Shown here: positions 1 through 64,000 of the stretch, piece after piece
Layout: every line of letters starts with the position of its first letter
How positions within the stretch are numbered: the first letter of the stretch is position 1
From: a virus
Virus record (IMG/VR): IMGVR_UViG_3300025274_001348
Coordinates: 1 to 64,000 of that record
Length of the DNA stretch: 64,000 nucleotides
Direction: 5' to 3' (one strand)
Notes under the pieces: model-generated
What the model saw: only the letters and a program-made list of their open reading frames with translations
What the model was told of the DNA's origin: nothing
The model's database searches: none
Program-made: the position numbers and the translations under genes

Positions 1-84
1 GACGGAGCCAACGGCTACGAAAACCATCAGGGCGACGGCCCAAGTGGATACGACTACTACAGCGATACGCGGCGTTGGTGTTGA
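1..84 (+). CDS. 3' end of a protein truncated by the window start (…DGPSGYDYYSDTRRWC*)
   Basis: Frame 1 open to TGA at 82-84, which lies inside a TTGACA -35 box as for other genes here; tail resembles the YYD…W ends of the acidic family. Confidence 0.4.
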   Translation, partial: DGANGYENHQGDGPSGYDYYSDTRRWC

Positions 85-110
85 CAAACCAGCGACGTAG
101 CTGGTACAAT
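81..110 (+). promoter_or_regulatory. sigma70-type promoter, class B (TTGACA-18-TACAAT)
   Basis: ttgacaaaccagcgacgtagctggtacaat. Confidence 0.7.
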
Positions 111-143
111 ACACGCTCACAAGAACAGAACAGAGAGAGACTC

Positions 144-539
144 ATGAAGATCATTGCAACACACACTGCCAGCAACGCCAACAAGACAACCACGACTATG
201 TGGAAGTCCAACGGTGGGCACTCTTGGTACATCGGCGTGCTAGGGACATCAACCAACAAGATCTGGCACGTCGGGAGTGAGCGATACATCCGGGGGATCT
301 GGAACCGCGAGTATAGCATTTTCGGTGGCCAGTGCAGTGTTGACCGTCCCGGTGACGACCCGGTTGAAGACTTCGAACTGTCCGAGATCCCCGAGGACGG
401 GGTGACATCGGTGGATCTGTTCGACAGCAAGGGCCGCAAGCTGTTCAGCTTCTCGGTTTCGACCAATGGCGTGGCCTACCAAGTGTTACAGGCTGGCGAG
501 GACGCTGGCCTGTTTACTACAACTGAAGACGAGGTATAG
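144..539 (+). CDS. hypothetical phage protein
   Basis: ATG at 144 downstream of the promoter with an AG-rich leader. Confidence 0.7.
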   Translation: MKIIATHTASNANKTTTTMWKSNGGHSWYIGVLGTSTNKIWHVGSERYIRGIWNREYSIFGGQCSVDRPGDDPVEDFELSEIPEDGVTSVDLFDSKGRKLFSFSVSTNGVAYQVLQAGEDAGLFTTTEDEV

Positions 540-544
540 AGACC

Positions 545-631
545 ATGTGGATCATCTACTCAATTCTGGCACTGGTCTGGCTGTTGACGCTGATGGACAT
601 ATTCGTACCCGGATGGGATAGGGACAGATGA
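545..631 (+). CDS. single-TM micropeptide (MWIIYSILALVWLLTLMDIFVPGWDRDR)
   Basis: Hand translation; hydrophobic core; ATGA-coupled to next ORF. Confidence 0.5.
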   Translation: MWIIYSILALVWLLTLMDIFVPGWDRDR

Positions 632-738
632 ACATGTTTGGCAAAGTGTGCGACTGGGCGTTTATCACAATGTGGCTGGCGTGGATGCTGGGTGCTTTGG
701 TTGTGATGACATGGGCAGGGATCGGCGCACTGAGATAA
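628..738 (+). CDS. single-TM micropeptide (MNMFGKVCDWAFITMWLAWMLGALVVMTWAGIGALR)
   Basis: Hand translation; hydrophobic; overlaps previous stop. Confidence 0.55.
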   Translation: MNMFGKVCDWAFITMWLAWMLGALVVMTWAGIGALR

Positions 739-772
739 TCCGAGAAAGTTTCGGAATTCCTCAAGATTGGGC

Positions 773-848
773 TTGACACAGGCAGGCGGTTAAGGTAGAA
801 CCAGCAGCCTTGTGCGCCTTCGTAGTATCAGGCGTACTAGGCTGCTTG
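773..848 (+). repeat. module-boundary element copy 0: TTGACA-17-TAGAAC then hairpin AGCAGCCT.GTGCGCCT/AGGCGTAC.AGGCTGCT
   Basis: GGTAGAAC at 794 followed by a long stem-loop; divergent member of the repeat family. Confidence 0.55.
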
Positions 849-876
849 AGGACAACAGGACGAGAGAAGGGCTACA

Positions 877-945
877 ATGACCATCATCACCATCATCACC
901 ATCGCGCTGGCCGGGCTGCTGGTTCTCGACTTGGTCGATGGCTAG
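877..945 (+). CDS. hydrophobic micropeptide (MTIITIITIALAGLLVLDLVDG)
   Basis: Hand translation; purine-rich leader upstream. Confidence 0.45.
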   Translation: MTIITIITIALAGLLVLDLVDG

Positions 946-948
946 GGC

Positions 949-977
949 TTGACAGCCAGCGAGTCAGCGGGTACAAT
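949..977 (+). promoter_or_regulatory. class B promoter TTGACA-17-TACAAT
   Basis: Consensus match. Confidence 0.75.
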
Positions 978-984
978 ACAGACA

Positions 985-1048
985 TACGGGTGACAAGCTC
1001 CCCAAGTTCCGGGGCCGACCCAACACCACTAGCCTTGAAAGAGCGAAC
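985..1048 (+). promoter_or_regulatory. structured 5' leader, copy 1
   Basis: GGGT/ACCC, CCCC/GGGG and GAAA-loop stems; paralogous to 3050-3112. Confidence 0.55.
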
Positions 1049-1465
1049 ATGATCTTCGATGAAACGCGCGACAACCTGACCGACACCGAGGCCCAGAGCA
1101 TCGAAGCCGATGCCCACGCGGACACCCGCGAAGCCGAGGACACGCGGTGCAGCGAGCGCCGGGTGGCTGACGCTTGGTGGGCGGGCTTCAACCGCGCGAA
1201 GGCGAAGACCGCCGAGCAGGATGCCGCCGAGCAGGATGCCGCCATCGGTGCGGATTGGGCCGCTGCCGGTTACCCCGGCGACGGTGTCGATGACACCGGG
1301 GATGATCCCACCGATCCCGAGCATGACGAGGTCGGTGACGCGGACACCGACTACGACATCGAATTCGATGACGAGGACGACGGTCAGCCCACCGAGTACG
1401 AAGAGTGGCAGGACTACTTCGGTGGGGATGAGTACTACGACCACAGCGAGAACGGGTGTTGGTGA
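1049..1465 (+). CDS. hyper-acidic protein, paralog 1 (C-terminal DDGQPTEYEEWQDY motif); possible DNA mimic
   Basis: 138 aa, very D/E-rich; homologous to 3113-3430 and 5871-6098. Confidence 0.8.
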   Translation: MIFDETRDNLTDTEAQSIEADAHADTREAEDTRCSERRVADAWWAGFNRAKAKTAEQDAAEQDAAIGADWAAAGYPGDGVDDTGDDPTDPEHDEVGDADTDYDIEFDDEDDGQPTEYEEWQDYFGGDEYYDHSENGCW

Positions 1466-1545
1466 TGAAACAGGCAGCGGTCCAAACGCTGAAGATGATC
1501 GGCTGGGGCTTGGCAGTATTCGCCATGCTAGCCGCCACGCTCTAG
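1465..1545 (+). CDS. single-TM micropeptide (MKQAAVQTLKMIGWGLAVFAMLAATL)
   Basis: TGATG coupling to upstream gene; hydrophobic. Confidence 0.55.
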   Translation: MKQAAVQTLKMIGWGLAVFAMLAATL

Positions 1546-1555
1546 GCGGGGTTCG

Positions 1556-1722
1556 GGTAAAACGCGCCGCGTGGGTGTCTCCCGCCATCCACGCCGCTCC
1601 GCGTCAAGGGTAATCTGGGATTTAGCGTGATTTTTTAGTAATTGAGACTCGATCTCAATAGGCTAATCTGAGGAGATAGGGTGGACACTGGGCTTGATTT
1701 ATGCCGATAAGTATAGTATAAT
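1556..1722 (+). repeat. module-boundary element copy 1: GGTAAAAC-hairpin-GTCAAGGGTAAT, operator 1641-1659, class A promoter 1694-1722
   Basis: 9-bp stem GCGTGGGTG/CATCCACGC; ATTGAGA-N5-TCTCAAT; TTGATT-17-TATAAT with GCCGATAA. Confidence 0.85.
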
Positions 1723-1758
1723 GGGAACATACAACAGAGAACAAACGAAAGAGCAAAC

Positions 1759-1989
1759 ATGAGTTGGACAACTGCAACCAGAATTAGAAACGAAAAAATT
1801 CAACGGGCCGTCGAGTTGGCACAACGGGCCAATATCACCGACGTTGACAAGGCGAGAGCAATCAAGGACAAGTACGTTGCACTGCTCAACGAAGACCCCA
1901 CCAGCGAAAAGAATCAACGACTTTACAACTGGTCACAACAGGTTCTTATCGGGGCGAGAACGTTGGCCGGTGAGAGAATCTGGATTTGA
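1759..1989 (+). CDS. hypothetical phage protein
   Basis: 76 aa ORF directly after the promoter. Confidence 0.7.
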   Translation: MSWTTATRIRNEKIQRAVELAQRANITDVDKARAIKDKYVALLNEDPTSEKNQRLYNWSQQVLIGARTLAGERIWI

Positions 1990-1992
1990 AGC

Positions 1993-2021
1993 TTGACAAG
2001 CCGGGTTCATTCTGGTACAAT
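1993..2021 (+). promoter_or_regulatory. class B promoter TTGACA-17-TACAAT
   Basis: Consensus; followed by an ORF-free structured region. Confidence 0.75.
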
Positions 2022-2027
2022 GGACAC

Positions 2028-2577
2028 AACGAACAACGGGGCTACTGGAACTCACAGGCAACGCTGATAAGACGCCGTGAGATAGGGTTAAGAGCCACTG
2101 CAAGCCTAACACACAAAACATACTCTGGAGAAGTTTCGACAACTGATAACCCCTTGCGAGGGTAAGCCCACTAAGAACCGGGGCGCCACTAAAGTTCTCG
2201 GTGACGTAGGGGAAGCTGGTTAGCTTCTAATCGCAAGTGCAGTTGTTACAGGGCGCAACTCCCTGTCAGAGTGCCACACAATCCTGAGTAGTACCCCACG
2301 CTCGGTTGGCCGTTACAGCGGCAAGGGACTAGTAAGCCTAGTAGAAGCCTGTAAGCTTTGAACGGATGCTAGTACCATGGGGATCTTACAACGGACAGGA
2401 ATGGATTACGGGGTTGACCGACAAACTGGTCGCAGGGTTCAATTACCTGCCCTGTCCTTTGACACCACCCTAACAGAAGGGGACCGCGAATGAAGCTATA
2501 TTGAAACAGCACTAGCAAGATGGGCGTCTATCGTCCACAAGCCCCTGTCGGAAAACCAGCGACGGGGGCTTTTTTTA
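2028..2577 (+). ncRNA. candidate ~550-nt structured RNA with tRNA-like domains (2121-2276, 2393-2458)
   Basis: No credible ORF between promoter and terminator; many stems separated by A/C-rich linkers. Confidence 0.65.
2541..2577 (+). terminator. intrinsic terminator
   Basis: GCCCCTGTCG/CGACGGGGGC followed by a T-tract. Confidence 0.8.
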
Positions 2578-2612
2578 TTCCGAGGAAATTCTGGAATTAT
2601 TCAAGATTGGGG

Positions 2613-2801
2613 TTGACAGAGGGGCCGAGATTAGGTAAAACTCAGCGGCGAGGTGGTCTTCGCCCATCCGAGCCGCTTGGCGTCAAGGGTAATATGGCAG
2701 TTTGTGTGATTTTTTTCTAATTGAGACTGAGTGTCAATAAGGAAAAGTGAGGAGATAGGGTGGCGATTGGGCTTGTATTTTGTCGATAATAGTAGTATAA
2801 T
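2613..2801 (+). repeat. module-boundary element copy 2 (TTGACA-17-TAAAAC, hairpin, operator 2720-2738, class A promoter 2773-2801)
   Basis: GGTAAAAC at 2634; AGCGGC..GGTGG/CCATC..GCCGCT; GTCAAGGGTAAT. Confidence 0.85.
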
Positions 2802-2808
2802 GGGAGAC

Positions 2809-3009
2809 ATGAAAACGCAACACACATACAAGCCGATGGAATTCGCTCAGTACTTCGATACGCATGGCGTGCATCACGCCGTGACTGTCCTGTCCGTCTT
2901 GCATGACGGGAAGGCTGTGAAGATCCACTACTACACGGACATCGAGTTGACCGACGTGGTGGTCAAGTGGGTTTTGGCGAAATCCCTGATTCCCATGATT
3001 GGGGCTTGA
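2809..3009 (+). CDS. hypothetical protein, probably leaderless
   Basis: ATG 7 nt after TATAAT; stop inside the next -35 box. Confidence 0.7.
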   Translation: MKTQHTYKPMEFAQYFDTHGVHHAVTVLSVLHDGKAVKIHYYTDIELTDVVVKWVLAKSLIPMIGA

Positions 3010-3034
3010 CAACCAACGCCACGCTTGGTACAAT
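3006..3034 (+). promoter_or_regulatory. class B promoter
   Basis: TTGACA-17-TACAAT. Confidence 0.75.
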
Positions 3035-3049
3035 ACGAGCATACAAACA

Positions 3050-3112
3050 CACGGGTGCAAAGCTCCTCAAGATCCGAGGCCGACCCAACCACTAGCCTTG
3101 AAAGGGCAAAAC
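3050..3112 (+). promoter_or_regulatory. structured 5' leader, copy 2
   Basis: CCTC/GAGG replaces CCCC/GGGG of copy 1 (compensatory change). Confidence 0.55.
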
Positions 3113-3430
3113 ATGACGTTTGACGAATCGCGCGACAACCTGCTGGACATCGAAGCGGCTTCCATCGAGGCCGACGCCCACGCGGAAACCCGCGAAGCCG
3201 ACGACAATCGGCCCATGGAACGCCGGGTAGCCGACGCTTGGTGGGCAACCCGCAACGCGGAAGCCGACGCTCCCGATGACGTGGACCATGACGCGGATGA
3301 GAACCACCCGATGGGCGGGGACGACGACGAACCCGAGGAGGATGACGGCCAGCCCAGCGAGTACGAGGAGTGGCAGGATTACATGGGCGGGGATGAGTAC
3401 TACGACCACGGCGAAAACGGGGAGTGGTAG
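3113..3430 (+). CDS. hyper-acidic protein, paralog 2
   Basis: MTFDESRDNL…DDGQPSEYEEWQDYMGGDEYYDH. Confidence 0.8.
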   Translation: MTFDESRDNLLDIEAASIEADAHAETREADDNRPMERRVADAWWATRNAEADAPDDVDHDADENHPMGGDDDEPEEDDGQPSEYEEWQDYMGGDEYYDHGENGEW

Positions 3431-3432
3431 GC

Positions 3433-3504
3433 ATGGGATGGGCTTTCACGATCTTCTGGTTCCTGATGTTCGGCTTGATCTTTCTGGACATCCACGACGG
3501 ATAA
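3433..3504 (+). CDS. single-TM micropeptide (MGWAFTIFWFLMFGLIFLDIHDG)
   Basis: Hand translation; GGAG upstream. Confidence 0.55.
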   Translation: MGWAFTIFWFLMFGLIFLDIHDG

Positions 3505-3517
3505 CACGAACCCTTTC

Positions 3518-3564
3518 CACTCCGTCGCGGTGAGTGATGACACCGTGGCGGGGTGTTTTTTTTT
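3518..3564 (+). terminator. intrinsic terminator
   Basis: CACTCCGTCGCGGTG/CACCGTGGCGGGGTG plus T9. Confidence 0.8.
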
Positions 3565-3584
3565 GAGAAAATTCCAGATTGGGC

Positions 3585-3772
3585 TTGACATGGGGGCCGG
3601 GATCAGGTAAAACGCGCCGCGCGGATGTCCTGCCCCATCCGCGCTGCTCGGAGTCAAGGGTAATTTGGGATTCAGCGTGATTTTTTAGGAATTGAGATCC
3701 AGTCTCAATAGTGGAATCTGAGTAGATAAGGTGGCGGTTGGGGTTGATTTATGCCGATAAATATAGTATAAT
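3585..3772 (+). repeat. module-boundary element copy 3 (TTGACA-17-TAAAAC, hairpin, operator 3691-3709, class A promoter 3744-3772)
   Basis: Perfect stem GCGCGGATG/CATCCGCGC covarying with copy 1. Confidence 0.85.
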
Positions 3773-3779
3773 GGGAGAC

Positions 3780-4022
3780 ATGAAAGACACAACAGCGAAA
3801 CAAGTTTGGACAGGCCGCGACAAAGACGGCAACGCTTTCCGGCTCAACGCCCCGGTGAACGCTGGGAGTGAATGGGTGTTCAGCGAATCGGCTAGGCTGC
3901 TGGCCTTGCTGGGTTGGGCGAAGGTTTCCGTCGTAATGAAGGGCGACCACATTGTCCTGCTCAACTCGGCGGTCAAGGCAGATCCCGTTTCGCCACCGTT
4001 CCTGAATCCCAACAAGGCTTGA
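3780..4022 (+). CDS. hypothetical protein, probably leaderless
   Basis: ATG 7 nt after TATAAT; stop in next -35. Confidence 0.7.
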   Translation: MKDTTAKQVWTGRDKDGNAFRLNAPVNAGSEWVFSESARLLALLGWAKVSVVMKGDHIVLLNSAVKADPVSPPFLNPNKA

Positions 4023-4047
4023 CAACCCTACCACGATCTGGTACAAT
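4019..4047 (+). promoter_or_regulatory. class B promoter
   Basis: TTGACA-17-TACAAT. Confidence 0.75.
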
Positions 4048-4053
4048 ACACAC

Positions 4054-4290
4054 ATGCAACACAAACCCAAGACCGGCGATCTGTTTGACAGGGGCAATCA
4101 ACACGACTTCGAGTTGGTCCCGTTGAAAGCTCACAGGAAATGGCAGTACATCACGATTCTGCACGGGATTGACGGCAGACCGGCGGATTGTGGTGTGAGA
4201 GTGGACTACCCGCGTTTGACGGGTGGCGGCTTTGGTTTCAATGGTGAGATCAAGCAACGACGGAAGATCTGGAAAGTGAAAGGGACGTAG
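4054..4290 (+). CDS. hypothetical protein, probably leaderless
   Basis: ATG 6 nt after TACAAT. Confidence 0.7.
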   Translation: MQHKPKTGDLFDRGNQHDFELVPLKAHRKWQYITILHGIDGRPADCGVRVDYPRLTGGGFGFNGEIKQRRKIWKVKGT

Positions 4291-4292
4291 AG

Positions 4293-4490
4293 ATGGAAGA
4301 ACTGTGGAACGCACAAACGGCAGCGGGGGTCAAGTTTCAATTCTGGATGCCGGAAGGCTCCGACCATGATGCTGCGCTGGACGTAGCGTTGGGACTCAAG
4401 GACAAGATCGATCCCGACTTCAATGACTGGTTGGTCATGGTGACGATGGCGGCGTTGACCGGACACAACGGCTCCCCGATTCTGTCTTGA
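4293..4490 (+). CDS. hypothetical protein
   Basis: 65 aa; stop inside the next -35 (4487-4515 promoter). Confidence 0.65.
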   Translation: MEELWNAQTAAGVKFQFWMPEGSDHDAALDVALGLKDKIDPDFNDWLVMVTMAALTGHNGSPILS

Positions 4491-4545
4491 CAATCGGCGG
4501 CTGGTCTGGTACAATATACGAAACGGTAGCGCGAGAGGGCAAGGA

Positions 4546-4737
4546 ATGGAATTGGTTTACAAGCTGGATGGGGTCGAAGTCTGGTACTGTCACGAGTCTG
4601 ACGACTTCGAGGTGTGGGCGATGGTGTCGAATGGCCCTGACGACTTCCAGTGGGACGTGGTGTTGACAACCGACGACAGCGAATGGGCTGTGATCGTCGC
4701 GGATGAAGTTTGGCTCAAGATGGAGACGATGGTATGA
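4546..4737 (+). CDS. acidic hypothetical protein
   Basis: 63 aa, D/E/W-rich, after a class B promoter. Confidence 0.65.
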   Translation: MELVYKLDGVEVWYCHESDDFEVWAMVSNGPDDFQWDVVLTTDDSEWAVIVADEVWLKMETMV

Positions 4738-5000
4738 TGACGCGAAAACACTTCAAGATGCTGGCCGCTTCTATTGCGAAGCTGACCCTGTTCGACAAGG
4801 ACGCGGGCTACGACATGGCTTGCGAGGTGGCCGACGCTTGTGCGAAGGACAACCCGCGCTTTGACCGGGTCAAGTTCTTCGAGGCTTGCGGGTTTCCCGG
4901 CGGGATGCACTTGCGTCCATTGCCGGTGCAATACGTGAACTGCGTGGTCGATGCTCAGGGTTTCGTTCCCGCGCGGACTAACAAGAAAGGGGAAACATGA
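4734..5000 (+). CDS. hypothetical phage protein (MTRKHFK…DNPRFDRVKF type)
   Basis: ATGA overlap; motif typical of small phage early proteins. Confidence 0.7.
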   Translation: MMTRKHFKMLAASIAKLTLFDKDAGYDMACEVADACAKDNPRFDRVKFFEACGFPGGMHLRPLPVQYVNCVVDAQGFVPARTNKKGET

Positions 5001-5056
5001 TCTGGGAAACCGTGATCCAAGTGGCCGTGATCATCCTAGCGATCATCGCTCACTAA
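4997..5056 (+). CDS. single-TM micropeptide (MIWETVIQVAVIILAIIAH)
   Basis: ATGA-coupled; AAGGGG RBS. Confidence 0.5.
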   Translation: MIWETVIQVAVIILAIIAH

Positions 5057-5080
5057 AAAGATGGGCGTCTATCGCCTATA

Positions 5081-5112
5081 AACCTCGCCCCTATATGCGG
5101 CGGGGTTTTTTT
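5081..5112 (+). terminator. intrinsic terminator
   Basis: AACCTCGCC/GGCGGGGTT plus T-tract. Confidence 0.7.
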
Positions 5113-5167
5113 ATAACTATATATAACGGCGGCGGCGGGATGTATAAGGGTATATAGTGACGGTTTA

Positions 5168-5333
5168 GGTAAAACGCGCCGGGCAGTGGTCTTGCGCCAA
5201 CTGCCCTGCTTCGCGTCAAGGGTAATCTGGGATTTGGTGTGGTTTTTTAGAAATTGAGATCATGTCTCAATAGGGGGAATTGCTGAGATATGGTGGAGAC
5301 TGGGCTTGCATAATGCCGATAATATGTTATAAT
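5168..5333 (+). repeat. module-boundary element copy 4 (hairpin, operator 5253-5271, class A promoter 5306-5333)
   Basis: GGTAAAACGCGCC-GGGCAGT/ACTGCCC-…GTCAAGGGTAATCTGGGATTT. Confidence 0.85.
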
Positions 5334-5369
5334 GGGGGACAGACAACAACAAGTGAAAGGGTTTGAAAG

Positions 5370-5666
5370 ATGACGAAGACAGTTCCAATGGTTTCCAGTG
5401 ATTGCGTGATCGCCGTGATGGACAAGGCGATGAGCGTGGACATGATGCAGTTCGGTGCGGAGACGCTTGAGGAGATGATGAAGGATCAGCCTCAACTGCT
5501 CAAGGTGATTTCCTTCCTGCTCACCGAACTCATCGCCAAGGGCAAGGACGAGGAAACCGCCGCGATTGATGCCGTCCAGACGATGGCCGTGATCGGCGTG
5601 GTGTTCAAGGCAATCAAGACCCAGATCGAAGCCGACGAAATGGAAATGTCGGAAGACTGGTCTTGA
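5370..5666 (+). CDS. hypothetical protein, paralog of 8163-8480
   Basis: Shared IAVM.KA, QP.L and FK.IK.QIEA.EM motifs. Confidence 0.75.
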   Translation: MTKTVPMVSSDCVIAVMDKAMSVDMMQFGAETLEEMMKDQPQLLKVISFLLTELIAKGKDEETAAIDAVQTMAVIGVVFKAIKTQIEADEMEMSEDWS

Positions 5667-5697
5667 CAATCAACCCCCCGTCTGGTACAATTGACAC

Positions 5698-5874
5698 ATG
5701 AAACACATCGAACTCAGCATCCCCTGTCGGACAACGGCCAGCTTTCGCCAGCCGCAACAGCAGCCCGTCAAGGACACCCCGGAGAAACGGGAAGCCCGGA
5801 TTCGCCTGTACGCTTGGCGAGCCGAAAACAACCTCGACATTTTCACTGGATTTCCGAAAAGGACAACCCCATGA
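5698..5874 (+). CDS. 58-aa hypothetical protein, probably leaderless (MKHIELSIPC…NNLDIFTGFPKRTTP)
   Basis: Below ORF-track cutoff; ATG 6 nt after TACAAT of promoter 5663-5691; ATGA-coupled to next gene. Confidence 0.6.
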   Translation: MKHIELSIPCRTTASFRQPQQQPVKDTPEKREARIRLYAWRAENNLDIFTGFPKRTTP

Positions 5875-6098
5875 CGTTTGAAGAAGCCTTCGAGAACGAC
5901 CCCCAAGCCCGCGCCGAATTCGAGGAGTACCTCGACGAGATGGCCGAGGACCACGTCCACGTTGCGGTGAGTCTCCACGACAGGGACGAGGAGTGGGATG
6001 CGGAGAACGACGGCCAGCCCACGGAGTACGAGGAGTGGCAAGACTTCATGGGTGGCGACGACTGGGATCAAGGCCAGTACGACGATCTTGGTTACTAG
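5871..6098 (+). CDS. hyper-acidic protein, paralog 3
   Basis: NDGQPTEYEEWQDFMGGDDWD motif. Confidence 0.75.
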   Translation: MTFEEAFENDPQARAEFEEYLDEMAEDHVHVAVSLHDRDEEWDAENDGQPTEYEEWQDFMGGDDWDQGQYDDLGY

Positions 6099-6100
6099 AA

Positions 6101-6179
6101 TACGGGTCGAGGTGGTGTTGGTTGTCTCCGTTCTAGAGCGGACAGTACGCCAACGTAATGCAAACCACACACCCCCGTA
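6101..6179 (+). ncRNA. rod-like hairpin upstream of tRNA-Asp
   Basis: TACGGG/CCCGTA, GTGGT/ACCAC, TGTTGG/CCAACG, TCCGTTC/GAGCGGA nested. Confidence 0.35.
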
Positions 6180-6184
6180 GATCC

Positions 6185-6257
6185 GGGGACGTAACTCAAC
6201 AGGCAGAGTGCCGGATTGTCTATCCGGTGGTTGCGGGTTCAAATCCCGCCGTCCTCG
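6185..6257 (+). tRNA. tRNA-Asp(GTC)
   Basis: GGGGACG/CGTCCTC acceptor, CCGGA-TTGTCTA-TCCGG anticodon arm, GCGGG-TTCAAAT-CCCGC T arm; no encoded CCA. Confidence 0.92.
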
Positions 6258-6347
6258 CTTTATATAGCCGCTGCTTCTCGCCCTGTTTTATATACTTATA
6301 TAACTCATCGGGGCCGGGGGTGGCGGTTGTTTTATAGACCCGGATCA

Positions 6348-6494
6348 GGTGAAACGCGACGGCGCTGTGTCGCTCGACAACCGCGCCGCTGGGCGGCTTG
6401 GGGACTAGCAAGTGAAAATGAGTCAGGAAAACTTTGGGATTCTCGGAAATAGGATCAAGATTGGGGTTGACTTTGGTCGATAATATACTATACT
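6348..6494 (+). repeat. module-boundary element copy 5 (GGTGAAAC-hairpin; class A promoter 6467-6494)
   Basis: GGCGC..TGTCG/CGACA..GCGCC; TTGACT-16-TATACT with GTCGATAA. Confidence 0.75.
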
Positions 6495-6523
6495 GGAGGA
6501 GTAAGTCAGTGAGAGGGCAAGAC

Positions 6524-6730
6524 ATGAAACGCAAGACGAAGAAGATGAATCGCGGCACAATCGAGTTCGGTGCTAACTGCGTCACGATCACGATTGAGAG
6601 CGAGCCATGGAAGGTTGGCAGGATTCATTCCGTCAACAAGGCTGGCGCTGGCAAGCACAAGGACAGGCGAACCAAGCGGAACCGCACACGAGCAAACCAG
6701 AACCACAACGCAATCAGGGAATCCATGTAA
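6524..6730 (+). CDS. basic hypothetical protein
   Basis: K/R-rich 68 aa; GAGAGGG RBS. Confidence 0.7.
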   Translation: MKRKTKKMNRGTIEFGANCVTITIESEPWKVGRIHSVNKAGAGKHKDRRTKRNRTRANQNHNAIRESM

Positions 6731-6731
6731 A

Positions 6732-6830
6732 ATGGTAACTGACCTCTTGACTTGGACGAACATCTGTGGTATAATTGTGGCTGTGGGATTCATTTCGGTT
6801 TTGGCAGACAAACTTGGTTGGTGGGAATAG
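6732..6830 (+). CDS. single-TM micropeptide (MVTDLLTWTNICGIIVAVGFISVLADKLGWWE)
   Basis: Hydrophobic; contains an internal TTGACT-17-TATAAT promoter (6747-6775). Confidence 0.5.
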   Translation: MVTDLLTWTNICGIIVAVGFISVLADKLGWWE

Positions 6831-6834
6831 GGAG

Positions 6835-7317
6835 ATGACGATGAGCGACAAGGCTATGCGGATTACTGACAACAAGGGATTCCAACTGGATCTGCCTAAC
6901 GGCGTGACGGTTTCCGTCCAGTGGGGTCCGGGCAACTACTGCGACAGCGACGTGTCGAATGCCAAGTGGGATGCCCCGAAAAAGGCGATTGACGGTGACG
7001 AGCATTGGGGTTCCAACACCGCCGAGTGTGCCGCCTACGTTACTGGTAGCAATCTGTCGTGGGTTGCCGTGCCGGGATACACTGGGCCTCACGGTTGCGA
7101 CGACGAGGACGTGTTCTACGATGACGTGGTTGGACACCTTGACGTTCAGGGCGTTCTGGACTTCATCAATCTGGCATCGCAGGTTGCTGCGGAACCGAAC
7201 CCGAACAGCATCGGAAACAAGATGCTGGGCTGGCTCGAAAAGGAAGATCCTGTGCCTAGCGATCAGCATCCGTTCCCACTCCCCGGACAGAAGGAGCTTG
7301 ATTTCGATGACGCTTGA
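6835..7317 (+). CDS. hypothetical phage protein (GF.L..PNG.TVSVQWG.GNYC motif)
   Basis: Motif recognised from phage hypothetical proteins. Confidence 0.75.
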   Translation: MTMSDKAMRITDNKGFQLDLPNGVTVSVQWGPGNYCDSDVSNAKWDAPKKAIDGDEHWGSNTAECAAYVTGSNLSWVAVPGYTGPHGCDDEDVFYDDVVGHLDVQGVLDFINLASQVAAEPNPNSIGNKMLGWLEKEDPVPSDQHPFPLPGQKELDFDDA

Positions 7318-7516
7318 CCAATTGTGGAGAATCGCTCTGGAGCATTTTCCAGCGTGTCACATCACGGAAGACATGGACGGGGAAATCGTGATCGCCACCG
7401 GGCTGATAATGGAAGGTCCACCGTTGGGGATGGACGGCTTGACGGTTGCGAACATTCCGGCGAAACAACAACAACACGTTCAACTCAGGGAGATGACTGG
7501 TGAAGACCTTACGTAA
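7307..7516 (+). CDS. hypothetical protein
   Basis: AAGGAG RBS; overlaps upstream stop. Confidence 0.6.
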   Translation: MTLDQLWRIALEHFPACHITEDMDGEIVIATGLIMEGPPLGMDGLTVANIPAKQQQHVQLREMTGEDLT

Positions 7517-7655
7517 AGGCGAGAAGTTCAAGCGGCTGAAGAATTCCACCAAGACCGACTTGGGCGTTATCAAGAAACTGGTCAAGGACGGGTGGACGTT
7601 CTGCGACAAGACAACGTGGAGGGCGCTCAGAGATGGCGATGCTGCGAAAGATTAA
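7500..7655 (+). CDS. 51-aa basic hypothetical protein (MKTLRKGEKF…GWTFCDKTTW…)
   Basis: GTG start with GGAG RBS; hand translation. Confidence 0.55.
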   Translation: MKTLRKGEKFKRLKNSTKTDLGVIKKLVKDGWTFCDKTTWRALRDGDAAKD

Positions 7656-7722
7656 TCGGGACACTTTGGTGACGTTTGCGTTCATCGGCTTCTGGACCTT
7701 TATCATCGTGGCAACACGGTGA
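7639..7722 (+). CDS. single-TM micropeptide (MLRKINRDTLVTFAFIGFWTFIIVATR)
   Basis: Hand translation; ends 8 nt before element copy 6. Confidence 0.5.
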   Translation: MLRKINRDTLVTFAFIGFWTFIIVATR

Positions 7723-7729
7723 GGGTTCA

Positions 7730-7885
7730 GGTGAAACGCTGCGGCGGGTGTGTCGCTGCACATCCCGCCAGCTTCGGCGCAAGGGTAATCTGGGATTTTG
7801 AGCGATTTTTTCGAAAGTTTTTTCTGGCAATCTGACGGGATTTACTGGAGTGCGACCTTGACTAATGCCGATAATATACTATAAT
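7730..7885 (+). repeat. module-boundary element copy 6 (class A promoter 7858-7885)
   Basis: GGTGAAAC; GGCGGG.TGTG/CACA.CCCGCC; CAAGGGTAATCTGGGATTT. Confidence 0.8.
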
Positions 7886-7913
7886 GGGGGGAACAATACA
7901 CGAGGGTGAGAGC

Positions 7914-8099
7914 ATGACAGAGAAAGAGTTGGACAGGCTGCTGGCAGAAGACGGATACGGGGTGCGTGAGGTTTGCGGTGAACGGGCAGGCGAAACCGTT
8001 TGGGAGTTGTGGGAGTTGATGGATTCTAGCACTGGCTGGATCGTCGGCTACTTCGACACCGCCGAAGACGTTTGCGATTTTGTCGGGATTTATGCTTGA
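7914..8099 (+). CDS. acidic hypothetical protein
   Basis: 61 aa; stop in next -35 (8096-8123 promoter). Confidence 0.65.
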   Translation: MTEKELDRLLAEDGYGVREVCGERAGETVWELWELMDSSTGWIVGYFDTAEDVCDFVGIYA

Positions 8100-8162
8100 C
8101 AATGGTTGATAGTCTGCTACAATGGATAGCAGACAAGGACACAAGAACGAGAGGGTTTGAAA

Positions 8163-8480
8163 ATGGCGACGATGAACGGGATGCCGCGAGTGACGAAGGA
8201 CGCAACGATTGCCGTGATGCACAAGGCAACGACAATCGACATGGCTGAATTCGGGGTTCAAGTCCTCGATGAACTGGACGAGGAGCAACCGGCCTTGTGT
8301 CAGATGCTCACTCACATGATCATGGACCTCGCCTGTCCCGACGAGATGCCCGAGGAATTGAAGCAGTCGAATGCTCTGATCATGACCGTCATCGCCGGAT
8401 GTCTGTTCAAGTCGATCAAGGCACAGATTGAAGCGGAAGAAATGGCAAGTTTGTTTAGTGAAGAGGAGACTGTTGAATGA
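8163..8480 (+). CDS. hypothetical protein, paralog of 5370-5666
   Basis: Visible alignment. Confidence 0.75.
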   Translation: MATMNGMPRVTKDATIAVMHKATTIDMAEFGVQVLDELDEEQPALCQMLTHMIMDLACPDEMPEELKQSNALIMTVIAGCLFKSIKAQIEAEEMASLFSEEETVE

Positions 8481-8653
8481 CACACGTTGGAATTGGTGAT
8501 CGAGTGCTGTTTGACTACCACGGCAAGGCTCGGAGTGGTAGCATCGAGAAGATCGGGAATGGTCCCGCTGGCGTCTACGTCATCATCGCACACGGCGATG
8601 GCTCGCACAAGACGTTCTCACAACCCAAAATCAGTAACCTGCGAAAGGTGTAA
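8477..8653 (+). CDS. 58-aa SH3/WYL-like small protein, paralog of 39733-39954
   Basis: FDYHGKARSG…GNGPAG…KTFSQPKISNL; hand translation. Confidence 0.55.
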   Translation: MTHVGIGDRVLFDYHGKARSGSIEKIGNGPAGVYVIIAHGDGSHKTFSQPKISNLRKV

Positions 8654-8655
8654 AC

Positions 8656-8832
8656 ATGAAGACGACGGTTGCGACATTCGAGTTGGAAAAGGAAACCAAG
8701 AACACGATTCGCTACAGCGAAACGCCGGATGAAGGCGTGGCCCCAGTGGTCAACACGATCTACATCCAGAAGCACGTTCTCGGCAAGACCGCTCCACAGA
8801 ACATCAAGGTGACAATGGAGGAATCTAAATAA
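8656..8832 (+). CDS. 58-aa hypothetical protein (MKTTVATFELEKETKNTIRY…IYIQK…)
   Basis: AAGGTG RBS; hand translation. Confidence 0.65.
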   Translation: MKTTVATFELEKETKNTIRYSETPDEGVAPVVNTIYIQKHVLGKTAPQNIKVTMEESK

Positions 8833-9147
8833 GGCGGGGATTGCAACCCCGTCTAGGGTGGTGACTGAACAATCCCCGGTTATGGGGGGATAAGGTGCGC
8901 GCTGCTGAGTTCCGATAGCCGAATGGTCGAGGAGTTCAGGTAGACGGCAGTCATACAGAACTACCATATCTGTGAGCTTGCGGGCAAAAGTGAATCCCGC
9001 CCACCCGTTATACATACAGCGCTGGCTAAGAACCGGGGCGCCACTATAATACTCGGTGACGCCAGCGCTATCAAACAGTGACTTGGAGTTTCGCCCTTTC
9101 CTCAGTCGCTGGCCCCCGTTCCGGTTCGCCGGTGCGGGGGTTTTTTT
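8832..9147 (+). ncRNA. candidate structured RNA: cloverleaf-like domain 8856-9007, conserved motif hairpin 9018-9069, terminator 9112-9147
   Basis: ORF-free; multiple perfect stems; shares a 36-nt motif with 2171-2206. Confidence 0.65.
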
Positions 9148-9161
9148 ATTGGCGGGGATCG

Positions 9162-9306
9162 GGTGAAACGCGGCGGCGGGTTGTCGCTGGGCAACAACGC
9201 CGCTCGGCGTCAAGAGGAAAGTGGAGGTTTAGGCGATTTTGTGGAAAGTTTTTCTAGGGAATATATTCAAGTTGGGGGTTGACAATAGCCGATAATACTC
9301 TATAAT
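9162..9306 (+). repeat. module-boundary element copy 7 (class A promoter 9279-9306)
   Basis: GGTGAAAC; GCGGCG..GTTGTC/GGCAAC..CGCCGC; GTCAAG; TTGACA-16-TATAAT with GCCGATAA. Confidence 0.8.
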
Positions 9307-9336
9307 GGGGGAGTAACACACACACGAGGGCAAGCA

Positions 9337-10119
9337 ATGTTGAAGTGGTCGAAAGCAAACGCGAAAACGGAACGGTTGAACGAGAGTTGTTGGGCAATTG
9401 CCAAGCACCTTGACGATGGGCGGAAGGTCTACAGTCTCGATCTGTTGTCGGGCTACTCGTGTCCGTTTGCAAAGGCGTGTCTCTCGAAAGCGGTTGTCGG
9501 TGAAAATGGCAAGCGGACAATCAAGGACGGTCCCCACAATGAGTTTCGTTGTTTCTCGGCATCGCAAGAGGTGCAGTACACCAACGTGTACAATCTCCGC
9601 AAACACAATTACGACACCTTGAAGGAAAACCAAGACGACTGGCCGTTGATGTATCAGGAACTGTGGAAGTCGATTCCCCCGGATGCCGGGATTGTTCGGA
9701 TTCATGTTGCAGGGGATTTCTTCAACGAGAATTATCTCCGGGCTTGGATTGAACTGGCTCAAACAACTCCCGACGTGTTGTTCTACGCCTACACCAAAAG
9801 CCTGAAGTATTGGGATGCTCTCAAGAGTGAAGTCCCCGAGAATCTGGTGCTGACGGCGTCGTATGGTGGGCGTGACGACTGGATGATTGATCATGGTGGA
9901 TTCCGATTCGCCAAGGTGGTATTCTCAGAAGCGGAAGCGGAAGAACTCGACTTGATTATCGACCACGATGATTCCCACGCTGCTAATCCAACGTGGCGGG
10001 ATGAGAGTTTCGCACTGTTGATTCACGGGACACAACCGGCGGGATCGGAAGCGGCGACGGCTCTGCGAGAATTGAAGGGTAAAGGTTCTTACTCTAGAAA
10101 ACAAAAGGTGACGGGATGA
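9337..10119 (+). CDS. Gp88-like phage protein (Cys-containing, radical-SAM-related fold)
   Basis: L.SGYSCP.A..C, VRIHVAGDFF and FYAYTKS motifs. Confidence 0.7.
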   Translation: MLKWSKANAKTERLNESCWAIAKHLDDGRKVYSLDLLSGYSCPFAKACLSKAVVGENGKRTIKDGPHNEFRCFSASQEVQYTNVYNLRKHNYDTLKENQDDWPLMYQELWKSIPPDAGIVRIHVAGDFFNENYLRAWIELAQTTPDVLFYAYTKSLKYWDALKSEVPENLVLTASYGGRDDWMIDHGGFRFAKVVFSEAEAEELDLIIDHDDSHAANPTWRDESFALLIHGTQPAGSEAATALRELKGKGSYSRKQKVTG

Positions 10120-10325
10120 TTGAGAGAACGACGATTGTGGCGGTGGATTGCATTCAGTGCAAGGAAACCCAACATATCACAACAAAAACCGAGGATCTCG
10201 ATTCTTGGGAGAATGGCGAACTGATTCAGAACGCCATGCCGTACTTGACGGCTGATGAGCGGGAAGTCCTCATTAGCGGGATTTGCGGGACTTGTTTCGA
10301 CAATATGTTCGCGGGTGACGAATGA
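10116..10325 (+). CDS. small Zn-binding protein (CxxC…CxxC)
   Basis: CIQC, IQNAMPYL, LISGICGTC. Confidence 0.7.
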   Translation: MIERTTIVAVDCIQCKETQHITTKTEDLDSWENGELIQNAMPYLTADEREVLISGICGTCFDNMFAGDE

Positions 10326-10765
10326 TCGACTATACTAAACGGGTTTACGTCTATTGGAATCTCCACCGGAAACTGTGGAGTGTGAGACAATCCGGGCTTA
10401 TCGTAGACCACGCCCACCTGTTGTCGTTGCGGGATTGTAAGTTCCTCGTCGGCAAGGCTGGACAGGCTAGGGTTCGACGCGAGGGAAAGAAAAACGTCCA
10501 CGCTGGCGTGAGCGGCTACCTGCTGGAAGATCCGTGTAGCGTTGACCGAATGGTGTGGAATGGGTTCTACGATAAACAAGTGTGGGTCATGTACAACCCC
10601 TATAAGCACGACACGTTTGTAGAGCGGACTGGCGTGTGTGACGACCAGTATCCGATCCCAGTATATAGAGCCGACTTCGTTGCAATGTACAAAGACAATG
10701 ACCGGGACGCCCCGACAGTAATGGCTCTAGAGCCGGAAGGTGAGCAATGCGTGACATCTTGCTAG
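10322..10765 (+). CDS. conserved phage hypothetical protein
   Basis: VYWNLH…WSVR…KKNVHA…YNPYK motifs. Confidence 0.75.
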   Translation: MIDYTKRVYVYWNLHRKLWSVRQSGLIVDHAHLLSLRDCKFLVGKAGQARVRREGKKNVHAGVSGYLLEDPCSVDRMVWNGFYDKQVWVMYNPYKHDTFVERTGVCDDQYPIPVYRADFVAMYKDNDRDAPTVMALEPEGEQCVTSC

Positions 10766-10845
10766 TGGCAGCGGCGTGGGCTTATGTAATTCTTTACGCC
10801 TTCGAATTGTTTATGCGGTACTGCCCATTGACAGACATTGGGTAA
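10747..10845 (+). CDS. single-TM micropeptide (MRDILLVAAAWAYVILYAFELFMRYCPLTDIG)
   Basis: Its TAA stop lies within GGTAAGAC of element copy 8. Confidence 0.5.
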   Translation: MRDILLVAAAWAYVILYAFELFMRYCPLTDIG

Positions 10846-11013
10846 GACAGGGCGTCGTTGTGGCTCACGCAACCCACGCCGCTGGAGGCGATCTAGGTGT
10901 GCGAGCAAGTAAAAGTCAAGTACAAAATCGGAATCTGGGCGATTTTAAAAAAGATTCTTTTTTGACCAATCGGGGCTAAAGATGCTTGACATATTGTGTC
11001 GATAAACTATAAT
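10841..11013 (+). repeat. module-boundary element copy 8 (class A promoter 10986-11013)
   Basis: GGTAAGAC; GGCGT..GTTGTG/CGCAAC..ACGCC; TTGACA-16-TATAAT with GTCGATAA. Confidence 0.65.
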
Positions 11014-11083
11014 GGAGACATACAGTTGAGTTGGTGAGTGTTTCACCGACAATGAGTTTTGACCGCAGACGGAGACAAGAGAC

Positions 11084-11410
11084 ATGAGTGAGAAGAAGCA
11101 AAGAGCAGAGGCGATTTCGGCCACGGCATTCGTGGAAGCATACGTTAAGGTTCACCAGAACGGCGGCACGATTGCCGACGTTGCCGACGAGTTGGGCCGG
11201 TCTGTTGAGCAGACCCGGAGCAAGAAGAATGCTCTGACTCCCGCATTCGCTGAACGCGGGATCAAGCTGCCGAAGTTGGTTCGGCAAGGTCGCAACGGCA
11301 CGTCCTACGACGAGGCGGCTCAGGTCGCTGGTGACTACCTCGCAAGTCTGATGGCGGGGAGTGACGAGGCCGAGTCCGACGAGTCGGAGTCGGAATTCGC
11401 TTCGGAGTAA
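11084..11410 (+). CDS. putative HTH DNA-binding protein with acidic tail
   Basis: TIADVADELGRS HTH-like segment; GGAG RBS; terminator at 11426-11462. Confidence 0.65.
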   Translation: MSEKKQRAEAISATAFVEAYVKVHQNGGTIADVADELGRSVEQTRSKKNALTPAFAERGIKLPKLVRQGRNGTSYDEAAQVAGDYLASLMAGSDEAESDESESEFASE

Positions 11411-11528
11411 TCATCCGTCGCGGAGGTGGGGTCGCCCTTTATTAGGGCGGCCCTGCTTTTTTCTTGACTTGTCCTGCTACTTATGTTACTATGTAGAAGG
11501 ACAGAAAACTAACTTTTGGAGTGATGAG

Positions 11529-12785
11529 ATGAATGAAAAAATCGAAGCGTATGACGGAGCGAATGAAGAAGGTCAGTGGGTGTTCGACTCACAGGGGGTT
11601 GCCTCTGACGAAGGGTTCGGTCACGTCTCGAAGGACTGGTATCCCAAGACCATCAGCTATGATGAAGGCATGGACCAACTGGAATCGGAGCGAGGTCACC
11701 GGCAGGACTTTCTTGTCCCGATTTCCGATCTGGATTTTGGCATCGAGGACGTGAAGGGGAAACCCCGATTCGTGGTCGTTGTCGAGGACCAGACCTTTGT
11801 TCCTAACAACCATGCTCTCCAACAGATGACAGCAAAGTTGTGCGAGGGCAAGGGAACGGGCTTCACTCGCTGGTTGACCGAGGATCAGGTCAACGCCAAA
11901 GAGGAGTCTCGCTACAAGCGTGACCGGCGGGATGCCGAAGTGATTGATGCCATTATCAGTAATGGCTTCCGTCGCATCCTCGAAGCTAAACCTGATACCA
12001 GTTACAAGATTCGTACCTACGATGATGGTACGATGCGAGCCTTCCTCAGTGAGAAATACGCCGAGGTGGACAATCGCTGGTACTTGGAGCAGATCGAGGA
12101 TATTATCCCGAATGGCCGATTGAGCCACTGGCGGGGTAACGCCGACACCATTTTCGGCAACGTCCTGATTCCCGATACCATCCGTGAGGAAGAAGATTCC
12201 GATTACGGCGGGATGATCTCGATTGGTAACTGCGAGATCGGCAAGAGGAATGTCCTGTCGATGCCAAGCCTGTTCCGTGCAATCTGCATGAACGGTTGCA
12301 TCTGGGGACAAACCAAGGGTACTGAGATTCGTGTTCGCCATATCGGTGATATCGACCTCGAAGATCTTTCCAAGCGGATTCGGAATAACATCGAGACGCA
12401 GATTCCTCTGCTTCCCGCTGGTATCGAGAGACTGCTGGGTGTTCGCCTGATGGAGAACGACGGCGTTCCCATGAAGTCGATCATCGCTGGTGTTGCCGAC
12501 ATGGAGAAGTTGCAGAAGCGTGAAGCGACTGCCGTTCTCGAAGCATGGGTGATGTTTGAATCCAAGACTCCCGGTGAGAACCGGAATCTGTTTGGGGTTG
12601 TGAACAGCGTGACCCGTGCCGGTCAATTCCTTGGGAATGAGAACTGGGTGAAGTTCGATCAGCTTGGTGGAAGGCTGGTCAACTACACGGACAATCAGTG
12701 GGATCGTCTTTGCAACCGCGCAGAGGATTACGACGACACTGATTACAACCGTATCTTCACCAACAAGGCGGTGTTGGCCGCATAA
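11529..12785 (+). CDS. DUF932-family phage/plasmid protein
   Basis: RAFLSEKY..VDN, ISIGNCEIG, FRAICMNG, RVRH.G motifs; promoter TTGACT-17-TACTAT at 11464-11492. Confidence 0.75.
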   Translation: MNEKIEAYDGANEEGQWVFDSQGVASDEGFGHVSKDWYPKTISYDEGMDQLESERGHRQDFLVPISDLDFGIEDVKGKPRFVVVVEDQTFVPNNHALQQMTAKLCEGKGTGFTRWLTEDQVNAKEESRYKRDRRDAEVIDAIISNGFRRILEAKPDTSYKIRTYDDGTMRAFLSEKYAEVDNRWYLEQIEDIIPNGRLSHWRGNADTIFGNVLIPDTIREEEDSDYGGMISIGNCEIGKRNVLSMPSLFRAICMNGCIWGQTKGTEIRVRHIGDIDLEDLSKRIRNNIETQIPLLPAGIERLLGVRLMENDGVPMKSIIAGVADMEKLQKREATAVLEAWVMFESKTPGENRNLFGVVNSVTRAGQFLGNENWVKFDQLGGRLVNYTDNQWDRLCNRAEDYDDTDYNRIFTNKAVLAA

Positions 12786-12795
12786 GGAGGTCAAC

Positions 12796-12885
12796 ATGGA
12801 ACGGTATGTCGGATACGGTATGTTCGCCTTTGGAGTGCTACTGTTTTGGATAGGTTTCAAGAATAGGTGGCGAGAAGAAGACTAG
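12796..12885 (+). CDS. single-TM micropeptide (MERYVGYGMFAFGVLLFWIGFKNRWREED)
   Basis: Perfect AAGGAGG RBS. Confidence 0.7.
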   Translation: MERYVGYGMFAFGVLLFWIGFKNRWREED

Positions 12886-12908
12886 AACCTACTAACTAGC
12901 AACGCGCG

Positions 12909-12943
12909 ACCCGCTCCGGTGCAAGCCGGGGCGGGTTTTTTTT
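12909..12943 (+). terminator. intrinsic terminator
   Basis: ACCCGCTCCGG-TGCAAG-CCGGGGCGGGT plus T-tract. Confidence 0.85.
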
Positions 12944-12977
12944 GTGAAAAAATCGGGGATTGGACTTGACAAGATCG

Positions 12978-13030
12978 GGTAAAACGGGAGGGCAACGGTG
13001 TAGCACGCTAACCGGGCCGCTGCGCCCAAG
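12978..13030 (+). repeat. module-boundary element copy 9 (last; no downstream class A promoter)
   Basis: GATCGGGTAAAAC; CGGT.TAGC/GCTA.ACCG stem; CAAG. Confidence 0.6.
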
Positions 13031-13175
13031 TAGTGAGATCAGGACTGCAACCGAGTAAAATTTTATGTATGCGTGTATAAAAAAAGACCCAACCCGAAAT
13101 GAATCGAGAAGGGCCTATAGTTTTAGGTAGGACGAGTCGGCGTGACTAACCACCCACCGACGTGACCGAGTAAAT

Positions 13176-13523
13176 TTACCTACATAGTCTACGCATAGAG
13201 AATATAGAATACCTAGTCCAACGTGGTCTTTGGTATATACGATATGTACTATGACTCCAGTGGTTACACCTACAATGACAGAAGGGCGGTGCTATATTAT
13301 GTAGAAGCAAGTCAGAGCCGTTTAAGACCCCATACGTTGTCTTCTGTAATACACAGGGGATGTCCACTGTATACCAATATACATGTCCCTTATTGTAGGT
13401 ATTGATGCAGGTGCGGCAGTTCTTGTTTACATAAGTGGGGGGATCTACCAAAACCCACTCACCAGCACCAGCAAGGGCGGGGGAACATAATACAATAGCC
13501 CCCAAAATCAGATTCCTCAACAT
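13176..13523 (-). CDS. putative secreted Cys/Tyr-rich protein
   Basis: N-terminal signal peptide (MLRNLILGAIVLCSPALAGA); AAGGAG RBS on the minus strand; only credible minus-strand gene. Confidence 0.6.
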   Translation of the reverse strand: MLRNLILGAIVLCSPALAGAGEWVLVDPPTYVNKNCRTCINTYNKGHVYWYTVDIPCVLQKTTYGVLNGSDLLLHNIAPPFCHCRCNHWSHSTYRIYQRPRWTRYSIFSMRRLCR

Positions 13524-13908
13524 AGTATTCTCCTTAAAAAGAAACCTTCTGACATATCACGTTAATTATATCGATCCCATACACCGCAGACATGTAATTT
13601 GCTCTCCTGTAGGCTTCTTCTTCAGCAATTTCTCCATCTGAGCAGTTTATCTTACCTGCATTACGTATATTACCATTCGTGTCCACTAACCATAATTTGT
13701 ACATGAGCGCTGACCTCCATTGTTATATTAGAGAGTAATGAAACCCCGGTCAAGAAGAAATCGTTTATTTCCCCCCTGAATTGTCTTTTTCTTACATCTT
13801 ACACCACCATCCCCCTAGTATACCTGCGGATATCTCTATGTCAACCCTTAAAGTTGATTGTGCAGCAATTTTTTCCAAAAAATCCCGCGCGATCCAGACA
13901 AAAACTCA

Positions 13909-13937
13909 TTGACAAGGGACTGAAATGCCGATATAAT
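13909..13937 (+). promoter_or_regulatory. consensus promoter TTGACA-17-TATAAT
   Basis: Perfect consensus; GCCGAT in spacer. Confidence 0.75.
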
Positions 13938-14265
13938 GTATGTATGGACCGAGTTAGCATTTGACCTAAACCCCTATTGGGTATAAAACCCACAATGAAA
14001 CAGCAATATAACACGCTTCTGGGCGCATATTACACTTATTGTGTGAGAACGTGGTATAATATGGTGTAAACTATATTGTCCGACCTGTTTCATGTTCTAT
14101 ATGGTGTTATTATGAATGATAAAGAGAAAAAAGACAATCCTCCTATGACTAATCTGGAGAAAAATACAGAAAAACTAGAGAAAGCAGAGGAGATGATTAT
14201 ATCCGAGGAATTAATCAGATGGATGACTGAAGGCACTAACCCTTACTTATCACCACGTTCAGATT

Positions 14266-14769
14266 GTGGATAAAACAATGCCAGTACCACCTACAGCAGA
14301 CAATCCTCATGGTTGGGGATACATTGAGAAACGAAAAGTGTTGGAACATTACCAACTCAGTCCTAGAATTCAGATCGTAGTTGGAGATGTTATTAAGGTA
14401 AGCAAGGGTTCATACTGGGTTAACAAAGATGGTGTGAAGGTCAGTATGGATACCATGAAGGGGGAGTGGAAGGTTAACGGTATATTTGAAGGGGTGGATG
14501 GATTAGAGATGGATATAGTCCATTGTTGGCCGGGAGGTTTATTTGGGTCAACTTCCACTATTAGAATTACTGGGGATGAATACCCTAGCCCAATTGTAGA
14601 TGTCATAATAAGACGACCATACAAGATCAGACTGGCTGCTCCTAAGTTCAAGAGAAGGAGGAGGAAAAATAAGTTTGATAAACCCGCACCTAGGAAGGTT
14701 GAAAAGATAGAAGAAGATATTGACTGGGACGCTATTAAAAACATTGTGGGAGATATTGAAGATGAGTGA
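14266..14769 (+). CDS. hypothetical protein (ends IEDE*)
   Basis: 167 aa ORF. Confidence 0.7.
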   Translation: MDKTMPVPPTADNPHGWGYIEKRKVLEHYQLSPRIQIVVGDVIKVSKGSYWVNKDGVKVSMDTMKGEWKVNGIFEGVDGLEMDIVHCWPGGLFGSTSTIRITGDEYPSPIVDVIIRRPYKIRLAAPKFKRRRRKNKFDKPAPRKVEKIEEDIDWDAIKNIVGDIEDE

Positions 14770-14959
14770 TGAACTTACAAGCGAACAGGTGGAAGCTATT
14801 ACTTACGCCTACATGGATGTTAAGGCGGCTAACAAGCTGATGGATGAGGAAGAAAATTGGGGCAACCGCATTCAAGCGGAAGCTGAACTCTATGAGGCTA
14901 CCCTGCAAACCAAGGTTGACTTAGAGAAAGCGTTTCCCTTTTTGATTGAGGAGGTTTAA
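14762..14959 (+). CDS. hypothetical protein (MSDELT…)
   Basis: Starts in the junction repeat. Confidence 0.65.
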   Translation: MSDELTSEQVEAITYAYMDVKAANKLMDEEENWGNRIQAEAELYEATLQTKVDLEKAFPFLIEEV

Positions 14960-14960
14960 G

Positions 14961-15143
14961 ATGAGTAACGCTCCAATGTGTGCATGGTGTGGAGATACGG
15001 GACATAGTTTATCCGACTGTCCAATAGCACCTGAACTCGCAGACACGATTGATGCTAACATTGTTGAAGGGTTAAAGATGGTAAAGAGATTTAATAAGAT
15101 GGCAAATGGTGATTTTTGTAGAGAGGACATTGAAGATGAGTAA
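14961..15143 (+). CDS. CCHC zinc-knuckle microprotein
   Basis: CAWCGDTGHSLSDC = CX2CX4HX4C; ends IEDE*. Confidence 0.7.
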   Translation: MSNAPMCAWCGDTGHSLSDCPIAPELADTIDANIVEGLKMVKRFNKMANGDFCREDIEDE

Positions 15144-15285
15144 AACGATGTTGCAAATTGACGGTAAAGACTATATGGTTGTACCTATTGTTGGCGTCGA
15201 GACATTGGTGTACGAAGTGCAGAAGCGTCTGGATGAAGCAGGGTTAAATGTATTGGTAGGCACAAGGAGAATTGAAGATGAGTGA
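15136..15285 (+). CDS. 49-aa hypothetical protein (MSKTMLQ…IEDE*)
   Basis: Begins and ends in junction repeats. Confidence 0.6.
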   Translation: MSKTMLQIDGKDYMVVPIVGVETLVYEVQKRLDEAGLNVLVGTRRIEDE

Positions 15286-15586
15286 AACACTTAACTATGA
15301 AGTAATGACAGTTGATCCCCCATTGGCCGATCAAGTAAAGAGATGGTGTAAGGCATCACCTGAGCATGACGAAAATGATCCGATTTTATTTGAGGAGGAA
15401 GTTCACTTTCTTGATAAGCACTTTATGGTAGTGCAAGTAGTTTCTGCTGAGTCGTCAGCTTGGACTCATGGCATTCTGTTTGATGAACAAGGACGCTCTT
15501 GTGGGAGTACCCCAAGGACAGGAGAATTCCTTGGTACATATCAGGTAGGCAACTATTGTGTAACCGTGGAGAAGGAAGATGGCTGA
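15278..15586 (+). CDS. hypothetical protein
   Basis: Starts in the junction repeat. Confidence 0.65.
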   Translation: MSETLNYEVMTVDPPLADQVKRWCKASPEHDENDPILFEEEVHFLDKHFMVVQVVSAESSAWTHGILFDEQGRSCGSTPRTGEFLGTYQVGNYCVTVEKEDG

Positions 15587-15758
15587 TTTTTGTAAGGAGT
15601 GTAGTGAGAAACATTTTGATGAAGATTTCCGTGACTTTGCCTACATCGTGTCAAAAGAACAATACTTGAGAGGTATGGCAGCTAATGTCTTATGCGAAGG
15701 ATGCGGCTGGATAACAGTTGATAATAATGGTAAAAGATTGGAGATTGAAGATGAGTAA
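15579..15758 (+). CDS. 59-aa Zn-finger-like protein (MADFCKEC…LCEGCG…IEDE*)
   Basis: Hand translation; two CxxC motifs. Confidence 0.65.
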   Translation: MADFCKECSEKHFDEDFRDFAYIVSKEQYLRGMAANVLCEGCGWITVDNNGKRLEIEDE

Positions 15759-15957
15759 CCTACATAACCTACAATGGTATGAGATTCCCTGTAGTTGGGA
15801 AGTTTATGGAACTATTGAGGTTGCGGCTAGTAGCCTCGATGCTGCGATTGAAAAGGTGGAGGATGAGGGATTTCCTTTGCCTAGCAGGAGTAGCTATGTT
15901 GATGGTAGTTTTCAAGTTGACCGCGAAATTGCAGAGGATATAAACAATGAGGCTTAA
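15751..15957 (+). CDS. hypothetical protein
   Basis: Starts in the junction repeat. Confidence 0.65.
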   Translation: MSNLHNLQWYEIPCSWEVYGTIEVAASSLDAAIEKVEDEGFPLPSRSSYVDGSFQVDREIAEDINNEA

Positions 15958-16132
15958 GGACGTACAGGAATTTGGTAAGAAATTCAACGTAGTAGTTGAA
16001 AAGCAGGATTACCGGGATGGGGATGTAAGGTATAGCTATAGTTTATATAGCAACAACCTGTTTGTTGAAGCCCCGGCTAGAAACTTGAACGAATGTATGC
16101 AAATTATTACGGAGGAGTTTTCTAATGGCTAA
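15947..16132 (+). CDS. hypothetical protein
   Basis: Overlapping operon ORF. Confidence 0.6.
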   Translation: MRLKDVQEFGKKFNVVVEKQDYRDGDVRYSYSLYSNNLFVEAPARNLNECMQIITEEFSNG

Positions 16133-16349
16133 GTCTAATGTTGATAGGTACGTTAAGGTTGTTCGTAGGTTTGACAGTAACGGAAAATACTACTTCACAA
16201 CGGTACTCCATAGTGAGAACCCTGATGATAACCCGAAGCTCAGGACTCATAAGCAGTTCAACCTGAGCTATGAAACTGGTGACAGGGCGCAAGCCGAGCT
16301 TTATGCATATAAGCTCGCTAAGTGTCTGGAGTGTAGAGTGGTAGCATGA
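16125..16349 (+). CDS. hypothetical protein
   Basis: GGAGG RBS. Confidence 0.6.
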   Translation: MAKSNVDRYVKVVRRFDSNGKYYFTTVLHSENPDDNPKLRTHKQFNLSYETGDRAQAELYAYKLAKCLECRVVA

Positions 16350-16516
16350 TAATATATCTCGACCAAGACCCACGATTTTATCACGGTGGCTATCCTGAAT
16401 CTGGAACTACTGGTTATGATGGACCGGGATGGTACATCTGGGATCATAAGGGAGTGGTCGGGCCTTTTGACAGTGAGGAAGAAGCAAACAGGAGATTTGA
16501 AGATGGAACCGATTGA
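16346..16516 (+). CDS. 56-aa hypothetical protein (…GWYIWD…GPFDSEEEA…)
   Basis: Hand translation; ATGA overlap. Confidence 0.6.
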   Translation: MIIYLDQDPRFYHGGYPESGTTGYDGPGWYIWDHKGVVGPFDSEEEANRRFEDGTD

Positions 16517-16640
16517 TTACAATGATGATGTTAACCAAGAAGACCCTGTTGATTTAACTTCGGAAGAATGGTCCGAGTTTTACCATAAGTTGGATGATTA
16601 TGAGGACTACCTTGACCACGATATGTCAATGAACTACTAG
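16503..16640 (+). CDS. small acidic protein
   Basis: Starts at junction variant TTGAAGATGG. Confidence 0.55.
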   Translation: MEPIDYNDDVNQEDPVDLTSEEWSEFYHKLDDYEDYLDHDMSMNY

Positions 16641-16649
16641 GAGATAATA

Positions 16650-16913
16650 ATGGCTGAATATAGTAACGAAAAGATGGTGGAGTTGGCTGAGTATGTTGTT
16701 GAGTCTATGGATCAGGATCAGTTAGTGGAAATGGCTTATCAGTATATCATAGAAGGATACGAGGTAAACGAAGAAGGGTTCCATGAAGACTGGCACACTT
16801 ACTTCGGTCTTATGGGTTATAATGAAGAAGATATTAAACCTGATACTAAGAGTCACCCTGACTTGAGGTTGTTTAGGCATGAAGATGGGTACAAGGAGAT
16901 GAACAATGAGTAA
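16650..16913 (+). CDS. acidic hypothetical protein
   Basis: GGAG RBS. Confidence 0.65.
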   Translation: MAEYSNEKMVELAEYVVESMDQDQLVEMAYQYIIEGYEVNEEGFHEDWHTYFGLMGYNEEDIKPDTKSHPDLRLFRHEDGYKEMNNE

Positions 16914-17199
16914 TGAAGAACAACAAAAAGATATGCTTAATGGACTCTCTATTTTATACGGGCAGTTTGCTAGGCTTATTCACGAAGCAGATAAGCTAGA
17001 TATGTGGAATGTTGAATCTGAAAATTTCAAATCAATATGTAAGTCCATCGGGGCCTCTACTTGGGATGTTATAAGAGTGATTCAAGACGCAGATCATGTT
17101 GTCCACGCTTACACTAGTGCTGAAATGACAGATGCTTTGCAGATTAATCAAGATCAAAATGAGTGTGCTAATCAGGAGTCCAAGGATGCACAAGAATGA
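16906..17199 (+). CDS. hypothetical protein
   Basis: Operon ORF. Confidence 0.6.
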   Translation: MSNEEQQKDMLNGLSILYGQFARLIHEADKLDMWNVESENFKSICKSIGASTWDVIRVIQDADHVVHAYTSAEMTDALQINQDQNECANQESKDAQE

Positions 17200-17416
17200 A
17201 GACTGGAAGCACGACGCTAATAAGTTAGCCGAGGAGCTACTTGAACTCGCCGTTGAGTTAGTTAAGCAGTCTAATAAGCCACATAAAGACTATCATGATA
17301 AGATACAGGATGAGCTTGCTGATGTGTCATACAGGCTCAACAACATGATAGAGTGGTATGACACAAAAGCTATCGCACAACGAATGGTCGATAAGTGGGG
17401 AGATAAGGATGGGTAA
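17186..17416 (+). CDS. MazG-like NTP pyrophosphohydrolase
   Basis: KLAEELLEL…IQDELADV motif. Confidence 0.55.
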   Translation: MHKNEDWKHDANKLAEELLELAVELVKQSNKPHKDYHDKIQDELADVSYRLNNMIEWYDTKAIAQRMVDKWGDKDG

Positions 17417-17576
17417 ACTATACAAGAATTGGTTTGTGCATAATATGTTCGCACATCCATTGAGTGAAGTAGTCTATTGGATTACAAGACCTCTTGGAAG
17501 GAAGGAGTCTGAGGATATTTCTGGATGGATTCATGATGTTACTATTCCTAGTGATAGTGATGTTGGGAGGGGTTGA
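17409..17576 (+). CDS. hypothetical protein (WFVHNMFAHPL…WIHDVT)
   Basis: Operon ORF. Confidence 0.6.
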   Translation: MGKLYKNWFVHNMFAHPLSEVVYWITRPLGRKESEDISGWIHDVTIPSDSDVGRG

Positions 17577-17578
17577 AG

Positions 17579-17755
17579 ATGAGTGACACTCCAATGTGTA
17601 CATGGTGTGCAAGTACGGAACATACTTTAGTTGACTGTCCGATAGCACCTAAACCGGGGATAGATTTTGTTTTTGATGATGCTGCACATGCTGAAGGGTT
17701 GAATTTGGTAAATAGATTTAGGGAGATGGAAAAGGAGATTGAAGATGAGCGTTGA
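17579..17755 (+). CDS. CCHC zinc-knuckle microprotein, paralog of 14961-15143
   Basis: CTWCASTEHTLVDCPIAP. Confidence 0.7.
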   Translation: MSDTPMCTWCASTEHTLVDCPIAPKPGIDFVFDDAAHAEGLNLVNRFREMEKEIEDER

Positions 17756-18020
17756 TGCTTATGATACCAAGATTACGCTGAAGTCTATTGACAAACTAAT
17801 CTGTGAGGCTCTGCAAGAAATTGCACCTAATGAAAGCACCACAGTAGAAGCATACGAAAAAGCTACTACGCCTACAAGGAAGGCTGTTGTAGCTCTTAAG
17901 GACGCTCTAGTTTTTGTCAAGCAGATTCGAGAAAAGTATGCTCATGTTGAATGTCCACGGATAGGATTCTCAGATGAAGATTATAATGAAATGCAAGGCG
18001 CTGATGATAACCGTCCATAA
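17745..18020 (+). CDS. hypothetical protein
   Basis: Starts in junction variant. Confidence 0.6.
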   Translation: MSVDAYDTKITLKSIDKLICEALQEIAPNESTTVEAYEKATTPTRKAVVALKDALVFVKQIREKYAHVECPRIGFSDEDYNEMQGADDNRP

Positions 18021-18142
18021 AGGAAGAAGGCTAATGCTACAAGAACTTATAGACCTGCCTAACTGGATGATAGCAGCGATAGTAGTAGTGGGTATCTTTT
18101 CACTAACTGCCGATTGGCAGGACTGGTTTATGGGAGATTAAC

Positions 18143-19111
18143 ATGATGATGCTTAATGGTAATGTGTTAGAGAACTTTAAGTCGTACACCCATAAAGGAA
18201 TCTACCACATCATCTTCGACCATATGAAAAGACCCTACAACTTTATCGACACTCAAACTCTCGAAGAATTAGGGACGCTAATTAGTGTGGTCGAAAAAGG
18301 AAATTACAAGGGTGTTGTATTCAGTAGCAACAAGTCAACATTTATAGTGGGCGCAAACATCAAAATTTTTGTCACGGCACATGATGCACCTGATGAAACA
18401 ATAAACGGATTCTTAAAAGATGGGCAAGATTTATTCAACAGGATTGAAGACTTACCTATACCTACCTGCTCGATAATCAAGGGGACGACGATGGGTGGTG
18501 GGTTAGAACTAGCTTTAGCCTGTACGACTAGACTTTTAGTCAAAGATCCTATTCCCGAAGACCCAGAGTATACCACCATGCAACTTACCAAGCTGGCACT
18601 ACCAGAGGTTAAGCTAGGTATACTGCCATCATGGGGTGGAACTACCAGATTACCTCGAATGATCTACCCTACAAAGGCCATTGAACTTATTTGTACGGGC
18701 AGGAATGTAAAACAAAAAGAGGCATTGAAAATTGGTCTGGTCGATGGTATAGTAGAGTATCCCAAGGCGTTGGATGCGGCCTATGAACTTATCTACGATC
18801 TCAGTGATAAAGATATGTTGAAGTGGGCTACTATCAGGAACAAGAAGGTTGGTCCTACTAGAATGAGCAAACTTAGAGCCAGTGTGACTTATCCAATAGT
18901 TAAGCGTACCATTGGCAATAAGCAGAAGAAGATGTTTGGTGATCCTAACAAGTACCCCTCTCCATACAAAGCCTTGGAGGTATTAAATAAAACTAGGACT
19001 ATGAATAGGGATGAATCGTTGGAAATGGAGCGTAAGGCTTTTATCCCACTGGTTAGGAGCGATGAATGCAGGGAATTAGTGCAGAAGTTTCTTAATGGAG
19101 AAAGAGGATGA
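18143..19111 (+). CDS. enoyl-CoA hydratase/isomerase (N-terminal half of FadB/FadJ-type multifunctional enzyme)
   Basis: FIVGANI, GGGLELALAC, LPEVKLGILP.WGGT.RLPR motifs. Confidence 0.9.
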   Translation: MMMLNGNVLENFKSYTHKGIYHIIFDHMKRPYNFIDTQTLEELGTLISVVEKGNYKGVVFSSNKSTFIVGANIKIFVTAHDAPDETINGFLKDGQDLFNRIEDLPIPTCSIIKGTTMGGGLELALACTTRLLVKDPIPEDPEYTTMQLTKLALPEVKLGILPSWGGTTRLPRMIYPTKAIELICTGRNVKQKEALKIGLVDGIVEYPKALDAAYELIYDLSDKDMLKWATIRNKKVGPTRMSKLRASVTYPIVKRTIGNKQKKMFGDPNKYPSPYKALEVLNKTRTMNRDESLEMERKAFIPLVRSDECRELVQKFLNGERG

Positions 19112-19296
19112 AGCAACTTAAAGAAGAACACATGGTTGGTTACTTTAGGTCTATCGCCCTCACTAATAACTTCATCCGTGACAGGATGAAAGAAGTAAAG
19201 AAAGGTAGACCTCTGTGCGGGTGCGGAGCGTGTCACGAATGTTACTATGTTTACTTGTTAGACAAGTTAACACCTATGAAGAGCTTGAAGGAGTAA
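19108..19296 (+). CDS. small Cys-rich protein
   Basis: LCGCGACHEC. Confidence 0.55.
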   Translation: MKQLKEEHMVGYFRSIALTNNFIRDRMKEVKKGRPLCGCGACHECYYVYLLDKLTPMKSLKE

Positions 19297-19299
19297 GAG

Positions 19300-19920
19300 A
19301 TGCATAAACTGATCTTAGACAGACTAGACAAAGAATTAATCAAGGAAGTGCAGCCATCGTTTAACGATCTACCGCACACGGGTCATGCGGATAGTGAATT
19401 TAGACTCAGGCGTTATTCAGTAATTGATTTTCTTGGTACGCCAGTGGGTGAGTCCACATTTGTTCAATCATCCGACTACAATAAGTATCAAGGCGATGTG
19501 CTTAGAGATTTTGAGCCAATTGAAGATTCAGTAGTAAATAGTACATGCTTTAGAAAGATGTTGGGGCTATTCAGACACGCTGGCGAACTAAGTCTAGAAG
19601 AAATAGATGTTCATCAGATGAGAGTCACTGTGCCTAAAAGTATGCCTGCTGCTGAACTATCTCCAGAGGGTCCACATCAAGACGGTTTTGATTGCATTGG
19701 AATCTTCTCCATTGACAGGCGTAATATATGTGGTGGTGAATTACTGGTTCTTAACGATAAAGACAGTCACCCATTCTGGTCTTTTGTAATGAAGCCCGGT
19801 CAGGTTGTTGTTATAGATGATAGAGAACTATGGCACGACGGCAATCGTATTGCAAGAGATGTCGAGGGGATCGAAGAAAATTACATGGATGTTTTTGTGC
19901 TAACAGCCAATAGAGATTAG
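19300..19920 (+). CDS. 2OG-Fe(II) dioxygenase family protein
   Basis: VHQMR, SPEGPHQDG (HxD), distal WH, D.FVLT. Confidence 0.75.
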   Translation: MHKLILDRLDKELIKEVQPSFNDLPHTGHADSEFRLRRYSVIDFLGTPVGESTFVQSSDYNKYQGDVLRDFEPIEDSVVNSTCFRKMLGLFRHAGELSLEEIDVHQMRVTVPKSMPAAELSPEGPHQDGFDCIGIFSIDRRNICGGELLVLNDKDSHPFWSFVMKPGQVVVIDDRELWHDGNRIARDVEGIEENYMDVFVLTANRD

Positions 19921-19921
19921 C

Positions 19922-20383
19922 ATGACGGAAGCTCTACAACATATTTATAACGACGCTGGACGTAAATATATCCAGCCCAATGAAAGAAATGATTGTACCG
20001 TAAGGGCTTTAGCCATCTCTACTGATAGAGGTTATAATGTAGCTCACAATTTCCTTAAGGGTCGTGGTCGTAAGTGTAGAAAATCGTTTTTCTTTCCCAA
20101 GAAACGCTCTGATGATTGTGCGTTGGGACATGAGTTTATTTGGCGATCCTTTTCCCTCGTTAAAGGACAAAAAAGAATGAGTCCTGAGCGGTTTGCTATT
20201 AAGTTTCCAAAAGGGGTTTATATCTGTAAAACAGTGAAGCATGTTTATGCCGTAGTGAATGGAGTCATAAATGATGCCTACAAGATTGATTGGTATGATG
20301 GTCGATGCGTTTATGGCTGCTGGCAAGTAACAAATCTAAATCCCGACGTAGACGACGGGTGGGAAAACGAGGGAGGACAATGA
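19922..20383 (+). CDS. conserved phage hypothetical protein
   Basis: DCTVRALAI…HVYAVVNGVIND. Confidence 0.7.
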   Translation: MTEALQHIYNDAGRKYIQPNERNDCTVRALAISTDRGYNVAHNFLKGRGRKCRKSFFFPKKRSDDCALGHEFIWRSFSLVKGQKRMSPERFAIKFPKGVYICKTVKHVYAVVNGVINDAYKIDWYDGRCVYGCWQVTNLNPDVDDGWENEGGQ

Positions 20384-22227
20384 GTAAGTCTTTTGCTGAA
20401 ACTGCTATGGAGTTAAGCGGCAAGACCGCAGCAGAGTCTACCAGTATAGGAAAGGTAGACATGGCAGACGATCAGGTAGAGGAACTGTTTGATGATAAGC
20501 ACCAAACCAAGAACAGTCCAGCATATAAAGCTGTATGGGACCGGGAGTTCCCCACCAGAGACTTCTTTGAGTTTGATTTCTACAGACCTAATTCTGTTAT
20601 GCTGGATAACTGTCTTGATATTGTAAAAAAGTTCAAGGCAGACGATATGCTGTATACATGCGAAGACAAGTTAAGCAGAGAGGTGATTCAAGCATTGGCT
20701 AACAGTGGCTATTACGGCTTACTGGTTCCATTACCAGATAAGCCAGCCCTGTCTTTCTCTGAGTTTTCATCGTTCCTGACGAAGATGGCAAGTATTGAAC
20801 CCAGTATTGCTGGCATGTGTTCAATTCATGGTTGTATAGGTTCTGTAGATCCCATTAGAACATTTGGAAATGAGTATCAAAAGGAGAAGTATTTACCGGG
20901 ACTATCTGACGGAACCTTTTTGTCTGCTTTTGCTCTGACCGAGCCTTGTGCCGGATCGGACTTGACAGCGTTGAAGACGTGTGCTAAAATAGATGGCGAC
21001 GATTATGTTTTGAATGGCACTAAACTGTTCATTACAAATGTTCATTACGGTGGACTTGTTTCTGTTGTATGTCTCATAGAGAATAAGCCTCAAGTATTAC
21101 TAGTAGAGGTTCCTAGTGGAGATACCGATACATTCAAGATTGGTCACTATAAAATCCACGCATTGACTAGGTTAAATAATAACTCTTTAATCTTCACGAA
21201 CCATCGTGTACCAAAGGAAAACCTAATCCGGTTGCACAAAGGAGACGGGCTAACCGTAGCCTATCATGGGCTAAACTTAGGCAGGATTTCCCTATGTGCA
21301 AATGCGTCTGGTTGTATGAAGACAATGCTGGCCTCTATGATTCCTTGGGGTCAGTATCGACAAACATATGGTCAACCAATTATGCACAGAGAACTGGTAC
21401 AAGAGCGTATTGGTAGGCTGGCTGGCTATATTCTTTCATCAGATGCTCTGGTAGCTTGGTGTTCAGGATTGATTGATAAGGGCTACAGGGGTGAGCTAGA
21501 ATGCATAATAGCAAAGACTTTTGGTTCTGAATGTCAGAAGGAGGCTGCAATTGATCTATGTATGAAAACTCATGGGGGGAGGTCGTTCTTGGGTGGACAT
21601 ATAATCGGTGATAATATTCATGATCTCTTGGCTCCACTTATCTATGAGGGCGAAGGGGATATGTTGAACATGGCTTTCTTCAAGAGCCTAGTTAAAGAAC
21701 ACGGCAAAACCTTTTTTGAACCTGTCGGACAACTGATGTCTAATCTTGGAAAGAAAAGTCCATCCCCTATGGATGTAATCAGAAATCACAAGACTTTTAC
21801 TCCATACCTCAACTGGATGATAAGGGAAGTGTTCCTACCCAAGAGTGGTATTAGACCTATAGGATTTAATGAAGATCTAGTTAAGCACGCGAACTTTGCA
21901 ATCAATGGGTTGCAAAAGTCTGGTCGGGAGATTAGTGCATTAATGCGAAAGCATCAACTACGATTAGCTGATAGACAATGCAGGATGTCTATATTGTCCA
22001 GAAAGATTCAGAATCTTACGACCATGATGGCAACGGTGTGTTATGCTTTTGCTAAGGCTAACCTGCTAACTGCACGAATAGCAGATGTGTCTTGTGAGAA
22101 TTTAAGATGTAAGATTACGGGAAGGCATCCAACTGACTTACAGATTAGAAAAAGCGTATCTCTCGGTGAAAAATTGTGTTGCGATCAAGTAAGTCAAAAG
22201 TCTATCCTTATGAAATACGAAATATGA
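20380..22227 (+). CDS. acyl-CoA dehydrogenase
   Basis: AFALTEP.AGSD, LNGTKLFITN, GRSF..G, IYEGEG motifs. Confidence 0.9.
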   Translation: MSKSFAETAMELSGKTAAESTSIGKVDMADDQVEELFDDKHQTKNSPAYKAVWDREFPTRDFFEFDFYRPNSVMLDNCLDIVKKFKADDMLYTCEDKLSREVIQALANSGYYGLLVPLPDKPALSFSEFSSFLTKMASIEPSIAGMCSIHGCIGSVDPIRTFGNEYQKEKYLPGLSDGTFLSAFALTEPCAGSDLTALKTCAKIDGDDYVLNGTKLFITNVHYGGLVSVVCLIENKPQVLLVEVPSGDTDTFKIGHYKIHALTRLNNNSLIFTNHRVPKENLIRLHKGDGLTVAYHGLNLGRISLCANASGCMKTMLASMIPWGQYRQTYGQPIMHRELVQERIGRLAGYILSSDALVAWCSGLIDKGYRGELECIIAKTFGSECQKEAAIDLCMKTHGGRSFLGGHIIGDNIHDLLAPLIYEGEGDMLNMAFFKSLVKEHGKTFFEPVGQLMSNLGKKSPSPMDVIRNHKTFTPYLNWMIREVFLPKSGIRPIGFNEDLVKHANFAINGLQKSGREISALMRKHQLRLADRQCRMSILSRKIQNLTTMMATVCYAFAKANLLTARIADVSCENLRCKITGRHPTDLQIRKSVSLGEKLCCDQVSQKSILMKYEI

Positions 22228-22245
22228 GAATAAAGGAGATTAGTT

Positions 22246-22410
22246 ATGACGTTTGAGGTTTTTTGTAGATTTTGCAATGGCTGGGTTGATACTGAAGATA
22301 TTGAGGTTAAAGATGTGTCAGCAAACGTTCATGAAGAGGACGTAATTATATTTTCACATTTAGACTGTAACCCAGCAGAACAACAGTCTGTTGTTAGAGG
22401 TTCTAAGTGA
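22246..22410 (+). CDS. 54-aa hypothetical protein (FCRFC)
   Basis: AAGGAG RBS; hand translation. Confidence 0.5.
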   Translation: MTFEVFCRFCNGWVDTEDIEVKDVSANVHEEDVIIFSHLDCNPAEQQSVVRGSK

Positions 22411-22476
22411 TATAAAACTGTCTTTTCTACACTAACCCGGTTTGGTTTCACTTTTCTATTGACCGAGGAAATTATC

Positions 22477-23037
22477 ATGACGAAAAATAAAACTTTGGAT
22501 GACTATTGGTACGAGGCTAGGAGGGTAATTGGAAAATGGGGACAAATGCATTGGCAAAACGACGATGAATGTATCGCATTTGTGTCCTACTGGATGATGA
22601 GAGCAGATTGGAAATATGATCCAACAAAGGGAGCAAAAAGGTCAACCTACAGAGTGAACGCTGGAAGATGGGCGTTAGTGTCTTGGGCTAACAAGCTCAA
22701 AAAACAAGCTGATAAGAAAATTACATCTTTGAGCGTGCCAACTAAAATAAGCGGGGAGTATGTTGATTTATCTGAAACTATCCCATCAAAAGAGAATCAG
22801 TTTGGAAACGGTAGTGACGAATTTTCAGAATATATTGTAAGTCACAAATGTAACTCAGTAAAGCTACAGGGTTACTTGAGAAAATATTATATTCAGGGTT
22901 ATAATTGTTCAGAAATTGCAAAAATGCAAGGTGTAAGTAAACAGGCAGTTAATGAAGGTATAAGAAGGGCTATACTTAAGCTCAGAGAGCAAAAATCGCT
23001 AAAAAACTTCTTTACCGGCGACGAAATCGTGGTATAA
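22477..23037 (+). CDS. sigma-70-like RNA polymerase sigma factor
   Basis: KYDPTKGAKRSTY (region 2) and SEIAKMQGVSKQAV (region 4 HTH). Confidence 0.75.
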   Translation: MTKNKTLDDYWYEARRVIGKWGQMHWQNDDECIAFVSYWMMRADWKYDPTKGAKRSTYRVNAGRWALVSWANKLKKQADKKITSLSVPTKISGEYVDLSETIPSKENQFGNGSDEFSEYIVSHKCNSVKLQGYLRKYYIQGYNCSEIAKMQGVSKQAVNEGIRRAILKLREQKSLKNFFTGDEIVV

Positions 23038-23082
23038 TTATAGGGAGAGCATACGTAGCCGACCATAAAGTTTCGAGGATTT

Positions 23083-23316
23083 TTGATGCTTATATACGAA
23101 TTAAAAGAGAAAGAGGGTGAATTGGACATAGAAACCCTAGCCTATCTAGGTAGCGAAAAAGGAGCCAATTTAGTCTTGACTCAAGGTGTATACCGTGGAC
23201 CGACAGTGGTCGCCCATAGTTCTATTACTCTAAAACCAATGGAGTGCGCAAAAATTGTGACCGTGCTTTCACAAATTGAAATAGGAAAATTTTTGAAGGA
23301 CTACAAAGCTAAATAA
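23083..23316 (+). CDS. hypothetical protein
   Basis: ORF. Confidence 0.55.
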   Translation: MMLIYELKEKEGELDIETLAYLGSEKGANLVLTQGVYRGPTVVAHSSITLKPMECAKIVTVLSQIEIGKFLKDYKAK

Positions 23317-23326
23317 GGAAATAACC

Positions 23327-23644
23327 ATGATGGGTTTAGAAAAACGTCCAGTAAAACAAAAACAACCAATGCATCAAAAGGTCGATCCTATGGGTCCACC
23401 ATCAGAAGAATTAAAAGAAGCTATCGAGCATAAGGTCTTAAAAAGACTGGGAAAGCCACCGGGCTTTCACAATATTGTAGCAAGACATCTATGGGATAAC
23501 AAATGGCGAGTTAACATCTGGGTTAAATTTTACAACAGCACTGATAAGGTGGTTCCCGGTTTCTCTATAACAGATTCGTTCTTTGTTGAAGTGTCTAAGA
23601 CCAACAGGGTTTCTACCAGTCCGAAAATTGTGAAAAAATATTGA
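23327..23644 (+). CDS. hypothetical protein
   Basis: ORF with AAGGA RBS. Confidence 0.65.
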   Translation: MMGLEKRPVKQKQPMHQKVDPMGPPSEELKEAIEHKVLKRLGKPPGFHNIVARHLWDNKWRVNIWVKFYNSTDKVVPGFSITDSFFVEVSKTNRVSTSPKIVKKY

Positions 23645-23829
23645 GTTATTCCTATAATATCTCGGCCCGACCACTATAAGGAGAAGAACATGCCAACAAA
23701 AGAGGAGATGGCAAAGGCTTATGTCGAACAGATTAAGGTGAAAGTTACCGACCTGAATAAACAATTAGAGATGCTGCGTAGGCATCTCGAAGAATGTGAG
23801 GAAGAGTTTAACGAGAAGGAGAGTTCGGA

Positions 23830-24147
23830 ATGACAGAGACACAGTTTTTGATTGCGCTTTCACAGACAACAGGTGCGTACAAGTGGGGTCTGGAAGGTAA
23901 GACTATTGTTGGTACTGCTAGGAATGGTAAGACTCGCGGTAAGAAGTTTGACCCGATGACTGCTGTTTGTCGCTCAACTGGTAAGGGAACGTATGCTTCC
24001 ACCTGTAGGGGAAAGAAGCAAGCCGCTACCAAGTTGGGTCTGACGAGTACCTTTACGACAAATGTGTCAAGTGCTACTCAAGCAAAGTCTAACCGTGGAA
24101 ACTATCAGGTTCTTCGCGGTAAGATTCGCCAAGTTCTTGACGTTTAA
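23830..24147 (+). CDS. basic hypothetical protein
   Basis: AGGAG RBS. Confidence 0.7.
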   Translation: MTETQFLIALSQTTGAYKWGLEGKTIVGTARNGKTRGKKFDPMTAVCRSTGKGTYASTCRGKKQAATKLGLTSTFTTNVSSATQAKSNRGNYQVLRGKIRQVLDV

Positions 24148-24272
24148 TTTAACAGCACCGAAGATGGTGTAGGTGTTACACAGGTGCGTGAGGGAGGAAC
24201 CATCAAACCTCCACGATTAAAGTGGTAGTGAAACATACACCCGCCTGTTTTTTTATTTTTGAGGTGGATCAG

Positions 24273-25361
24273 TTGAAGTTTGAAGACGGAATTAAACTGG
24301 ATTTTGACGATGTTCTTATCAGACCGAAAAGATCCACCCTTAGTAGTCGGTCTGGGGTTGATATACAGAAGGTGTATGATTATCTTCACGCTCCAGTTAA
24401 AGAGGCTGTTGTTCCTATTGTAGCCGCTAACATGGACACGGTAGGGACTATGGCTATGTCTGAACAGTTGAGTCCGAATGGGATGCTAACCTGTTTACAT
24501 AAATACTACAGCGTAGACGAGCTAGTAAACTTCTTTGCTGAAGCACCCAGATTGGATACTTTTTATACACTGGGCATTAAACAGGAAGATGTCGAAAAAT
24601 TAATAGATGTTAACGATGAGCTTCCTCGTTTAGACGAGGGTGGTCTAGGAATACATAAGATATGTATTGATGTGGCAAACGGTTATCAAAAGGTGTTTGT
24701 TGACCATGTTAAACGCATAAGAAATATGTTTCCTGACACTATCATCATGGCAGGTAATGTGTGTACGCCAGAGATGGTGAGTGAGTTGCTTATCAGTGGT
24801 AAGGCCGATATAGTCAAAATAGGAATAGGACCGGGAAGCGTATGCACAACAAGAATGGTAACGGGTTGCGGTTATCCTCAGTTGTCGGCCATAATAGAGT
24901 GTGCGGATGCTGCGCATGGTTTAGGAGGACATATTTGCGCAGACGGAGGATGCAGAACTTCGGGAGATGTTGTCAAGGCATTCGCTGCCGGGGCCGATTT
25001 CGTTATGCTGGGGGGCATGTTGGCAGGGACAGACGAGTGTGAGGGAAAATGGGAAGAAGAATCTGAAATTCTTAAGAATGACAAAGGTGGATACACTGTA
25101 AGTGGTAAAAGAGTGAAGAAATCTTTACGCTTTTATGGGATGTCTAGCGAGGAGGCTATGGATGCTCATAATGGTGGAGTTGGAACCTACAGAACTTCGG
25201 AAGGTAAATCTGAATCAGTAGTCTATAAAGGTCCGGTCATGGGTGTCATTCAGGAGGTTACGGGGGGCCTAAGAAGTGCTTGTGCCTATGTAGGAGCAAA
25301 CTCTCTCAAAGACTTCCCAAGGTGTGCAACTTTCGTCAGAACAAATAGGGTTCACTACTAA
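24273..25361 (+). CDS. guaC: GMP reductase
   Basis: KLDFDDVLIRPKRSTLSSRS, AANMDTVG, GIGPGSVCTTR, FYGMSS; TTG start after GAGGT. Confidence 0.92.
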   Translation: MKFEDGIKLDFDDVLIRPKRSTLSSRSGVDIQKVYDYLHAPVKEAVVPIVAANMDTVGTMAMSEQLSPNGMLTCLHKYYSVDELVNFFAEAPRLDTFYTLGIKQEDVEKLIDVNDELPRLDEGGLGIHKICIDVANGYQKVFVDHVKRIRNMFPDTIIMAGNVCTPEMVSELLISGKADIVKIGIGPGSVCTTRMVTGCGYPQLSAIIECADAAHGLGGHICADGGCRTSGDVVKAFAAGADFVMLGGMLAGTDECEGKWEEESEILKNDKGGYTVSGKRVKKSLRFYGMSSEEAMDAHNGGVGTYRTSEGKSESVVYKGPVMGVIQEVTGGLRSACAYVGANSLKDFPRCATFVRTNRVHY

Positions 25362-26335
25362 TGCAAAACACTATAGACAAACTGGCCGAATACGGTAAGG
25401 GTATTTTGGCAGCAGATGAAAGCATCCCAACGATTGAAAAAAGGTTAAGCTCGGTTGGGATAGATTCTACACCGAGTACGAGACACAACTACAGGCACAC
25501 GTTATTTTCCACTGACGGATTAGAAGACTACATCAGTGGTGTTATCCTGTATGACGAAACCCTGCGAAGCGCCGTTGATGGTGAGCCTACTGTCGCCCCT
25601 CTTAGAGAAAAGGGGATAGCTTTAGGTATCAAGGTGGACAAGGGAGCGAAACCCTATACGGATGGCGGGTTCTTAACGGAGGGGTTAGATGGACTCACAG
25701 AAAGACTCAGAGACTATAAAGACTTGGGGGCCGAATTCGCTAAGTGGCGTGCTGTTATTAATATTGGTGATAGCGGTTCTTGCATCCTTGCAAACGCTTG
25801 GCATCTTGCGAGATATGCTAAAAAGTGCCAACTTGAAAACATGGTTCCCATTGTAGAACCAGAAGTTATTATGGATGGCACACACACAATATATGATTCT
25901 ATCAGAATAACTGAAAGAGTTTTACATCATGTGTTCGATGCTATGTTCTACGAGAAGGTTGAACTGGAGTATATGATTCTAAAGCCAAATATGATTTTAC
26001 ATGGATATAAGTATGCTAGCAGCATTAGCAGTGATGAAGTAGCTGAACTAACAGTTAGCTCTCTTAGACGAGCAGTTCCAGCAGCAGTACCCATGATTGC
26101 TTTTTTAAGTGGTGGTCAAATTGACGGAATGGCTGTGGAAAATCTTAATGCTATAAATGGATGTATTTCTCTTCCTTGGTACACATCATTTTCATTTGGC
26201 AGAGAATTACAACAAAACTCTTTAAGACTTTGGGCCGAAGGGAAAAGGGAAGATGCACAGAACGCTTTGTTGGAAAGAGCTAATCAATGCAGTCTAGCAA
26301 CACAAGGCGAGCTTCATGGGACGGTTAATATATAA
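25361..26335 (+). CDS. fructose-bisphosphate aldolase class I
   Basis: GILAADES, GIKVDKG, FAKWR, VPIVEPE, LKPNM, FLSGGQ, SFGR. Confidence 0.92.
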   Translation: MQNTIDKLAEYGKGILAADESIPTIEKRLSSVGIDSTPSTRHNYRHTLFSTDGLEDYISGVILYDETLRSAVDGEPTVAPLREKGIALGIKVDKGAKPYTDGGFLTEGLDGLTERLRDYKDLGAEFAKWRAVINIGDSGSCILANAWHLARYAKKCQLENMVPIVEPEVIMDGTHTIYDSIRITERVLHHVFDAMFYEKVELEYMILKPNMILHGYKYASSISSDEVAELTVSSLRRAVPAAVPMIAFLSGGQIDGMAVENLNAINGCISLPWYTSFSFGRELQQNSLRLWAEGKREDAQNALLERANQCSLATQGELHGTVNI

Positions 26336-26513
26336 GTGTGATGAAGGCATGGGCAGTTTCCATTGGGAGACAAAGGCTTTTATCTCTGAAGGAAATAAAG
26401 AAGTGTCTTTTGTTCAGACATGGTTTGACGATACGAAAGTTATAAGCAAACAGAGTGTAATAATGACAACCGATGAGCTACGGAACATAATACGTCGAAT
26501 AGAAAAGGCGTAA
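26316..26513 (+). CDS. hypothetical protein
   Basis: ORF. Confidence 0.5.
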   Translation: MGRLIYKCDEGMGSFHWETKAFISEGNKEVSFVQTWFDDTKVISKQSVIMTTDELRNIIRRIEKA

Positions 26514-26518
26514 TAAAT

Positions 26519-26590
26519 GCCCCCGTAGTTCAATGGTTAGAACGCCGTTCTTATAAAGCGGTAACGATAGTTCGACTCTATCCGGGGGTA
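26519..26590 (+). tRNA. tRNA-Ile(TAT)
   Basis: GCCCCCG/CGGGGGT acceptor, GTTC/GAAC D stem, CCGTT-CTTATAA-AGCGG anticodon arm, GATAG-TTCGACT-CTATC T arm. Confidence 0.9.
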
Positions 26591-26651
26591 CTTAATCTGT
26601 TGGAAAGATGTCTCAGTAAAAACACCACGATTAAGATTAGCAGGATTTAAA

Positions 26652-27689
26652 ATGTCAAAGAACAATAGCGAATTTTATTCAAGCCTTATATCCAAGGCGA
26701 CAATGCGGTCAGCCAATACGGATACCCCAAAAACTGTTGCTGTTCTTGGAGCAGGTGCTATGGGAATGGGTATTGCTTTTGCTTTGGCTAACAAAGCATC
26801 CATTAACGTCAACCTATATGATATAGATGTCGGCCAATTTAAGTTGGCTAAAGATATTCCATTAATCAGAACCACAACCGATCTGTCAGAGGCGATTGAA
26901 TCTTCCGATCTCGTTATAGAGGCAGTTCCAGAGGTTCTCTCATTAAAGAGAGAAGTTGTCTCCAAGTGTGTAGATCAGTTCGTTGCTACAAACACTTCAA
27001 CATTTAAAGTAGAAGACATATCATCCAGAAGCAATTTTGGAGGAATGCACTTCTTTAATCCTGTCTCTAAAATGCCTCTCGTTGAGGTAGTTTCAGGACC
27101 ATCTACCTCAGAAGAAACTATAGCTATTCTATGTAAGACATCCTTAGCCATGGGAAAAATACCACTGATTTGCAATGACTGTAGTGGATTTGTAGTCAAT
27201 CGTATGTTGATGCCATATTTGATTGAGTTTGATAAGATGGTCTCAGAAGGCCATGACTATTCTCATATAGATACGGTTATGAGAAATCATGGATGGCCTA
27301 TGGGTCCAGCAGAACTCTGTGATCTTGTTGGCCTTGATGTTATCTACCACGGGTCTCAAAGCATAGCAGAAGCATACGATCATATAACTGTTTCTGATAA
27401 TAGCGTATGCCATCAACTATACAAAAATAAAGACTTCGGAAGAAAGTCGCATAGAGGATTTTATAGCTACGATGTCATATCAGGTAAAAAAGCTGGTAGA
27501 TTCTCTGTGCCGGGAGAGACTAGGGAATCATCTCATGTAATTGCAGACAGGCTTGTCTCTCCCATGCTTAATGAGGCCAGAATGCTCCTTGACGAGAATA
27601 TAGTTGATAGTGTCGAAGAGATAGATGTGGCATTAGCTTTAGGGGCGGGACTTCCGCCGTTTATTACAACTGTGGCGGAAATGACATAA
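26652..27689 (+). CDS. 3-hydroxyacyl-CoA dehydrogenase (C-terminal half of FadB/FadJ-type enzyme)
   Basis: GAGAMG.GIA, VIEAVPE, ATNTST, GMHFFNP, GFVVNR, PMGP…D.VGLD. Confidence 0.9.
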   Translation: MSKNNSEFYSSLISKATMRSANTDTPKTVAVLGAGAMGMGIAFALANKASINVNLYDIDVGQFKLAKDIPLIRTTTDLSEAIESSDLVIEAVPEVLSLKREVVSKCVDQFVATNTSTFKVEDISSRSNFGGMHFFNPVSKMPLVEVVSGPSTSEETIAILCKTSLAMGKIPLICNDCSGFVVNRMLMPYLIEFDKMVSEGHDYSHIDTVMRNHGWPMGPAELCDLVGLDVIYHGSQSIAEAYDHITVSDNSVCHQLYKNKDFGRKSHRGFYSYDVISGKKAGRFSVPGETRESSHVIADRLVSPMLNEARMLLDENIVDSVEEIDVALALGAGLPPFITTVAEMT

Positions 27690-27703
27690 GTGTTTAACAA
27701 TAA

Positions 27704-28038
27704 GGGGGCGATTGGCTTCGACTGGTAGTGGAGATAATAGTTGCATGGAGTGGTTGGTCAGTTGGCCACTATAAAAGCTGACCAAAAAGTAATTGCCGAA
27801 AAGCAATTCGCGTTGGCTGCCTAGAGTAGTCAGGGGTTGCACAAACCTTTTTATCCAATTGTGCTGACTCCGATAATCGGATAGGGATGGCTAACCCAAA
27901 AATAACGCCTGATGACCATAATGGTCTGATGATGGTCAATCCATCTAGTTTTGTCTGCTGTGCGATAACAACAGACTAACCATGTAGAAGTTATTGTTTA
28001 AGCTATACAGGACGCGGGTTCGATTCCCGCCGCCTCCA
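27704..28038 (+). ncRNA. ssrA: tmRNA; tag peptide (A)AEKQFALAA at 27795-27824
   Basis: GGGGGCG/CGCCTCC acceptor with G3.U70, TTCGAC D-loop, GGAC-GCGGG-TTCGATT-CCCGC T arm, tag ending ALAA*. Confidence 0.93.
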
Positions 28039-28057
28039 TTTTACATTGGGAGAAAGT

Positions 28058-28543
28058 ATGAATAAAACTATAGCGATTAGTGGCGGGTTTGATCCCGTAC
28101 ACATCGGTCATTTGAATATGATTAAAGGCGCTGCACAAGAAGGCAGTGTTATTGTTATTCTGAACAGTGACGCATGGCTACAACAAAAAAAGGGATATGT
28201 GTTTATGCCCTTTGAAGAAAGAAAGGCAATCTTAGAGGCATTTAGTGACGTTCACCATGTTATTGAGGTTGATGACTCTGACGGTACTGTATGTGAGGCT
28301 TTAGACCAACTACGCCCATGCTACTTCGGAAACGGGGGAGATAGAGTCTCTGATAATGTTCCAGAAGTAAAGTTCTGTAAAAGATATGGCATCGGGCTGA
28401 GATGGAATCTTGGTGGGAATAAAATACAGAGCAGCAGCGAATTAGTTACACATGCTAGGGATTATGACCACAAAGACAGAGAGTTAAAACAGCATAATGA
28501 TCCAAGTGATCCGTTTGAATTAGAGTTGGGAGGTTCAGGTTGA
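28058..28543 (+). CDS. cytidylyltransferase-like (HIGH) nucleotidyltransferase
   Basis: SGGFDPVHIGH, NGGDR, SSSELV. Confidence 0.85.
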   Translation: MNKTIAISGGFDPVHIGHLNMIKGAAQEGSVIVILNSDAWLQQKKGYVFMPFEERKAILEAFSDVHHVIEVDDSDGTVCEALDQLRPCYFGNGGDRVSDNVPEVKFCKRYGIGLRWNLGGNKIQSSSELVTHARDYDHKDRELKQHNDPSDPFELELGGSG

Positions 28544-28737
28544 TGTCTAAGGAACGAAAGAAGCTACAGAAAAAAAAGAAGCGAGAAACGAGAGCTAAAG
28601 AGAAAGTCGTAAGAAAAAGAGGTGAGCTAAGAGAATCAAAAAGAATAGAGAAAGAGATTGAGAAAATTCAGTGGGAGGCTAGAGAAAGACTAACCCCCTA
28701 TAGGAATCCTAAAAATGATAAATCAGAAGAACATTGA
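28543..28737 (+). CDS. highly basic small protein
   Basis: K/R-rich ORF. Confidence 0.55.
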   Translation: MSKERKKLQKKKKRETRAKEKVVRKRGELRESKRIEKEIEKIQWEARERLTPYRNPKNDKSEEH

Positions 28738-29143
28738 TAAGTCTGTCCAAATAGCCTGTCAACTTTTTCCTGAGCGATATGAGAATACACAAAGCTGTAA
28801 GGCTTTTCATTTTGCTTTTCTGTGGAAAAAGAACAGGCTTATTTCTATTGGCCAGAACTATGCAGATAAGCCGTGCGCTAAAGCATTATACTTTGCGAAA
28901 AGATTTAATACAAAACGCCGCATTAAATATCCCTACATTCACGCTGAGATCAATGCGGTACAAAAGGTGTGGGGAAAATCCCAGATAGATAATTCGTTCA
29001 GCTTGGTTTCTCTCAGAGTGTCTAGAGATTGTGTTTTAAGAAACGCCAAGCCTTGTAAAGATTGTCAAACCGTATTGTCTGCTATCGGAGTAGGTGACAT
29101 TTGGTGGTCGAATAAAATTGGAGAGGTTGTATGTGTGGAATAA
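28715..29143 (+). CDS. cytidine/dCMP deaminase-like protein
   Basis: HAE…PCxxC Zn motif. Confidence 0.75.
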   Translation: MINQKNIDKSVQIACQLFPERYENTQSCKAFHFAFLWKKNRLISIGQNYADKPCAKALYFAKRFNTKRRIKYPYIHAEINAVQKVWGKSQIDNSFSLVSLRVSRDCVLRNAKPCKDCQTVLSAIGVGDIWWSNKIGEVVCVE

Positions 29144-30915
29144 TAGGATGTATTGGAACAGATACTATAGACACAGTAATCACAGGCATGAGGCGAATGG
29201 AATACCGTGGCTATGATAGCTATGGATTCTGTGCCTTCAAAAATGATTCCAAATTTCTCTACAAAGATGTTGGGCTGGTATCTAGAAATACAAATCTCAA
29301 TGGCTATTCCCATGCACTAAGGGGCTATACTTCTGCAATAGGTCATACCAGATGGGCAACTCATGGCGAGGTCACAAAAGAAAATGCTCATCCACAGTAT
29401 GACGAACAAGAAACTATATTTGTTGTTCACAATGGTACGGTAGATAATTCTCCATCTGATATGTTGGATACGCAGTATATAGTTCAGCAATTAAAACTAC
29501 GCCTTACCAAACACTGGATGACCGTCAAAAGCCCAGACCGTTTTACAGAACCCCTGCGAGAACAAGTCCCACTAACACCAGAAGACTATCTTCTCACGGT
29601 CAATGCAGTAACACAAAAACTAGAAGGTGATAATGCATTCCTAGTGTCCTTCTCAAGCCTGCCAGATTATATTTTCTGTGCCACCAAAGGCTCTAAGTCA
29701 CTGTTAGTTACAGATAATGGACACGTTAGCAGCGATTCGTATGCGATATCGGGCAAGGCGAAAGAGGCTCGAAGAATTAAGAACTCTGTGGTGTGCTTAT
29801 CTTCCAAGGGGATAATATCTAGTGTGAAACCGTTTAGCTCATCTGCGAAGATAGAAACAGTGCCAGAGCAACAGGAACATAAATTATCTGAGCCTCACTT
29901 CATGCTGCAAGAGATTAAAGAACAATACTCTCTTATGGAGGATATGGGTAATTATCCTATGTACCATCCTCCGTTTCGGCCAGAGAGATTAAACCTGATT
30001 GGGTGTGGAAGTAGCTACTATGCAGCTATGTGGGCAAAGGTTTGGTTTGAGACGATTGCAAGGATTCCCACTACCGTAACTTATGGAAGTGAAGCCTTCA
30101 ATCTCACTCTTAAAGACCCAAACGCAACCGACATCTACATAAGCCAAAGCGGAGAAACTAAAGATATTATTCGTGCATCCCGTGATGCTAAGTCAGACAG
30201 CGTTTTTGTAGTTACAAACAATATTAATTCCCACCTAGGAAATTCTTTCTTTCACACAATTGATATTGGCGCAAACATTGAACGAGGAGTTGCCGCTACT
30301 AAAACCTTTACTCTAACCTGTTATGCGCTATGGGAGCTTGCTTGGCACTGGTCATCTGAATCTGAAGAAAACGAACTTAAAGTGTTAGACTACCAAGACG
30401 CCCTAGCCGAAGGAATTAAGCATGTGCTTGATCGTGAACAAACCGTAGCGACTATTGCAAAGATGATAGCCCAGTATGACAACGCTCTATTCTTAGGTAG
30501 ACATTGGGACTACCCAATAGCCTTAGAGGGCGCACTTAAGTTAAAGGAAGTTAGTTACATTCACGCAGAGGGTATGCCAGCAGCAGAAATGAAGCATGGA
30601 CCCATCGCCTTGGTGGATGAAAAGACTCCAAGCATATTTACTGTTACCGGCTCTTTCGACATAGACACAATTATTTCTAACATGAGAGAGGTTAAATCCA
30701 GAAACGGAAAAGTGTTTGCTGTTGTTAGTCCTGTAAACTATGACAGAGTAAAAGAAGTTGCAGACTGGACTTTCCGAACATGCGATATTCACGGTGTGGC
30801 AATGCAGCCACTTGTAGCAAATGTTGTCCTACAGTTACTTGCGTATCACGTAGCTGTTGAAAAAGGACTTAACCCTGACCGCCCCCGTAACCTAGCCAAG
30901 AGTGTAACCGTATAA
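29131..30915 (+). CDS. glmS: glutamine-fructose-6-phosphate aminotransferase
   Basis: MCGI, EYRGYDS, GHTRWATHG, SQSGET, ALKLKE, PRNLAKSVTV. Confidence 0.95.
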   Translation: MCGIIGCIGTDTIDTVITGMRRMEYRGYDSYGFCAFKNDSKFLYKDVGLVSRNTNLNGYSHALRGYTSAIGHTRWATHGEVTKENAHPQYDEQETIFVVHNGTVDNSPSDMLDTQYIVQQLKLRLTKHWMTVKSPDRFTEPLREQVPLTPEDYLLTVNAVTQKLEGDNAFLVSFSSLPDYIFCATKGSKSLLVTDNGHVSSDSYAISGKAKEARRIKNSVVCLSSKGIISSVKPFSSSAKIETVPEQQEHKLSEPHFMLQEIKEQYSLMEDMGNYPMYHPPFRPERLNLIGCGSSYYAAMWAKVWFETIARIPTTVTYGSEAFNLTLKDPNATDIYISQSGETKDIIRASRDAKSDSVFVVTNNINSHLGNSFFHTIDIGANIERGVAATKTFTLTCYALWELAWHWSSESEENELKVLDYQDALAEGIKHVLDREQTVATIAKMIAQYDNALFLGRHWDYPIALEGALKLKEVSYIHAEGMPAAEMKHGPIALVDEKTPSIFTVTGSFDIDTIISNMREVKSRNGKVFAVVSPVNYDRVKEVADWTFRTCDIHGVAMQPLVANVVLQLLAYHVAVEKGLNPDRPRNLAKSVTV

Positions 30916-31172
30916 TGCCTAAATACTATGTAGAGACCGGAACCCTGCAAGAAATAGTGGAATCTAATACTCCTTTTGATGCCTGCGTGAGGGCTGTACG
31001 CAGGGCTACTAATGAATATCTGGAGGGTGGAGAGAATGTTACCTTGGGGGAATCGTTTATTGTTAACCAAAAGGGTTTCCCCTCCAATCGTGAACCCTTC
31101 GCTCTTGATACTGCAAATGACACTATGGTGTCTACGAGTCGTATTATAGAGGCTCTTGAAGATGGATCTTAA
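30915..31172 (+). CDS. hypothetical protein
   Basis: TAATG-coupled ORF. Confidence 0.6.
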   Translation: MPKYYVETGTLQEIVESNTPFDACVRAVRRATNEYLEGGENVTLGESFIVNQKGFPSNREPFALDTANDTMVSTSRIIEALEDGS

Positions 31173-31309
31173 CGGCAAAAGAGGCAAATTTGAAAGATGG
31201 CTAGATCTTCATAATCATAAGATGGAATTGATGAGAACATCGTTTTCATTTGTTGCAGCAATCACTGGTATATTGGTATTATTAAAGGTGTTCGGATTTA
31301 TGGACTAAA

Positions 31310-31395
31310 GCCCTGTTGCAGCCGACATGAGCCTTCTAAGCTCATCCCCTGAATGTGTCGGATGGAGGGGTAGGGTTCGATTCCCCAGCGGGGTA
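31310..31395 (+). tRNA. atypical tRNA-Arg(TCT): no D stem, long variable arm
   Basis: GCCCTGT/GCGGGGT acceptor, ATGAGC-CTTCTAA-GCTCAT arm, CCCCT/AGGGG variable arm, GGG-TTCGATT-CCC T arm. Confidence 0.65.
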
Positions 31396-31415
31396 CTCAT
31401 ATAAGGAGAGTTAAT

Positions 31416-31832
31416 ATGACAATGGGTGGAAGCGAAAAGAGATTAATAGTAGACTGCGACGGAGTTATAGCCGATAAAGACCACGGTGGTATATATGCGA
31501 ATGCTGGCCCCTTACAGCACGGTATCGACCAAGTAAATAAACTGTATGACATGGGATATGAAATCGTACTATATACAGCGAGATATGGAGATCGAGAAAA
31601 GGGTAACATAAATAGACAATATGAACGTGGATATGTAGAATGGGTGAAGTGGCTGAAGGATCACGGTGTTAAATATCACCACGCATTTATGGGCAAGATT
31701 GCTGGAGTTCTCTATATAGACGATAAGGCTGCTAGAGTCAACAGTGATAGTGAAGACGGGTGGGAAGACGTGTGGAAGGAAATAGATGACCTTACAGACA
31801 GAGATAGATACGGGAGGAAAATCGTGTCATGA
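31416..31832 (+). CDS. HAD-superfamily phosphatase (capsule biosynthesis phosphatase-like)
   Basis: VDCDGVI, YTAR, YIDDKA. Confidence 0.8.
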   Translation: MTMGGSEKRLIVDCDGVIADKDHGGIYANAGPLQHGIDQVNKLYDMGYEIVLYTARYGDREKGNINRQYERGYVEWVKWLKDHGVKYHHAFMGKIAGVLYIDDKAARVNSDSEDGWEDVWKEIDDLTDRDRYGRKIVS

Positions 31833-32329
31833 AACTAGATCATATTGCCTACAGGGTAAAAGGTAGACATGAGGCAGCAGAGTTCTTTTATTCGATGTTC
31901 GGTTACGAGTTTGGAACCGAATTTGATGTAGAATTTGATGATGGCTCCAAGGCCGAATGTTATGTCCTCCTTCCACCAATAAATCCATCTATTTTAGTTC
32001 GTGAAGGACCGGAGATATTTATATCTGACGGAAGTCCCGGCTCAATTGTCGGGGATTGGGTTGAGGCTAGGGGTGGTATTGGTGGTATACATCATATAGC
32101 TTATAAGGTAAGAGATATAGACGCTGTTGTTGATGAATGGAAGAAACAAGGCATTGTCGAGTTTCTTACAGACGATGTAATCGAATGTCCAGACGACGAC
32201 CTTCGGCAAATTTTTACTAAACCCTTGGAATACGTAGGTGGAATAATTATCGAACTGATTGAAAGAGGATCTAAAGGATTCTGTGAAAAGTCAGTTAAGG
32301 ACTTAATGAATAGCACGAAAGGATTATAA
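31829..32329 (+). CDS. VOC-fold protein resembling the catalytic C-domain of 4-hydroxyphenylpyruvate dioxygenase
   Basis: LDHIAY, GIHHIAY, LRQIFTKP, IELIER..GF. Confidence 0.7.
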   Translation: MKLDHIAYRVKGRHEAAEFFYSMFGYEFGTEFDVEFDDGSKAECYVLLPPINPSILVREGPEIFISDGSPGSIVGDWVEARGGIGGIHHIAYKVRDIDAVVDEWKKQGIVEFLTDDVIECPDDDLRQIFTKPLEYVGGIIIELIERGSKGFCEKSVKDLMNSTKGL

Positions 32330-33813
32330 TGGGAACTTATACGATTACTCAAGGATTACACTATGTCAATGGTCAATGGACCGGAGGAAGCCAACAGGCG
32401 GCGTTTGACAGCAAGAATCCAGCAACAAAAGAAATTATAGGATCTTTTCCTCAAGCCACTCAGTCAGAAGTTGACTCCACATACCATTTTGCAAGAGATT
32501 CTTTTTACGGGTGGAGGGAGTATGGCAGGGTGCGACGAGCCGAATATTTCCTCAAGCTAGCTAGCCTGATCGAAAAAAGAAAAGATGAAATTGCAAAAAT
32601 GATCAGCATCGAAACGGGTAAGGTATACAACGAGTCTGTTGCAGAAGTGAACGAAGCTCTACACATGGCACAATATGCATTTAGTACAGGGAGGATGCCT
32701 TATGGTGAAGCAATCGCGTCAGAACTACCTGAAAAAGATGCTTACATGCTTCGCAAACCAAAGGGTGTGGTCGCAATTGTCGCTCCTTTTAACTTTCCTT
32801 TTGCTATTGGTGGTTTTTGGTGTGCCGCACCTGCTTTGGTTGAGGGAAATACTGTCATACTAAAACCAAGTGAAGATACCCCTTTAGTGGGACAATTAAC
32901 GGCAGAACTATATCACGAAGCTGGATTTCCACCGGGAGTATTCAATCTACTTCACGGTGACGGCGAAGTTGGAGATATGTTGATTCATCAGGATGTAGAC
33001 CATGTATGTTTTACGGGAAGCGCCGATGTGGGCATGCACGTCAGAAAAGTTTGCGCTGAAAGTTGGCACAAGTCTTGTTCGTGTGAGATGGGTAGTAAGT
33101 CTGCTGTAATCATCCACGAAGATGCCAACTATGATATGGCTATGGCTGCTTGTCTTGCTAGTGCATATAAACTTTCTGGACAAAGATGTGTGTCTGCCGG
33201 TAGGCTAATTGTTCATAGATCTTTATATCACCAGTTTGCAGAAGAATTTGCTGCTAGAAGTGCAATGCTAAAGACTGGCGATCCGTTTAATGAAAACACT
33301 TTCTACGGTCCACTGATAAATCGACAGGGGTTGGACAAGGTTATGCACTTCAATAGCATTGTATTTAACGACAAGGACGTAGACGTGCTGCTTGCCGGGG
33401 TTAGAATTGTTGAAGACGGATTATTTATGACTCCTACGGTTTATAAAACCGAATGGAAAGATGCTCCGTACCTAAAGAATGAAGTGTTTGGGCCTCATGT
33501 ATCTATTATCCCCTATGATAGAGTTTCAGAAGCTATTAATATTTATAACGATACTGATTACGGATTAGCTCTTGGAGTAGTAACCGAAAACTTTAAAGTT
33601 GCCAGAAGGGTTCGTAATGAATGTGATTTTGGTCTTGGTTATTGGAATGGTGGTAGTATTGCGGCTGAGTCTCATCTTGGATTCGGAGGAGTAAAGAAAT
33701 CTGGAAATGGGCAACCTAGCGCTGCTCGTACTTTTAGATCTGTTACTCACGAAGTTGCTTGGACCGTCAATCATGGAGATACTCTTAACTTTCCTCAAGG
33801 CATGAACTCTTGA
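32329..33813 (+). CDS. aldehyde dehydrogenase
   Basis: PFNFP, LKPSE, FTGS, EMGSK, GQRC, EVFGP, FGG.K.SG. Confidence 0.93.
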   Translation: MGTYTITQGLHYVNGQWTGGSQQAAFDSKNPATKEIIGSFPQATQSEVDSTYHFARDSFYGWREYGRVRRAEYFLKLASLIEKRKDEIAKMISIETGKVYNESVAEVNEALHMAQYAFSTGRMPYGEAIASELPEKDAYMLRKPKGVVAIVAPFNFPFAIGGFWCAAPALVEGNTVILKPSEDTPLVGQLTAELYHEAGFPPGVFNLLHGDGEVGDMLIHQDVDHVCFTGSADVGMHVRKVCAESWHKSCSCEMGSKSAVIIHEDANYDMAMAACLASAYKLSGQRCVSAGRLIVHRSLYHQFAEEFAARSAMLKTGDPFNENTFYGPLINRQGLDKVMHFNSIVFNDKDVDVLLAGVRIVEDGLFMTPTVYKTEWKDAPYLKNEVFGPHVSIIPYDRVSEAINIYNDTDYGLALGVVTENFKVARRVRNECDFGLGYWNGGSIAAESHLGFGGVKKSGNGQPSAARTFRSVTHEVAWTVNHGDTLNFPQGMNS

Positions 33814-33814
33814 A

Positions 33815-34618
33815 ATGAATAATATTCTTGTATGTCCACCCACCTTTTATGGCGTTAACTATGAAATTAACGCTTGGATGGATGCAAGTATGGATGTTGA
33901 TTACAAGAAAGCAGATTTACAATGGCTGAAGATGTGCGACAGGCTTATAAGGTCCGGGGGGTATCTCAAATATATAGATCCTCATTCAGATTATCCAGAC
34001 ATGGTCTTTACTGCTAACGCAGGTTTTGTGCATGGTAAAACTGTGATATTGTCTAACAATAGACATAAAGAGCGTCAAGGAGAAAGCCCGTTATTTAAGC
34101 AATGGTTTCTAGATCACGGGTATAGGGTCATAGAGCTTCCTAAACACATCTTTTTTGAAGGAGCAGCCGACGCCATATTTATAAACGATGTTTTGTTTAT
34201 GGGATATGGTTTTAGAACAAGCAAAGAGGCTCATTCAATAATTGCAAACGTATTTAATGTCGAATATGTTTCCTGTGAATTAGTTGATCCACATTTTTAT
34301 CATTTAGACACCTGTTTTTTCCATATGAAGGATAGGGTCATTTATTACAGAGAAGCCTTCTCTCATAAATCAATTGAAGGAGCCATAGAAAAATTGATAG
34401 AAACATGTCTATTTACGCAGGTGCCATTAGACATACTAAACGTGGCTGAATCTCAAGCTAAACAATTTATATGTAACAGTATAGAAATTGATAATAACAT
34501 CGTCACTCCTTCTGTTGATTGTGACGATACGTTTGGTAACCATAGTGTATTCATGTGTGATATGTCAGAATTTATGAAGGCTGGAGGAGCAACAAAATGT
34601 CTAACTCTCAAGCTATAA
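33815..34618 (+). CDS. amidinotransferase/DDAH family protein (arginine dihydrolase-like)
   Basis: YEINAWM, PDMVFTAN, FEG..D, FYHLDTCF, EF.KAGG..KC. Confidence 0.85.
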   Translation: MNNILVCPPTFYGVNYEINAWMDASMDVDYKKADLQWLKMCDRLIRSGGYLKYIDPHSDYPDMVFTANAGFVHGKTVILSNNRHKERQGESPLFKQWFLDHGYRVIELPKHIFFEGAADAIFINDVLFMGYGFRTSKEAHSIIANVFNVEYVSCELVDPHFYHLDTCFFHMKDRVIYYREAFSHKSIEGAIEKLIETCLFTQVPLDILNVAESQAKQFICNSIEIDNNIVTPSVDCDDTFGNHSVFMCDMSEFMKAGGATKCLTLKL

Positions 34619-35826
34619 ATACCTTGTCTCAGTACATTCTGACCGATGGTTTTCATGTTGTTGTTGACCTAGATAAAAGTCAAGGTTCTTGGATAGTAGA
34701 TGCTGAAAATGGAAAGAAGTATTTAGACTGTTATTCCCAATTTGCTAGTCAACCTCTAGGCTGGAATCATCCCGCTCTAATCAACGCCCAAGAGGAACTA
34801 GGGCGCGTAGCTATGCACAAGTTGGCAAATAGTGACATGTATTCAAAGCCCTATGTTGAATTCGTAGAAAAATTTGCGGACATCACAAGAGATTTTAGAC
34901 ACTACTTTTTTGTTGATGGTGGGACACTAGCGGTAGAAAATGCATTAAAAGCTGCTTTTGATTGGAAGGCGCAAAAACTAGGATATACAATAGACATGAG
35001 TCCCAGCCTAAATGAAGCTCTTGCCAATAAACTTGATGTTATACATTTTAGCAATGCTTTTCACGGAAGAAGCGGATATTCAATGTCTATTACAAATACA
35101 GATCCTAATAAAACCAGATGGTTTCCATCCTTTAATTGGACCCCTGTTAATGACCCGTCTGATATAGAGCATAAAATGCACGGTGATGTAGCGGCAATAA
35201 TTATAGAGCCGATACAAGGTGAAGGAGGAGATATACACTTTAACAGAGCGGCGTTCCGGCACCTTAGAAAAATGGCATATAAGTATGACGCAATGTTAAT
35301 ATTTGACGAAGTTCAAACCGGGTTAGGACTTACAGGAAAAATGTGGGGGTACAAACATTTTAGTGGCGTAATGCCTGATATGATTTGTTTTGGTAAGAAG
35401 ACTCAGGTGTGTGGCTTTTGTTGCACAAATAGAATCAATGAAGTTCCCGACAACGTATTCACCGTCTCCTCCAGAATTAACTCTACATGGGGAGGAAATA
35501 TTGTGGACATGGTTAGATTCTGCCATATCATAGATGCAATAGAAGAAAATAATCTTGTAGAGAATGCAAAAACTATAGGTGAATACCTCCTCGGAAAGTT
35601 GGTTATTGTAGATGGCATTTCAAACGTCAGAGGCAGAGGCTTAATGATAGCCTTTGATTTGTCTAACGAATCAGAACGAGACAAAATGATGGAATTGCTA
35701 TCCGAAAATATGTTGGTTCTAAAATGTGGCAAGAAATCTATAAGACTAAGACCTCATCTTACATTCTCAAAAGAGGATGCTGATTTTGCCCATTCCTACA
35801 TAGAGAAAGCGGCGGGGGAACTATGA
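34597..35826 (+). CDS. lat: L-lysine 6-transaminase-like class III aminotransferase
   Basis: LAVENALKAAFDWK, AFHGRSGY, EPIQGEGG, FDEVQTG, FGKKTQVCG, SRINSTWGG. Confidence 0.8.
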   Translation: MSNSQAINTLSQYILTDGFHVVVDLDKSQGSWIVDAENGKKYLDCYSQFASQPLGWNHPALINAQEELGRVAMHKLANSDMYSKPYVEFVEKFADITRDFRHYFFVDGGTLAVENALKAAFDWKAQKLGYTIDMSPSLNEALANKLDVIHFSNAFHGRSGYSMSITNTDPNKTRWFPSFNWTPVNDPSDIEHKMHGDVAAIIIEPIQGEGGDIHFNRAAFRHLRKMAYKYDAMLIFDEVQTGLGLTGKMWGYKHFSGVMPDMICFGKKTQVCGFCCTNRINEVPDNVFTVSSRINSTWGGNIVDMVRFCHIIDAIEENNLVENAKTIGEYLLGKLVIVDGISNVRGRGLMIAFDLSNESERDKMMELLSENMLVLKCGKKSIRLRPHLTFSKEDADFAHSYIEKAAGEL

Positions 35827-36665
35827 ACATTCAAACCGTGGGAATCATTGGTCAGGGATTTGTAGGAAGCGCATTGGGTTGCGCCTTTGCTCAACATTAT
35901 AAGGTGTATACTTACGATAAAATGCTTACAGATCTATCCACACATAAAAGCGTGCATGGGCTGTCCAGAGATTGCGATTTGCTTTTTGTCTGTGTCCCAA
36001 CCCCAATGAGGGAAGATGGGTCTTGCGATATCTCAATAGTCAAAGAAGTTGTTCAAGAAGCCTGTAGCACCGGAAGAAGAAACATAATTGCCATTAAATC
36101 CACGGTCCCTCCTAATACTACTAAGACGTTACAAGAGCTATGTCAAGATTCTCAAATAGTTTTTAACCCGGAGTTTCTACTTGAAAGAAACGCTGAAGAA
36201 GATTTTCGCAACACTAGTCGAGTCATTTTAGGTGGCCCTAGACCAGCAACAACTAGGCTGAAACAATTCTATTCAAAAATCTTTCCTAATGCCCATATCA
36301 TAAAAACCGACTCCACTATAGCAGAGATGGTTAAGTATCTTACTAATTCATTTCTTGCGGTTAAAGTTTCATTCGCTAATGAAATGTACGCCATCTGCAA
36401 AAATCTAGATATAGACTACGACAAGGTAGCTGAATATGCCTTGCACGATGACCGTCTAGGAAATACACACTGGGCCGTTCCCGGTCCCGATGGTCACTAT
36501 GGATTTGGAGGAAGCTGTTTTCCAAAAGATATAAATGCGTTAATGCATCTCGCACAAACTCTGTGTATAAAAGCCAACACAATAGAAGGAGCTTGGAACA
36601 CTAATCTCATGGCTAGGCCAGAGAAGGACTGGGAAACTCTCAAAGGTAGGGCAGTAATCGAGTAA
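35823..36665 (+). CDS. UDP-glucose/GDP-mannose dehydrogenase family (short form)
   Basis: GQGFVG, VPTP, KSTVPP, NPEFL, GFGGSCFPKD. Confidence 0.85.
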   Translation: MNIQTVGIIGQGFVGSALGCAFAQHYKVYTYDKMLTDLSTHKSVHGLSRDCDLLFVCVPTPMREDGSCDISIVKEVVQEACSTGRRNIIAIKSTVPPNTTKTLQELCQDSQIVFNPEFLLERNAEEDFRNTSRVILGGPRPATTRLKQFYSKIFPNAHIIKTDSTIAEMVKYLTNSFLAVKVSFANEMYAICKNLDIDYDKVAEYALHDDRLGNTHWAVPGPDGHYGFGGSCFPKDINALMHLAQTLCIKANTIEGAWNTNLMARPEKDWETLKGRAVIE

Positions 36666-36695
36666 CGTGAAGCAAAAAGGTAGAAAGGTTTACAA

Positions 36696-37187
36696 ATGCC
36701 TACAAGCGTCGAAGAAGCCAACAGTATTATGGAAATAATGGATGATTTTCTGGATGCAGATGACGCCAGAGAATTAACAGCAAGACTTGAGCATGAAATT
36801 GGTCAAAGTACTGATAATGATTCACTAAAAACTAGTCTTGAAATGCTGAAGGAGCTTTACAAGGATAGAACCGGAAGTAGAAAAAAAGACCTTTATAAGA
36901 AGACGTGTCTTTATTCGTTAGTAGCTTTCCATTCCTTTGTTATCACGGTAAATATTATTGCCTTTTTTGTTTTACCGTTCCTGTATCCGTTGTTAGTATG
37001 GATGCCTCTCAACAGTTTTATCCTTACAGTTACATTCACTAGGGAGATATGTCCGTTAACCAGATTAGAGAACTATATCAGAACCTCTCTTGATATGCCA
37101 AGAATAGGTGGGTTTCTTGGTCACTATGGAGTTAGGCCGGTGAAAAACTTTTTAAAAAATAGGCCAAACGGGCCAAAGAGTTCTTGA
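36696..37187 (+). CDS. membrane protein with DUF2784-like C-terminus
   Basis: Two TM segments plus CPLTRLEN. Confidence 0.6.
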   Translation: MPTSVEEANSIMEIMDDFLDADDARELTARLEHEIGQSTDNDSLKTSLEMLKELYKDRTGSRKKDLYKKTCLYSLVAFHSFVITVNIIAFFVLPFLYPLLVWMPLNSFILTVTFTREICPLTRLENYIRTSLDMPRIGGFLGHYGVRPVKNFLKNRPNGPKSS

Positions 37188-37212
37188 CTTTCCCACAAAC
37201 CTGTGCTAAAAT
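37184..37212 (+). promoter_or_regulatory. promoter TTGACT-17-TAAAAT for rII region
   Basis: -35 overlaps the TGA of the upstream gene. Confidence 0.6.
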
Positions 37213-37261
37213 TGATTAGAGAGTTTGAAAAAATCGTTTTCTTTGGTTGAGGGTTGATGAA

Positions 37262-39463
37262 ATGAAACTGCAAAAGAACGCTAACCTAATTGAAAGGTCG
37301 CAGAAGTTCGAGGAAACGAACTACACGATTGAGGCTACAGCAAAAGCCTTCTCCATTCTCTCGGATGGACTGTACGCGAACAAGATAAGGGCAGTAGTTC
37401 GTGAGCTTAGCACAAACGCTTACGACTCACACATCGACGCTGGCAAGCCTGATGTCCCCTTCGAGGTTCACTTGCCTAATTCAATGGAACCCCATTTTAG
37501 CATTCGGGATTTTGGTACAGGTCTTTCGCATGACGATTGCATGAACCTGTATACCACCTACTTTCGGTCCAACCGGACTGACAGTAATAAGGCTGTTGGA
37601 TGTATGGGTCTTGGTAGTAAGTCTCCATTCGCTTATAACGATAGCTTTACCGTTGAATCTTTCTTTAATGGCAAGCATCGTACCTACAGTGCTTATAAGA
37701 ATGAGCAAGAGGAGCCAGTATTTGCTTTGCTCCATGAAAAGGATACCAGCGAACCTAACGGTTTGAGGGTTAGCTTCCCTGTCCAGTCTCATGCTTATGA
37801 TAATGACTTTGACAGGTTTAAAGATGAGGCTGGAGAACTTTACGCCTACTTCAAAGTCCAGCCCAAGGTCACTGGCCAAAGTATCGAAGTTGAACCAGTT
37901 AACTATATCCTTGAAGGTGATGGTTGGGCTGTTCATGACGGTAGTGGTCCCAATTACCACTGTAGTGCTATCATGGGACAAGTCTGTTACGAGATTGACC
38001 AAGATGCTATGGGTGATTACCCTCAAGAGATCAAGCCAGTATTGATGTCAAAGATGGATCTGTTCTTCGATATTGGTGAAATTAATATCACTCCTTCCCG
38101 TGAATCTCTTAGCTATAATGAATTCACCCAGAAGGCTATCATCAAAAAGTGTCAAGAGGTTCTGGAACAGGCTGCTGGTATTGTTGAGGAGTCAATTAAG
38201 AACGCTGAAACACTCTGGGATGCTAGGAAGATGTTTGTTGATATTGTTGATTCCGATCAAAAGTTTGGTAGAATCGGTCAAAGTATCAATAAGGAAAATG
38301 CTGAATGGCAAGGTCAGAAGCTATTTTCTGAGAGTACCACATGGGGATATCATATTCCCACTGGAGGTATTGATGGCCTAACTGTAGTTATGTATTACAG
38401 AGATGGGTGGAAAGAGGCAGTTCAGCGAGACAGCAAAACTGGCATCGCTCCTAGAGGCAATTATGTTATCTATGTGGATGATCTTAAACGAGGGGCTATT
38501 GGCAGAACCAAGCAACTCGTTAAGGATAATACTACCCACAACAGGTGGGGAAGTTCTGACAACTCCTTTAGGGTCTACCTGATTAAAGGTAGCGACGAAG
38601 CTATCCAACGGGTTAAGGATAAGTTGGGATGTAAAGATAGCGATATTCTTCTTGCATCTGATCTACCTAGACCGGATACTAGTGGTTCTTACTCTGATAC
38701 AGAGGCTAGGACTAAGATTGCTGTTTGGAATGGTGGTACTTATGGCTGGAGAGATGCTAACAACTGGGATGATGTAACTATAGACCTCAAGGAAGGTGGT
38801 TACTTTGTAGAGATCAATAGGTACAAGTTCAAAAACCCGAAACGACCATACGGTTCTTTCTCCTCAAGGACTGGTACTTTTCAGACCATCATTAATAAGT
38901 GTGACAAACTTGGCATCGACATTGATAAAATCTATGGTGTTAAGTCAGCAGTCATGAAGACCAAGAAGTTTCGTGATCTAGAGAAAGCAGGTGTTTGGGT
39001 TAACATCTTTGACAAAGTTGAAGAAATTGTTGAAGATCATCTTGACCATAAAGGCTACCGCACTATAATTGGAATGAGAGAAGGTCGCTCTGACCTGTTC
39101 CGTTATGGTAATCACAATCTGGATTACGATGAGGTCTTGGCATTCGCTAAGTTGACCGAGACAGATAATGATCTCAAGAACTTCATGAAGCTCTATGAGG
39201 AAGAACAAGTAGAAGAGAGTGAAGAATATAGAGCAGTTCTAACCTTGTTGAACTGTGCGGAAATGAAAGTAGAGAAAATCAGTAACGGTATTAAGAAGGA
39301 GGATTTTGACAAAGCGGAGAAGGCATTATGGGAGAAGTATCCCCTTGTCAAAGCCGTGTGCCATAACTTTGCTTCAAATCATTTCGATAAGCCGAGTGAA
39401 GCTATCAAAGAGTTGGTACGATACGTAGACTTGAAGGAGAAGGAAGCCAATGAAGCGAATTAA
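37262..39463 (+). CDS. rIIA: rIIA-like protein (GHKL ATPase N-domain)
   Basis: AFSILSDGLY.NKIRAVVRELSTNAYD, IRDFGTGL, GLGSKSPFAY, PSRESL. Confidence 0.88.
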   Translation: MKLQKNANLIERSQKFEETNYTIEATAKAFSILSDGLYANKIRAVVRELSTNAYDSHIDAGKPDVPFEVHLPNSMEPHFSIRDFGTGLSHDDCMNLYTTYFRSNRTDSNKAVGCMGLGSKSPFAYNDSFTVESFFNGKHRTYSAYKNEQEEPVFALLHEKDTSEPNGLRVSFPVQSHAYDNDFDRFKDEAGELYAYFKVQPKVTGQSIEVEPVNYILEGDGWAVHDGSGPNYHCSAIMGQVCYEIDQDAMGDYPQEIKPVLMSKMDLFFDIGEINITPSRESLSYNEFTQKAIIKKCQEVLEQAAGIVEESIKNAETLWDARKMFVDIVDSDQKFGRIGQSINKENAEWQGQKLFSESTTWGYHIPTGGIDGLTVVMYYRDGWKEAVQRDSKTGIAPRGNYVIYVDDLKRGAIGRTKQLVKDNTTHNRWGSSDNSFRVYLIKGSDEAIQRVKDKLGCKDSDILLASDLPRPDTSGSYSDTEARTKIAVWNGGTYGWRDANNWDDVTIDLKEGGYFVEINRYKFKNPKRPYGSFSSRTGTFQTIINKCDKLGIDIDKIYGVKSAVMKTKKFRDLEKAGVWVNIFDKVEEIVEDHLDHKGYRTIIGMREGRSDLFRYGNHNLDYDEVLAFAKLTETDNDLKNFMKLYEEEQVEESEEYRAVLTLLNCAEMKVEKISNGIKKEDFDKAEKALWEKYPLVKAVCHNFASNHFDKPSEAIKELVRYVDLKEKEANEAN

Positions 39464-39743
39464 CGGACATATCAGTATAATTTATGCAGCGGGTCTTGTA
39501 GGCTGCGTTTACCTTGGATATCTTATTGGAGGAATCAGTGCGACTGAAGTTGAAGTAGGAAAACAAGAGGCTCCTGTAAACAGTTTTCACAACAGGAAAT
39601 TAATCAGGGAGATTGTGGCACAGAACAAGGTCATTATTAAGCATCAAGAAAAGGTGGAAAAGATCGTGGAGTATCTATTCAAGTATGAGCTTGGCACTCC
39701 CGTTCCAAGGTTTGAAGAAGAAGGAAAAGAAGATGAGAATTAG
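39450..39743 (+). CDS. membrane-anchored hypothetical protein
   Basis: N-terminal TM. Confidence 0.6.
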   Translation: MKRINGHISIIYAAGLVGCVYLGYLIGGISATEVEVGKQEAPVNSFHNRKLIREIVAQNKVIIKHQEKVEKIVEYLFKYELGTPVPRFEEEGKEDEN

Positions 39744-39954
39744 TGGAAAGAGTTTTGGTGAATTGAAGGACGTTTTGAGTACGGCTTTGAACAGTGACAT
39801 TGAGTTCACTTACAACGATAAGCCCCGTCACGGTGAGTTGGTTGACTTTGGTGTTGGTCCGCATGGTGCGTTCTTCACTATCGAGAATGATGTAGATACT
39901 AAGTCGTTTAGCGTCAACAAGGTTAGCGGTCTTAAGATTAGCCAGTCTGCGTAA
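39733..39954 (+). CDS. SH3/WYL-like small protein, paralog of 8477-8653
   Basis: FTYNDKPRHG…GVGPHG…KSFSVNKV. Confidence 0.55.
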   Translation: MRISGKSFGELKDVLSTALNSDIEFTYNDKPRHGELVDFGVGPHGAFFTIENDVDTKSFSVNKVSGLKISQSA

Positions 39955-39972
39955 CTTAAAAAGGTATTGAAA

Positions 39973-40839
39973 ATGAATTACATTGTAAGCGGTAACGGAA
40001 CTATGACAATCGTTGTGAACAACGAGAGTCACACAGTTGGACATGACCATCCTAATTACATGGCAATTAAGGAATGCCTTGGTAACAACGATGAAGCTAC
40101 TTTGATCCCGTTGCTCGACATCCCTAAGTCAATCCTCAATTACACTGAGGGAAAGGTTGATATCAAGGACGGTATCCTTCAGTATGATGATGAGGAGATT
40201 CATAACGCGCTAACGGATCGTGTTATGCAAATGATGAGGGATGGATTCCCGTTTAAGCCGATGCTTAATTTCTTGGCTAATGTGCTTGAGAATCCCAGCA
40301 ACCGTGCTGTGGAGGAATTGTATACATTCCTTGAGCATAAGAATTTGCCCATTACGGAAGATGGGTGTTTTCTGGCATACAAGGCTGTTACTCATGACTA
40401 CAAGGACAAGTGGACTGGCGACATTGATAACAGTGTTGGTCAGCAAGTAGGCATGAAGCGCCGTAAGGTGAATGACAACTGCGACGTTGGTTGCAGCGAG
40501 GGTCTCCACTGTGGCGCAATCGAGTATGTCGAAGGCTACAGTCGTATTACTGGTGATCCAAACACTGATGATAAAGTGGTCATCGTTAAGGTGAACCCCA
40601 AGGACGTTGTTTCTGTGCCTCTCGATTCTGAGTGCCAGAAGGTTCGTACTTGTGCATACGAAGTGGTTGCTGATTACGATGGGCCGCTTCAGCAAGTTGT
40701 TCATCATTCTGATAGCAAAGAATGGAGTCAGGATGACTTCGCTAACTTCATGGCTACTCTCATGGGTAGTAACGAAGACGTTGAGGAATGTGATGAGCAG
40801 GACTGGACCGATCATGGGTATGATCCTGACCTCAACTGA
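39973..40839 (+). CDS. rIIB: rIIB-like protein
   Basis: NPS.RAV.ELY.FL, PIT.DG.FLAYK, CS.GLH, VKVNP.DVVSVP, R.C.YEVV. Confidence 0.88.
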   Translation: MNYIVSGNGTMTIVVNNESHTVGHDHPNYMAIKECLGNNDEATLIPLLDIPKSILNYTEGKVDIKDGILQYDDEEIHNALTDRVMQMMRDGFPFKPMLNFLANVLENPSNRAVEELYTFLEHKNLPITEDGCFLAYKAVTHDYKDKWTGDIDNSVGQQVGMKRRKVNDNCDVGCSEGLHCGAIEYVEGYSRITGDPNTDDKVVIVKVNPKDVVSVPLDSECQKVRTCAYEVVADYDGPLQQVVHHSDSKEWSQDDFANFMATLMGSNEDVEECDEQDWTDHGYDPDLN

Positions 40840-40851
40840 GAGGAGGGACAT

Positions 40852-41310
40852 ATGCAGGATATGCCCCATGTTGTTGGTATAGATGGGTTTCTCGGTTTTG
40901 TCTATGTCATGATAGCCATTATCGGTTTTTGGTATGGTGTTTGCCAAGGATTTCGCTCTATGAAAGAACCCTTATATATCACCCTGACAGAAGAAGAAAA
41001 GGATCACACACCTTTCTGTAATGACGATTGGGACACGATTTGTCGATCAGCTATTGAAGGAGCAAAAGATGGCAATCATCGTGACAGACAATGGGTTATG
41101 GAAAACGTCATCAGTACCCATGAGGTAGATAAGGAGGAACCGGAAGACGAGAAGCCCAAGACGAGTGAGCAAGTAATTAATGATACTATTGCAACACTCA
41201 GATCTATGGGTCATAAAGCTGCCGAAGCTAAGAAGCTCGTTATGGATCTTGCTTCTAAGAAGGTTTACCACAGTGCCGAAGAGTTGTTAGTAGATGTATA
41301 TAAAAGGTAA
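40852..41310 (+). CDS. membrane protein with RuvA C-terminal-like domain
   Basis: N-terminal TM; DTIATLRSMGHKAAEAKKLV…AEELL. Confidence 0.55.
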   Translation: MQDMPHVVGIDGFLGFVYVMIAIIGFWYGVCQGFRSMKEPLYITLTEEEKDHTPFCNDDWDTICRSAIEGAKDGNHRDRQWVMENVISTHEVDKEEPEDEKPKTSEQVINDTIATLRSMGHKAAEAKKLVMDLASKKVYHSAEELLVDVYKR

Positions 41311-41321
41311 ACCTCAACCAG

Positions 41322-41357
41322 CAGGTTCGCCCCCGTAAGGGGGCGTTCCTGTTTTTT
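41322..41357 (+). terminator. intrinsic terminator
   Basis: CAGG..CGCCCCC-GTAA-GGGGGCG..CCTG plus T-tract. Confidence 0.8.
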
Positions 41358-41375
41358 GTTTTACTGGAGTAAGAA

Positions 41376-41942
41376 ATGAATAGATTAAAAGGTATGACTT
41401 GTTATCTATGCGGCGCGATGGATCGCGTGTCTGATGGGGGCGAAGGATGGCGAGAATGGATCACTCCTCATCTTTACGATCTTGGGGTAGGCGTGTATAA
41501 TCCTTGTAACAAGCCTAGTGATTTCGCACCAGAAGACGAGAACACTAGGAACGCCATTAATTATTACAAGGAGATGGGCAACCATGAGAAGGTTGCTGAA
41601 ATAATGAAACCTATTTGCGCAGTTGATCTACGCATGGTAGACATCGCGCACTTTCTAGTAATGAGCCTAGATTTAGATGTGCATATGTGTGGATCATATC
41701 ATGAAGCATTCATGGCGGTGTTTCAAAAGAAGCCCGTACTCATCATGTGTGAGCAGGGTAAGAACGCTCTTCCTAATTGGCTGTATGGAGTCATGCCAAA
41801 CGAAACCATGTTTTCTAGCTGGGAAGACTTACTTAATTACCTAGAACACATTAACAGTGCAGAAGAAGTAGACCATCTAGATAGATGGAGGTTTTTCGAT
41901 TTCGAGAAAGTATATGGAGTAGCTGATGGTACGACAACTTAG
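41376..41942 (+). CDS. nucleoside 2-deoxyribosyltransferase-like protein
   Basis: YLCGAMD, WR, YNP, DL..VD, GSYHE. Confidence 0.7.
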   Translation: MNRLKGMTCYLCGAMDRVSDGGEGWREWITPHLYDLGVGVYNPCNKPSDFAPEDENTRNAINYYKEMGNHEKVAEIMKPICAVDLRMVDIAHFLVMSLDLDVHMCGSYHEAFMAVFQKKPVLIMCEQGKNALPNWLYGVMPNETMFSSWEDLLNYLEHINSAEEVDHLDRWRFFDFEKVYGVADGTTT

Positions 41943-42183
41943 GCAGAAAAGGATTATCAAACCGCCAGAGCCTTATAAATATCCTACGAGGTATGGCAGT
42001 CATCTATCAATGGTCGATGAAGAAAAGACCGGCGAACTGAACAAGGAAAATAAAGTTGTGATTGAGGATGAACATGGTTACTATATAACGGATGAGAGTA
42101 GACTCGACAATGGACTAGCAGACCCGAAAAGATATAATTCCAACCGTTTAAAATGGTATGAAAAGGAGACACCTAATGTTTGA
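41926..42183 (+). CDS. hypothetical protein
   Basis: Operon ORF. Confidence 0.6.
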   Translation: MVRQLRQKRIIKPPEPYKYPTRYGSHLSMVDEEKTGELNKENKVVIEDEHGYYITDESRLDNGLADPKRYNSNRLKWYEKETPNV

Positions 42184-43414
42184 CATTCAATTCAACCGGC
42201 GAGACTTTATGAAGGTGGGGGGCATTAGTACTGGTCTTGCCTCTCTAGGATTGTCAGATGACAACGTAGAGAATCTTCCCAACAATGAAAAGTCGGTAGT
42301 CTGGTTATGGCTAGGCGGTGGAGCAACTCATGTTGAGACATTTGATCCTAAACCAATGGCTCCAGTGGAGGTAAGATCCACTACTGGTTCGGTTATGACT
42401 AACGGAGACTTTCTCCTTGGCGGCAACTTCCTTAAGATGGCCACTAGGGGCGATAAGATCGCTGTAGTTAGATCGTTTGCCCACAGCAACTCTAGTCATA
42501 GAACTGGTACTCATTGGGTAATGACTGGACATAACTCGACTGACAATACTCCACAGTCAATGCAGCAAGAGCCGTCCTATGGTTCTATCATGTCATCGGT
42601 GTATGGAGCTAATCATCCGACAACCGGAATGCCTTCCTACGTCAAGGTTAATGGTATTTCTTTTGACGGTCCAGCTTGGTTAGGTGGTCAGTATAAGCCT
42701 TACGGAGCAAGCGGTGAGGGCGTTGAAAACCTTAAGTCAAGAGTGGAGAACAATCGTTTTCTTCAACGTCGTGATTTAGTTGGTGGACTGGATAAGCTCA
42801 AGATTGAAAACGCTCTTGAAATCTGGCCTGACTTGCGTAAGCAATCTTTTGGTCTTATTCTAGGAAAGGCTAGTGAAGCCTTCGACCTTAAGAAAGAACC
42901 AGAACCCAGCCGCAAGAAGTACGGCGGTGGTCTTGGTGAACAAATGCTTCTAGCCCGTAGGTTAGTTGAAAATGGCACTAGGTTCGTAACCATCCATTAC
43001 GGTGGATGGGATATGCATAGCAACATTGCTAAGTCCCTTAATGGTAGGATGCCTCCACTTGACCATGCTCTGTCTACTTTTATTGATGATTTGTATGATA
43101 GAGGTATGAGCAAGAATGTCTTGCTTGTAGTCACTGGTGAATTTGGTCGTACCTATCGTGTCAATAAGAATGCTGGTAGAGATCACTGGGCGCAACTTAG
43201 CCCACTGATGTTTAGCGGTGGAGATTTTGAAATGGGTAGAGTAATCGGAGAATCTACGGCTAAGGCAGAAACTCCCAAGAGTGAACCCTTTGGGCCAAAA
43301 GATGTTACCGCTACTATGTTTGCTCACTTCGGTATTGATCCTCAATTGCAGAAGATTGATTTCGCTGGTCGTCCAAGATATTTCGTGGAAAGTGATGCAA
43401 AGGTAATCCTGTGA
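42176..43414 (+). CDS. DUF1501 family protein with Tat signal
   Basis: NRRDFMK, WL.GG..H.ETFDPKP, LLARRLVE.G.RFV, WD.H, GEFGRT, GRDHW. Confidence 0.88.
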   Translation: MFDIQFNRRDFMKVGGISTGLASLGLSDDNVENLPNNEKSVVWLWLGGGATHVETFDPKPMAPVEVRSTTGSVMTNGDFLLGGNFLKMATRGDKIAVVRSFAHSNSSHRTGTHWVMTGHNSTDNTPQSMQQEPSYGSIMSSVYGANHPTTGMPSYVKVNGISFDGPAWLGGQYKPYGASGEGVENLKSRVENNRFLQRRDLVGGLDKLKIENALEIWPDLRKQSFGLILGKASEAFDLKKEPEPSRKKYGGGLGEQMLLARRLVENGTRFVTIHYGGWDMHSNIAKSLNGRMPPLDHALSTFIDDLYDRGMSKNVLLVVTGEFGRTYRVNKNAGRDHWAQLSPLMFSGGDFEMGRVIGESTAKAETPKSEPFGPKDVTATMFAHFGIDPQLQKIDFAGRPRYFVESDAKVIL

Positions 43415-43746
43415 TAACCCTGACAGAGAAAGCAATCAAAGAGGTCAGGAAAGTGATGCAAGACCTTCCCGAAGCAACCAACAGGCTGCTACGGGTTGGT
43501 GTTGCTGGTGGTGGATGCTCTGGGTTTGAATACAAACTGGGGTTTGTAGAACAGTCAGAGTATTCAGAAAAAACCCATAACAAGTATGAGCAGGATGGGT
43601 TGACCATGATAGTCGAAAAGAAAGCTGAACTGTTTATTGACGGTACTACTATCGACTGGATAGAGGACTTATCTAAACGTGGATTTGCTTTTAACAACCC
43701 TAATGCCGCAAGTAGCTGTGGTTGTGGGGAGAGTTTTAGTGTCTAG
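43411..43746 (+). CDS. A-type Fe-S carrier (IscA/ErpA/HesB)
   Basis: GGGCSG.EY, NPNA.SSCGCGESF. Confidence 0.92.
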   Translation: MITLTEKAIKEVRKVMQDLPEATNRLLRVGVAGGGCSGFEYKLGFVEQSEYSEKTHNKYEQDGLTMIVEKKAELFIDGTTIDWIEDLSKRGFAFNNPNAASSCGCGESFSV

Positions 43747-43914
43747 ACTTGACTTAGGCTTCAATTTTAATTGTCGGTTTTTTGCCTCGGTATTTACGTG
43801 GTCGGCGCTTGTCTCAATGATTATGAATGAGTTTGTACCATCTTATTCAACTGAGATACTACTATGGTGCTGTGTTAACTGCTATATATGGGAAGGAAGA
43901 ACGCCTACTATAAA

Positions 43915-44118
43915 ATGAAAGAGTATCCCAATAGAGCTACACATATAATTTGCGATTACATTGAGAATGTGGGGTTGAATGGGCCATTTGAGTCTATTCA
44001 ACCCCATATTCGTATGTTGTGCAAAGAAGCTAAAAAGGCACACCCCTTTTTAGGAATGTGCGCAAAAAATATCTACAACAATGCGGAATGGAATTTCATC
44101 AAACAATACTTCAAGTAA
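43915..44118 (+). CDS. hypothetical protein
   Basis: ORF followed by a terminator-like hairpin. Confidence 0.45.
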   Translation: MKEYPNRATHIICDYIENVGLNGPFESIQPHIRMLCKEAKKAHPFLGMCAKNIYNNAEWNFIKQYFK

Positions 44119-44201
44119 AAGCGGCATCTTTTGCCGCTGTTTCTTTTTGTTCCTGCCCAGCCTTCCCGATGGTTACGAACCCCTTACGAGTCAGTAAAAT
44201 C

Positions 44202-45164
44202 ATGAACGAGTTTTTAAAAGAAGATATCATTAACGTAAAGTCTTGGTTTGACTTAGGTGATTGTAATTACGAACACGATCATAAAGACGACTCAATACCA
44301 GATTCTGGTGTTGTGTATTGCAATATAGAACACATACACAAATTTTTCAAGAAATGTGAATCTACTGTAAATAATTATGTTGTAGTTAGTGGGTTTAGCG
44401 ACTATGGTGTTGCATACCAACAACAACACCCAGTTGGAGTTGACATGCTAAAATGGATTCCGTTTGTAGAACATATGATACCTGAACTTGGATACAACCC
44501 ATTAGTTATACCACCAAGATGTGATACAGATAATTGTGATTTAAACGACACTTATTCCGTGAAGTGTTATTCCCACACAATGTCAACTTTTAAAGGCATA
44601 CCTTCAAATGTTACAAAATGGTTTTTAGTTAATTCTATGCTCTCTCAGGATAGGATTCAAGGAATACCTCTTGGTATAGGTAAAGATGCTACAGATGATA
44701 TACTCGCAACCAACCAATACGAATTGTCAGAGACAGATAACTGGGTTTACGTTAACTGGCAAAACTACACTTTAGAAAGAAAGTACCTGAAATCATTCTT
44801 CCTAAGTAATGGTTTTGACTGGGTTACATACGTTGAAGAACCAAAAGAATTTAAAGAATACTTGGATGAACTTTCCCGACATGTTTACGCTATATGCCCT
44901 CCGGGTAATGGTTTGGACTGTTATAGAATTCTAGAATGCATTTACGTTGGAACCATACCTATAGTGTTCAATAGTCCATGTATGGACTACCTTAAAGATT
45001 TACCAATACTAATTATTGACAATTTTGATGAATTAAATATTGAAAATCTAAAATCACAGTACGAATCAATATCTCAAAAGATGCAGGATTCCGGTGTGGA
45101 CAAAGCTAAATTTTCGTACTGGAAGAATGAAATTTCCCAAGCTGCAAGAGCTTTAAATGAGTGA
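44202..45164 (+). CDS. exostosin-like (GT47-related) glycosyltransferase
   Basis: ICPPGNGLDCYRILE…GTIPIV. Confidence 0.7.
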   Translation: MNEFLKEDIINVKSWFDLGDCNYEHDHKDDSIPDSGVVYCNIEHIHKFFKKCESTVNNYVVVSGFSDYGVAYQQQHPVGVDMLKWIPFVEHMIPELGYNPLVIPPRCDTDNCDLNDTYSVKCYSHTMSTFKGIPSNVTKWFLVNSMLSQDRIQGIPLGIGKDATDDILATNQYELSETDNWVYVNWQNYTLERKYLKSFFLSNGFDWVTYVEEPKEFKEYLDELSRHVYAICPPGNGLDCYRILECIYVGTIPIVFNSPCMDYLKDLPILIIDNFDELNIENLKSQYESISQKMQDSGVDKAKFSYWKNEISQAARALNE

Positions 45165-46230
45165 TGCTATAAATATAATAAGCCCTATCAATCAACTAGG
45201 GTACGGTATAGCTGGATTGAACATTGTAAACACCCTGCACAAAGACGGTTATGAGGTGGGTCTCTCAATAATTGGTCAAGGAGAAGCCCCTCCTGAATAT
45301 CATCCAATGATAAAGGAGTGTGTAGATAACGCAAAGATGCCAAATTTCAACGCTCCATGTATTAGAATATGGCATCAGTTTGATATGAGTCAGTTTATCG
45401 GCAGGGGCGAAAGAATAGGGTTTCCTATTTTTGAACTTGACACTTTTACCGAACAGGAAAAACATCACCTTTCCAGTTTGGACAAAATTTTTGTTTGTAG
45501 CCAGTGGGCGAAAAACGTTGTAAAAGAAAACAATATCAAAGTTGATACTTGCGTAATCCCCCTTGGAGTAAACAGAGATATCTTTTTAAGATCTGACGCC
45601 CCGCGTAAAAATACAATCTTCTTCAACTGTGGAAAATGGGAAAAAAGAAAGGGTCACGATACCCTACCGGAAATTTTTTCCAAAGCTTTTACGTCGGAAG
45701 ACGACGTGGAATTATGGATGATGTGCGAGAACCCATTTTGTGGCCCAGAAGAAAATCATGCTTGGGCAGATTCTTATAAGAGGTCTGGATTGGGTGATAA
45801 GATAAGACTTATTCCACGCCAGCAGAGCCAAGAAGAGGTGTATAATATTATGAAGCAAACCGACTGCGGAGTGTTTCCATCCAGAGCAGAAGGCTGGAAT
45901 TTAGAGTTATTGGAGATGATGTCCTGTGGCAAACATGTGATCGCTACCAACTATTCCGCACATACAGAATTTTGCAATAAGGACAATTGTCATCTCGTAG
46001 AAATAAACAGCCTAGAGGAAGCTAAAGACGACAAATGGTTTTTTGGGGGAGGTAATTGGGGATCTATTAAAGAGCTAGAAATAGACCAAATTGTTTCTCA
46101 TATGCAGGAAATCCACAAACTCAAACAAGAACAAAATCTGAAAATTAATAGCGCCGGAATTGAAACAGCGGAAAAGTTTTCTTGGAATAATACCGTGAAG
46201 GAAATTATATGTGGAATGTCCCAGATATAA
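45157..46230 (+). CDS. glycosyltransferase family 4
   Basis: RKG.D, PSRAEGWNL.LLE.M.CG..VIAT. Confidence 0.85.
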   Translation: MSDAINIISPINQLGYGIAGLNIVNTLHKDGYEVGLSIIGQGEAPPEYHPMIKECVDNAKMPNFNAPCIRIWHQFDMSQFIGRGERIGFPIFELDTFTEQEKHHLSSLDKIFVCSQWAKNVVKENNIKVDTCVIPLGVNRDIFLRSDAPRKNTIFFNCGKWEKRKGHDTLPEIFSKAFTSEDDVELWMMCENPFCGPEENHAWADSYKRSGLGDKIRLIPRQQSQEEVYNIMKQTDCGVFPSRAEGWNLELLEMMSCGKHVIATNYSAHTEFCNKDNCHLVEINSLEEAKDDKWFFGGGNWGSIKELEIDQIVSHMQEIHKLKQEQNLKINSAGIETAEKFSWNNTVKEIICGMSQI

Positions 46231-47117
46231 ACGCGATTAAATATTTTTCGATTGTTGATGAAGCACTAACTAATGATGAATTATTCAAAATCTTTAAACG
46301 GAATCATGACTACTATTCAATAGTAGGGATGTCATGTCAATCAGAGGCGGAATGGATGATAGGCAAACTGAAAGATAACGATGATATAAGCCTGAACATA
46401 GAAAAATTCAAGAGAAATGATACGATAGGTGATCCCGAATTATTTGAATCAAAAGAGTACGGTTTAATTTCTGCCAACACTGTAAGATATATTAACTCGT
46501 TACAAAATATACAAAAACATATAGGAAGTCTTCACGGGAAAGACATCGTTGAGATTGGAGTGGGGTATGGTGGCCTCTGTTACATCCTGTCCACTTTTTA
46601 CAACATTAAATCGTACAGACTAGTAGACGTGCCTAACGTGGCTTTGCTTGCGGTAAAATATTTGAGAGCTTTGGGATTGAATACAAGTCTTGTAACAGAA
46701 AGAAGCATAGAAGTCAATTTTGACCACAAAACCTCAGTGATTCCCAAACACTTTGATACCCATCTTACTCCTAGTATTGTTGATACAATATCCGAAAATG
46801 GTAGAGAACCTAGAGTTGATTTTGTCAACCCCTCTGTGTCCAACACCCTGAACCGCTCTCCAGATCTATTTATAAGCGAGTATTGTATTTCGGAAATGAA
46901 CGACGATGGTATAGATCATTTTTACGAGAACTACATTCAGCGCTCTAAAAACATTTATATCTTTTCAAACCTGTGGGATAAAAAAAGGAAAGAACAATTC
47001 TTATCTAAACTAGGTGAAAAATTCAACCTAACCGTGTTTGATGATCCTCTACCTCACGAAACAAAAATTTGTCCCGAGAAAACGAACTACATAATAATGG
47101 GAAAAAGGAGACTATAA
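46209..47117 (+). CDS. putative sugar O-methyltransferase
   Basis: IVEIGVGYGG, DLFISEYCISE. Confidence 0.75.
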   Translation: MWNVPDINAIKYFSIVDEALTNDELFKIFKRNHDYYSIVGMSCQSEAEWMIGKLKDNDDISLNIEKFKRNDTIGDPELFESKEYGLISANTVRYINSLQNIQKHIGSLHGKDIVEIGVGYGGLCYILSTFYNIKSYRLVDVPNVALLAVKYLRALGLNTSLVTERSIEVNFDHKTSVIPKHFDTHLTPSIVDTISENGREPRVDFVNPSVSNTLNRSPDLFISEYCISEMNDDGIDHFYENYIQRSKNIYIFSNLWDKKRKEQFLSKLGEKFNLTVFDDPLPHETKICPEKTNYIIMGKRRL

Positions 47118-47357
47118 ATGGCCTCTATTTTTATCTACGAAGATCAAAAAACCGGAGAACTTTTTCATTACAAAAGAAGGGGTTCGCACAGAAAAAATGG
47201 CAGAAGGTTAGTTTTTATTAAGAAGTCAAGGGCGGAAACCTCATCAAATCATATTTTAAACAGAATAGAAGAATCCTACAGCGACGAAAAGGCTGGATAT
47301 CCACCTAATTGCAACAAGGGATACGTAGAAAAAAATGGCAAGTGTGTACCAGAATAG
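47118..47357 (+). CDS. hypothetical protein
   Basis: AGGAG RBS. Confidence 0.55.
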   Translation: MASIFIYEDQKTGELFHYKRRGSHRKNGRRLVFIKKSRAETSSNHILNRIEESYSDEKAGYPPNCNKGYVEKNGKCVPE

Positions 47358-47368
47358 GGGAAGGACTG

Positions 47369-47560
47369 ATGAGAACTCTTAAGAATACTCACAAGTGGCT
47401 CGGTAGCATAAATCAAGAAAGAAAACAACTTCTGAAGAACTTATCTAGGATAAATAAAAAGCTGGACGATCTTCAGCACAAAGAGGACAGGTTAGTCAGG
47501 GACTTAGAAGCTCACGTAAAACTGGATACTTCTGACTTGCCGCCTTCTAGGACTAAATGA
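47369..47560 (+). CDS. coiled-coil hypothetical protein
   Basis: ORF. Confidence 0.5.
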   Translation: MRTLKNTHKWLGSINQERKQLLKNLSRINKKLDDLQHKEDRLVRDLEAHVKLDTSDLPPSRTK

Positions 47561-47570
47561 GGAACTGATC

Positions 47571-48452
47571 GTGATATCCACTATTGTCTTTTCAAAAGAC
47601 AGAGCTTGTCAGTTAGATTTCTTGTTGACAAGTTTAATTCAAAATGACAACGGGTTATTCGACATCAATGTTTTGTATAGACATTCAAACGATGAATTTA
47701 AAACTGGCTATGAAAAATTGATAAAGAAATACCCGTTTTTAAATTGGATTCAGGAGACTGATTTTCAAAAAGATACAACCGACCTTGTAAAAAAAGGAGG
47801 TGATCTAGTCTGTTTTTTTGTGGACGATAACATCCTATATCGTAAAATAGAAGTTGATGAAGATATCATAACAAAACTTTTTGACAATAGGGATGTTTTT
47901 TGCTTGTCTTTAAGGCTCGGAACCAATACTATTGTTCAGAATGAATACACGATGCAGGACTGTGTTCTTCCTATAAGAGGAGAGATAGCTGAAGATACGT
48001 TTTTTATATGGAACTGGATCTCTCAATGCGAGCATTGCAGAGCACCTTTAACGGGTAATTATGCGTATCCTTTTTCGGTTGATGGTCATATTTTTAAGAA
48101 AAGTTTAGTGGAGAAGTTCATAGGAAATGAAGACGATTTTGTTAAAATCAAATTTTCAACACCCAACGCTTTTGAAGGAGGCATATGGGATAAGGGGTGG
48201 GAAGTGGATGATTTTCCTAAAAGTATGTCTTCCTTCAAAGAAAGCTTAGTCGTAAATACACCATTGAACTTAGTAGGCTCTTCAGAAAACATGTCTGGTC
48301 AAAAATTTGGAGTTTCCCTAGAGGAACTCAATAAAAAGTATTTAGAGGGACACGATCCAGACTTGGACAATATGGATTTTTCAAACATTCAAGGATGTCA
48401 TCAAGAAATTCAACTTAAATTTAAGGAGGTTGCTAATGTTAGATCTATTTAA
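47571..48452 (+). CDS. putative glycosyltransferase, paralog of 59004-59867
   Basis: FSKDRACQL, FFVDD, SLRLG, YPFSVDGH. Confidence 0.7.
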   Translation: MISTIVFSKDRACQLDFLLTSLIQNDNGLFDINVLYRHSNDEFKTGYEKLIKKYPFLNWIQETDFQKDTTDLVKKGGDLVCFFVDDNILYRKIEVDEDIITKLFDNRDVFCLSLRLGTNTIVQNEYTMQDCVLPIRGEIAEDTFFIWNWISQCEHCRAPLTGNYAYPFSVDGHIFKKSLVEKFIGNEDDFVKIKFSTPNAFEGGIWDKGWEVDDFPKSMSSFKESLVVNTPLNLVGSSENMSGQKFGVSLEELNKKYLEGHDPDLDNMDFSNIQGCHQEIQLKFKEVANVRSI

Positions 48453-48633
48453 GAAGCACTGGCTTTGTCTTTTATTGGGAGTCGGACTGGGTTACTCACT
48501 TCACTGGTGTCCATTGCTTGGACATAGTCACGTATGCCCTCACGCCGCAGCAAATGCATGCGCCTGTGATGATTGCGAATGTGGCGCAGACTGTGCTTGT
48601 CTAATCGGGGAAGTATGTGGATGTAAGGGCTGA
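48436..48633 (+). CDS. Cys-rich metallothionein-like peptide with N-terminal hydrophobic segment
   Basis: CACDDCECGADCAC…CGC; AAGGAGG RBS. Confidence 0.6.
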   Translation: MLDLFKKHWLCLLLGVGLGYSLHWCPLLGHSHVCPHAAANACACDDCECGADCACLIGEVCGCKG

Positions 48634-48703
48634 GTAGTAAAATAATTTAACACCAGTTGGTGTTTTTATTTTCTCGTTTTTTTACTTCAGTGGAGAGCTA
48701 GCA

Positions 48704-48877
48704 ATGATTAGTAAAGTTCAAGGTCTTTTTGGCTCGCGTAGATTCTGGGTCGCCGTTGGCGGCGTGGTTTTTGTTATCTTTGACGGTGTGGGCCTCGGTA
48801 TATCCGCAGATCAAGTAAACCATTTGGTTCTGTTGGGCGGCGCTTGGATCGTTGGTGACAGTCTTCGATCAGCTTAA
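48704..48877 (+). CDS. holin-like 57-aa membrane protein
   Basis: SRRFW motif plus two hydrophobic segments; hand translation. Confidence 0.55.
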   Translation: MISKVQGLFGSRRFWVAVGGVVFVIFDGVGLGISADQVNHLVLLGGAWIVGDSLRSA

Positions 48878-48902
48878 TTGCTAGACACAAAGGAAGGATT
48901 AA

Positions 48903-49091
48903 ATGGACGTATCCAAAGCTGTAAATGCTCATTTCGAAGCTAAGAAGGCAGAAGCCCTTGTTAGATATCTCCTGTACACCAATAATGCCGTAGGAATTGG
49001 AGATCATTCTAATATCGTAGAAGAAGCTATAAAAGCTATCGAAGATTATGAGCATGCTGAAAGCTGTCTAAAAGCTTTATCGAAAGTTTAG
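48903..49091 (+). CDS. conserved phage hypothetical protein
   Basis: Y..N.VGIGDHS.IVEE motif. Confidence 0.7.
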   Translation: MDVSKAVNAHFEAKKAEALVRYLLYTNNAVGIGDHSNIVEEAIKAIEDYEHAESCLKALSKV

Positions 49092-49094
49092 TTA

Positions 49095-49499
49095 ATGAAA
49101 CTTATAGCGGCTATTAAAAAGTTTTTTTCTCGAAAAGAGAAAGAAAAAGAGAAAGCGTTAGCTTCTTTAAAATTTGAAGTTGATTCTGCCGGGGATATAT
49201 GGATAGATTGCTCTTGGCAGGATCAACCTGCCGCTAATATAATCTTTGCTGACCTCATGTACAAGGTCATGGACGGCGAGCTTTTTGCAGAAACCCTTTC
49301 TTTCATAAAAGAGGAGTGTGAAAAACGAAACAAACTGGATAACTTCATTGAGATATGGGCATATCTACACACCATGGAACAGGAGCTTAATGAAGAAGAA
49401 GCTTCAGAAGCTTCAGAAGATTCTACTGTAGTTAGTCCAACCAAGATGCTAGATATCTATAAACCAAAGATTATCCCCGATGATGAACACCTGATATAA
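49095..49499 (+). CDS. hypothetical protein
   Basis: ORF. Confidence 0.6.
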   Translation: MKLIAAIKKFFSRKEKEKEKALASLKFEVDSAGDIWIDCSWQDQPAANIIFADLMYKVMDGELFAETLSFIKEECEKRNKLDNFIEIWAYLHTMEQELNEEEASEASEDSTVVSPTKMLDIYKPKIIPDDEHLI

Positions 49500-49551
49500 A
49501 AGATATTTTATCTTTTAGACTGGTGTAATTATCCCACAAAAAGGTGCTAGA

Positions 49552-50178
49552 ATGAAACCAAATAGAAAAATAGCGTGGGAAAAATGGGATGATGACCTTC
49601 TTGAGGAAGAAATAGCAGAAAAAATACGGGTAGATGACGACGACGAAGAGCTAACAGAAGATGCTCTGGAGCTTATGTCCAAGATCCCCAAGCTCGTTTC
49701 CACCCCTTTGGGGGTGTTTCAACTTTACGATAAGATGAATCCTATGCGGCAATACGAATGCTGGATGGGTCATACCAATTTTGATATAACACACCAAATA
49801 CAAAAACAGGTTGAAAAAATAGAGGGAATAGAGCTTCTTTTTATTATCAGTAGGTATAGGTTTTTTCTAGGCGTTGCTAAAATGTTTAATTTTAGGGATG
49901 TCAGAATAGATATCGAGTCCCTTCTTAACTGTAATCAATCTGAGTCTAACTCAGGTACGGAAGATGACAGCACTACCACCGAAGAAACTGTTCAAATAAT
50001 CAAAGAAATAATTTCCAACGACAAGCACTGGGCAATATTCGTAGACCCCGAGGGAAGGGTCGATTATGCGAGCACTAACATAGATCACGACATCTCTTTC
50101 CTAGAGAAGTTGAGATTGTACAAAAAACTATTCAACCGAAAGGGTGGAAGGATATTACATCCCGATAGTGAAGAATAG
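49552..50178 (+). CDS. hypothetical protein
   Basis: 208 aa ORF. Confidence 0.7.
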   Translation: MKPNRKIAWEKWDDDLLEEEIAEKIRVDDDDEELTEDALELMSKIPKLVSTPLGVFQLYDKMNPMRQYECWMGHTNFDITHQIQKQVEKIEGIELLFIISRYRFFLGVAKMFNFRDVRIDIESLLNCNQSESNSGTEDDSTTTEETVQIIKEIISNDKHWAIFVDPEGRVDYASTNIDHDISFLEKLRLYKKLFNRKGGRILHPDSEE

Positions 50179-50193
50179 ATAACCGGAGGAACG

Positions 50194-50679
50194 ATGAAGG
50201 AAACAAAGCCTATAGGGGATGAGGAATTTGAAGAAGCTCGAAAAGATATTAACAACATAAAAATATTGAACAAGGTTTGCTCAAAATATTTTAAGGTAAT
50301 ACCTCAAGACGAGCTTGATAGGTGCAAATTAGTCGCTCTCTGGGAAGCGATGAAAGCGTATGACTCCGAGAAGGGCCAGAAATTCACGTCTTTTCTCTAT
50401 AACAGAATAGATTGGGAATGCAAAAAGCAATTGTACGATTTTAACAAAAGAAAGAGGCAAAAATACTATAACGAGGCTCTCCATTTTGAAAATGATTCAA
50501 ACGATGTAGAAATCTTTGACGTGATACAAAAATTACACCCAAGACTAAGGCTTGTTGTACATCAAAGATTTTTTGAGCGGTTAACAATGGAGGAAATAGC
50601 GGAAAGAAACAGTTATAGTAGAGAAACAGCGAGAAGATATATACTTCAAGCCTTAAAAAAGCTAAGAGAGATCTACTAG
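50194..50679 (+). CDS. sigma-70/ECF-like sigma factor
   Basis: LWEAMKAYDSEKGQKFTSFL (region 2), LTMEEIA…SRETAR (region 4). Confidence 0.8.
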   Translation: MKETKPIGDEEFEEARKDINNIKILNKVCSKYFKVIPQDELDRCKLVALWEAMKAYDSEKGQKFTSFLYNRIDWECKKQLYDFNKRKRQKYYNEALHFENDSNDVEIFDVIQKLHPRLRLVVHQRFFERLTMEEIAERNSYSRETARRYILQALKKLREIY

Positions 50680-50684
50680 AAATG

Positions 50685-50697
50685 GTGTATAATACTA
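50685..50697 (+). promoter_or_regulatory. putative phage promoter GTGTATAATACTA
   Basis: Identical 13-mer at 61979-61991; both intergenic upstream of operons. Confidence 0.5.
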
Positions 50698-50759
50698 ATG
50701 GACCGGATCGTTATTTATTAGGAAAAACAGGAATAATACCTAGATAACTGGAGGTCGTT

Positions 50760-51809
50760 ATGACTGTTAGTACACACACGAGAACGCTAGGCATTACAGG
50801 AGCAGAAGCCACTGCAACAGTAACAGTTACTGACTATGTGGAACTTAATACAGGCGACAAAGTTAATTTAATCGCTACTGATGGAACTAACTATGATTTT
50901 ACAAACGGAGACCAAAGCTCGGTAGCTGGCACTTGGGAGTCCACCGCAAGCAACGATCAAACTGCTACAAATTTAATGAACGTTATCAACACAGGCAGTG
51001 GACCCGCTGGAACCAGATTTTCTGCATCGGTAGATGGAGCGGTTGTTACCATTACACAGAGTTCCAGCAGCGAGGCCAGCCTCGAAGACGGAAACACAGC
51101 GATCACCCTCACGGACACTGCCCCCGCCGGTTTGACTAAAACAGACTTTACTGGTGGAAGCTCATCGGCAGTAGTTAATGATCGCGGCGTAGTTATGCAA
51201 GGCGGAAACATTGCCGGTTCAAAATATACAAACAAGAGTATTTTGGATATCGTCAAAGGCGCAGATGAGTACGGTTCAAAGCTTGGTCTAGTTACAGGTA
51301 CGGCACACAAGGTCGGTCTTGTTGTTGCTCGTAGCGTAGGAAGTCCCGCGTTTGCCTTCTTCCCGAAGAAGACAGATCGTACTGCTGCTAACTGCACCTT
51401 CTTGGCTAGAGGTCTTCAGACGCTGGTCGCTGGTGCTGCCTCAACAGAAAATATCATGGGAGTCCTCGGTCAGGACCAAGGCGCTCGCGGTATTCATCTT
51501 CATACTGACGATCACTACCAGAGGGGAAGCTGGGCTACGTTGGCATTCAACTTGTTCCGCAATCCTACTGCCGGGGATAACTCCGAAACTACCGGTCTCG
51601 TGCAAAGTGATGGAACGGTTAAAACTGGCGCTACCAACTATGGCAGTGCTGCTATCTTCCGTAACTTGGCTGACCAAGATAATGCTAGACCAGTCACGAA
51701 TGTTCCCACACGGGCCATTCCGGGTGAGCTAGTCTTCTTGGTTGACTTTGCTGATCGTTCAACCAGTGGTGGTAACTTTAAGGATTATTCAGCCATTACA
51801 GGCGGGTAA
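50760..51809 (+). CDS. putative virion structural protein, paralog A
   Basis: T/G/S/A-rich; C-terminal ~200 aa similar to next gene. Confidence 0.65.
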   Translation: MTVSTHTRTLGITGAEATATVTVTDYVELNTGDKVNLIATDGTNYDFTNGDQSSVAGTWESTASNDQTATNLMNVINTGSGPAGTRFSASVDGAVVTITQSSSSEASLEDGNTAITLTDTAPAGLTKTDFTGGSSSAVVNDRGVVMQGGNIAGSKYTNKSILDIVKGADEYGSKLGLVTGTAHKVGLVVARSVGSPAFAFFPKKTDRTAANCTFLARGLQTLVAGAASTENIMGVLGQDQGARGIHLHTDDHYQRGSWATLAFNLFRNPTAGDNSETTGLVQSDGTVKTGATNYGSAAIFRNLADQDNARPVTNVPTRAIPGELVFLVDFADRSTSGGNFKDYSAITGG

Positions 51810-51833
51810 TCTTACTTATAAGGAGATTGTATT

Positions 51834-52514
51834 ATGACTATTAGTACTCATGTTGGCACAGCAACTGGCTCTGGCGGCGCAGACAATGACGGTGGCGTCA
51901 TCGCAGGCGCTGGCAATGTCGGTAGTTCAAGATGGACAAGCAAAAGCAGCTTGGATCTTGTCAAAGGCGCAGAAGATTATGGCTCAAAGCTTGGTGTATC
52001 TACAGGCACAAAATACGTTGTCGGCCTTGCCGTTGCACGTAGCTTAAATAGTCCCAAGTTTGGCTTTACTCCTAAGAGGTCAGATCGTTCTGCCACCAAC
52101 TCCACCTTTATGATTAAGGGAGCTTCAACAAAGGTAGCTAACATTACTTCCTCGGAAAGCATTCTGGGGCTTCTTGGAAGCGACCATAGTGTTCGAAGCC
52201 TTCATCTTCATACTGATGATCATTACCAAAGAGGCTCTTGGGCTACCTTGGCCTTTAACCTCTTTAAAAACCCGACTGCTGGCTCTACCAGCAATCACGG
52301 TCTTGTCCAAAGCGATCTTACGGATAAGAGCGGTGCTACCAATTATGGTACTGCTGCGATCTTCCGCAATATTGCCGATCAGGACAATGCCAGACCGGTT
52401 ACAAATGTTCCCTCAAGAGCGATTCCGGGTGAATTGGTATTCTTGATTGATTTCGTCACTCGCACAACGAGTGGTGGAAACTTCCAAGATTATAGTGCCA
52501 TCACAGGCGGTTAA
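51834..52514 (+). CDS. putative virion structural protein, paralog B
   Basis: Shared HLHTDDHYQRGSWATLAFNLF…DYSAITGG. Confidence 0.65.
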   Translation: MTISTHVGTATGSGGADNDGGVIAGAGNVGSSRWTSKSSLDLVKGAEDYGSKLGVSTGTKYVVGLAVARSLNSPKFGFTPKRSDRSATNSTFMIKGASTKVANITSSESILGLLGSDHSVRSLHLHTDDHYQRGSWATLAFNLFKNPTAGSTSNHGLVQSDLTDKSGATNYGTAAIFRNIADQDNARPVTNVPSRAIPGELVFLIDFVTRTTSGGNFQDYSAITGG

Positions 52515-52530
52515 TCATTGTTGCAGTCAC

Positions 52531-52567
52531 AGGGAGGGGACTGCTTTTGCAGTCCCTTCCTTTTTTT
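52531..52567 (+). terminator. intrinsic terminator
   Basis: GGAGGGGACTGC-TTTT-GCAGTCCCTTCC plus T-tract. Confidence 0.8.
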
Positions 52568-52588
52568 CTTTGAAGAAAGAGATAACAA

Positions 52589-52909
52589 ATGGAATCAGAC
52601 ATTCTCTCAATTCCTGTATTAGCCGCAATCGTTGCTATAGTAATAGGATTAGGAAAGGTTATTGAGGTTCTCATTTTAAAAGCGGTTCCTTCAAAGTCAG
52701 TTTTGATGGATGATGAAAGAGGCTGGATGCAACATACTTACAAGATAATCTCTCGTCAGGATTCCGATGGAACGCCGTTAGTTTACGTTCCTAGGAGTTG
52801 GGCAGAAACTCAAAAAGATATGCAACAAGTGATGATACAAATCGTTAATGATCAACGAAGAATCGCTGATATTCTAGACAGAATAGATAAAAAGCTAGAG
52901 GATAAATAA
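52589..52909 (+). CDS. membrane protein
   Basis: N-terminal TM. Confidence 0.65.
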   Translation: MESDILSIPVLAAIVAIVIGLGKVIEVLILKAVPSKSVLMDDERGWMQHTYKIISRQDSDGTPLVYVPRSWAETQKDMQQVMIQIVNDQRRIADILDRIDKKLEDK

Positions 52910-52911
52910 TA

Positions 52912-53592
52912 ATGATCTTAGTCCCTTACCATGAAGCTAAGCAACACATCCGAGAAGCAGACGTACTCTTGTTTCGTGGTAAGGGACTATCTAGCTGGTT
53001 AATCAAACGGTATGGTAGCGGGGTTCATAGTCATGCTGGCGTAGCTCACTGGGACGGCGAAAGACTGGCAAATGGGGAGATGGCTGGAGACGGCGGTCAT
53101 TTACAGTGTGTGGAATTCAGAGAGTTTAAAGGTGGCAGGGCTGTTTCTATGAAAAGTCAGGTAGAAACTCACCCAGACAATATAGACGTTTTTAGAGCCG
53201 CCTCTCCCGTTGGATACTCTAATTTTTCTGCTTGGCCTGAAAACAAAGAGAAGAGATCAATAAAAATTGATTATAGCGAAGAAAAGATACAAAACCCTTT
53301 TACGCCAAGAGATATTACCGATGTCATGATAAATCTAACAGGATTACCATACGGATGGAAAAATATATGGAAATTAGCAAGACACTATCTGCCATTTTGT
53401 AGGCTAGCGCCACAAAACATCAAGGATGATGATCCCATGAATGTTTTTGTATGCAGTACGGCAGTAGCTTATGCTTATCGACAAGCATACATAGATCCTG
53501 TACCATATTTGGCAGACTCGGCTGTTATGCCCGCTGATTTGGCTAGGTCGGCACTCTTTAAATATCAATTCACCATAAGTAAGGACTGGTAG
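52912..53592 (+). CDS. permuted papain-like NlpC/P60 (YiiX/YebB-like) protein
   Basis: DVLLFRG, HSHAG, G.PYG, FVCST, PADL. Confidence 0.7.
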   Translation: MILVPYHEAKQHIREADVLLFRGKGLSSWLIKRYGSGVHSHAGVAHWDGERLANGEMAGDGGHLQCVEFREFKGGRAVSMKSQVETHPDNIDVFRAASPVGYSNFSAWPENKEKRSIKIDYSEEKIQNPFTPRDITDVMINLTGLPYGWKNIWKLARHYLPFCRLAPQNIKDDDPMNVFVCSTAVAYAYRQAYIDPVPYLADSAVMPADLARSALFKYQFTISKDW

Positions 53593-53594
53593 CC

Positions 53595-55643
53595 ATGAAA
53601 AAACTAATGCAAGCTTTAGTTTTGGGGCTGGTTTTATACTTCCCATCTTTGGGATTTGCTCAGCCGCTTACGATGGACGAGGCTTTGGAAGGAGTATGCA
53701 GGGTTACTACTAGAGGTTCCGCAGGCAGCGGGACCGTATTTCAGGAAGACGAGGATAAATATTATGTTCTGACTAACGGACATGTGGTTGGTAGATCTAA
53801 AAGAGGTCATTTAGAATTCTTTCAAGACGGCTACAAATCTGCCATGATCCCATTCAGAACAGAATATTCTGAATATAAAGAAGGCACCGCTCTAGACTTA
53901 GCAATTGTGTCTGTTAAAAAGAAGTATTTTGGTAGATTCCCTCCTAGAGTAATACCTCTTGCTCCGAAAGGGACAGAGATAAAAGCTAACGATTTAGTTA
54001 TAGCTGGAGGGTGTCCTTCTGCTCAGTGGGCTACCGCATGGAAGGGTAGAGTCCTTAGAAACGCAGGGGCTACCGTAAGCTTTAATGCTGCGCCCCTTGG
54101 TGGTCAGTCTGGAAGCGGCGTTCTTGTCCTTGTCAAAGATGACAAAGGAGAGAGTCATACTAGACTAGGTATCCTTCTAGCTTGGAGAATAGGAGACGGC
54201 GCATGGACAGATGATGGGCCAAACGACTATGGTGCTGGCTTATCTCTAAGACAGATCTACGAAATAATGGAGGGAAATGGTCAAGGCCATCCCATAGAAG
54301 CTTCTTATAGCATTGTTGCCGATAAAGAGGTCAAGTCCAGTAAGCCAGAGCGCCTTAACAAGCTCTGTCCACAATGTGGACGTAAAATTGAAGACCATGT
54401 CGTCATTCCCTATAAAGGGGGTCTTAGAAAGACCACTAAGGGTGAGTTTATGTTTTGCCCCGAGCTTAAGTTTCCAGATGGCGGCATCGCAGATACTGCT
54501 AAATACTATGGGGGTATAAGAGTTGGCGAACTATACGATAGTAATGGCTTATTCCCTTGGTGTCCTTGGGGTAATAGCCCTCCAAATCCAAACCCTCCCC
54601 CTAACCCACCAGACGGCGGCGGAAACGGTGATGGGTGGAATGGTTGGCCCGGTAGACCAGACCCCGGTGGCCCCGTAGATCCTCCTACAGATTTTGAAAA
54701 GGAGCGTCAGGAATACCTTGATAAGATTTCAGGACTACAGGAAAAACTGACCAACCTCGAAAATATGTCTGATAGCGTTCAAGCTGAATTACAAACAAAA
54801 CTAAATAGTTTGGAATCTTTATCTGAAGGTCTTAAAGCGGAACTTGGTGGAACAAACAGCAATCTTTTAGAGGCGCAAAACGCGGTTAACGGTTTGAGAG
54901 ATCTCTTAGGGGCTGTCGAGGGACAAAAGGATTCTCTAAAATCTAAAATAGGCGTCCTAGTGGGAACAATTGACGCAAGAGATGCACAGATATCAGATTT
55001 AGAGGCTAACAGTGGCCACTACATGGACGATTATACCGGCGGTAATGGCAATAGCGTAGAAAATGTCAGCTTTACGCTTGGTGGTATGAGTCTAGGCATG
55101 CTGGCTCTTAAATACGGAGTTCCTTTCCTTCTAAACAGGAGACGACGAAAAAAGAAAAACGGAAAAAACATTGACAAAGATGATGAAGAGGGGTATGATA
55201 ATGATACAAGACCATCTACACCGCAGTCTGCCGTAGATGACGACTGCAATAACTGTGATGGTTCTCATACACACGTCCATGAACATATTCATAAGCACCG
55301 GCACGAGAACGAATACGTTATGCCGCTAGATGAATTGCCAGAAGCTCCGAGAGCTACAGAAGATATTGATGATAGAACTGGTAAACATGGACTAAATCCG
55401 GGGTTTGTTCCTTATGGATTTCCTGTGAGCGAACCTTATCATCAACAACCAGTTGCTATGCAAGGATTGCCACCGCAATTTTTGAATGTACCGTTCAGCA
55501 CACGGAAACAAGCTACTGCTGAACAGATCATGACGGTATTTGGAGAATTAGTAAATGAATACCAAAACGATCAAACGATGACAATGAGACAAGTTGACAC
55601 ATTGATACGTCATAGACTTAAACAGAAATTTAACATAGAATAA
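53595..55643 (+). CDS. exported trypsin-like serine protease with Pro-rich linker, coiled coil and membrane anchor
   Basis: Signal peptide; TNGHVV, LDLAI, GGQSGSG triad; TM followed by RRRRKKK. Confidence 0.75.
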   Translation: MKKLMQALVLGLVLYFPSLGFAQPLTMDEALEGVCRVTTRGSAGSGTVFQEDEDKYYVLTNGHVVGRSKRGHLEFFQDGYKSAMIPFRTEYSEYKEGTALDLAIVSVKKKYFGRFPPRVIPLAPKGTEIKANDLVIAGGCPSAQWATAWKGRVLRNAGATVSFNAAPLGGQSGSGVLVLVKDDKGESHTRLGILLAWRIGDGAWTDDGPNDYGAGLSLRQIYEIMEGNGQGHPIEASYSIVADKEVKSSKPERLNKLCPQCGRKIEDHVVIPYKGGLRKTTKGEFMFCPELKFPDGGIADTAKYYGGIRVGELYDSNGLFPWCPWGNSPPNPNPPPNPPDGGGNGDGWNGWPGRPDPGGPVDPPTDFEKERQEYLDKISGLQEKLTNLENMSDSVQAELQTKLNSLESLSEGLKAELGGTNSNLLEAQNAVNGLRDLLGAVEGQKDSLKSKIGVLVGTIDARDAQISDLEANSGHYMDDYTGGNGNSVENVSFTLGGMSLGMLALKYGVPFLLNRRRRKKKNGKNIDKDDEEGYDNDTRPSTPQSAVDDDCNNCDGSHTHVHEHIHKHRHENEYVMPLDELPEAPRATEDIDDRTGKHGLNPGFVPYGFPVSEPYHQQPVAMQGLPPQFLNVPFSTRKQATAEQIMTVFGELVNEYQNDQTMTMRQVDTLIRHRLKQKFNIE

Positions 55644-55655
55644 GTGGAGGCAAAA

Positions 55656-56456
55656 ATGCCAGAAGTAAATGAAAACTTAGTTATCCCTACTCACGATGCA
55701 ATTCTTCCTTACATGTTTGAGGGAGTAAAGTGGGCTATTCCTAATGTTGGCGACAACAAGGAAACCCACAACATGGCAATTGCTCGCCTGTTTGAAAAGA
55801 TTGGTGAGCATCTACAAGCATTTTCAGTGCGTACTGATTGCTTTGTCCCCGGTCCTCCTACACTGTCTGCTGTCAAGCATCATCACAACATGTTTGTCCG
55901 TTTGTGCAACTTAATTGACACAAATACAAAGCCAGATAACATGGAAAGACTTGAAGCTCATCATATCACACATGAGCGTAGAGCTTTCAAGATTTATCCG
56001 ATTCGTTATTTCGATGTCAAGAATGACTACTGCCGTCGATGGATCGAGCTTTGTCTTCAGGGCTTGAGTGATATGGCTCAGCTTTCTGAGAATACTTGGG
56101 CCAATGACTGGAGTGTCCAGACTGGCAAAGAGATGAAAAAGCTTTTCCGTGAAGCTTACCGTCTTATGGCTGTTGAGTTGTTTAGGGTTCCCGTCATTGA
56201 AGCTCACTCAGTGTTTGATGAAGAAAACTCCTTCTATCTGACAAAAGAGCATTTCGATGGTTATGATGTCAGTCATATTCCAACAATCGAGTGGATTAAG
56301 CATCCTGCTCTCGGTAGCGAATTCACAGAAGACGAACTTCGTCCAATTTCAACTCCTAACGTTCCGGTGGCACCCGGTGTTGCAGAGAACGAAGGCAATA
56401 CGCCCCAGCGTGAGCTAGAGCGTAGAATGCAAGGTGGCGGCGAAGTAGTCAACTAG
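55656..56456 (+). CDS. hypothetical protein
   Basis: GGAGG RBS; 266 aa. Confidence 0.7.
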   Translation: MPEVNENLVIPTHDAILPYMFEGVKWAIPNVGDNKETHNMAIARLFEKIGEHLQAFSVRTDCFVPGPPTLSAVKHHHNMFVRLCNLIDTNTKPDNMERLEAHHITHERRAFKIYPIRYFDVKNDYCRRWIELCLQGLSDMAQLSENTWANDWSVQTGKEMKKLFREAYRLMAVELFRVPVIEAHSVFDEENSFYLTKEHFDGYDVSHIPTIEWIKHPALGSEFTEDELRPISTPNVPVAPGVAENEGNTPQRELERRMQGGGEVVN

Positions 56457-56542
56457 CGTGTCAATTATCCAGCTAGGGGGTCTGGGGTAGATAAAACAAA
56501 ACCCCCTTTTTATTCTTTTACAAGACATTAAGGAAGGAATCG

Positions 56543-57484
56543 ATGAAAAAAGCAATCTTGAGTTCTATTCTACTTCTTCTTATATTCTCCGCTCCCTTGC
56601 TAGGGAATGACAAACAGCTTTACCAACACCTACAAGATGTATCTGTTACGGTAAAGTCTGGCTTCGGAGAAGGTTCTGGAGTAATTTTTACTCGAACCAT
56701 TCCCATTACTAAAATTCAACCACCCGAACTAGGTAAACCTCTTACGGTAAAGGTAAACTTCGTGTGGACAGCGGCTCATGTTGTAGATGGTCTCCGTTCC
56801 GTTAGGACAACAATCAAGGATGGGCGATCAGTAAAGATTGTTGAATTTAAAGATGCTCAAATCGTCCAAGAATTAGTCGAAGATGGCCGTCGTGTTGGTG
56901 AGTTCAAGATGGAAGCCAAGGTTATCAAATATAGCGATTCCGAAAACGGGGAAGACTTGGCCCTTCTAATGATTAGGAAGAAGGGTTTTATTGACAAGTC
57001 AGTCACCTTCTTTAAGGCTGAAGGTAAACCTGTGCCTATTGGTACTGAATTATATCATGTAGGCTCATTATTAGGACAAACTGGCTCAAATTCGATGACG
57101 CGAGGAATTTGTTCTCAAGTTGGAAGAGTTCTTGACTTGGGGGCGGGTGGTGGTGTAATATTTGACCAGACAACCGTTACGGCTTTCCCCGGATCAAGCG
57201 GGGGTGGAGTTTTTCTCAGCGAGAGGTCTGGCAAAGATGCGGGTCAGTACGTTGGAATGCTTGTCAGAGGCGCTGGAGAAACATTCAACCTAATTGTTCC
57301 AATTCGTAGGATGCGAGCTTATGCTGAAAAAGAAGGCATCTTGTGGGCTATCGATTCAGATCATCCCGTCCCTGCCCTAAAAGAAATTACGGAGTTGTCA
57401 ATTGAAGGTGGATCATCAAAGAACAAAACCGGAAAGAGTATCTTGACCAAAGATAGTGTCAAGTTTCCCACGCTACTTAAATAA
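56543..57484 (+). CDS. exported trypsin-like serine protease
   Basis: Signal peptide; TAAHVV, DLAL, PGSSGGG. Confidence 0.85.
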   Translation: MKKAILSSILLLLIFSAPLLGNDKQLYQHLQDVSVTVKSGFGEGSGVIFTRTIPITKIQPPELGKPLTVKVNFVWTAAHVVDGLRSVRTTIKDGRSVKIVEFKDAQIVQELVEDGRRVGEFKMEAKVIKYSDSENGEDLALLMIRKKGFIDKSVTFFKAEGKPVPIGTELYHVGSLLGQTGSNSMTRGICSQVGRVLDLGAGGGVIFDQTTVTAFPGSSGGGVFLSERSGKDAGQYVGMLVRGAGETFNLIVPIRRMRAYAEKEGILWAIDSDHPVPALKEITELSIEGGSSKNKTGKSILTKDSVKFPTLLK

Positions 57485-57493
57485 AGGATAGCA

Positions 57494-57721
57494 ATGTTTA
57501 AGAAGATTTTTGATTGGTACATGGAACAAAAAATGAGTTACATACTGTTATCTATCTACCTTGTGGCGGCTATTACGGCGACCCTCGGTATACCGGGGCG
57601 TGAAGGATTGGTTCTTTGGGCTTGGGGCACTGGAGCAACTTTAATACTCGGTCCTTGGATGTGGTCCCTTAATAGGATTAACAAACAAACGACAGGAAAG
57701 AATCTCTGGGACAATGGATAA
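57494..57721 (+). CDS. 2-TM membrane protein
   Basis: Hydrophobic segments. Confidence 0.6.
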   Translation: MFKKIFDWYMEQKMSYILLSIYLVAAITATLGIPGREGLVLWAWGTGATLILGPWMWSLNRINKQTTGKNLWDNG

Positions 57722-58025
57722 AAAAGATCTTCAGGTAGTAGTTTTTGTAACTAGCTGGTGTCCTCATTGCAAGAACATGAAAGATTCTGTGTGGACTGAC
57801 CAGACCGTTCTTGAGTCGGTTAAGCCATATTTCGAAGGCATACCAGCTATTGTCCCGGTTGATAAACCCGGAAATGAATACTTATCTCAGCAGTTTAATA
57901 TTGAAGTGTTTCCAACCGTAGTCATTATGGACGAATCTCGTAAGGTACTTAGACGTGCAAAAAACATGACTAAAGAAGAAACCATAAAGTTTTTGGAAGA
58001 AACTGATAACGATGACAATCAGTAA
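57714..58025 (+). CDS. thioredoxin-family protein
   Basis: WCPHC, FPT. Confidence 0.85.
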   Translation: MDKKDLQVVVFVTSWCPHCKNMKDSVWTDQTVLESVKPYFEGIPAIVPVDKPGNEYLSQQFNIEVFPTVVIMDESRKVLRRAKNMTKEETIKFLEETDNDDNQ

Positions 58026-59004
58026 ACACGATAGCGTGCTAATTACCGGCGGAAAGGGCTTTTTGGGCCGAAGGCTTTACAGATCGCTAAATGAGGCTGG
58101 CTACAGTCGCCTCACAGCGGTAGGGGGCACTCAAGATGGTATTGATCTAGGCGAAGATGCTCACATAGGTTGGATGTTTGATATGTACCGTCCTGATGTA
58201 GTAATCCATCTTGCCGCTAGAGTGGGTGGAATCGGAGCCAACATGAAATACCCCGGAGGTTTTCTGTATGAAAATCTTAACATGGGTATCAAGATGATCG
58301 AAGAAGCTCGCCAGTGGGAATGCAAAAAATTCATCATGACAGGAACGGTATGCTCTTATCCTAAATACTGCCCTGTCCCTTTTAAAGAAGAAGACATATG
58401 GAATGGATATCCAGAAGAAACTAATGCTCCTTATGGCATAGCAAAGAAAACGCTAATGGAAATGCTACAGGCGTACCATAGCCAGTTTGGAATGAACACT
58501 GTTAATTTAATACCTACCAACATGTATGGACCGGGAGATAATTACGATCCTAGAGCCAGTCATGTCATACCAGCCATTATGTCTCGCGTGGCTCATGCTA
58601 AGAAAAACAACGATCCTGAGTTAGAGGTATGGGGTTCTGGTGAAGCCAGTAGAGAATTTCTATTTGTTGAAGACTGCGCAAAAGCTATCCAGCTTGCTAT
58701 GGAAAATCACGATGACGATCCCTCGCCAGTCAATATAGGAACCGGTGAAGAAACTAAGATCAAAGACATGATCGAAACAATGTGTGAAATAATGGAATAT
58801 GACGGAGAGCTTGTGTGGAACGATAGAAAACCTGACGGTCAGCCAAGAAGATGTCTAGACGTTACAAAAGCAAAAGAAAAATTTGGGTTCACAGCCTCTA
58901 CTTCTCTCAGAAAAGGTCTAGAAATAACTGTCGAGTGGTTTAACCGGCATATGTCCCCGTACAAGAAGACGCTAAGAGAGCTTCCCCCTACGGAAATCTA
59001 CTGA
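58012..59004 (+). CDS. fcl: GDP-L-fucose synthase
   Basis: HLAARVGGIGAN, CSYPK, PEETNAPYGIAK, SHVIPA, KPDGQPRR. Confidence 0.9.
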   Translation: MTISKHDSVLITGGKGFLGRRLYRSLNEAGYSRLTAVGGTQDGIDLGEDAHIGWMFDMYRPDVVIHLAARVGGIGANMKYPGGFLYENLNMGIKMIEEARQWECKKFIMTGTVCSYPKYCPVPFKEEDIWNGYPEETNAPYGIAKKTLMEMLQAYHSQFGMNTVNLIPTNMYGPGDNYDPRASHVIPAIMSRVAHAKKNNDPELEVWGSGEASREFLFVEDCAKAIQLAMENHDDDPSPVNIGTGEETKIKDMIETMCEIMEYDGELVWNDRKPDGQPRRCLDVTKAKEKFGFTASTSLRKGLEITVEWFNRHMSPYKKTLRELPPTEIY

Positions 59005-59867
59005 TGATTACCACCCTAATTCTTTCTGAAAACAACGCTGTTAGACTTCACCTACTCTTAGAGAGTCTCCATTTAAACGGCGGTAACTTATTTGACATAA
59101 CCGTTTTATACAGAGCCTCTTCCGAAAAATTTTTTGCAGGATACGAGAAAGCGTCTACCTACTTTAACCTTAAAAATCAATACGAGCATATCTTTCCAAC
59201 CAGATGGATAGAAATGAGCGACCTTCCTGTCGCAAAAAATATGATATCATGCCTCAAGGAAGCAAGAGAATTAGTATGCATTTTTAATGATGAGAATATT
59301 TTATTCAAAAACCCACCATCTTATGATTCTATAAAAACCCTTTTTGATGAACACAATCCTCTAACCTTGTCTTTACGGTTGGGTAACAATACTATTATCC
59401 AAAATCCTTATAGTCGAGATAGATATTTTGCCGAAATCCCTTCAGAGGGTGACTTCGTTTTGGATCAGTTCTTAGTATGGGATGCCGCTGAGATAACACC
59501 GTATACAAATTTTGGTATACCATTTTCAATTAACGGACATGTTTACAAAAACGAACACTTGGCAAAGATTTTAGATCAATCGACCTCTTCCAATTTGGAA
59601 GAATTAGAATCAGAAGTCCAGCCACTTTTTTATCAAGGGTCATCTTCTGGTTTACCTACTAAAATGTCTTGTCTCGAATATAGTGCCGTGATACATAACT
59701 CTTCGCAAAAAATTTCAGACGAAAGCGGTAGCAACTTAGGGATTAGCTTGGAAGATCTTAATGAAAGATACCTTCAGTCACAAACCATAGACTTAGACTA
59801 CATTCCTTTTGAGCATATTTCTATGCCCTTTGAACACTTTGTTCTAAGGTTCCACAATGCAAATTAG
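59004..59867 (+). CDS. putative glycosyltransferase, paralog of 47571-48452
   Basis: SLRLGNNTIIQN, PFSINGH, GISLEDLNERYL. Confidence 0.65.
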   Translation: MITTLILSENNAVRLHLLLESLHLNGGNLFDITVLYRASSEKFFAGYEKASTYFNLKNQYEHIFPTRWIEMSDLPVAKNMISCLKEARELVCIFNDENILFKNPPSYDSIKTLFDEHNPLTLSLRLGNNTIIQNPYSRDRYFAEIPSEGDFVLDQFLVWDAAEITPYTNFGIPFSINGHVYKNEHLAKILDQSTSSNLEELESEVQPLFYQGSSSGLPTKMSCLEYSAVIHNSSQKISDESGSNLGISLEDLNERYLQSQTIDLDYIPFEHISMPFEHFVLRFHNAN

Positions 59868-60303
59868 AAGAATAGAAAGAGATGATTTAGACGAGCACTA
59901 TTTAAATCTGAGAAGCCAACTAAGCCCTCTTCCACACGATTCCTGTAATGCCAATTTTGACAAAATATGGTCAACTTTTGTTAACGATAGTAATCACCAT
60001 GTTATAGTCGCAGTACAAAAAATCTATGACTCTCCGAAATACGCTAATCTCGTTGTGGGGACGGGATCGTTGTTAATTGAACGGAAATTAACTGGCACAA
60101 TTGCGGGTCGCATCGAAGATGTAGTAATTTTACAGGAATACAGAAAGTGTGGCATGGGGACCGCCATAATCGATGGGCTTATCGATATAGCGACACAGGA
60201 AAAATGCTACAAAATCATTTTACACTGTTCCGACAAAAATATACCGTTCTACAACAGGCTTGGTTTTCTTAAAGTAGACAACGGAATGAAGCTAGTACTA
60301 TGA
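59857..60303 (+). CDS. glucosamine-6-phosphate N-acetyltransferase (GNA1-type GNAT)
   Basis: L.QLS, IERK, IEDVV, CYKIIL.C, FY..LGF. Confidence 0.75.
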   Translation: MQIRRIERDDLDEHYLNLRSQLSPLPHDSCNANFDKIWSTFVNDSNHHVIVAVQKIYDSPKYANLVVGTGSLLIERKLTGTIAGRIEDVVILQEYRKCGMGTAIIDGLIDIATQEKCYKIILHCSDKNIPFYNRLGFLKVDNGMKLVL

Positions 60304-61214
60304 AAATCATTTGCACCACGGTTGTCAGAGCAGCCTCTCAGGGCGATGTCCACGGTGGATTGTATGTTATCGATATGGATTCTGAAGAGGTTGTACATCA
60401 TTTTCCTTATGCAGAAGATTTTATCAATGACAATGAACGTGGGGGAGAACGAGGGTTAAGGGGCCTAGCCGTTCTAGACGATAGGATTATTGTTGCAGAT
60501 TCTTCCGGGCTAATGGAATTAGACAGAGACAATTTTAAAATTACCAACAGGATTCAGGATGATAACATATTTAAATCAATACATGAGATATGTTTTTTCG
60601 ATGGGAATCTGTGGATAACTTCGACAGCATACGATAAGATCGTTGCAATGGATCTTAATTTTAAACTGCGCGGTATTTGGGAGGTAATAGGAGAAGACGG
60701 AGAAGACCGTAAAATTTTAACCGACTTAAAGCCCAGCAATCCCACGCCGCCTAAAACCGAAGACAAATATCACATTAACTCTATTTCCAGTAACAATGGT
60801 AGAGTAGTTTTTTCTGGATTGATTACGCATTTACACTCTGCCACAAACATGGATGTTGTTGCTTCTATGCCCGTCATAGACAACGAAAAAAGTTTTCAGC
60901 ACAACTTTTATGAATACGAAGATTTATGCCTTGTCAACCTTACAACTTTTGGATACGTGGGAATTATCAAAAAAGACTCCCCAAAGATCAACTACGTCGC
61001 AATCCCCAAGTCCAAAAAGGTGAAATACTCTGCTGACCAGATAGCCGCTAATAACTGGAATCGTGGATTGGCTCGCAAAGACAACTATATTCTCATCGGT
61101 ACTTCACCAGCCAGAATACTTTTATATAACATGGATACCGTCAGGATAGAAAAAGAAATACAGCTTGAGGAAGATGTAAGACACTGTATTCACGGATTAG
61201 AGATATTGGAGTAA
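60300..61214 (+). CDS. putative beta-propeller protein
   Basis: RGLA repeats, HINS motif. Confidence 0.6.
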   Translation: MKIICTTVVRAASQGDVHGGLYVIDMDSEEVVHHFPYAEDFINDNERGGERGLRGLAVLDDRIIVADSSGLMELDRDNFKITNRIQDDNIFKSIHEICFFDGNLWITSTAYDKIVAMDLNFKLRGIWEVIGEDGEDRKILTDLKPSNPTPPKTEDKYHINSISSNNGRVVFSGLITHLHSATNMDVVASMPVIDNEKSFQHNFYEYEDLCLVNLTTFGYVGIIKKDSPKINYVAIPKSKKVKYSADQIAANNWNRGLARKDNYILIGTSPARILLYNMDTVRIEKEIQLEEDVRHCIHGLEILE

Positions 61215-61216
61215 AG

Positions 61217-61432
61217 ATGAAACTAGATGAAAAAAAGGTAAGTAGGAGCAAGGCCGAGTTATTGAAAATTGACGACAAAACTACAGCGCTGGTTTTGCCG
61301 GAAAATTTTGACGGTCTCGAAAACGGAAACGGGTTTCGCAAAATGATTGCATATGCGATTCATTCAAAATATATTTGGGTTCATTCAGACTTTAGGTTAA
61401 AGCATGGGAAAAACAGTAAGAAAAAAAAGTAA
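61217..61432 (+). CDS. hypothetical protein
   Basis: ORF. Confidence 0.5.
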   Translation: MKLDEKKVSRSKAELLKIDDKTTALVLPENFDGLENGNGFRKMIAYAIHSKYIWVHSDFRLKHGKNSKKKK

Positions 61433-61482
61433 GCGAGACAAGAAGAAGCTAAAGAAGGAGCGTCGTTCAAGGAAAGAAAAAC

Positions 61483-61968
61483 GTGAAAACGCATATAACA
61501 TGGGATGATTACTTCATGGGTCTGGCCTATTATGCCTCTATTAGAAGCCATGACGATCAAACCAAGGTTGGTTGTGTGATCGTTAGCGACAAGAGAGTAA
61601 TTAGTATGGGCTACAATGGTTTCTGTAAAGGTGTCGATGACAGCGACCTTCCCACCGTAAGACCCAATAAATATCCGTTTATGGTTCACGCGGAGGAAAA
61701 CGCTGTTAGCAACATGCTGATCAATCCTCCGTCACTAAAGCAAGTATATGTTACACACATGCCCTGCAATAGATGCGCTAAACTTCTATGGCAAAACGAT
61801 ATCCACGACTGGCATATCCCCGAGGGCTGCAAGGCTCACGGATATTCAAAAGAAGACGAAATTGTTTACCGACATCTGATAGACAACGGGCTTCAAATAT
61901 CCTATGTCAACCCAGACCTGTCTTACTTGAACAGACTGACGGATAAGGGAAAACCTTTGAGTCATTAG
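61483..61968 (+). CDS. dCMP deaminase
   Basis: WDDYFM, VGCVI, GYNG, HAEEN, PC..C. Confidence 0.9.
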   Translation: MKTHITWDDYFMGLAYYASIRSHDDQTKVGCVIVSDKRVISMGYNGFCKGVDDSDLPTVRPNKYPFMVHAEENAVSNMLINPPSLKQVYVTHMPCNRCAKLLWQNDIHDWHIPEGCKAHGYSKEDEIVYRHLIDNGLQISYVNPDLSYLNRLTDKGKPLSH

Positions 61969-62059
61969 CTCATATTTAGTGTATAATACTACATGTCGAC
62001 AAGAGTTATTCACAACGGCCCACCCCCTCTGGGTGAAGAAGAAAAGAGAGTCAACGAAG

Positions 62060-62422
62060 ATGAAGCAGCCACCGATAGGAATTACAACCAAAGGATCTGT
62101 CGTCAATGTTGTTGACGGCGATACGTTGGACGTAGAAGTAACAAGAACTATCAGAGTGAGACTTAAAGATTGTTGGTGTCCTGAAACAAGAACCAGAGAT
62201 TTAGAAGAAAAGAAAAAGGGGCTAGCGGCCAAGGCTCATTTAAATGGGCTTTTAGAAGACAGCAAAGATGTAGTTTTATTTATCCCGGCAGATTCAGACG
62301 GTGACATAAAAGACGTGTTCACTCTGAATCGAGTGCTGGGATATATTTTTATAGATTCCGAAAATGTCTCGTCCAGAATGGTCACAGATGGACATGCAAC
62401 CATAAGAAAAGAAAAAAAGTAG
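62060..62422 (+). CDS. thermonuclease (SNase) family protein
   Basis: VVDGDT, IRVRL..CWCPE, RVLG. Confidence 0.85.
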   Translation: MKQPPIGITTKGSVVNVVDGDTLDVEVTRTIRVRLKDCWCPETRTRDLEEKKKGLAAKAHLNGLLEDSKDVVLFIPADSDGDIKDVFTLNRVLGYIFIDSENVSSRMVTDGHATIRKEKK

Positions 62423-62429
62423 GAAGAAA

Positions 62430-64000
62430 ATGTCATTGAACGAATTGCAAAATTACACGTTTGTTAGTAAGTACGCGAGATGGATTCCAGAAAAGAAAAG
62501 AAGAGAAACTTGGAAAGAGTCAGTTGATAGAGTAAAAAATATGATGTATGCTAAATATCCCGAAGTGAACGGGGAAATAGAATGGGCATACGATCTAATG
62601 CACAAGAAACGTGTGCTAGGCTCTCAAAGAGCTTTACAGTTTGGAGGAAAGCCAATCTTTAAGCACCATGCTAGAGTCTACAACTGCATTGCTTCTTATG
62701 TAGACAGGCCAAGATTCTTTCAAGAATGTATGTATCTTTTACTATGCGGGTGTGGCGTAGGATTTTCGGTTCAAAAACACCACGTAAAGAAGCTACCAAA
62801 TATTATTATCAAAAAGAACGGTACAAAAAAATATACAATACCCGATACTATTGAGGGGTGGTCTGACGCAATTGGCGTTTTGGTTAGTAGCTACTTTGTT
62901 GATGACAAACTGTTTCCTGAATACGAAGGAAAGAACGTAAACTTTGATTTTTCTGAAATCAGACCCGCTGGATCTTATCTTAGTTCCAGTTCGGGAAAAG
63001 CTCCCGGCCCAGAGCCACTTAAAAAAGCACTCACTAATATTAAGAAGGTTTTAGACAGGGCTATAAAAGAATCGGAATTCGGCATAAAGAAATTGGAGCC
63101 AATACATGTCTACGACATTGTTATGCACGCTGCTGATGCTGTTATCTCTGGTGGTGTACGCAGAAGTGCTACGATCTGTGTTTTTTCTCCAGATGACCAA
63201 GACATGGCGATGGCGAAGACTGGTAACTGGTTTCACGATAATCCTCAACGTGGCCGTTCTAACAATTCTGCTTTACTCCTACGTGATAAAACCACTCCTA
63301 AACAGTTCTCCGGGTTGATGCAGTCAGTAAAGGAGTTTGGAGAGCCGGGTTTTGTGTGGTCAGATTCCACAGAGTTAATTGTGAACCCGTGTGTGGAGAT
63401 TGGGTTGTATCCTGTTGATGAAGAAACAGGTAAGACAGGATGGCAAGCATGTAATCTCAGTACCATTAATTGTGCAAAAGTTAACACCAAGAAAGAATTT
63501 TTTGAATCTTGTCGCGCTGCTGCAATTATTGGAACGCTTCAGGCCGGTTTTACTGATTTACCATATTTAGGAGAGATCAGCGAGAGAATTTTCCGACGAG
63601 AAGCCCTATTGGGCGTTTCCATGACCGGGATTATGGAACAGCACGAGCTTTGTCTCGATCCTGAAATCCAAAAAGAAGGCGCTAGGGTTATCAAAAAAAC
63701 AAACAAGGAATTTGCTGCTAAGATCGGAATCAATCCGGCGGCTAGAACTACTTGTGTCAAACCTGAAGGCACTGCCAGTTGCATCCTTGGTACTAGTAGC
63801 GGCATACATCCCCATCATGCTAAGCGTTATATACGACGTGTACAAGCTAACAAGATGGAGAATATTTATCAGCACTTCAGGAAAACAAACGAAAGAGCTT
63901 GTGAAGAATCAGTTTGGTCAACTAATGGCACAGACGACGTAATCTCTTTCTGTATAGAAGTACCAGATGGGTCAAAGCTGAAGAATAAAATTGGAGCCAT
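62430..64000 (+). CDS. nrdJ: class II (AdoCbl-dependent) ribonucleotide reductase, partial (runs off window)
   Basis: Hand translation: SKYAR…RETW, YNC, GCGVGF, GGVRRSA, GEPG, NPCVEI, CNL, KPEGT; absent from ORF track because there is no stop in the window. Confidence 0.9.
   Translation, partial: MSLNELQNYTFVSKYARWIPEKKRRETWKESVDRVKNMMYAKYPEVNGEIEWAYDLMHKKRVLGSQRALQFGGKPIFKHHARVYNCIASYVDRPRFFQECMYLLLCGCGVGFSVQKHHVKKLPNIIIKKNGTKKYTIPDTIEGWSDAIGVLVSSYFVDDKLFPEYEGKNVNFDFSEIRPAGSYLSSSSGKAPGPEPLKKALTNIKKVLDRAIKESEFGIKKLEPIHVYDIVMHAADAVISGGVRRSATICVFSPDDQDMAMAKTGNWFHDNPQRGRSNNSALLLRDKTTPKQFSGLMQSVKEFGEPGFVWSDSTELIVNPCVEIGLYPVDEETGKTGWQACNLSTINCAKVNTKKEFFESCRAAAIIGTLQAGFTDLPYLGEISERIFRREALLGVSMTGIMEQHELCLDPEIQKEGARVIKKTNKEFAAKIGINPAARTTCVKPEGTASCILGTSSGIHPHHAKRYIRRVQANKMENIYQHFRKTNERACEESVWSTNGTDDVISFCIEVPDGSKLKNKIGA

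What the first reader, a model, noticed from the sequence alone, without database searches (positions are those of the whole stretch)
545..12885. Each module ends in a single-TM micropeptide or a structured RNA
Seen by hand translation, mostly below the ORF-track cutoff: unrelated 19-36 aa hydrophobic peptides are the last ORF before 7 of the 10 boundary elements (628-738, 1465-1545, 3433-3504, 4997-5056, 7639-7722, 10747-10845, 12796-12885). Extra ones lie at 545-631, 877-945 and 6732-6830. Several are start/stop-coupled or have good RBSs. The other three modules end in ncRNA or tRNA. A positional rule without sequence similarity suggests selection on position. Inference: membrane tethering of each transcription unit (transertion, possibly aiding genome entry), type I toxin-like peptides, or a diversified set of inhibitors of host membrane defence or receptor complexes.
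Basis: partly seen in the sequence, partly recalled or inferred. Interest (0 to 1): 0.78.

Follow-up and report, generated by a model that had tools for sequence, protein, structure and literature searches.

The report
Phage early membrane micropeptide genes
The early region of this marine phage carries ten tiny genes for greasy, membrane-type peptides; they look like real, conserved genes, but their place at the ends of gene modules is a tendency and not a rule, and tiny genes of this kind are already known in other phages.

Summary
They are 10 of the 20 plus-strand ATG frames of 19-40 aa in 1-13000. Elsewhere in the window the share is 6-14%, and random sequence of the same composition gives 0.16 per 13 kb. 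At least four are real coding genes. Families A-D have homologues in related marine phage contigs with open frames and with pN/pS of 0.13-0.55 in the named frame only. Family D has 15 cluster representatives among 1.84 billion proteins.

In this window the positional rule holds: 7 of 7 protein-ended modules end in a micropeptide (P about 1e-5 to 7e-4, post hoc). It weakens in relatives. The one complete relative shows 5 of 8. The same families also occur first, internally or as single-gene promoter units.

Transertion is unlikely, because 19-36 aa peptides stay inside the ribosome tunnel (PMC12648545). No antisense partner of a type I toxin was seen.

Best reading: shuffled cassettes for single-helix membrane micropeptides that act on host or phage membrane proteins. 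The function is untested. Earlier notes of this scan report similar tiny genes in lambda-like and T4-like phages.

The parts
545..631 (+). 28-aa hydrophobic micropeptide frame, second gene of module 0
   Evidence: ATG to stop, KD15 2.52. Only a weak match (E 0.008) among 22,688 small frames of related loci.
628..738 (+). 36-aa micropeptide, family A; ATGA overlap with 545-631; last gene before the partial boundary copy at 736-801
   Evidence: KD15 2.11. Homologue in the complete relative (L063 reverse strand, 12277-12396), also just before a boundary: E 7e-4, pN/pS 0.47.
877..945 (+). 22-aa micropeptide with an acidic tail, followed by the promoter at 949-977
   Evidence: KD15 2.91. Similar to 3433-3504: z 7.2 against shuffles.
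1465..1545 (+). 26-aa micropeptide; its ATG overlaps the stop of the acidic gene 1049-1465; it ends 6 nt before boundary core 1551-1631
   Evidence: KD15 1.97. No homologue found.
3433..3504 (+). 23-aa micropeptide after the acidic gene 3113-3430, followed by the intrinsic terminator 3518-3564
   Evidence: KD15 2.41. Terminator fold -28.1 kcal/mol, z -3.6.
4997..5056 (+). 19-aa micropeptide, ATGA overlap with gene 4734-5000, followed by the terminator at about 5080-5112
   Evidence: KD15 2.46. Terminator z -3.8. No homologue found.
6732..6830 (+). 32-aa micropeptide, family C, internal; a consensus-like promoter (6747-6775) lies inside it; directly upstream of gene 6835-7317
   Evidence: Homologues in L006 (3047-3133) and L060 (1339-1437). 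No stops in this frame against 2-6 in the other frames. pN/pS 0.39-0.84 in frame against 0.82-1.67 out of frame.
7633..7722 (+).
   Evidence: Homologues in L061, L068, L104, L105 and the complete relative. pN/pS 0.36-0.41 in frame against 0.94-1.27 out of frame.
10747..10845 (+). 32-aa micropeptide, family D; overlaps the end of gene 10322-10765 and runs 9 nt into boundary core 10837-10908
   Evidence: Homologues in L006, L061, L108 and L109, with 11 invariant columns. pN/pS 0.13-0.33 in frame against 0.83-1.93 out of frame. 15 cluster representatives at E <= 1e-3.
12796..12885 (+). 29-aa micropeptide after the DUF932-like gene 11526-12785, with a strong ribosome-binding site; followed by the terminator 12908-12943
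   Evidence: KD15 1.95. Terminator z -3.1. A small hydrophobic frame sits in the same place in 8 of 51 related loci within 20 nt, and in 11 of 51 within 100 nt.
1551..1631 (+). Boundary core (reference copy). Further copies at 2629-2710, 3601-3681, 5164-5241, 6343-6407, 7726-7806, 9157-9237, 10837-10908 and 12973-13025; partial copy at 736-801
   Evidence: Repeat families D1-D5, D10 and D13. nhmmer profile hits with E 2.5e-21 to 1.5e-3.
6185..6258 (+). tRNA-Asp, which closes module 5
   Evidence: ARAGORN and Rfam.
8832..9010 (+). manA-like RNA, which closes module 7
   Evidence: Rfam RF01745, 47 bits, E 1.3e-9, below the gathering score of 55.2.
2028..2577 (+). Promoter-to-terminator stretch without a credible frame (candidate ncRNA), which closes module 2
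   Evidence: Promoter 1993-2021. T-run 2570-2576. No Rfam match at E <= 1. Not studied further.

Best explanation
The ten frames are real early genes of a marine phage of about 150 kb. Each encodes a peptide of 19-36 aa that is little more than one hydrophobic helix with a short charged tail.

Shown: the frames are far more frequent than chance. At least four belong to families kept open and under purifying selection in related phages. The families move between modules.

Inferred: after release from the ribosome the peptides insert into the host inner membrane. There each binds a particular host or phage membrane protein or perturbs the membrane, serving host takeover, exclusion of other phages or counter-defence. 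The models are bacterial small membrane proteins and T4 Imm.

The genes are cassettes in an array of strong sigma-70-type promoters and terminator/boundary elements that recombine with each other, as T4 PeSLs do. The end-of-module place seen here is a preference of that architecture and not a requirement for function: a small cistron is added between the last gene and the terminator and is translated by coupling.
For: Existence and excess.

Size and hydropathy split cleanly. All 10 frames of 36 aa or less are hydrophobic. 0 of 25 larger early proteins has KD19 above 1.68.

Homologues: families A, B, C and D (alignments).

Coding selection. On ungapped DNA alignments pN/pS is 0.33-0.41 in the named frame against 0.83-1.38 in the other two frames. 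Pooled over B and D, Fisher p is 4.6e-4 in frame, and 1.0 and 0.51 out of frame. For family D, L108 against L006, pS is about 1.0 and pN 0.14.

Family D has 15 representatives at under 50% mutual identity, 14 of them 29-54 aa, with a conserved C-terminal motif. All are unnamed or 'hypothetical'.

Own promoters: L068 and L069 carry units of promoter, single micropeptide, promoter.

Module shuffling. The order of shared blocks differs between relatives. Metagenome contigs join window places at promoter and boundary elements. The PeSL precedent is in PMC2839356 (passages).

Precedents for function. Small membrane proteins as modulators of larger membrane proteins: PMC12648545 (passages and sections 10-11). 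T4 Imm, a 9.3-kDa early membrane protein that binds the tape measure protein: bioRxiv 10.64898/2026.03.06.709160 (passages).
Against: There is no direct evidence of translation or of membrane insertion. The one RNA run holds only contigs 85-95% like parts of the region, and these may be DNA carry-over.

For six of ten frames no clear homologue was found in the loci held (545, 877, 1465, 3433, 4997, 12796). 877 and 3433 match only each other, and 12796 has only positional counterparts.

Some hydrophobic cores are only 15-16 residues long. Only hydropathy was computed.

6732-6830 contains a promoter, so part of its conservation may be regulatory.

No partner, host or phenotype is known. There is no hit in Pfam or PHROGs at E <= 0.01.

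The within-window positional pattern (P 1.4e-5 or 6.9e-4) is stronger than a pure architectural preference would predict.
Confidence: 0.6

Rival explanations
1. Gene nursery. Many of the micropeptides are young frames that arose or were captured in the short untranslated space between the last gene and the terminator. Hydrophobic ones persist because a single helix is stable in a membrane (the 'TM-first' model). In that case position reflects where new frames can arise, and most have little or no specific function.
For: Six of ten have no clear homologue in the relatives held. Presence differs between orthologous module ends: the window has family B at 7633-7722, while L006 has none before its boundary at 3955. 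The lengths are very short. The TM-first model comes from yeast (PMC7005711, abstract read).
Against: The plus strand is poor in T: 0.196 in the larger genes. Random sequence of this composition yields only 0.16 hydrophobic frames per 13 kb, so birth in place is not favoured. Families A-D are conserved, selected and mobile. Family B at 7633 is a transferred cassette and not a local birth.
Confidence: 0.15
2. Membrane-damaging peptides. The micropeptides act like type I toxins or small pore formers. They depolarise or permeabilise the host membrane early, for host shut-off or to block other phages, without a specific protein partner.
For: Size and a single hydrophobic helix match most type I toxins: under 60 aa with one helix (PMC12648545, passage). 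Their place as last, translationally coupled cistrons would keep the dose low.
Against: No minus-strand promoter-like site lies in or beside any of the ten, so no antisense partner is visible. In a hand-picked set of 45 micropeptides from this phage group, the first charged residue after the core is acidic in 27, basic in 12 and absent in 6. The review stresses positive charges for toxin action. Motifs such as those of families B and D point to specific binding. Ten or more different toxins in one early region seems redundant.
Confidence: 0.1
3. Position-dependent role. The terminal hydrophobic frame serves the transcript and not the cell. It brings each early mRNA, or the entering DNA, to the membrane, either by transertion or by a U-rich membrane 'zip code' in the RNA.
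For: 7 of 7 protein-ended modules in the window end this way, and 5 of 8 in the complete relative. T content is 0.281 in the micropeptide frames against 0.196 in the larger genes. mRNAs of small membrane proteins such as yohP bind SecY and YidC without translation (PMC12648545, section 11).
Against: Peptides of 19-36 aa cannot leave the tunnel before release, so classic transertion fails. The higher T content is what hydrophobic codons give anyway. The same families sit first, internally or alone in relatives. The 5 of 8 in the relative is not significant (P 0.09, rough gene count), and three of those five are orthologues of window cases. Protein-level selection and conserved non-hydrophobic motifs are not needed for a tether.
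Confidence: 0.07
4. Chance frames. The ORFs are not genes.
For: They are below usual gene-calling size, and expression was not shown.
Against: 10 observed against 0.16 expected by composition, and 50% against 6-14% in real-sequence controls. Conservation is frame-specific.
Confidence: 0.03

Closest known systems
Bacterial small membrane proteins (for example MgrB, CydX, YohP; review PMC12648545)
   Same: Under 50 aa. One hydrophobic helix with short tails. Often the last small cistron of an operon, as CydX is downstream of cydAB. Overall hydrophobicity matters. They act by binding larger membrane proteins (passages).
   Different: These are phage-encoded and lie in an early promoter array. There are ten in 13 kb, 10 of 36 genes. 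There is no sequence relation to any named family. Partners are unknown.
T4 Imm and the tiny hydrophobic early genes of T-even phages
   Same: Early-expressed small membrane proteins of a large lytic phage. Imm blocks genome translocation of a second phage by binding its tape measure protein (bioRxiv 10.64898/2026.03.06.709160, passages).
   Different: Imm is 83-94 aa with several helices, whereas these are 19-36 aa with one. No homology was found. That this phage is T4-like was not shown: RIIA and ribonucleotide reductase were the only named hallmarks seen.
PeSL cassettes (promoter-early stem-loops) of T4-type hyperplastic regions (PMC2839356, PMC4122927)
   Same: Repeated intergenic units of a strong sigma-70-type promoter plus a stem-loop terminator. 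They flank small orphan genes and recombine to shuffle them (abstracts and passages). Here there are 35 promoter-like sites against 10 expected, repeated boundary elements, shuffled module order and contig joints at the elements.
   Different: The boundary element here has its own conserved box and hairpin, unrelated in sequence. The PeSL passages I read say nothing about the hydrophobicity of the flanked genes: 'transmembrane' and 'hydrophobic' occur 0 times in PMC2839356.
Type I toxin-antitoxin toxins (Hok, TisB, IbsC and others)
   Same: Under 60 aa with one helix and short tails (PMC12648545, passage).
   Different: No antisense RNA gene is visible. Tails are mostly acidic, not basic. They are embedded in polycistronic phage units.

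Membership tests
Small membrane proteins (SMPs), as defined in PMC12648545 | Length of about 50 aa or less | tested here: met
   19-36 aa.
Small membrane proteins (SMPs) | A single hydrophobic alpha-helical segment long enough to span a membrane | tested here: inconclusive
   KD15 is 1.95-2.91 and the uncharged cores are 15-26 residues. No dedicated predictor or structure was run. Cores of 15-16 residues (1465, 4997, 10747) are short.
Small membrane proteins (SMPs) | The peptide is made and sits in the membrane | not testable with these tools
   Only contigs of one RNA library were available.
Type I toxin-antitoxin | Small hydrophobic toxin peptide | tested here: met
Type I toxin-antitoxin | Antisense or overlapping small RNA antitoxin with its own promoter | tested here: not met
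   The 11 minus-strand promoter-like sites in 1-14000 lie at 13844, 13753, 9074, 6509 (two), 5346, 4542, 3708, 2815, 2737 and 1658. None lies within or beside a micropeptide frame. This is a consensus scan only.
Type I toxin-antitoxin | Toxicity on expression | not testable with these tools
   -
Transertion (coupled transcription, translation and membrane insertion) | The nascent chain reaches the membrane machinery while still attached to the ribosome; this needs about 45-50 aa | tested here: not met
   The lengths are 19-36 aa, while the tunnel shields about 35 aa (PMC12648545, section 10).
PeSL-type regulatory cassette array | Repeated intergenic unit with a strong sigma-70-type promoter and a stem-loop or terminator | tested here: met
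   The boundary hairpin itself did not fold better than shuffles (z +0.3 to -0.7), but the separate terminators did (z -3.1 to -3.8).
PeSL-type regulatory cassette array | Recombination between units shuffles the flanked genes | tested here: met
   Block order differs between relatives. Contigs of runs X18-X20 join window places at promoter and boundary elements. The exchange is inferred from sequence and was not observed as an event.
PeSL-type regulatory cassette array | The host phage is a T4-type myovirus | not tested
   Only RIIA, ribonucleotide reductase and sugar-metabolism hits were seen.

The most novel reading that the evidence does not exclude
The hydrophobic micro-cistron that closes each early transcription unit is there for the transcript. 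Its U-rich helix-coding RNA, or the peptide made from it beside SecY or YidC, would bring whole early polycistronic mRNAs to the inner membrane next to the DNA entry site. Early proteins would then be made where the genome enters. The families would be conserved because they also fit the insertion machinery.
Probability: 0.06. Interest if true: 0.8.

Novelty: new member of a known kind. Interest (0 to 1): 0.42.

Why it matters
Standard annotation skips genes of 19-36 codons, yet here they make up 10 of 36 early genes of an abundant marine phage. The region was found in 18 DNA runs with half or more of its sampled words. At least one family is spread over many uncultured phages. Early small membrane peptides are candidates for host takeover, exclusion of other phages and counter-defence, and they are short enough to synthesise and test. 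The families defined here (A-D, plus F, G and H in relatives) give concrete targets. The value is a catalogue and a caution about the positional rule, not a new principle.

Tried and rejected
Near-identity searches of the phage collection with 1-13000 and with 14000-34000 found nothing. An exact scan of viral contigs with a 20-nt boundary pattern also found nothing.

Rfam at E <= 1 gave nothing for 2028-2577.

PHROGs and Pfam gave no hit at E <= 0.01 for 9 of the 10 peptides. The 19-aa peptide is below the tools' 20-aa minimum and was not sent. The best rows were E 0.046-0.38, and I treat them as noise.

The ESM Atlas features search for 628-735 gave scores of 0.81-0.82, a level that shuffled proteins reach a third of the time.

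My 'outside big ORFs' filter was spoiled by spurious long frames in GC-rich DNA. I dropped it.

Crude counts of hydrophobic small frames upstream of the DUF932-like gene in 16 more distant loci varied from 1 of 20 to 10 of 19. On inspection of L032, most overlap larger frames in AT-richer DNA. I draw nothing from these counts.

One pair (L108 against L006) was out of register by one codon (20% identity). It was redone in register.

Laid contigs: the tables shown listed no difference inside a micropeptide frame, but 799 rows were not shown, so this says nothing. The RNA library X20 holds related contigs only, which is no evidence of transcription.

The acidic gene and the micropeptide are not an obligate pair. 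A micropeptide follows 3 of 8 acidic-gene copies seen: 2 of 3 in the window, 1 of 2 in the complete relative and 0 of 3 in L067-L069.

Literature. A search for 'transertion' with 'bacteriophage' and 'early genes' listed 10 papers, none of which holds 'transertion'. Fremin et al. 2022 on small phage genes was seen only as a reference-list entry; its content is recalled. No supplementary files were asked for.

My note says the GC drop occurs in 14 of 16 loci. The table gives 15 of 16 higher upstream, 13 of them by 0.03 or more.

Full report
WHAT THE REGION IS. The window is the first 64 kb of an 84.5-kb viral contig estimated 56% complete. The contig carries RIIA, ribonucleotide reductase, sugar-metabolism genes, a tmRNA and two tRNAs. 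Near-identical DNA occurs in 18 DNA runs labelled marine, aquatic viral or brine metagenome, each with half or more of the sampled words.

Bases 1-13000 differ from the rest. GC is 0.52-0.56 there against about 0.41. There are 35 sigma-70-type promoter-like sites against 10.0 expected. A repeated boundary element is found nine times by a profile built from the window's copies, plus one partial copy at 736-801. Three of the module ends also have classic intrinsic terminators that fold far better than shuffles (z -3.1 to -3.8).

THE OBSERVATION. All ten frames are as described. In 1-13000 there are 20 plus-strand ATG frames of 19-40 aa, and 10 of them have a 15-residue hydropathy mean of 1.9 or more.

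Controls:
- 3 of 21 on the minus strand.
- 8 of 105 and 8 of 133 on the two strands of the rest of the window.
- A mean of 0.16 (at most 2) in 300 random sequences with the region's first-order composition.

The 25 larger early proteins are soluble by the same measure. None has a 19-residue mean above 1.68, and 2 of 25 reach 1.85 or more over 15 residues. So size and hydrophobicity split cleanly.

Of 45 pairs among the ten, only 877-945 and 3433-3504 are similar.

ARE THEY GENES? Related contigs came from searches with two larger genes of the region, with the acidic paralogue, and with alignments of two peptide families. One relative is a complete 161-kb genome whose early region runs across the contig ends.

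A search of the ten peptides against 22,688 small frames from these loci gave clear homologues for four:
- Family A: 628-738.
- Family B: 7633-7722.
- Family C: 6732-6830.
- Family D: 10747-10845.

12796-12885 has small hydrophobic counterparts in the same place after the DUF932-like gene. This holds in 8 of 51 loci within 20 nt and in 11 of 51 within 100 nt.

All homologues keep start, stop and frame. Substitutions follow the codon pattern of the named frame only. For families B and D, pN/pS is 0.33-0.41 in frame against 0.83-1.38 in the other two frames. The pooled Fisher p is 4.6e-4 in frame, and 1.0 and 0.51 out of frame. One family D pair has every synonymous site changed, with pN 0.14.

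A profile of five family D members found 15 cluster representatives at E <= 1e-3 among 1.84 billion proteins. Fourteen are 29-54 aa long, and all share the same C-terminal motif. None of the members looked up carries a name other than 'hypothetical protein'.

For 545, 877, 1465, 3433 and 4997 no outside homologue was found. Their flanking modules are also missing from the relatives held.

THE POSITIONAL RULE. On my gene map the window has 36 protein genes in 10 modules. Seven modules end in a protein gene, and all seven end in a micropeptide. P is 1.4e-5 if the ten were scattered over all slots, and 6.9e-4 if order were shuffled within modules. Both figures are post hoc.

The rule does not carry over cleanly.
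- In the complete relative I count eight protein-ended boundaries or terminators. Five are preceded by a micropeptide and three are not. This excludes one weak profile hit inside a promoter leader, which I set aside. With about 15 micropeptides among about 42 genes this gives P 0.09, and three of the five are orthologues of window cases.
- The orthologue of gene 7500-7655 ends directly at its boundary with no micropeptide.
- Family B is followed by a boundary, terminator or promoter in 4 of 6 contigs and by a larger gene in 2.
- Family D is followed by a larger gene in 3 of 5.
- Family C is always just upstream of the 160-aa gene.
- In L068 three micropeptide genes stand in a row right after a promoter.
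- In L068 and L069 single micropeptides have promoters on both sides.

The micropeptide genes thus behave as independent cassettes. They are often the last or the only cistron, but they do not have to be.

HOW IT LIKELY WORKS. The conserved motifs in families B and D include charged and aromatic residues outside the hydrophobic core. They point to sequence-specific contacts and not to mere greasiness.

A hand-picked, non-exhaustive catalogue holds 45 such peptides (15-41 aa) from this phage group. The first charged residue after the core is acidic in 27, basic in 12 and absent in 6. This differs from the basic tails stressed for type I toxins.

Peptides this short are fully inside the ribosome tunnel at release and must insert after translation (PMC12648545, section 10). 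This removes classic transertion. An RNA-based membrane targeting, as described for yohP mRNA (section 11), is not excluded. However, it is not needed to explain the data and fits the non-terminal copies poorly.

I therefore read the set as early membrane-acting micropeptides, each with its own target. The models are bacterial small membrane proteins and T4 Imm. This functional step is inference.

The array itself resembles PeSL cassettes of T4-type phages, which are promoter plus stem-loop units that recombine and shuffle small orphan genes (PMC2839356 and PMC4122927). In line with this, blocks shared with relatives lie in different orders. Metagenome contigs also join window positions at promoter and boundary elements, for example 1726 to 3738, 3772 to 9439 and 12942 to 10840.

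COMPARISON AND NOVELTY. Small single-helix membrane proteins are a known class in bacteria. Tiny hydrophobic early genes are known in T-even phages. Earlier notes of this scan report the same kind of gene in lambda-like, temperate and T4-like phages, one of them 'closing each accessory operon' (I did not check those notes).

New here are the particular families, their density, and the clear evidence that they are selected coding genes in an uncultured marine phage group. I file the finding as a new member of a known kind.

LIMITS. The gene maps are my own reading of the frame lists.

Noticed in passing
window 1-13000 against 13001-64000: GC falls from 0.52-0.56 to about 0.41 just after the DUF932-like gene and its terminator. 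In 15 of 16 related loci GC is higher upstream of that gene than downstream, by 0.03 or more in 13. The promoter-rich early block therefore has its own composition across this phage group.
   Followed up: partly
window 8832-9010: Match to the manA RNA motif (RF01745): 47 bits, E 1.3e-9, just under the gathering score of 55.2.
   Followed up: no
window 1726, 3738, 3772, 6185, 7889, 9439, 10840, 12942: Contigs of three metagenome runs and one RNA library join these places to each other. The places lie at promoter or boundary elements, as expected if related phages carry the same modules in other orders.
   Followed up: partly
L069 3446-5889; L068 5794-5965: Rows of units of consensus promoter, one 16-45-aa hydrophobic frame, then the next promoter. 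They include three copies of one 23-aa family.
   Followed up: partly
window 2517-2536 and 5057-5076: A motif of about 20 nt is repeated just upstream of two intrinsic terminators. It forms the first small hairpin in the fold of 5057-5115.
   Followed up: no
window 6747-6775; L006 3050-3078; L060 1354-1381: A promoter-like site lies inside the family C micropeptide frame in all three phages. Its -35 hexamer is read as Leu-Thr codons. Transcripts from it would lack the peptide's start codon.
   Followed up: partly
window 27704-28041 and 26519-26591: A phage-borne tmRNA (132.8 bits) and tRNA-Ile(TAT) lie in the lower-GC part of the genome.
   Followed up: no
window 1049-1465, 3113-3430, 5871-6098: Three strongly acidic paralogues (net charge -37, -32 and -25), with relatives in L067-L069 and in the complete relative. 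Their C-terminal motif alone recurs in many large viral contigs.
   Followed up: no

Follow-up and report, generated by a model that had tools for sequence, protein, structure and literature searches.

The window analysed here, a 64,000-nt stretch from an uncultured marine phage, carries in its GC-rich first 13 kb ten copies of one structured element, which we name type 1 and which is also present in a few relatives. The element consists of an unpaired tag, GGT-RRR-AC, followed after a gap of 1–3 nt by a GC-rich stem-loop of 32–47 nt. With a probability of roughly 0.45, we take it for an RNA hairpin that punctuates module ends in the manner of REPs and is also a source of homology for PeSL-like shuffling. 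The initial annotation had proposed ten sites, and all ten are real and correctly placed, with the consensus tag and a GC-rich stem-loop in each case (10/10). The tag reads GGTAGAAC at 794, GGTAAAAC at 1556, 2634, 3606, 5168 and 12978, GGTGAAAC at 6348, 7730 and 9162, and GGTAAGAC at 10841. All window copies are oriented along the coding strand and restricted to the GC-rich first 13 kb; in the complete 161-kb relative G001, the copies are likewise confined to the GC-rich region (loci L061 and L062), and the number of copies per phage ranges from 10 to about 19, within 13–15 kb. The window contains 12 matches to GGTRAAAC compared to 4.81 expected, a count reached by 0 of 100 shuffles, and plus-strand copies of the element account for 8 of the 12 occurrences.

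The hairpin is demonstrated by covariation, the thermodynamic signal alone being weak: in single-sequence folding, only the copies at 794 (z = −4.66) and 9162 (z = −2.39) clearly beat shuffled sequences, and the other eight window copies yield z from −1.62 to +1.10. The stem base (RAGCRGC pairing with GCYGCT) and the apex are conserved, and the mid-stem sequence is variable, with compensating changes. The stems originally quoted as changing in sequence while retaining pairing are correct, and the covariation is borne out: among the 12 long-stem copies aligned with MAFFT, 91.2% of the cells are paired and 9 of the 17 pairs changed on both sides, with a covariation score of 0.488 compared to 0.125 in shuffles (0/500) and at most 0.131 in slid versions. 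When 35 sense-strand copies were aligned to a covariance model, 467 of the 508 cells were paired; for the 8 window copies matched by the model, in an alignment fitted to that model, the paired fraction was 86.7%, with 9 double-change pairs (0/1000 shuffles on both measures). The tag-proximal pairs, located 2–5 nt past the tag, are kept and co-vary (one of them is GC in 14 copies, CG in 7, TA in 5 and AT in 5), so that the RNA must include the stem base. The element is thus real, co-varying and structure-bearing, and is more than a −10 box, as had been argued.

The element delimits early-gene modules, in agreement with the original proposal. In each transcription module it occupies the 3′ end, past the last ORF (often tiny and hydrophobic) or past the terminator of the module, with the strong sigma-70 promoter of the next module 80–120 nt downstream. 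Such a promoter had been reported for 8 copies and is present there, in 6 cases in the promoter scan and in 2 cases (3′ of 2634 and 5168) visible in repeat families only and absent from the promoter-scan list. Five copies, at 1556, 2634, 3606, 5168 and 7730, run on into CAAGGGTAAT, as originally noted.

All ten copies are on the plus strand. In copy 0 (773–846), TTGACA (773–778) is followed after 17 nt by the tag (794–801) and a long-stem hairpin at 803–846 (ΔG −29.2; 72.3 bits in the covariance model); this copy precedes a 22-codon ORF (877–945) and does not lead to a class II promoter. Copy 1 (1556–1722) begins 10 nt past the stop of the ORF at 1456–1545 and comprises the tag (1556–1563), the hairpin (1566–1597; 25.8 bits), the run-on sequence, a T-run, a palindrome (1641–1659) and a class II promoter (1694–1722). 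The next three copies each follow a terminator and share the order of tag, hairpin, palindrome and class II promoter: copy 2 (2611–2801; terminator 2541–2577, TTGACA 2611–2616, tag 2634–2641, hairpin 2644–2677, palindrome 2720–2738, promoter about 2773–2801; 16.2 bits, E = 0.16), copy 3 (3586–3772; terminator 3518–3565, TTGACA 3586–3591, tag 3606–3613, hairpin 3616–3647, palindrome 3691–3709, promoter 3744–3772; 23.0 bits) and copy 4 (5168–5334; terminator near 5085–5112, tag 5168–5175, hairpin 5178–5209, palindrome 5253–5271, promoter about 5306–5334; 17.8 bits). Copy 5 (6348–6494; tag 6348–6355, hairpin 6360–6388, class II promoter 6467–6494) lies downstream of tRNA-Asp (6185–6258), and copy 6 (7730–7885; tag 7730–7737, hairpin 7738–7778, class II promoter 7858–7885) begins 7 nt past the stop of the ORF at 7633–7722; both were missed by the covariance model at E up to 1 and recognised through motif plus fold. 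Copy 7 (9162–9306; tag 9162–9169, hairpin 9172–9204, class II promoter 9279–9306), which the model matched, begins 10 nt past the T-run of the terminator at 9120–9150, and its promoter precedes a GP88-family gene (9337–10119). In copy 8 (10841–11013; tag 10841–10848, hairpin 10851–10880, class II promoter 10986–11013; 18.0 bits), the TAA inside the tag doubles as the stop of the ORF at 10747–10845. The weakest is copy 9 (12978–13027), with a terminator upstream (12908–12944), the tag at 12978–12985 and an imperfect hairpin to about 13027 (z = +1.10; 13.7 bits, E = 0.78); it is located where the G+C content drops from 52–56% to about 41%, and a class II-like promoter appears next at 13909–13937.

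Five window copies (2634, 3606, 5168, 9162 and 12978) thus lie past a canonical terminator. The element may be followed immediately by the next ribosome-binding site in relatives: in locus L010, the Shine-Dalgarno sequence begins 2–3 nt past the stem, and one G001 copy (L061 2990–2800, minus strand) is found between a consensus promoter, about 55 nt upstream, and the ribosome-binding site of its gene; other G001 copies are located between small ORFs, with no intervening promoter. The hairpin itself was rejected as an intrinsic terminator, given that 0 of 33 copies have a U-tract: in all 33, the 8 nt past the stem contain 0.85 T on average and 3 at most. Canonical terminators, with T-runs of 6 or more, are found a short distance upstream of 8 of the 33.

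That the tag is a promoter element, i.e. a −10-like box for the host sigma-70 or a small phage sigma factor, with the hairpin as the 5′ end of the transcript, appears very doubtful. TTGACA lies 15–17 nt ahead of the TA of the tag in three window copies (794, 2634 and 3606, the only ones to have it 17 nt ahead of the tag), as originally stated, and in several copies in relatives; these phages encode 2–3 small proteins with sigma-70 region 2, and some copies, e.g. at 6093 in L010, directly precede genes with no other visible promoter. However, the −35 sequence is entirely absent at most copies, and in L010 and at 12978, TTGACA is just 3–8 nt from the tag, an impossible spacing for sigma-70. The sigma-70 −10 box has A in the second place, which the TGAAAC variants lack. 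Furthermore, the co-variation of the pairs 2–5 nt past the tag implies that the folded strand begins ahead of a start site placed 7 nt further on. Outside the GC-rich region, the tag shows no enrichment (24 matches, the 10 copies included, over 84.5 kb, compared to about 21 expected), and the hairpin moves with the upstream module rather than with the downstream genes.

All model matches accepted as copies (35 of 35) are on the gene strand, and among 33 copies, 23 G-U pairs are found in the sense-strand fold compared to 6 in the antisense fold, a count that includes related copies, so that these are not independent events. The G-U asymmetry favours sense-strand RNA, or top-strand ssDNA; the strand bias fits top-strand ssDNA equally well, which counts against the RNA reading. 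A site in double-stranded DNA, topological or protein-binding, between strongly transcribed units, along the lines of the gyrase and IHF binding proposed for REP/BIME elements, is highly improbable: GC-rich palindromes are indeed interspersed with about 20 near-consensus promoters, all pointing one way (36 promoter-like sites compared to 10.6 expected), but in a duplex or cruciform G-U should be no commoner than A-C, contrary to the 23 compared to 6 observed, and such a role leaves the strict single orientation and the one-sided, conserved, unpaired tag unexplained.

An RNA signal that modifies RNA polymerase at inter-module terminators, either a nut-like antitermination site or a factor-dependent stop, is compatible with the sense-strand bias but on balance unlikely. 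The region is rich in intrinsic terminators, and 8 of 33 copies lie within 80 nt past a T-run; a linear conserved tag plus a hairpin whose apex is conserved is reminiscent of boxA-boxB, and one element type per genome would fit a matching genome-encoded factor. Against this, the strongest promoters of the window are downstream of the element, so that their transcripts lack it, the tag by reading does not resemble the boxA consensus, and a Pfam scan of 20 early proteins yielded no candidate factor (18 without a match, 2 uninformative). Compared to lambda nut and to the RNase III sites of T7 early genes, where a linear motif plus a hairpin, or hairpins alone, punctuate or regulate early phage expression, the element has no sequence likeness to either, and its copy number is far higher than that of nut. 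Stems of 9–17 pairs with a conserved apex, as found here, are not known as an RNase III determinant.

In 1.19 Mb, the covariance model identified the 35 sense-strand copies in the window, G001 and loci L005 and L010, and no copies in the relative G002 or in some 50 loci that are more distant. A second hairpin type occupies the same place in most relatives, including close ones; each genome holds one type only, and the types do not mix. A selfish or neutral palindromic repeat with no function of its own, homogenised within a genome by inter-copy recombination, is the least probable of the explanations considered: concerted evolution could produce a single type per genome, and different hairpins do occur at the same place in close relatives, but homogenisation would equalise the mid-stems too, whereas these differ and compensate, and tag, stem base and apex are fixed across phages in which a DUF932-like marker protein is only 54–86% identical.

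Relatives show altered module order with breakpoints adjoining the element, as anticipated. The modules of the window run tRNA, A, B, C and those of G001 tRNA, B′, A, C; the hairpins 3′ of tRNA, A and B are orthologous in both, and the homology breaks at 6390/6455 (just past the hairpin of copy 5), within 7620–8414 and at 9152/9270. In this one genome pair, the hairpin keeps with the upstream module in 3 of 3 cases, and homology is lost 20–60 nt past the hairpin; the element is therefore part of the 3′ end of the module that precedes it and not of the promoter downstream. A boundary is also seen upstream of the GP88 gene: in 61 loci, clustering at 72% identity gave 2 clusters (60 and 1) for positions −90 to −1, 11 for −190 to −100 and 18 for −420 to −300.

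A DNA site, in which a recombinase or nuclease reads the top-strand hairpin and tag as ssDNA or a cruciform, with cassettes like those of integron attC sites or REPIN/RAYT elements, is quite unlikely. The 3′-terminal position of the hairpin in every module, the breakpoints 20–60 nt beyond it and the one-strand bias agree with such a site, and so does the retention of structure despite variable sequence, together with an unpaired tag conserved on one side, a feature likewise found in GTAG-tagged REPs (PMC3733652). A weak further point is that assembled RNA-library contigs join at elements and promoters; this only RNA run with relatives consists of assembled contigs from an oligo-dT library, which is uninformative on ends, strand and transcription. 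However, no tyrosine, serine or Y1/HUH recombinase and no RAYT gene were found in the contig of the window (G000), complete G001 or G002, with controls matched, nor was an integrase, resolvase, Y1 transposase, T7-type RNA polymerase or beta-prime-like gene found, which leaves a site-specific recombination or ssDNA-recognition role without a candidate enzyme; the UvsX-like recombinase encoded by the phage serves general recombination. By reading, no tag-complementary sequence follows the hairpin, which argues against an attC-type core-site pair, and the junctions are scattered over tens of nt. attC sites are likewise structured, sequence-variable sites at the 3′ ends of gene cassettes of variable order, recognised on one strand, but the phage element lacks the complementary core sites and an integrase found alongside, its modules bring their own promoters, and its junctions are not at a single fixed base. 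Of the initial annotation, the co-varying element, module delimiting, reshuffling and the PeSL analogy stand, whereas the recombination-site or ssDNA-recognition role is not supported.

The element most resembles bacterial REP repeats and the PeSL cassettes of T4-type phages, so that the description "undescribed" holds in part only: in kind, tagged REP palindromes and PeSLs are similar. The PeSL (promoter-early stem-loop) cassettes of the T4-type phages RB49 and phi1, rightly named as an analogue (Arbiol et al. 2010, PMC2839356), are repeated intergenic cassettes with a strong sigma-70-like early promoter and a stable GC-rich stem-loop, in plastic regions rich in small genes of unknown function, where inter-copy recombination reshuffles modules; terminator activity and mini-circles were shown for them. 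By comparison, the hairpin here lies 80–130 nt upstream of the promoter −35 rather than inside the promoter or abutting it, carries an unpaired tag and an apex that are both conserved, lacks a U-tract and stays linked to its upstream module through rearrangements. The tagged REP palindromes of the GTAG and CGTC super-families (Di Nocera et al. 2013, PMC3733652) are similarly palindromes of 20–40 nt in which one end bears a conserved unpaired motif; they lie 3′ of coding regions and are plausibly transcribed into RNA, with one architecture common to several sequence families; here, by contrast, the element is in a lytic phage at high density, in one orientation with no inverted pairs, and the tag is 8 nt long, with GTAG in 1 of 10 window copies (794) and in most listed G001 copies.

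Under the preferred reading of an RNA punctuation hairpin, early messages would carry the element as their tail or as a spacer between cistrons, and it would fold into a stable hairpin that is neither terminator nor promoter, shielding or separating message segments as a 3′ exonuclease block or a processing site. A specific protein partner is suggested by the conservation of tag, stem base and apex; a plain exonuclease block would not require a conserved tag and apex, which counts against the simplest form of this reading. So does the location of the five post-terminator copies, odd for a 3′-end stabiliser, where the hairpin is reached only by read-through or from a weak TTGACA-17-TAAAAC promoter. 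Because roughly 50 nt are shared by all module ends and one promoter by the module starts that follow, general recombination among copies would reshuffle the modules and may swap, delete and duplicate them, as proposed for PeSL cassettes.

All ten copies of the tagged hairpin lie where the initial annotation had placed them (tags starting at 794, 1556, 2634, 3606, 5168, 6348, 7730, 9162, 10841 and 12978). The motif GGTRAAAC occurs 12 times in the window compared to 4.8 expected by chance, a count reached in none of 100 shuffles; a 182-nt repeat includes four of the copies, and a 44-nt core is common to seven. The stem-loops are 32–47 nt long and carry an unpaired tag on one side only; this tag is GGTAG.. 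in part of the copies, and the others have GGTAA.. or GGTGA.. instead. Conservation extends over the tag plus a few preceding bases, the base of the stem (with an invariant GCYGCT on the 3' side) and the apex (TGTCTT..ACA in short stems, TTCRC..GTMTCA in long stems), and the 5–8 pairs of the mid-stem are variable. The 10 copies in the window and the 16 model matches in a complete 161-kb relative, G001, are all located within 13–15 kb of GC-rich DNA. Folding of individual sequences gave z below −2 in only 2 of the 10 copies; because single-sequence folding is unimpressive in this GC-rich DNA, the case for the hairpin rests on comparison.

RNAalifold did not detect a structure in a MAFFT alignment of 21 copies, owing to misaligned arms; a homogeneous set of 12 long-stem copies resolved the problem. 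In the MAFFT alignment of these 12, 91.2% of the cells are paired, double-sided changes occur in 9 of 17 pairs, and the covariation score is 0.488, compared to 0.125 in shuffles (0/500) and at most 0.131 when the partners were slid. A covariance model built from this alignment was run over 1,188,768 bases (E up to 1) and yielded 52 matches. Of these, 35 gene-strand matches were accepted as copies of full length: 8 in the window, 16 in G001, and 8 and 3 in two loci of other relatives, L010 and L005, respectively. The remaining 17 comprise 13 weaker opposite-strand reflections, two truncated sense-strand matches at decayed copies (window 13116–13150 and L062 12258–12292 in G001) and two chance-level hits (L054, E = 0.52; L075, E = 0.94); window copies 6348 and 7730 were missed. 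Among the 35 copies, 467 of 508 cells, which are not independent events because the copies are related, are paired, with four pair types at several pairs, and the eight window copies by themselves beat 1000 of 1000 shuffles on pairing and on double changes, both of these alignments being fitted to the model. Such a model and a search of relatives had been proposed as the check on the hairpin, and pairing and double changes indeed exceeded shuffles.

Every copy lies on the gene strand, and 33 copies have 23 G-U pairs when the sense strand is folded, compared to 6 for the antisense strand. The G-U bias and the single orientation favor a structure in sense RNA or in top-strand DNA over a role of duplex or cruciform DNA, such as a topological site, one of the rival explanations, might have. 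That these hairpins form a family of co-varying structured elements absent from Rfam 15 is well supported.

Relatives were collected with two marker proteins encoded in the window, DUF932-like (11529–12785) and GP88-family (9337–10119), for which 57 viral-contig loci and 67 metagenome loci were fetched. The same tag and hairpin, with different stems, were detected in G001, L005 and L010, whose marker protein shares 86%, 61% and 54% identity, respectively, with its counterpart in the window, and also in metagenome loci L108, L094, L085, L084 and L087. Run X1, an RNA library, contained relatives at 90–99% identity, as contigs only, and in run X2 relatives were not found. An exact-pattern scan of viral contigs with a CAAGGGTAAT-type motif returned L002 and L003, AT-rich coding contigs that were discarded as chance matches. 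No Rfam 15 family covers any window copy, whether the gathering score or a limit of E ≤ 1 is applied. One G001 copy (L061 4140–4236, minus strand) weakly matches gyrA RNA (RF01740; 25.5 bits against a cut-off of 45), with which it has the stem base and a CAC.AGAA..GGA tail in common; no further RF01740 match is listed in L061 1–7400, where 12 further copies lie, or in the window. A non-exhaustive search of the full-text literature found no description of the element. Nearby recurrence of 10-mers from the hairpin arms was limited to paralogous copies and chance hits, and a long-range pairing partner was rejected on these grounds.

The early modules share a layout whereby a class II promoter (TTGAC., a spacer with GCCGATAA, then TATAATGGGG) at the module start is followed by small genes and, often, by an internal class I promoter (TTGACA, 17 nt, tgGTACAAT) with further genes or a non-coding RNA behind it. 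The tag and hairpin come last, often preceded by a tiny ORF for a hydrophobic peptide and in some cases also by a terminator; such ORFs are located just before the element, at the end of many modules, at window 545–738, 877–945, 1456–1545, 3433–3504, 4997–5055, 7633–7722, 10747–10845 and 12797–12885. The tag embeds TAA, TGA or TAG, and a role as in-frame stop of an upstream small ORF was considered (9 of 12 by eye), but the automatic count was 12 of 23 and some ORFs are spurious, so that this association is not established. Eight of the ten window copies lead to a promoter matching 10–12 of the 12 consensus positions, or to its aligned homologue, in agreement with the number originally annotated, and 83–117 nt separate the hairpin end from the promoter spacer motif. 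In G001, copies are also found between small ORFs with no promoter in between, and one lies inside a 5' leader, ~55 nt after a consensus promoter; in L010, a ribosome-binding site sometimes starts 2–3 nt past the stem. The GC-rich region of G001 opens with a ~1.1-kb non-coding array (L061 ~7100–6000, minus strand) of ~165-nt units, each with a tag (degenerate in some), a perfect stem of 14–15 pairs, a T-run and the 15-bp palindrome GTAGCATAATGCTAC.

Four class II promoters in the window have an operator-like palindrome, ATTGAGA-N5-TCTCAAT, ~35–55 nt ahead of their −35 (1641–1659, 2720–2738, 3691–3709 and 5253–5271). The palindrome is also present in G001 and L010, and its half-site is similar to the GTCTCA of long-stem loops.

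Several conventional functions do not fit the element. An intrinsic terminator was rejected: none of 33 stems is followed by a U-tract, the mean number of T in the next 8 nt is 0.85 and the maximum three, and ordinary terminators are found nearby. An antisense terminator fares no better, given that the complement of the tag has at most four T and that the G-U pairs favor the sense strand. The tag is hardly a promoter either: TGAAAC is present in some tags, most copies are without a −35, and TTGACA, where present, is 3 to 17 nt away. Moreover, the pairs 2–5 nt after the tag co-vary, which places the beginning of the folded strand ahead of any transcription start that the tag might specify. If the tag were read as the −35 and the loop GTC as the −10 of an ECF-sigma promoter, the spacing would be 13–16 nt in short-stem copies and ~23 nt in long-stem copies by our own reading rather than a tool count; ECF-type promoters need a fixed spacing near 16–17 nt, and this interpretation was dropped because of the variable spacing.

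The window makes up the first 64 kb of a contig that is 84.5 kb long and comes from a marine phage not in culture, a siphovirus of large size. In G001, a tape measure protein is encoded by the longest ORF (2908 aa), and the other two large ORFs (2195 and 1238 aa) have no PHROG family match. The phage encodes rIIA, a split DNA polymerase, a UvsX-like recombinase, a helicase and a primase, and carries metabolic genes, tmRNA and tRNAs. No beta-prime-like gene was found in the phage, and PF00940, for T7-type RNA polymerase, the kind of virion polymerase that goes with N4-type hairpin promoters, had no match there and was silent in all control genomes too. Each phage has two or three small sigma-70 region 2 proteins of 161–186 aa (81171–81686 and 50194–50679 in G000, the record of the window; 83759–83962, 8299–8475 and 114882–115040 in G001), and one of those in G001 adjoins the start of the GC-rich region.

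The G+C content of the window is 52–56% over 1–13,000 and ~41% in the remainder. This switch is not an assembly artefact, since the same junction is spanned by the complete G001 (L004) and by metagenome locus L085. The composition break between 1–13040 and 13041–64000 is sharp and is kept in relatives; the hairpin family extends exactly as far as the GC-rich DNA does. An AT-rich stretch (13040–13937) extends between the last hairpin and the next class II-like promoter (13909–13937) and includes minus-strand ORFs at 13176–13523 and 13534–13704 and a decayed tag-plus-stem at ~13116–13150. At the contig ends of G001, there are diverged copies of the same ~250 nt, i.e. a promoter and the start of a structured RNA (L004 560–828 vs L061 200–1, minus strand), a pattern that suggests that the assembly may have broken at strain variation inside the early region.

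At 1993–2577, a consensus promoter (1993–2021) is followed by ~550 nt with no credible ORF and no Rfam match, with a terminator at the end (2541–2577); a 36-nt segment (2171–2206) is repeated at 9026–9061 with 92% identity. The manA RNA family (RF01745) matches 8832–9010 below its cut-off (47 bits vs 55.2, E = 1.4 × 10−9), directly after the gene at 8656–8832 and before a terminator at 9120–9150. The manA-like stretch is conserved in G001 (L004 ~2400–2640), and in a second relative, G002, a similar RNA-like stretch with a terminator at its end was recognized by eye (L058 ~3900–4200).

The orthologous module with the manA-like RNA and terminator is closed by the tagged hairpin (type 1) in the window and by a second hairpin type in G002. 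The type 1 tag is absent in G002, where the type 1 model has no match, and in 54 of the 58 metagenome loci with enough sequence upstream of the GP88 gene. The same place is occupied by another GC-rich hairpin (type 2), with a 3' side reading ..CGTAACC or ..CCTAACC and an outer stem that, by eye, co-varies; in G002 (L058), type 2 hairpins precede class II promoters at 730–800, 2400–2470, 3240–3310, 4200–4270, 5715–5790, 7080–7150 and 7825–7900. On the sense strand, the type 2 tag occurs 16 times in G002 (11 in the first 9.4 kb), once in G000 and three times in G001. Among the 58 loci, a class II promoter was identified in 56, a strong local hairpin in 47 and a T-run of at least five between −140 and −45 in 44; by eye, the T-run is part of an AU-rich stem making a terminator, often after the type 2 hairpin. 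The CAAGGGTAAT and T-run that follow five of the window copies look like a decayed version of this type 2 locus terminator. Types 1 and 2 were never found together in any one of the genomes examined.

Comparison of module order among relatives, another check proposed at the outset, revealed a difference between the window (tRNA-Asp, A, B, C) and G001 (tRNA-Asp, B', A, C), with the breakpoints at elements in three of three cases. Both genomes have orthologous hairpins behind the tRNA, behind A and behind B; homology stops either immediately past the stem or shortly ahead of the tag (6390/6455, 7620–8414 and 9152/9270) and restarts at the next promoter. Among 61 GP88-gene loci, the promoter and leader (−90 to −1) fall into 2 clusters and the sequences further upstream into 11 to 18 clusters at 72% identity, a threshold above the 65% maximum of shuffled sequences; a threshold of 62% fell below this baseline. 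Between L108 and the window, a ~3-kb block differs, and one of its ends coincides with a class II promoter and its leader. In a marine RNA library prepared with oligo-dT, contigs 90–99% like the window join distant promoters or elements (125/4054, 780/3593, 6471/7864, 12942/10840 and others) and may represent relatives with another module order or assembly artefacts; because such joints can be artefacts, they were counted as weak evidence.

These breakpoints invite the rival explanation that the element is a DNA recombination site, for which a cognate enzyme was sought. PF01797, for the Y1 transposase, had no match in G000, G001 (100% complete) or G002 and was positive in 7 of 14 control genomes; a host could still supply this enzyme. 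PF00589, for tyrosine integrases, had no match in the three records and was positive in 14 of 14 controls, and no serine recombinase was found in G000, G001 or G002, with control genomes positive. Integron attC sites, which have complementary core sites at their two ends and a tyrosine integrase next to them, differ further in that here no complement of the tag follows the stem. The comparisons with attC, nut sites, N4 promoters and T7 RNase III sites draw on general background.

The promoter-early stem-loop (PeSL) cassettes of T4-type phages share with this system a promoter, a stem-loop, a plastic region and module shuffling. In PMC2839356, the PeSL stem-loop, in five subclasses, lies within, overlapping or directly beside the promoter and is a proven terminator; here, in contrast, the hairpin ends 83–117 nt before the promoter spacer motif, and no U-tract follows the stem in 33 of 33 cases. 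Tagged REPs, as described in PMC3733652, are likewise palindromes located behind genes with a tag at one end; theirs measure 20–40 bp and have GTAG or CGTC as the unpaired tag. They are chromosomal and high-copy, with the GTAG family linked to a transposase. The present element differs in being phage-borne and confined to 13–15 kb, with 10 copies in the window and 16 model matches in G001, and no RAYT (Y1 transposase) was found.

The interpretation that we favor, at a probability of roughly 45%, is that of a REP-like punctuation hairpin. The hairpin would be the 3'-terminal part of every early module and, within sense RNA, would serve as a signal for stability, for processing or for the binding of a protein, and the element together with the shared promoters would supply homology for module exchange, as proposed for PeSLs. 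The main weakness of this punctuation reading is that five window copies lie 3' of a terminator. Competing with it are a nut-like signal, a site of DNA recombination, a promoter, a topological site and a selfish repeat.

A more specific scheme, which we consider a long shot, is that the tag, stem base and apex constitute the address of a phage-encoded factor. Factor and site would form a pair specific to each lineage, and this pair would mark all early-gene cassettes at their 3' ends. The cassettes would be exchanged between co-infecting phages, as a phage counterpart of attC or REPINs, or, alternatively, the pair would serve lineage-specific control of early messages. The notion of one pair per lineage comes from the observation that types 1 and 2 never mix in one genome though the modules they close are orthologous. 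A partner gene was sought among ORFs present in G000 and G001 and absent from G002, but with G002 no more than 79% complete the list proved unmanageably long.

No other part of a large phage genome changes as fast, or is as poorly understood, as the early 'host-takeover' region, and here the unit of change, i.e. a promoter, small genes and a tagged hairpin, can be read directly. Dozens of natural variants are already available in metagenomes, of an RNA or DNA structure whose partner, and whose role in early-gene reshuffling, can be put to the test. A lineage-specific factor, if one does read the tag, would provide a new handle on the control and exchange of early genes in lytic phages; if there is no such factor, REP-like or PeSL-like punctuation would still be extended to uncultured marine siphoviruses.

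Follow-up and report, generated by a model that had tools for sequence, protein, structure and literature searches.

A promoter-to-terminator cassette of an uncultured marine phage carries a member of a putative new family of tRNA/tmRNA-like RNAs

Besides tRNAs and a few tmRNAs, phages have a small number of stable RNAs that have been without a known role since the T4 era, and the large RNAs GOLLD and ROOL are phage-associated and sometimes lie near tRNAs. The tRNA-like domain of tmRNA has no D stem and, at the position of the anticodon stem, has a long helix that leads back to the T arm; its alanine identity resides in a G-U at the third acceptor pair. As for the small T4 RNAs C and D, the passages devoted to them in two articles give their biological roles as unknown (PMC3014915) and their functions as still unknown (PMC9697503), while the manA RNA motif is described, in the section that treats it, as marine and present in T4-like phages (PMC2864571). 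In the present study, we followed up positions 2028-2577 of a 64,000-nt stretch of phage DNA (positions 1 to 64,000 of IMG/VR record IMGVR_UViG_3300025274_001348, hereafter the window), which belongs to an uncultured marine phage about 150 kb in size and has these positions in the promoter-rich, high-GC left arm of that replicon. We document their anatomy, missing coding signal and modular exchange, together with the family and the covariation of one component, module B (Table 1), all of them matters of direct observation. The reading that we favour, and regard as moderately probable, is that 2028-2577 is an ORF-less cassette whose transcript would be a modular chain, namely a polycistronic precursor of tRNA-mimic RNAs, with module B as a new family.

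Table 1. Features of the cassette and its flanking signals (window coordinates).
Feature	Position	Strand	Remarks
Sigma-70-type promoter	1993-2021	+	TTGACA 1993-1998, 17-nt spacer with TG, TACAAT 2016-2021; 11/12 consensus matches
Module A, 5' leader	2028-2118	+	Conserved frame GGCT 2040-2043 ... AGCC 2103-2106 around variable hairpin CTCAC 2051-2055/GTGAG 2077-2081
Module B, tRNA/tmRNA-like RNA	2119-2276	+	155-nt RNA; model R1 192.7 bits
Module B, acceptor	2122-2127 / 2267-2272	+	
Module B, unpaired D-region	2128-2137	+	10 nt
Module B, 8-bp stem	2138-2145 / 2240-2247	+	
Module B, inner helix	2153-2159 / 2231-2237	+	
Module B, 36-nt hairpin	2171-2206	+	Stem ACCGGG 2177-2182/CTCGGT 2197-2202, GA flanks on both strands, TAA bulge
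Module B, hairpin	2212-2227	+	
Module B, T-arm-like hairpin	2248-2266	+	7-nt loop
Module B, encoded 3' end	G2273, CCA 2274-2276	+	
Module C	2281-2392	+	Hairpins GCCGT/GCGGC 2311-2324 and long ACTAGTA/TGCTAGT hairpin; four TAGTA words; fold z -0.06
Second tRNA-shaped element	2393-2457	+	7-bp acceptor 2393-2399/2451-2457 stacked on 5-bp stem, 9-nt T-like loop (2432-2450)
Module E, weakly structured tail	2458-2540	+	Fold z -0.25; without relatives
Intrinsic terminator	2541-2576	+	10-bp G+C-rich stem 2541-2550/2560-2569, 9-nt loop, seven T

The near-consensus promoter pointed out in the initial annotation was borne out: it is placed immediately 3' of the stop codon of a small ORF (1759-1989), and its hexamers are conserved in contigs L017, L018 and L025, with varying spacers. 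Promoter-like sites number 25 in window 1-8000, against 4.7 ± 2.5 in shuffles, and at least nine cassettes of that region have the same promoter type. The terminator, likewise indicated beforehand (2541-2577), is a textbook one and is present in both the MFE and the centroid folds; it is absent from our consensus scan because the loop limit of that scan was 8 nt, one short of the loop found here. Between these two signals the six-frame translation is rich in stops (6-12 per frame), the longest stop-free stretch reaching 45 aa on the + strand and 66 aa on the - strand, and codon-position GC is flat (0.49-0.58) and shows no periodicity, while the neighbouring genes have a GC3 of 0.57-0.80. The earlier claim that no credible ORF lies here thus stands, and a hidden or decayed gene was rejected, neither measure giving any signal of one. 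ORFs of 35-38 aa at 2366-2493 are unlikely to represent a conserved micro-ORF, since no ribosome-binding site accompanies them and their DNA has no relatives.

Transcription of the cassette probably starts at the 1993-2021 promoter, supplemented by read-through from 1694-1722, and continues to the terminator at 2541-2576. Contigs of two RNA runs, which are unable to show absence, include none on 2029-2639; run X20, an oligo-dT library and a poor one for bacterial small RNA, contained 6% of the sampled words, all of them on the flanking genes of relatives, and run X24 contained 0 sampled words of window 1700-3100. The phage carrying the cassette is widespread: at least half of the sampled words of window 1700-3100 are present in 19 DNA runs, and 18 studies are represented among the 20 entries with matches overall. 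Similar DNA in cultured phages was sought by blastn with 1990-2580 against 50,697 phage records, which gave zero matches.

Rather than one large RNA, 2028-2577 is a string of independent modules, 65-160 nt each, joined by A/C-rich linkers. Its relatives share either module B alone or modules A and B together and are entirely different beyond window position 2279-2281, where all five relatives with sequence past module B (L017, L018, L023, L024 and L025) diverge, each differently. In contig L004, a protein gene occupies the place of the RNA cassette behind the homologous gene and promoter. The modules recombine as units between related phages, and so do the manA-like RNAs, the tRNA genes and the genes for small proteins in the array. 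The cassette offers a view of how composite ncRNAs are assembled, in which RNA domains, like the small accessory genes nearby, are shuffled as units at A/C-rich linkers.

Module A, whose 3' end forms such a linker, occurs with another inner hairpin in contigs L017, L018, L024 and L025 and as a paralogue in the same phage to the left of the window (L021), between a micro-ORF and a promoter; its compensatory changes were followed by eye only. Module C is known only from identical copies of the same phage (L021 and DNA-run contigs), and its TAGTA words, at 2289, 2330, 2339 and 2370, account for four of the ten occurrences of this word within window 1-12000. Towards the 3' end, the short conserved segment 2510-2543 has a second copy at 5051-5084, ahead of another terminator (82% identity; repeat family D15), and this terminator-flank repeat was all that blastn at word size 8 found for 2281-2540 against about 640 kb of related loci. 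These positions, nearly half of the unit, have no relatives and, save for 2393-2457, no folding signal, and they could be filler or decayed sequence.

The folding energy of the whole region is near that of its shuffled controls (z -1.48, with 8 of 100 shuffles equally good), so that the description of the region as packed with stems does not, by energy, rise above chance. For the parts, z is -1.60 for module A, -1.66 for module B, -0.06 for 2281-2395, -2.26 for 2390-2462 and -0.25 for 2459-2542. Among the stems named at the outset, CTCAC/GTGAG, GAAGCT/AGCTTC, GCCGT/GCGGC and ACTAG/CTAGT are found in the sequence and in the folds, and TAGGGTT/AAGCCTA pairs partly. It is the comparison with relatives, that is, the recurrence of module B and its compensatory changes well beyond controls, and not energy, that raises the finding above chance.

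Known families were searched with Rfam (15), over the whole window at gathering score and over 1700-3200 at E <= 10, and none was matched in 2028-2577; the sole match in 1700-3200, MIR815 at 2712-2747, was discarded as chance. ARAGORN made no tRNA call in the cassette at default, at ps80 or in mitochondrial mode, and gave one odd call at ps70 (2376-2457). The initial annotation is hence confirmed in part: promoter, terminator and absence of an ORF hold, and neither its stem density nor its two tRNA-like domains, as it stated them, were recovered. The second tRNA-shaped element, 2393-2457, has a middle hairpin with an oversized loop, no D stem and no CCA. Its MFE and centroid folds agree, and 4 of 200 shuffles fold equally well (z = -2.26, for a single sequence). 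The Rfam tRNA model gave nothing here at E <= 10, R2 (see below) no match, and ARAGORN a call at ps70 only. Past module B, L017 and L018 have, by eye, a positional analogue of other sequence.

Module B carries most of the argument. Its acceptor and T-arm-like helices stack as 6 + 6 bp in the window copy (acceptor 6-7 bp), and its 8-bp stem bears a branched insert of about 94 nt at the anticodon-arm position, with 0 nt for a variable loop. The 36-nt hairpin inside it has a second copy of 92% identity at 9026-9061, in a different outer helix beside a manA-like RNA; this second copy was also found independently by model R1 (20.7 bits). In L017 the base of the stem is conserved and the tip is different, the G002-type copies show a different hairpin in this position, and a 21-nt exact word of the motif had 0 matches in IMG/VR. 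The hairpin, with its 3-nt bulge and tandem G-A, might be read as a k-turn, but an extra C on the opposite strand misfits the simple form of that motif.

Among metagenome contigs, a pattern scan picked out 10 stretches, of which nine are true and one (L019) is a chance match; models R1 and R2, built from module B, then found further subfamilies in 30 + 51 related loci. By this evidence, module B appears to be a member of a previously undescribed family of tRNA/tmRNA-like RNAs, comprising about 29 marine phage contigs and six sequence subfamilies, with lengths of about 112-172 nt and inserts of about 30 to about 100 nt (the ~112-nt form has the ~30-nt insert). The family is undescribed in the open-access full texts searched on manA in phages, phage tRNA-like stable or anti-defence RNAs and rnaC/rnaD, which is not proof of unpublished status. 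At E <= 0.01, R2 matches 17 of 80 related loci (the window itself and the true tRNA of L036 left out); the family is sporadic among relatives, an accessory element and not a core function. The module B pattern had 0 matches among 185,579 prokaryote genomes, so that at this stringency neither a host copy nor a prophage copy is indicated.

In counts that lean towards the models' structure, to which the covariation alignments were fitted, and whose cells are not independent, many rows being close relatives, 97.0% of the 369 cells in the shell helices of 18 distinct sequences (alignment A9) are paired, compared with 67.0 ± 1.8 after shuffling and 40-50% in slid controls. Double changes occur in 114 of the shell cells, against 37.3 ± 4.6 in shuffles (0/500 as high), and 17 of 21 shell pairs change on both sides, a modest excess over the shuffles (14.5 ± 1.3, with 14/500 reaching 17). 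With all helices of module B included, 92.9% of the cells are paired and nine pairs show double changes, against 4.2 ± 1.4 in shuffles (0/500) and 1-3 in slid controls. The acceptor and the T-arm-like helix both covary, and the G-U pairs of several rows would be A-C on the opposite strand, which indicates that the + strand is the RNA.

Of the 18 rows of A9, 14 keep GCCA (the exceptions being L020, L057, L076 and L096/L094), the length of the 8-bp stem and the internal loop are also kept across the family, and most copies have a U ahead of the predicted 5' end. The T arm of the B'' copies resembles that of an ordinary tRNA. The G002-type copy has no CCA, is poorly aligned by the models and is the source of most unpaired cells in the all-helix count and in one further count. 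The outer-helix pairing first given to it is probably wrong, its 3' strand pairing better, by eye, with a downstream hairpin; a 7-bp acceptor adjoining the T arm, also seen by eye, fits the family.

These observations bear directly on the reading of the cassette as evolutionary debris, in which decayed tRNA genes and gene remnants would lie, transcribed or not, without function in a hyper-recombining accessory region. Such an origin would suit 2281-2392 and 2458-2540, which lack relatives and whose folds do not improve on those of shuffles, as well as 2393-2457, which fails every tRNA test, and an array that is a patchwork where everything is exchanged and the family itself is sporadic. It fits the covariation of module B poorly, however: shell pairing kept through change in six subfamilies, with 97% of the shell cells paired, points to purifying selection on structure and not to decay, the 8-bp stem, the internal loop and GCCA are retained, and the module boundaries are sharp and reused among relatives. 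We consider debris an unlikely account of the unit.

Module B and its neighbours might instead be cis-regulatory leaders, riboswitch-like or protein-binding 5' UTRs, and the cassette a leader without its gene. In contig L023, module B does lie between two copies of the usual leader hairpin and passes without a gap into the leader of the acidic-protein gene directly downstream, and in L052 an acidic-protein gene has a variant of module A in its 5' UTR. But L023 is the only one of five close relatives with a gene in that position, the window, L017 and L025 continue to non-coding modules and a terminator with no ORF, and behind the B' copies of contigs L038, L052 and L062 come hairpins or a terminator, with a new promoter after them. 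Moreover, the conserved acceptor, T arm and encoded GCCA at the 3' edge look like a processed RNA end and not an expression platform, and no alternative terminator/anti-terminator pairing was seen, so that a leader function seems to us improbable.

A third account would make module B a reduced tmRNA, which would be charged with an amino acid and, together with SmpB, enter stalled ribosomes to add a short tag or no tag at all. In its acceptor on the T arm, unpaired D-region, long helix returning to the T arm and encoded CCA, module B indeed resembles the tRNA-like domain of tmRNA (RF00023) with its first helix; a D-stem-less shell with the helix returning directly to the T arm (0-1 nt between them) is found in 18/18 rows of A9. 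The phage bears a regular tmRNA at 27704-28041, L057 has an 83-nt Rfam tmRNA match (10459-10541, 38.9 bits) that skips the whole middle, a neighbouring GP88-like protein has a weak ArfA-like tail, and most subfamilies show, by eye, a TAG at the tip of one insert hairpin. This account is nonetheless highly improbable: tmRNAs have roughly 300-400 nt, well above the lengths of this family, neither the Rfam tmRNA models (RF00023 and its clan) nor ARAGORN called module B or the members in relatives, no reading frame or tag is common to the subfamilies and the shortest insert has only about 30 nt, the required G-U at the third acceptor pair is missing (the window acceptor has no G-U at all, and 7/18 rows have one at the second pair), and four partial records (18-79% complete) hold no SmpB gene, nor the other phage-encoded partners sought, TROVE/Ro60 and a CCA-adding enzyme.

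Identity with GOLLD or ROOL is not supported, there being no Rfam match at gathering score or at E <= 10 and independent modules in place of one large conserved fold; the initial suggestion of a new large ncRNA of that kind consequently gives way, as the 550 nt are not one conserved unit, and the alternative offered with it, a polycistronic precursor of tRNA mimics, fits, with the covariation and GCCA of module B behind it and, for 2393-2457, the fold of a single sequence.

According to this precursor reading, transcription from 1993-2021 to 2541-2576 would yield a chain of self-contained RNA modules, host RNase P might cut the 5' sides of the acceptors, near 2121/2122 and 2392/2393, 3' tRNA-processing enzymes might trim at GCCA, and stable small RNAs would be released, as with RNAs C and D of the T4 tRNA cluster. 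More speculatively, the released tRNA mimic could occupy a host or defence factor that reads the acceptor/T-arm/CCA end, or could act in ribosome rescue. Consensus promoters, small acidic proteins and DUF932 make the array look like a region for early host takeover or anti-defence, and phage tRNAs are reported to counter a retron defence (bioRxiv 10.1101/2023.03.15.532788). Taken together, these two points make an anticodon-less tRNA mimic a candidate for an RNA-based counter-defence or translation-hijack factor.

A bolder version, which we put forward as doubtful, sees in the module B family a phage weapon against the host's tRNA-end or ribosome-rescue machinery, in the form of an early, processed, CCA-ended acceptor/T-arm mimic. 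The mimic could sequester a defence toxin that acts on the 3' ends of tRNAs by modifying or reading them, or it could be a tag-less mini-tmRNA or SmpB decoy; the latter would fit the phage's own tmRNA, the relative's 83-nt RNA consisting of the tmRNA tRNA-like domain only, and the ArfA-like tail of the GP88-like protein, whose gene is preceded by such an RNA cassette in several relatives. On this view the swappable inserts would serve as specificity modules, which phages exchange in the same manner as the small anti-host genes nearby. With a covarying shell and a variable insert, the family is open to structure probing and binding assays.

Set beside the RNAs already known from phages, the cassette adds a defined and alignable family of tRNA/tmRNA-shaped RNAs that is unmatched in Rfam 15. 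Like tRNA (RF00005), module B has an acceptor/T-arm stack of 12 bp, a 7-nt T-like loop and a G-CCA end; unlike the window copy, tRNA has a D stem, an anticodon loop and a variable loop, and half the length. True tRNAs are aligned end to end by R1/R2 with the insert skipped (T4 tRNA-Arg, 10.8 bits; L036 tRNA-Arg, 26.7 bits), module B itself is not called as a tRNA by Rfam (E <= 10) or ARAGORN, the latter also making no call at the members in 11 related loci, and the phage's own tRNA-Asp (6185-6258) has no encoded CCA. The manA RNA motif (RF01745) is represented in the same array at 8832-9010 (47 bits and E 7e-11, short of the gathering score, 55.2) by another ORF-less or gene-distal structured RNA, which also occurs in relatives and neighbours a copy of the 36-nt hairpin; it is unrelated to 2028-2577 in sequence and fold, and no manA match falls in that stretch. 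T4 RNA C and RNA D (rnaC, rnaD; also species 1 and 2 RNAs), like the module B family, are small phage RNAs (119-139 nt in T4) among tRNA genes and, by T4 annotation, are cotranscribed with the adjacent tRNA genes; cassettes of the module B family also hold tRNA genes, such as the tRNA-Asp mentioned above, and, by eye, rnaC ends in a T-arm-like hairpin and rnaD in CCA. Homology was rejected, R1 with filters off giving 5.2 bits (E 2.4) to the rnaC region and its best match to tRNA-Arg. What sets module B apart from the T4 RNAs C and D is its defined branched insert, borne by an 8-bp stem, its place in an early-type promoter array instead of a tRNA cluster, and its modular exchange between phages.

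The stretch at 2028-2577 is a promoter-to-terminator unit without coding signal, and its anatomy, as described in the initial annotation, is real. The promoter (1993-2021) agrees with 11 of 12 consensus positions and carries the TG, and the terminator has a 10-bp stem (2541-2550/2560-2569), a 9-nt loop and seven T; our consensus terminator scan passed over it solely because the loop exceeds the limit of the scan. No credible ORF is present, as had been stated: open stretches reach at most 45 aa on the plus strand and 66 aa on the minus strand, every frame holds 6-12 stops, and codon-position GC is flat, while the neighbouring genes have a strong third-position bias. The impression that the region is packed with stems did not hold up in itself, since folding energy alone fails to separate the stretch from shuffled sequence (z of -1.48 for the whole region, -0.06 to -2.26 for the modules). 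The Rfam search that had been proposed matched no family, even at E <= 10, and ARAGORN called nothing in 2028-2577 at usable thresholds.

With no Rfam family matched and with relatives that diverge at 2279-2281, we rejected the reading as a single large ncRNA; because relatives share and exchange its parts separately, the 550 nt are a chain of modules A and B, an orphan part, a tRNA-shaped element, a tail and the terminator, with A/C-rich linkers connecting the modules. A pattern of two conserved words of 2150-2237, both also present, weakly, in a second relative, hit ten stretches in metagenome contigs, nine of them true; L019 was rejected as a chance match. One true stretch (L021) comes from this very phage: it matches window 1500-3200 at 100% identity and extends ~6 kb further left. 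The rest have window 2103/2109-2280 in common, with 88-98% identity. In all five relatives that continue, the similarity ends at 2279-2281 and different sequence follows in each: a tRNA-shaped element together with a further non-coding module (L017, L018), only that non-coding module without the tRNA-shaped element (L025), the usual leader hairpin and then an acidic-protein gene (L023), or unrelated sequence (L024). Upstream of module B, L017 and L018 have a module A whose inner hairpin differs, and L023 and L025 have the leader hairpin in its place. A related IMG/VR contig, L004, has the same promoter and a homologue of the upstream gene (the proteins are 86% identical); what comes next there is an ordinary protein gene. 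Module A is also found in a 5' UTR in L052. This phage itself has a further copy to the left of the window (L021, minus strand, 4385-4325), which comes immediately after a 19-codon hydrophobic micro-ORF and whose 3' end reaches into the -35 box of the promoter that follows. For window 2281-2540 no relative was found within the ~640 kb of related DNA compared. Taken together, these comparisons indicate that the modules are exchanged as units between phages.

Features of the non-coding unit, of its surroundings in the window and of related loci
Feature	Position or locus	Remarks
Module A	2028-2118	part of 550-nt unit
Module B	2119-2276	part of 550-nt unit
Leader of B		window copy; short, A/C-rich, final U; 5' of acceptor
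Acceptor stem	2122-2127/2267-2272	6 bp
Unpaired stretch	2128-2137	10 nucleotides
8-bp stem	2138-2145/2240-2247	length constant in all subfamilies
Asymmetric internal loop		between 8-bp stem and inner helix; conserved
Inner helix	2153-2159/2231-2237	closes branched insert
Branched insert	2171-2206; 2212-2227	36-nt hairpin module; hairpin
T-like stem-loop	2248-2266	6-bp stem, 7-nt loop, no spacer before
3' end	2273-2276	G then CCA, after acceptor 3' strand
Orphan part	2281-2392	part of 550-nt unit
tRNA-shaped element	2393-2457	part of 550-nt unit
Tail	2458-2540	between tRNA-shaped element and terminator
Acidic proteins	1049-1465; 3113-3430; 5871-6098	three paralogues, very acidic, small
tRNA-Asp	6185-6258
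manA-like RNA	8832-9010	RF01745, 47 bits, E 7e-11; below gathering score 55.2
Second 36-nt hairpin copy	within ~9017-9069	perfect outer helix; next after manA-like RNA
Terminator	~9108-9150	after second 36-nt hairpin copy
GP88-family gene	9337-10119	PF17338, E 6e-37
DUF932-like gene		in left-arm array
tRNA-Ile(TAT)	26519-26591
Full tmRNA	27704-28041	132.8 bits, tag AEKQFALAA
Module F	L038 14480-14550; L052 10265-10335; L062 85-150; L008 ~2060-1990	L008 on minus strand
B'' form	L110, L086, L089, L106, L111	~156 nt; ordinary-looking T arm, 7-bp acceptor
~112-nt form	L076, L077, L096, L083, L094, L084	R2
145-nt form	L057	R2; L097 is the same contig
Copies cut by contig ends	L088, L079	R2
True tRNAs among R2 matches	L036; L051 (two), L044, L048, L058	L036 ARAGORN-confirmed; others by eye only

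The alternative put forward in the initial annotation, a polycistronic precursor of tRNA mimics, is the best-supported reading: module B is tRNA-like, and its processing would follow as set out below. Between the window and a diverged copy without CCA (G002-type), helices of different sequence still pair. A covariance model of eight sequences with a hand-set structure (R1) recovered all known module B copies together with a second copy of the 36-nt hairpin (9026-9057); in its alignment 92.9% of cells pair, and nine pairs are altered at both positions, where shuffles give 4.2 +/- 1.4 (0/500 as high) and slid partners 1-3. R1 also found diverged copies (B') in two of 30 loci collected via the acidic protein, the pattern of the shell (acceptor, 8-bp stem and T-arm-like hairpin) added one further contig, and the 51 loci collected via the GP88-like protein another. 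Searching 81 sources (969 kb) with a model rebuilt from B and B' (R2) yielded 26 matches at E <= 1; none of the new forms was called by ARAGORN or by Rfam at E <= 1. Over 18 distinct sequences, the three shell helices had 97.0% of 369 cells paired (67.0 +/- 1.8 in shuffles, 40-50% slid) and double change in 114 cells (37.3 +/- 4.6, 0/500), counts that, like those from the R1 alignment, are biased towards the modelled structure by alignment to the model and inflated by close relatives among the rows. Change on both sides occurred in 17 of 21 pairs (14.5 +/- 1.3 in shuffles, 14/500 of which reach 17), and the covariation score was 0.793, against 0.238 in shuffles and 0.08-0.16 slid. Between subfamilies the helices differ at most positions and yet pair. 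GCCA is retained in 14 of 18 rows (alignment A9), in contrast to the genuine tRNA-Asp of this phage, which has no encoded CCA. This pattern of substitution indicates that selection maintains a tRNA-like structure in module B, together with the encoded CCA end.

At 2393-2457 the MFE and centroid structures both show an acceptor of 7 bp, a stem of 5 bp on which it stacks and which carries a T-like loop of 9 nt, and a middle hairpin. The fold z of this element is -2.26; it fails all tRNA tests run and is unmatched by R2. In L017 and L018 a different tRNA-shaped element, judged by eye, occupies the corresponding position. The parts at 2281-2392 and 2458-2540 are supported by single-sequence hairpins only. 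Four TAGTA words, of ten in the first 12 kb, fall within 82 nt (window 2289-2374), two of them pairing together in a long hairpin, and may be a protein-binding repeat. A 34-nt segment with a small hairpin (2510-2543) is repeated at 5051-5084 (82% identity), each time just before a different terminator, and may be a signal for 3' processing or for stabilisation.

The virus record is of 84.5 kb, estimated 56% complete, and the window is its first 64 kb. Short cassettes with very small genes are arrayed along the left arm, where 8 kb contain 25 promoter-like sites (shuffles give 4.7 +/- 2.5); nine of these sites agree with 11/12 consensus positions. A conserved upstream element of ~180 nt is repeated there 4-7 times. 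In a composition scan G+C was 52-56% in bases 1-12,000 and 36-45% in the remainder, a sharp break between the cassette array (window 1-13000) and the rest of the phage (13000-64000); mis-assembly is unlikely, since the same array adjoins the same low-GC genes in related contigs. The acidic paralogues share the C-terminal motif DDGQP(S/T)EYEEWQD(Y/F)(M/F)GGD, present in 30 IMG/VR loci, and had no match in Pfam or PHROG; they could be candidate DNA mimics. To the right of the array lie rIIA, metabolic genes, the tRNA-Ile and the full tmRNA; SmpB was not found in four partial related records. By RIIA the closest cultured phages are roseobacter phages of ~150 kb (~30% identity). The phage is common in marine metagenomes, with at least half of the sampled words in 19 DNA runs.

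Window 8832-9150 is the end of a second non-coding cassette, placed after a small ORF and not in a 5' UTR; manA-like matches also occur in L010, L022, L057 and L062, sometimes adjoining tRNA genes. Module F, a recurrent non-coding module without Rfam match, is found in the G002 relative as well as directly before the B'-type mimic. Its outer stem is GCCGC/GCGGC and its inner stem CCCC/GGGG, and within them lies a conserved word, GTGAAAGCCTAAC, with which module A of the window also ends. In a ~350-nt non-coding stretch after an acidic-protein gene of a related phage, an 83-nt RNA (L057 10459-10541) matches the Rfam tmRNA model, spanning its positions 1-374 at 38.9 bits (E 3.7e-12; gathering score 47, not reached); it is a tRNA-like domain alone, in which the third acceptor pair is, by eye, G-U. 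The GP88-family protein has a lysine/glycine-rich C-terminal tail, invariant in four homologues (alignment A6), with a sub-threshold match to the ribosome-rescue factor ArfA (PF03889; 18.4 bits, cut-off 25.5, residues 245-257). A tRNA-mimic cassette lies directly upstream of the GP88-like gene in L038, L052, L062, L110, L086, L089, L106 and L111.

As to how the cassette may work, the unit would be transcribed early, possibly with additional read-through from the promoter at 1694-1722, as no terminator lies between. The tRNA-like stems would serve as signals for host tRNA-processing enzymes, which would cut the chain and so release stable pieces, as happens with tRNA clusters and with RNAs C and D of T4. 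Module B has a U ahead of its predicted 5' end and G-CCA behind its acceptor stem, both of which would fit substrates of bacterial RNase P. The released mimic could not decode, since it has no anticodon loop; the parts that are conserved in it are recognised by factors binding the acceptor/T-arm/CCA end. The setting (early-type array, acidic small proteins, DUF932) suggests a role in host takeover or counter-defence, although any specific version is quite unlikely. Similarly, the phage tmRNA, the 83-nt RNA and the ArfA-like tail suggest a link to ribosome rescue, with each particular reading again given little chance.

No family in Rfam 15 matches module B or its relatives, and full-text searches of open-access literature returned no description of it; we regard it as a new family of small tRNA-mimicking phage RNAs, set in a modular non-coding cassette. 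Like tRNA, it has 12 stacked pairs (acceptor plus T-like stem), and true tRNAs align full length to the R1 and R2 models once the insert is deleted; only the upper half is in common. In the tRNA-like domain of tmRNA the D stem is absent and a long stem returns directly to the T arm, the same layout as in module B. Module B belongs to neither family, because no tag frame is conserved, the third acceptor pair is not G-U, and the tRNA and tmRNA models do not match it. The stable RNAs C and D of the T4 tRNA cluster, the function of which is described as unknown where two reports treat them (PMC3014915, PMC9697503), showed no homology to module B and are of the same general kind. Among known RNAs, these two T4 RNAs, the tmRNA tRNA-like domain and tRNA itself come closest to module B.
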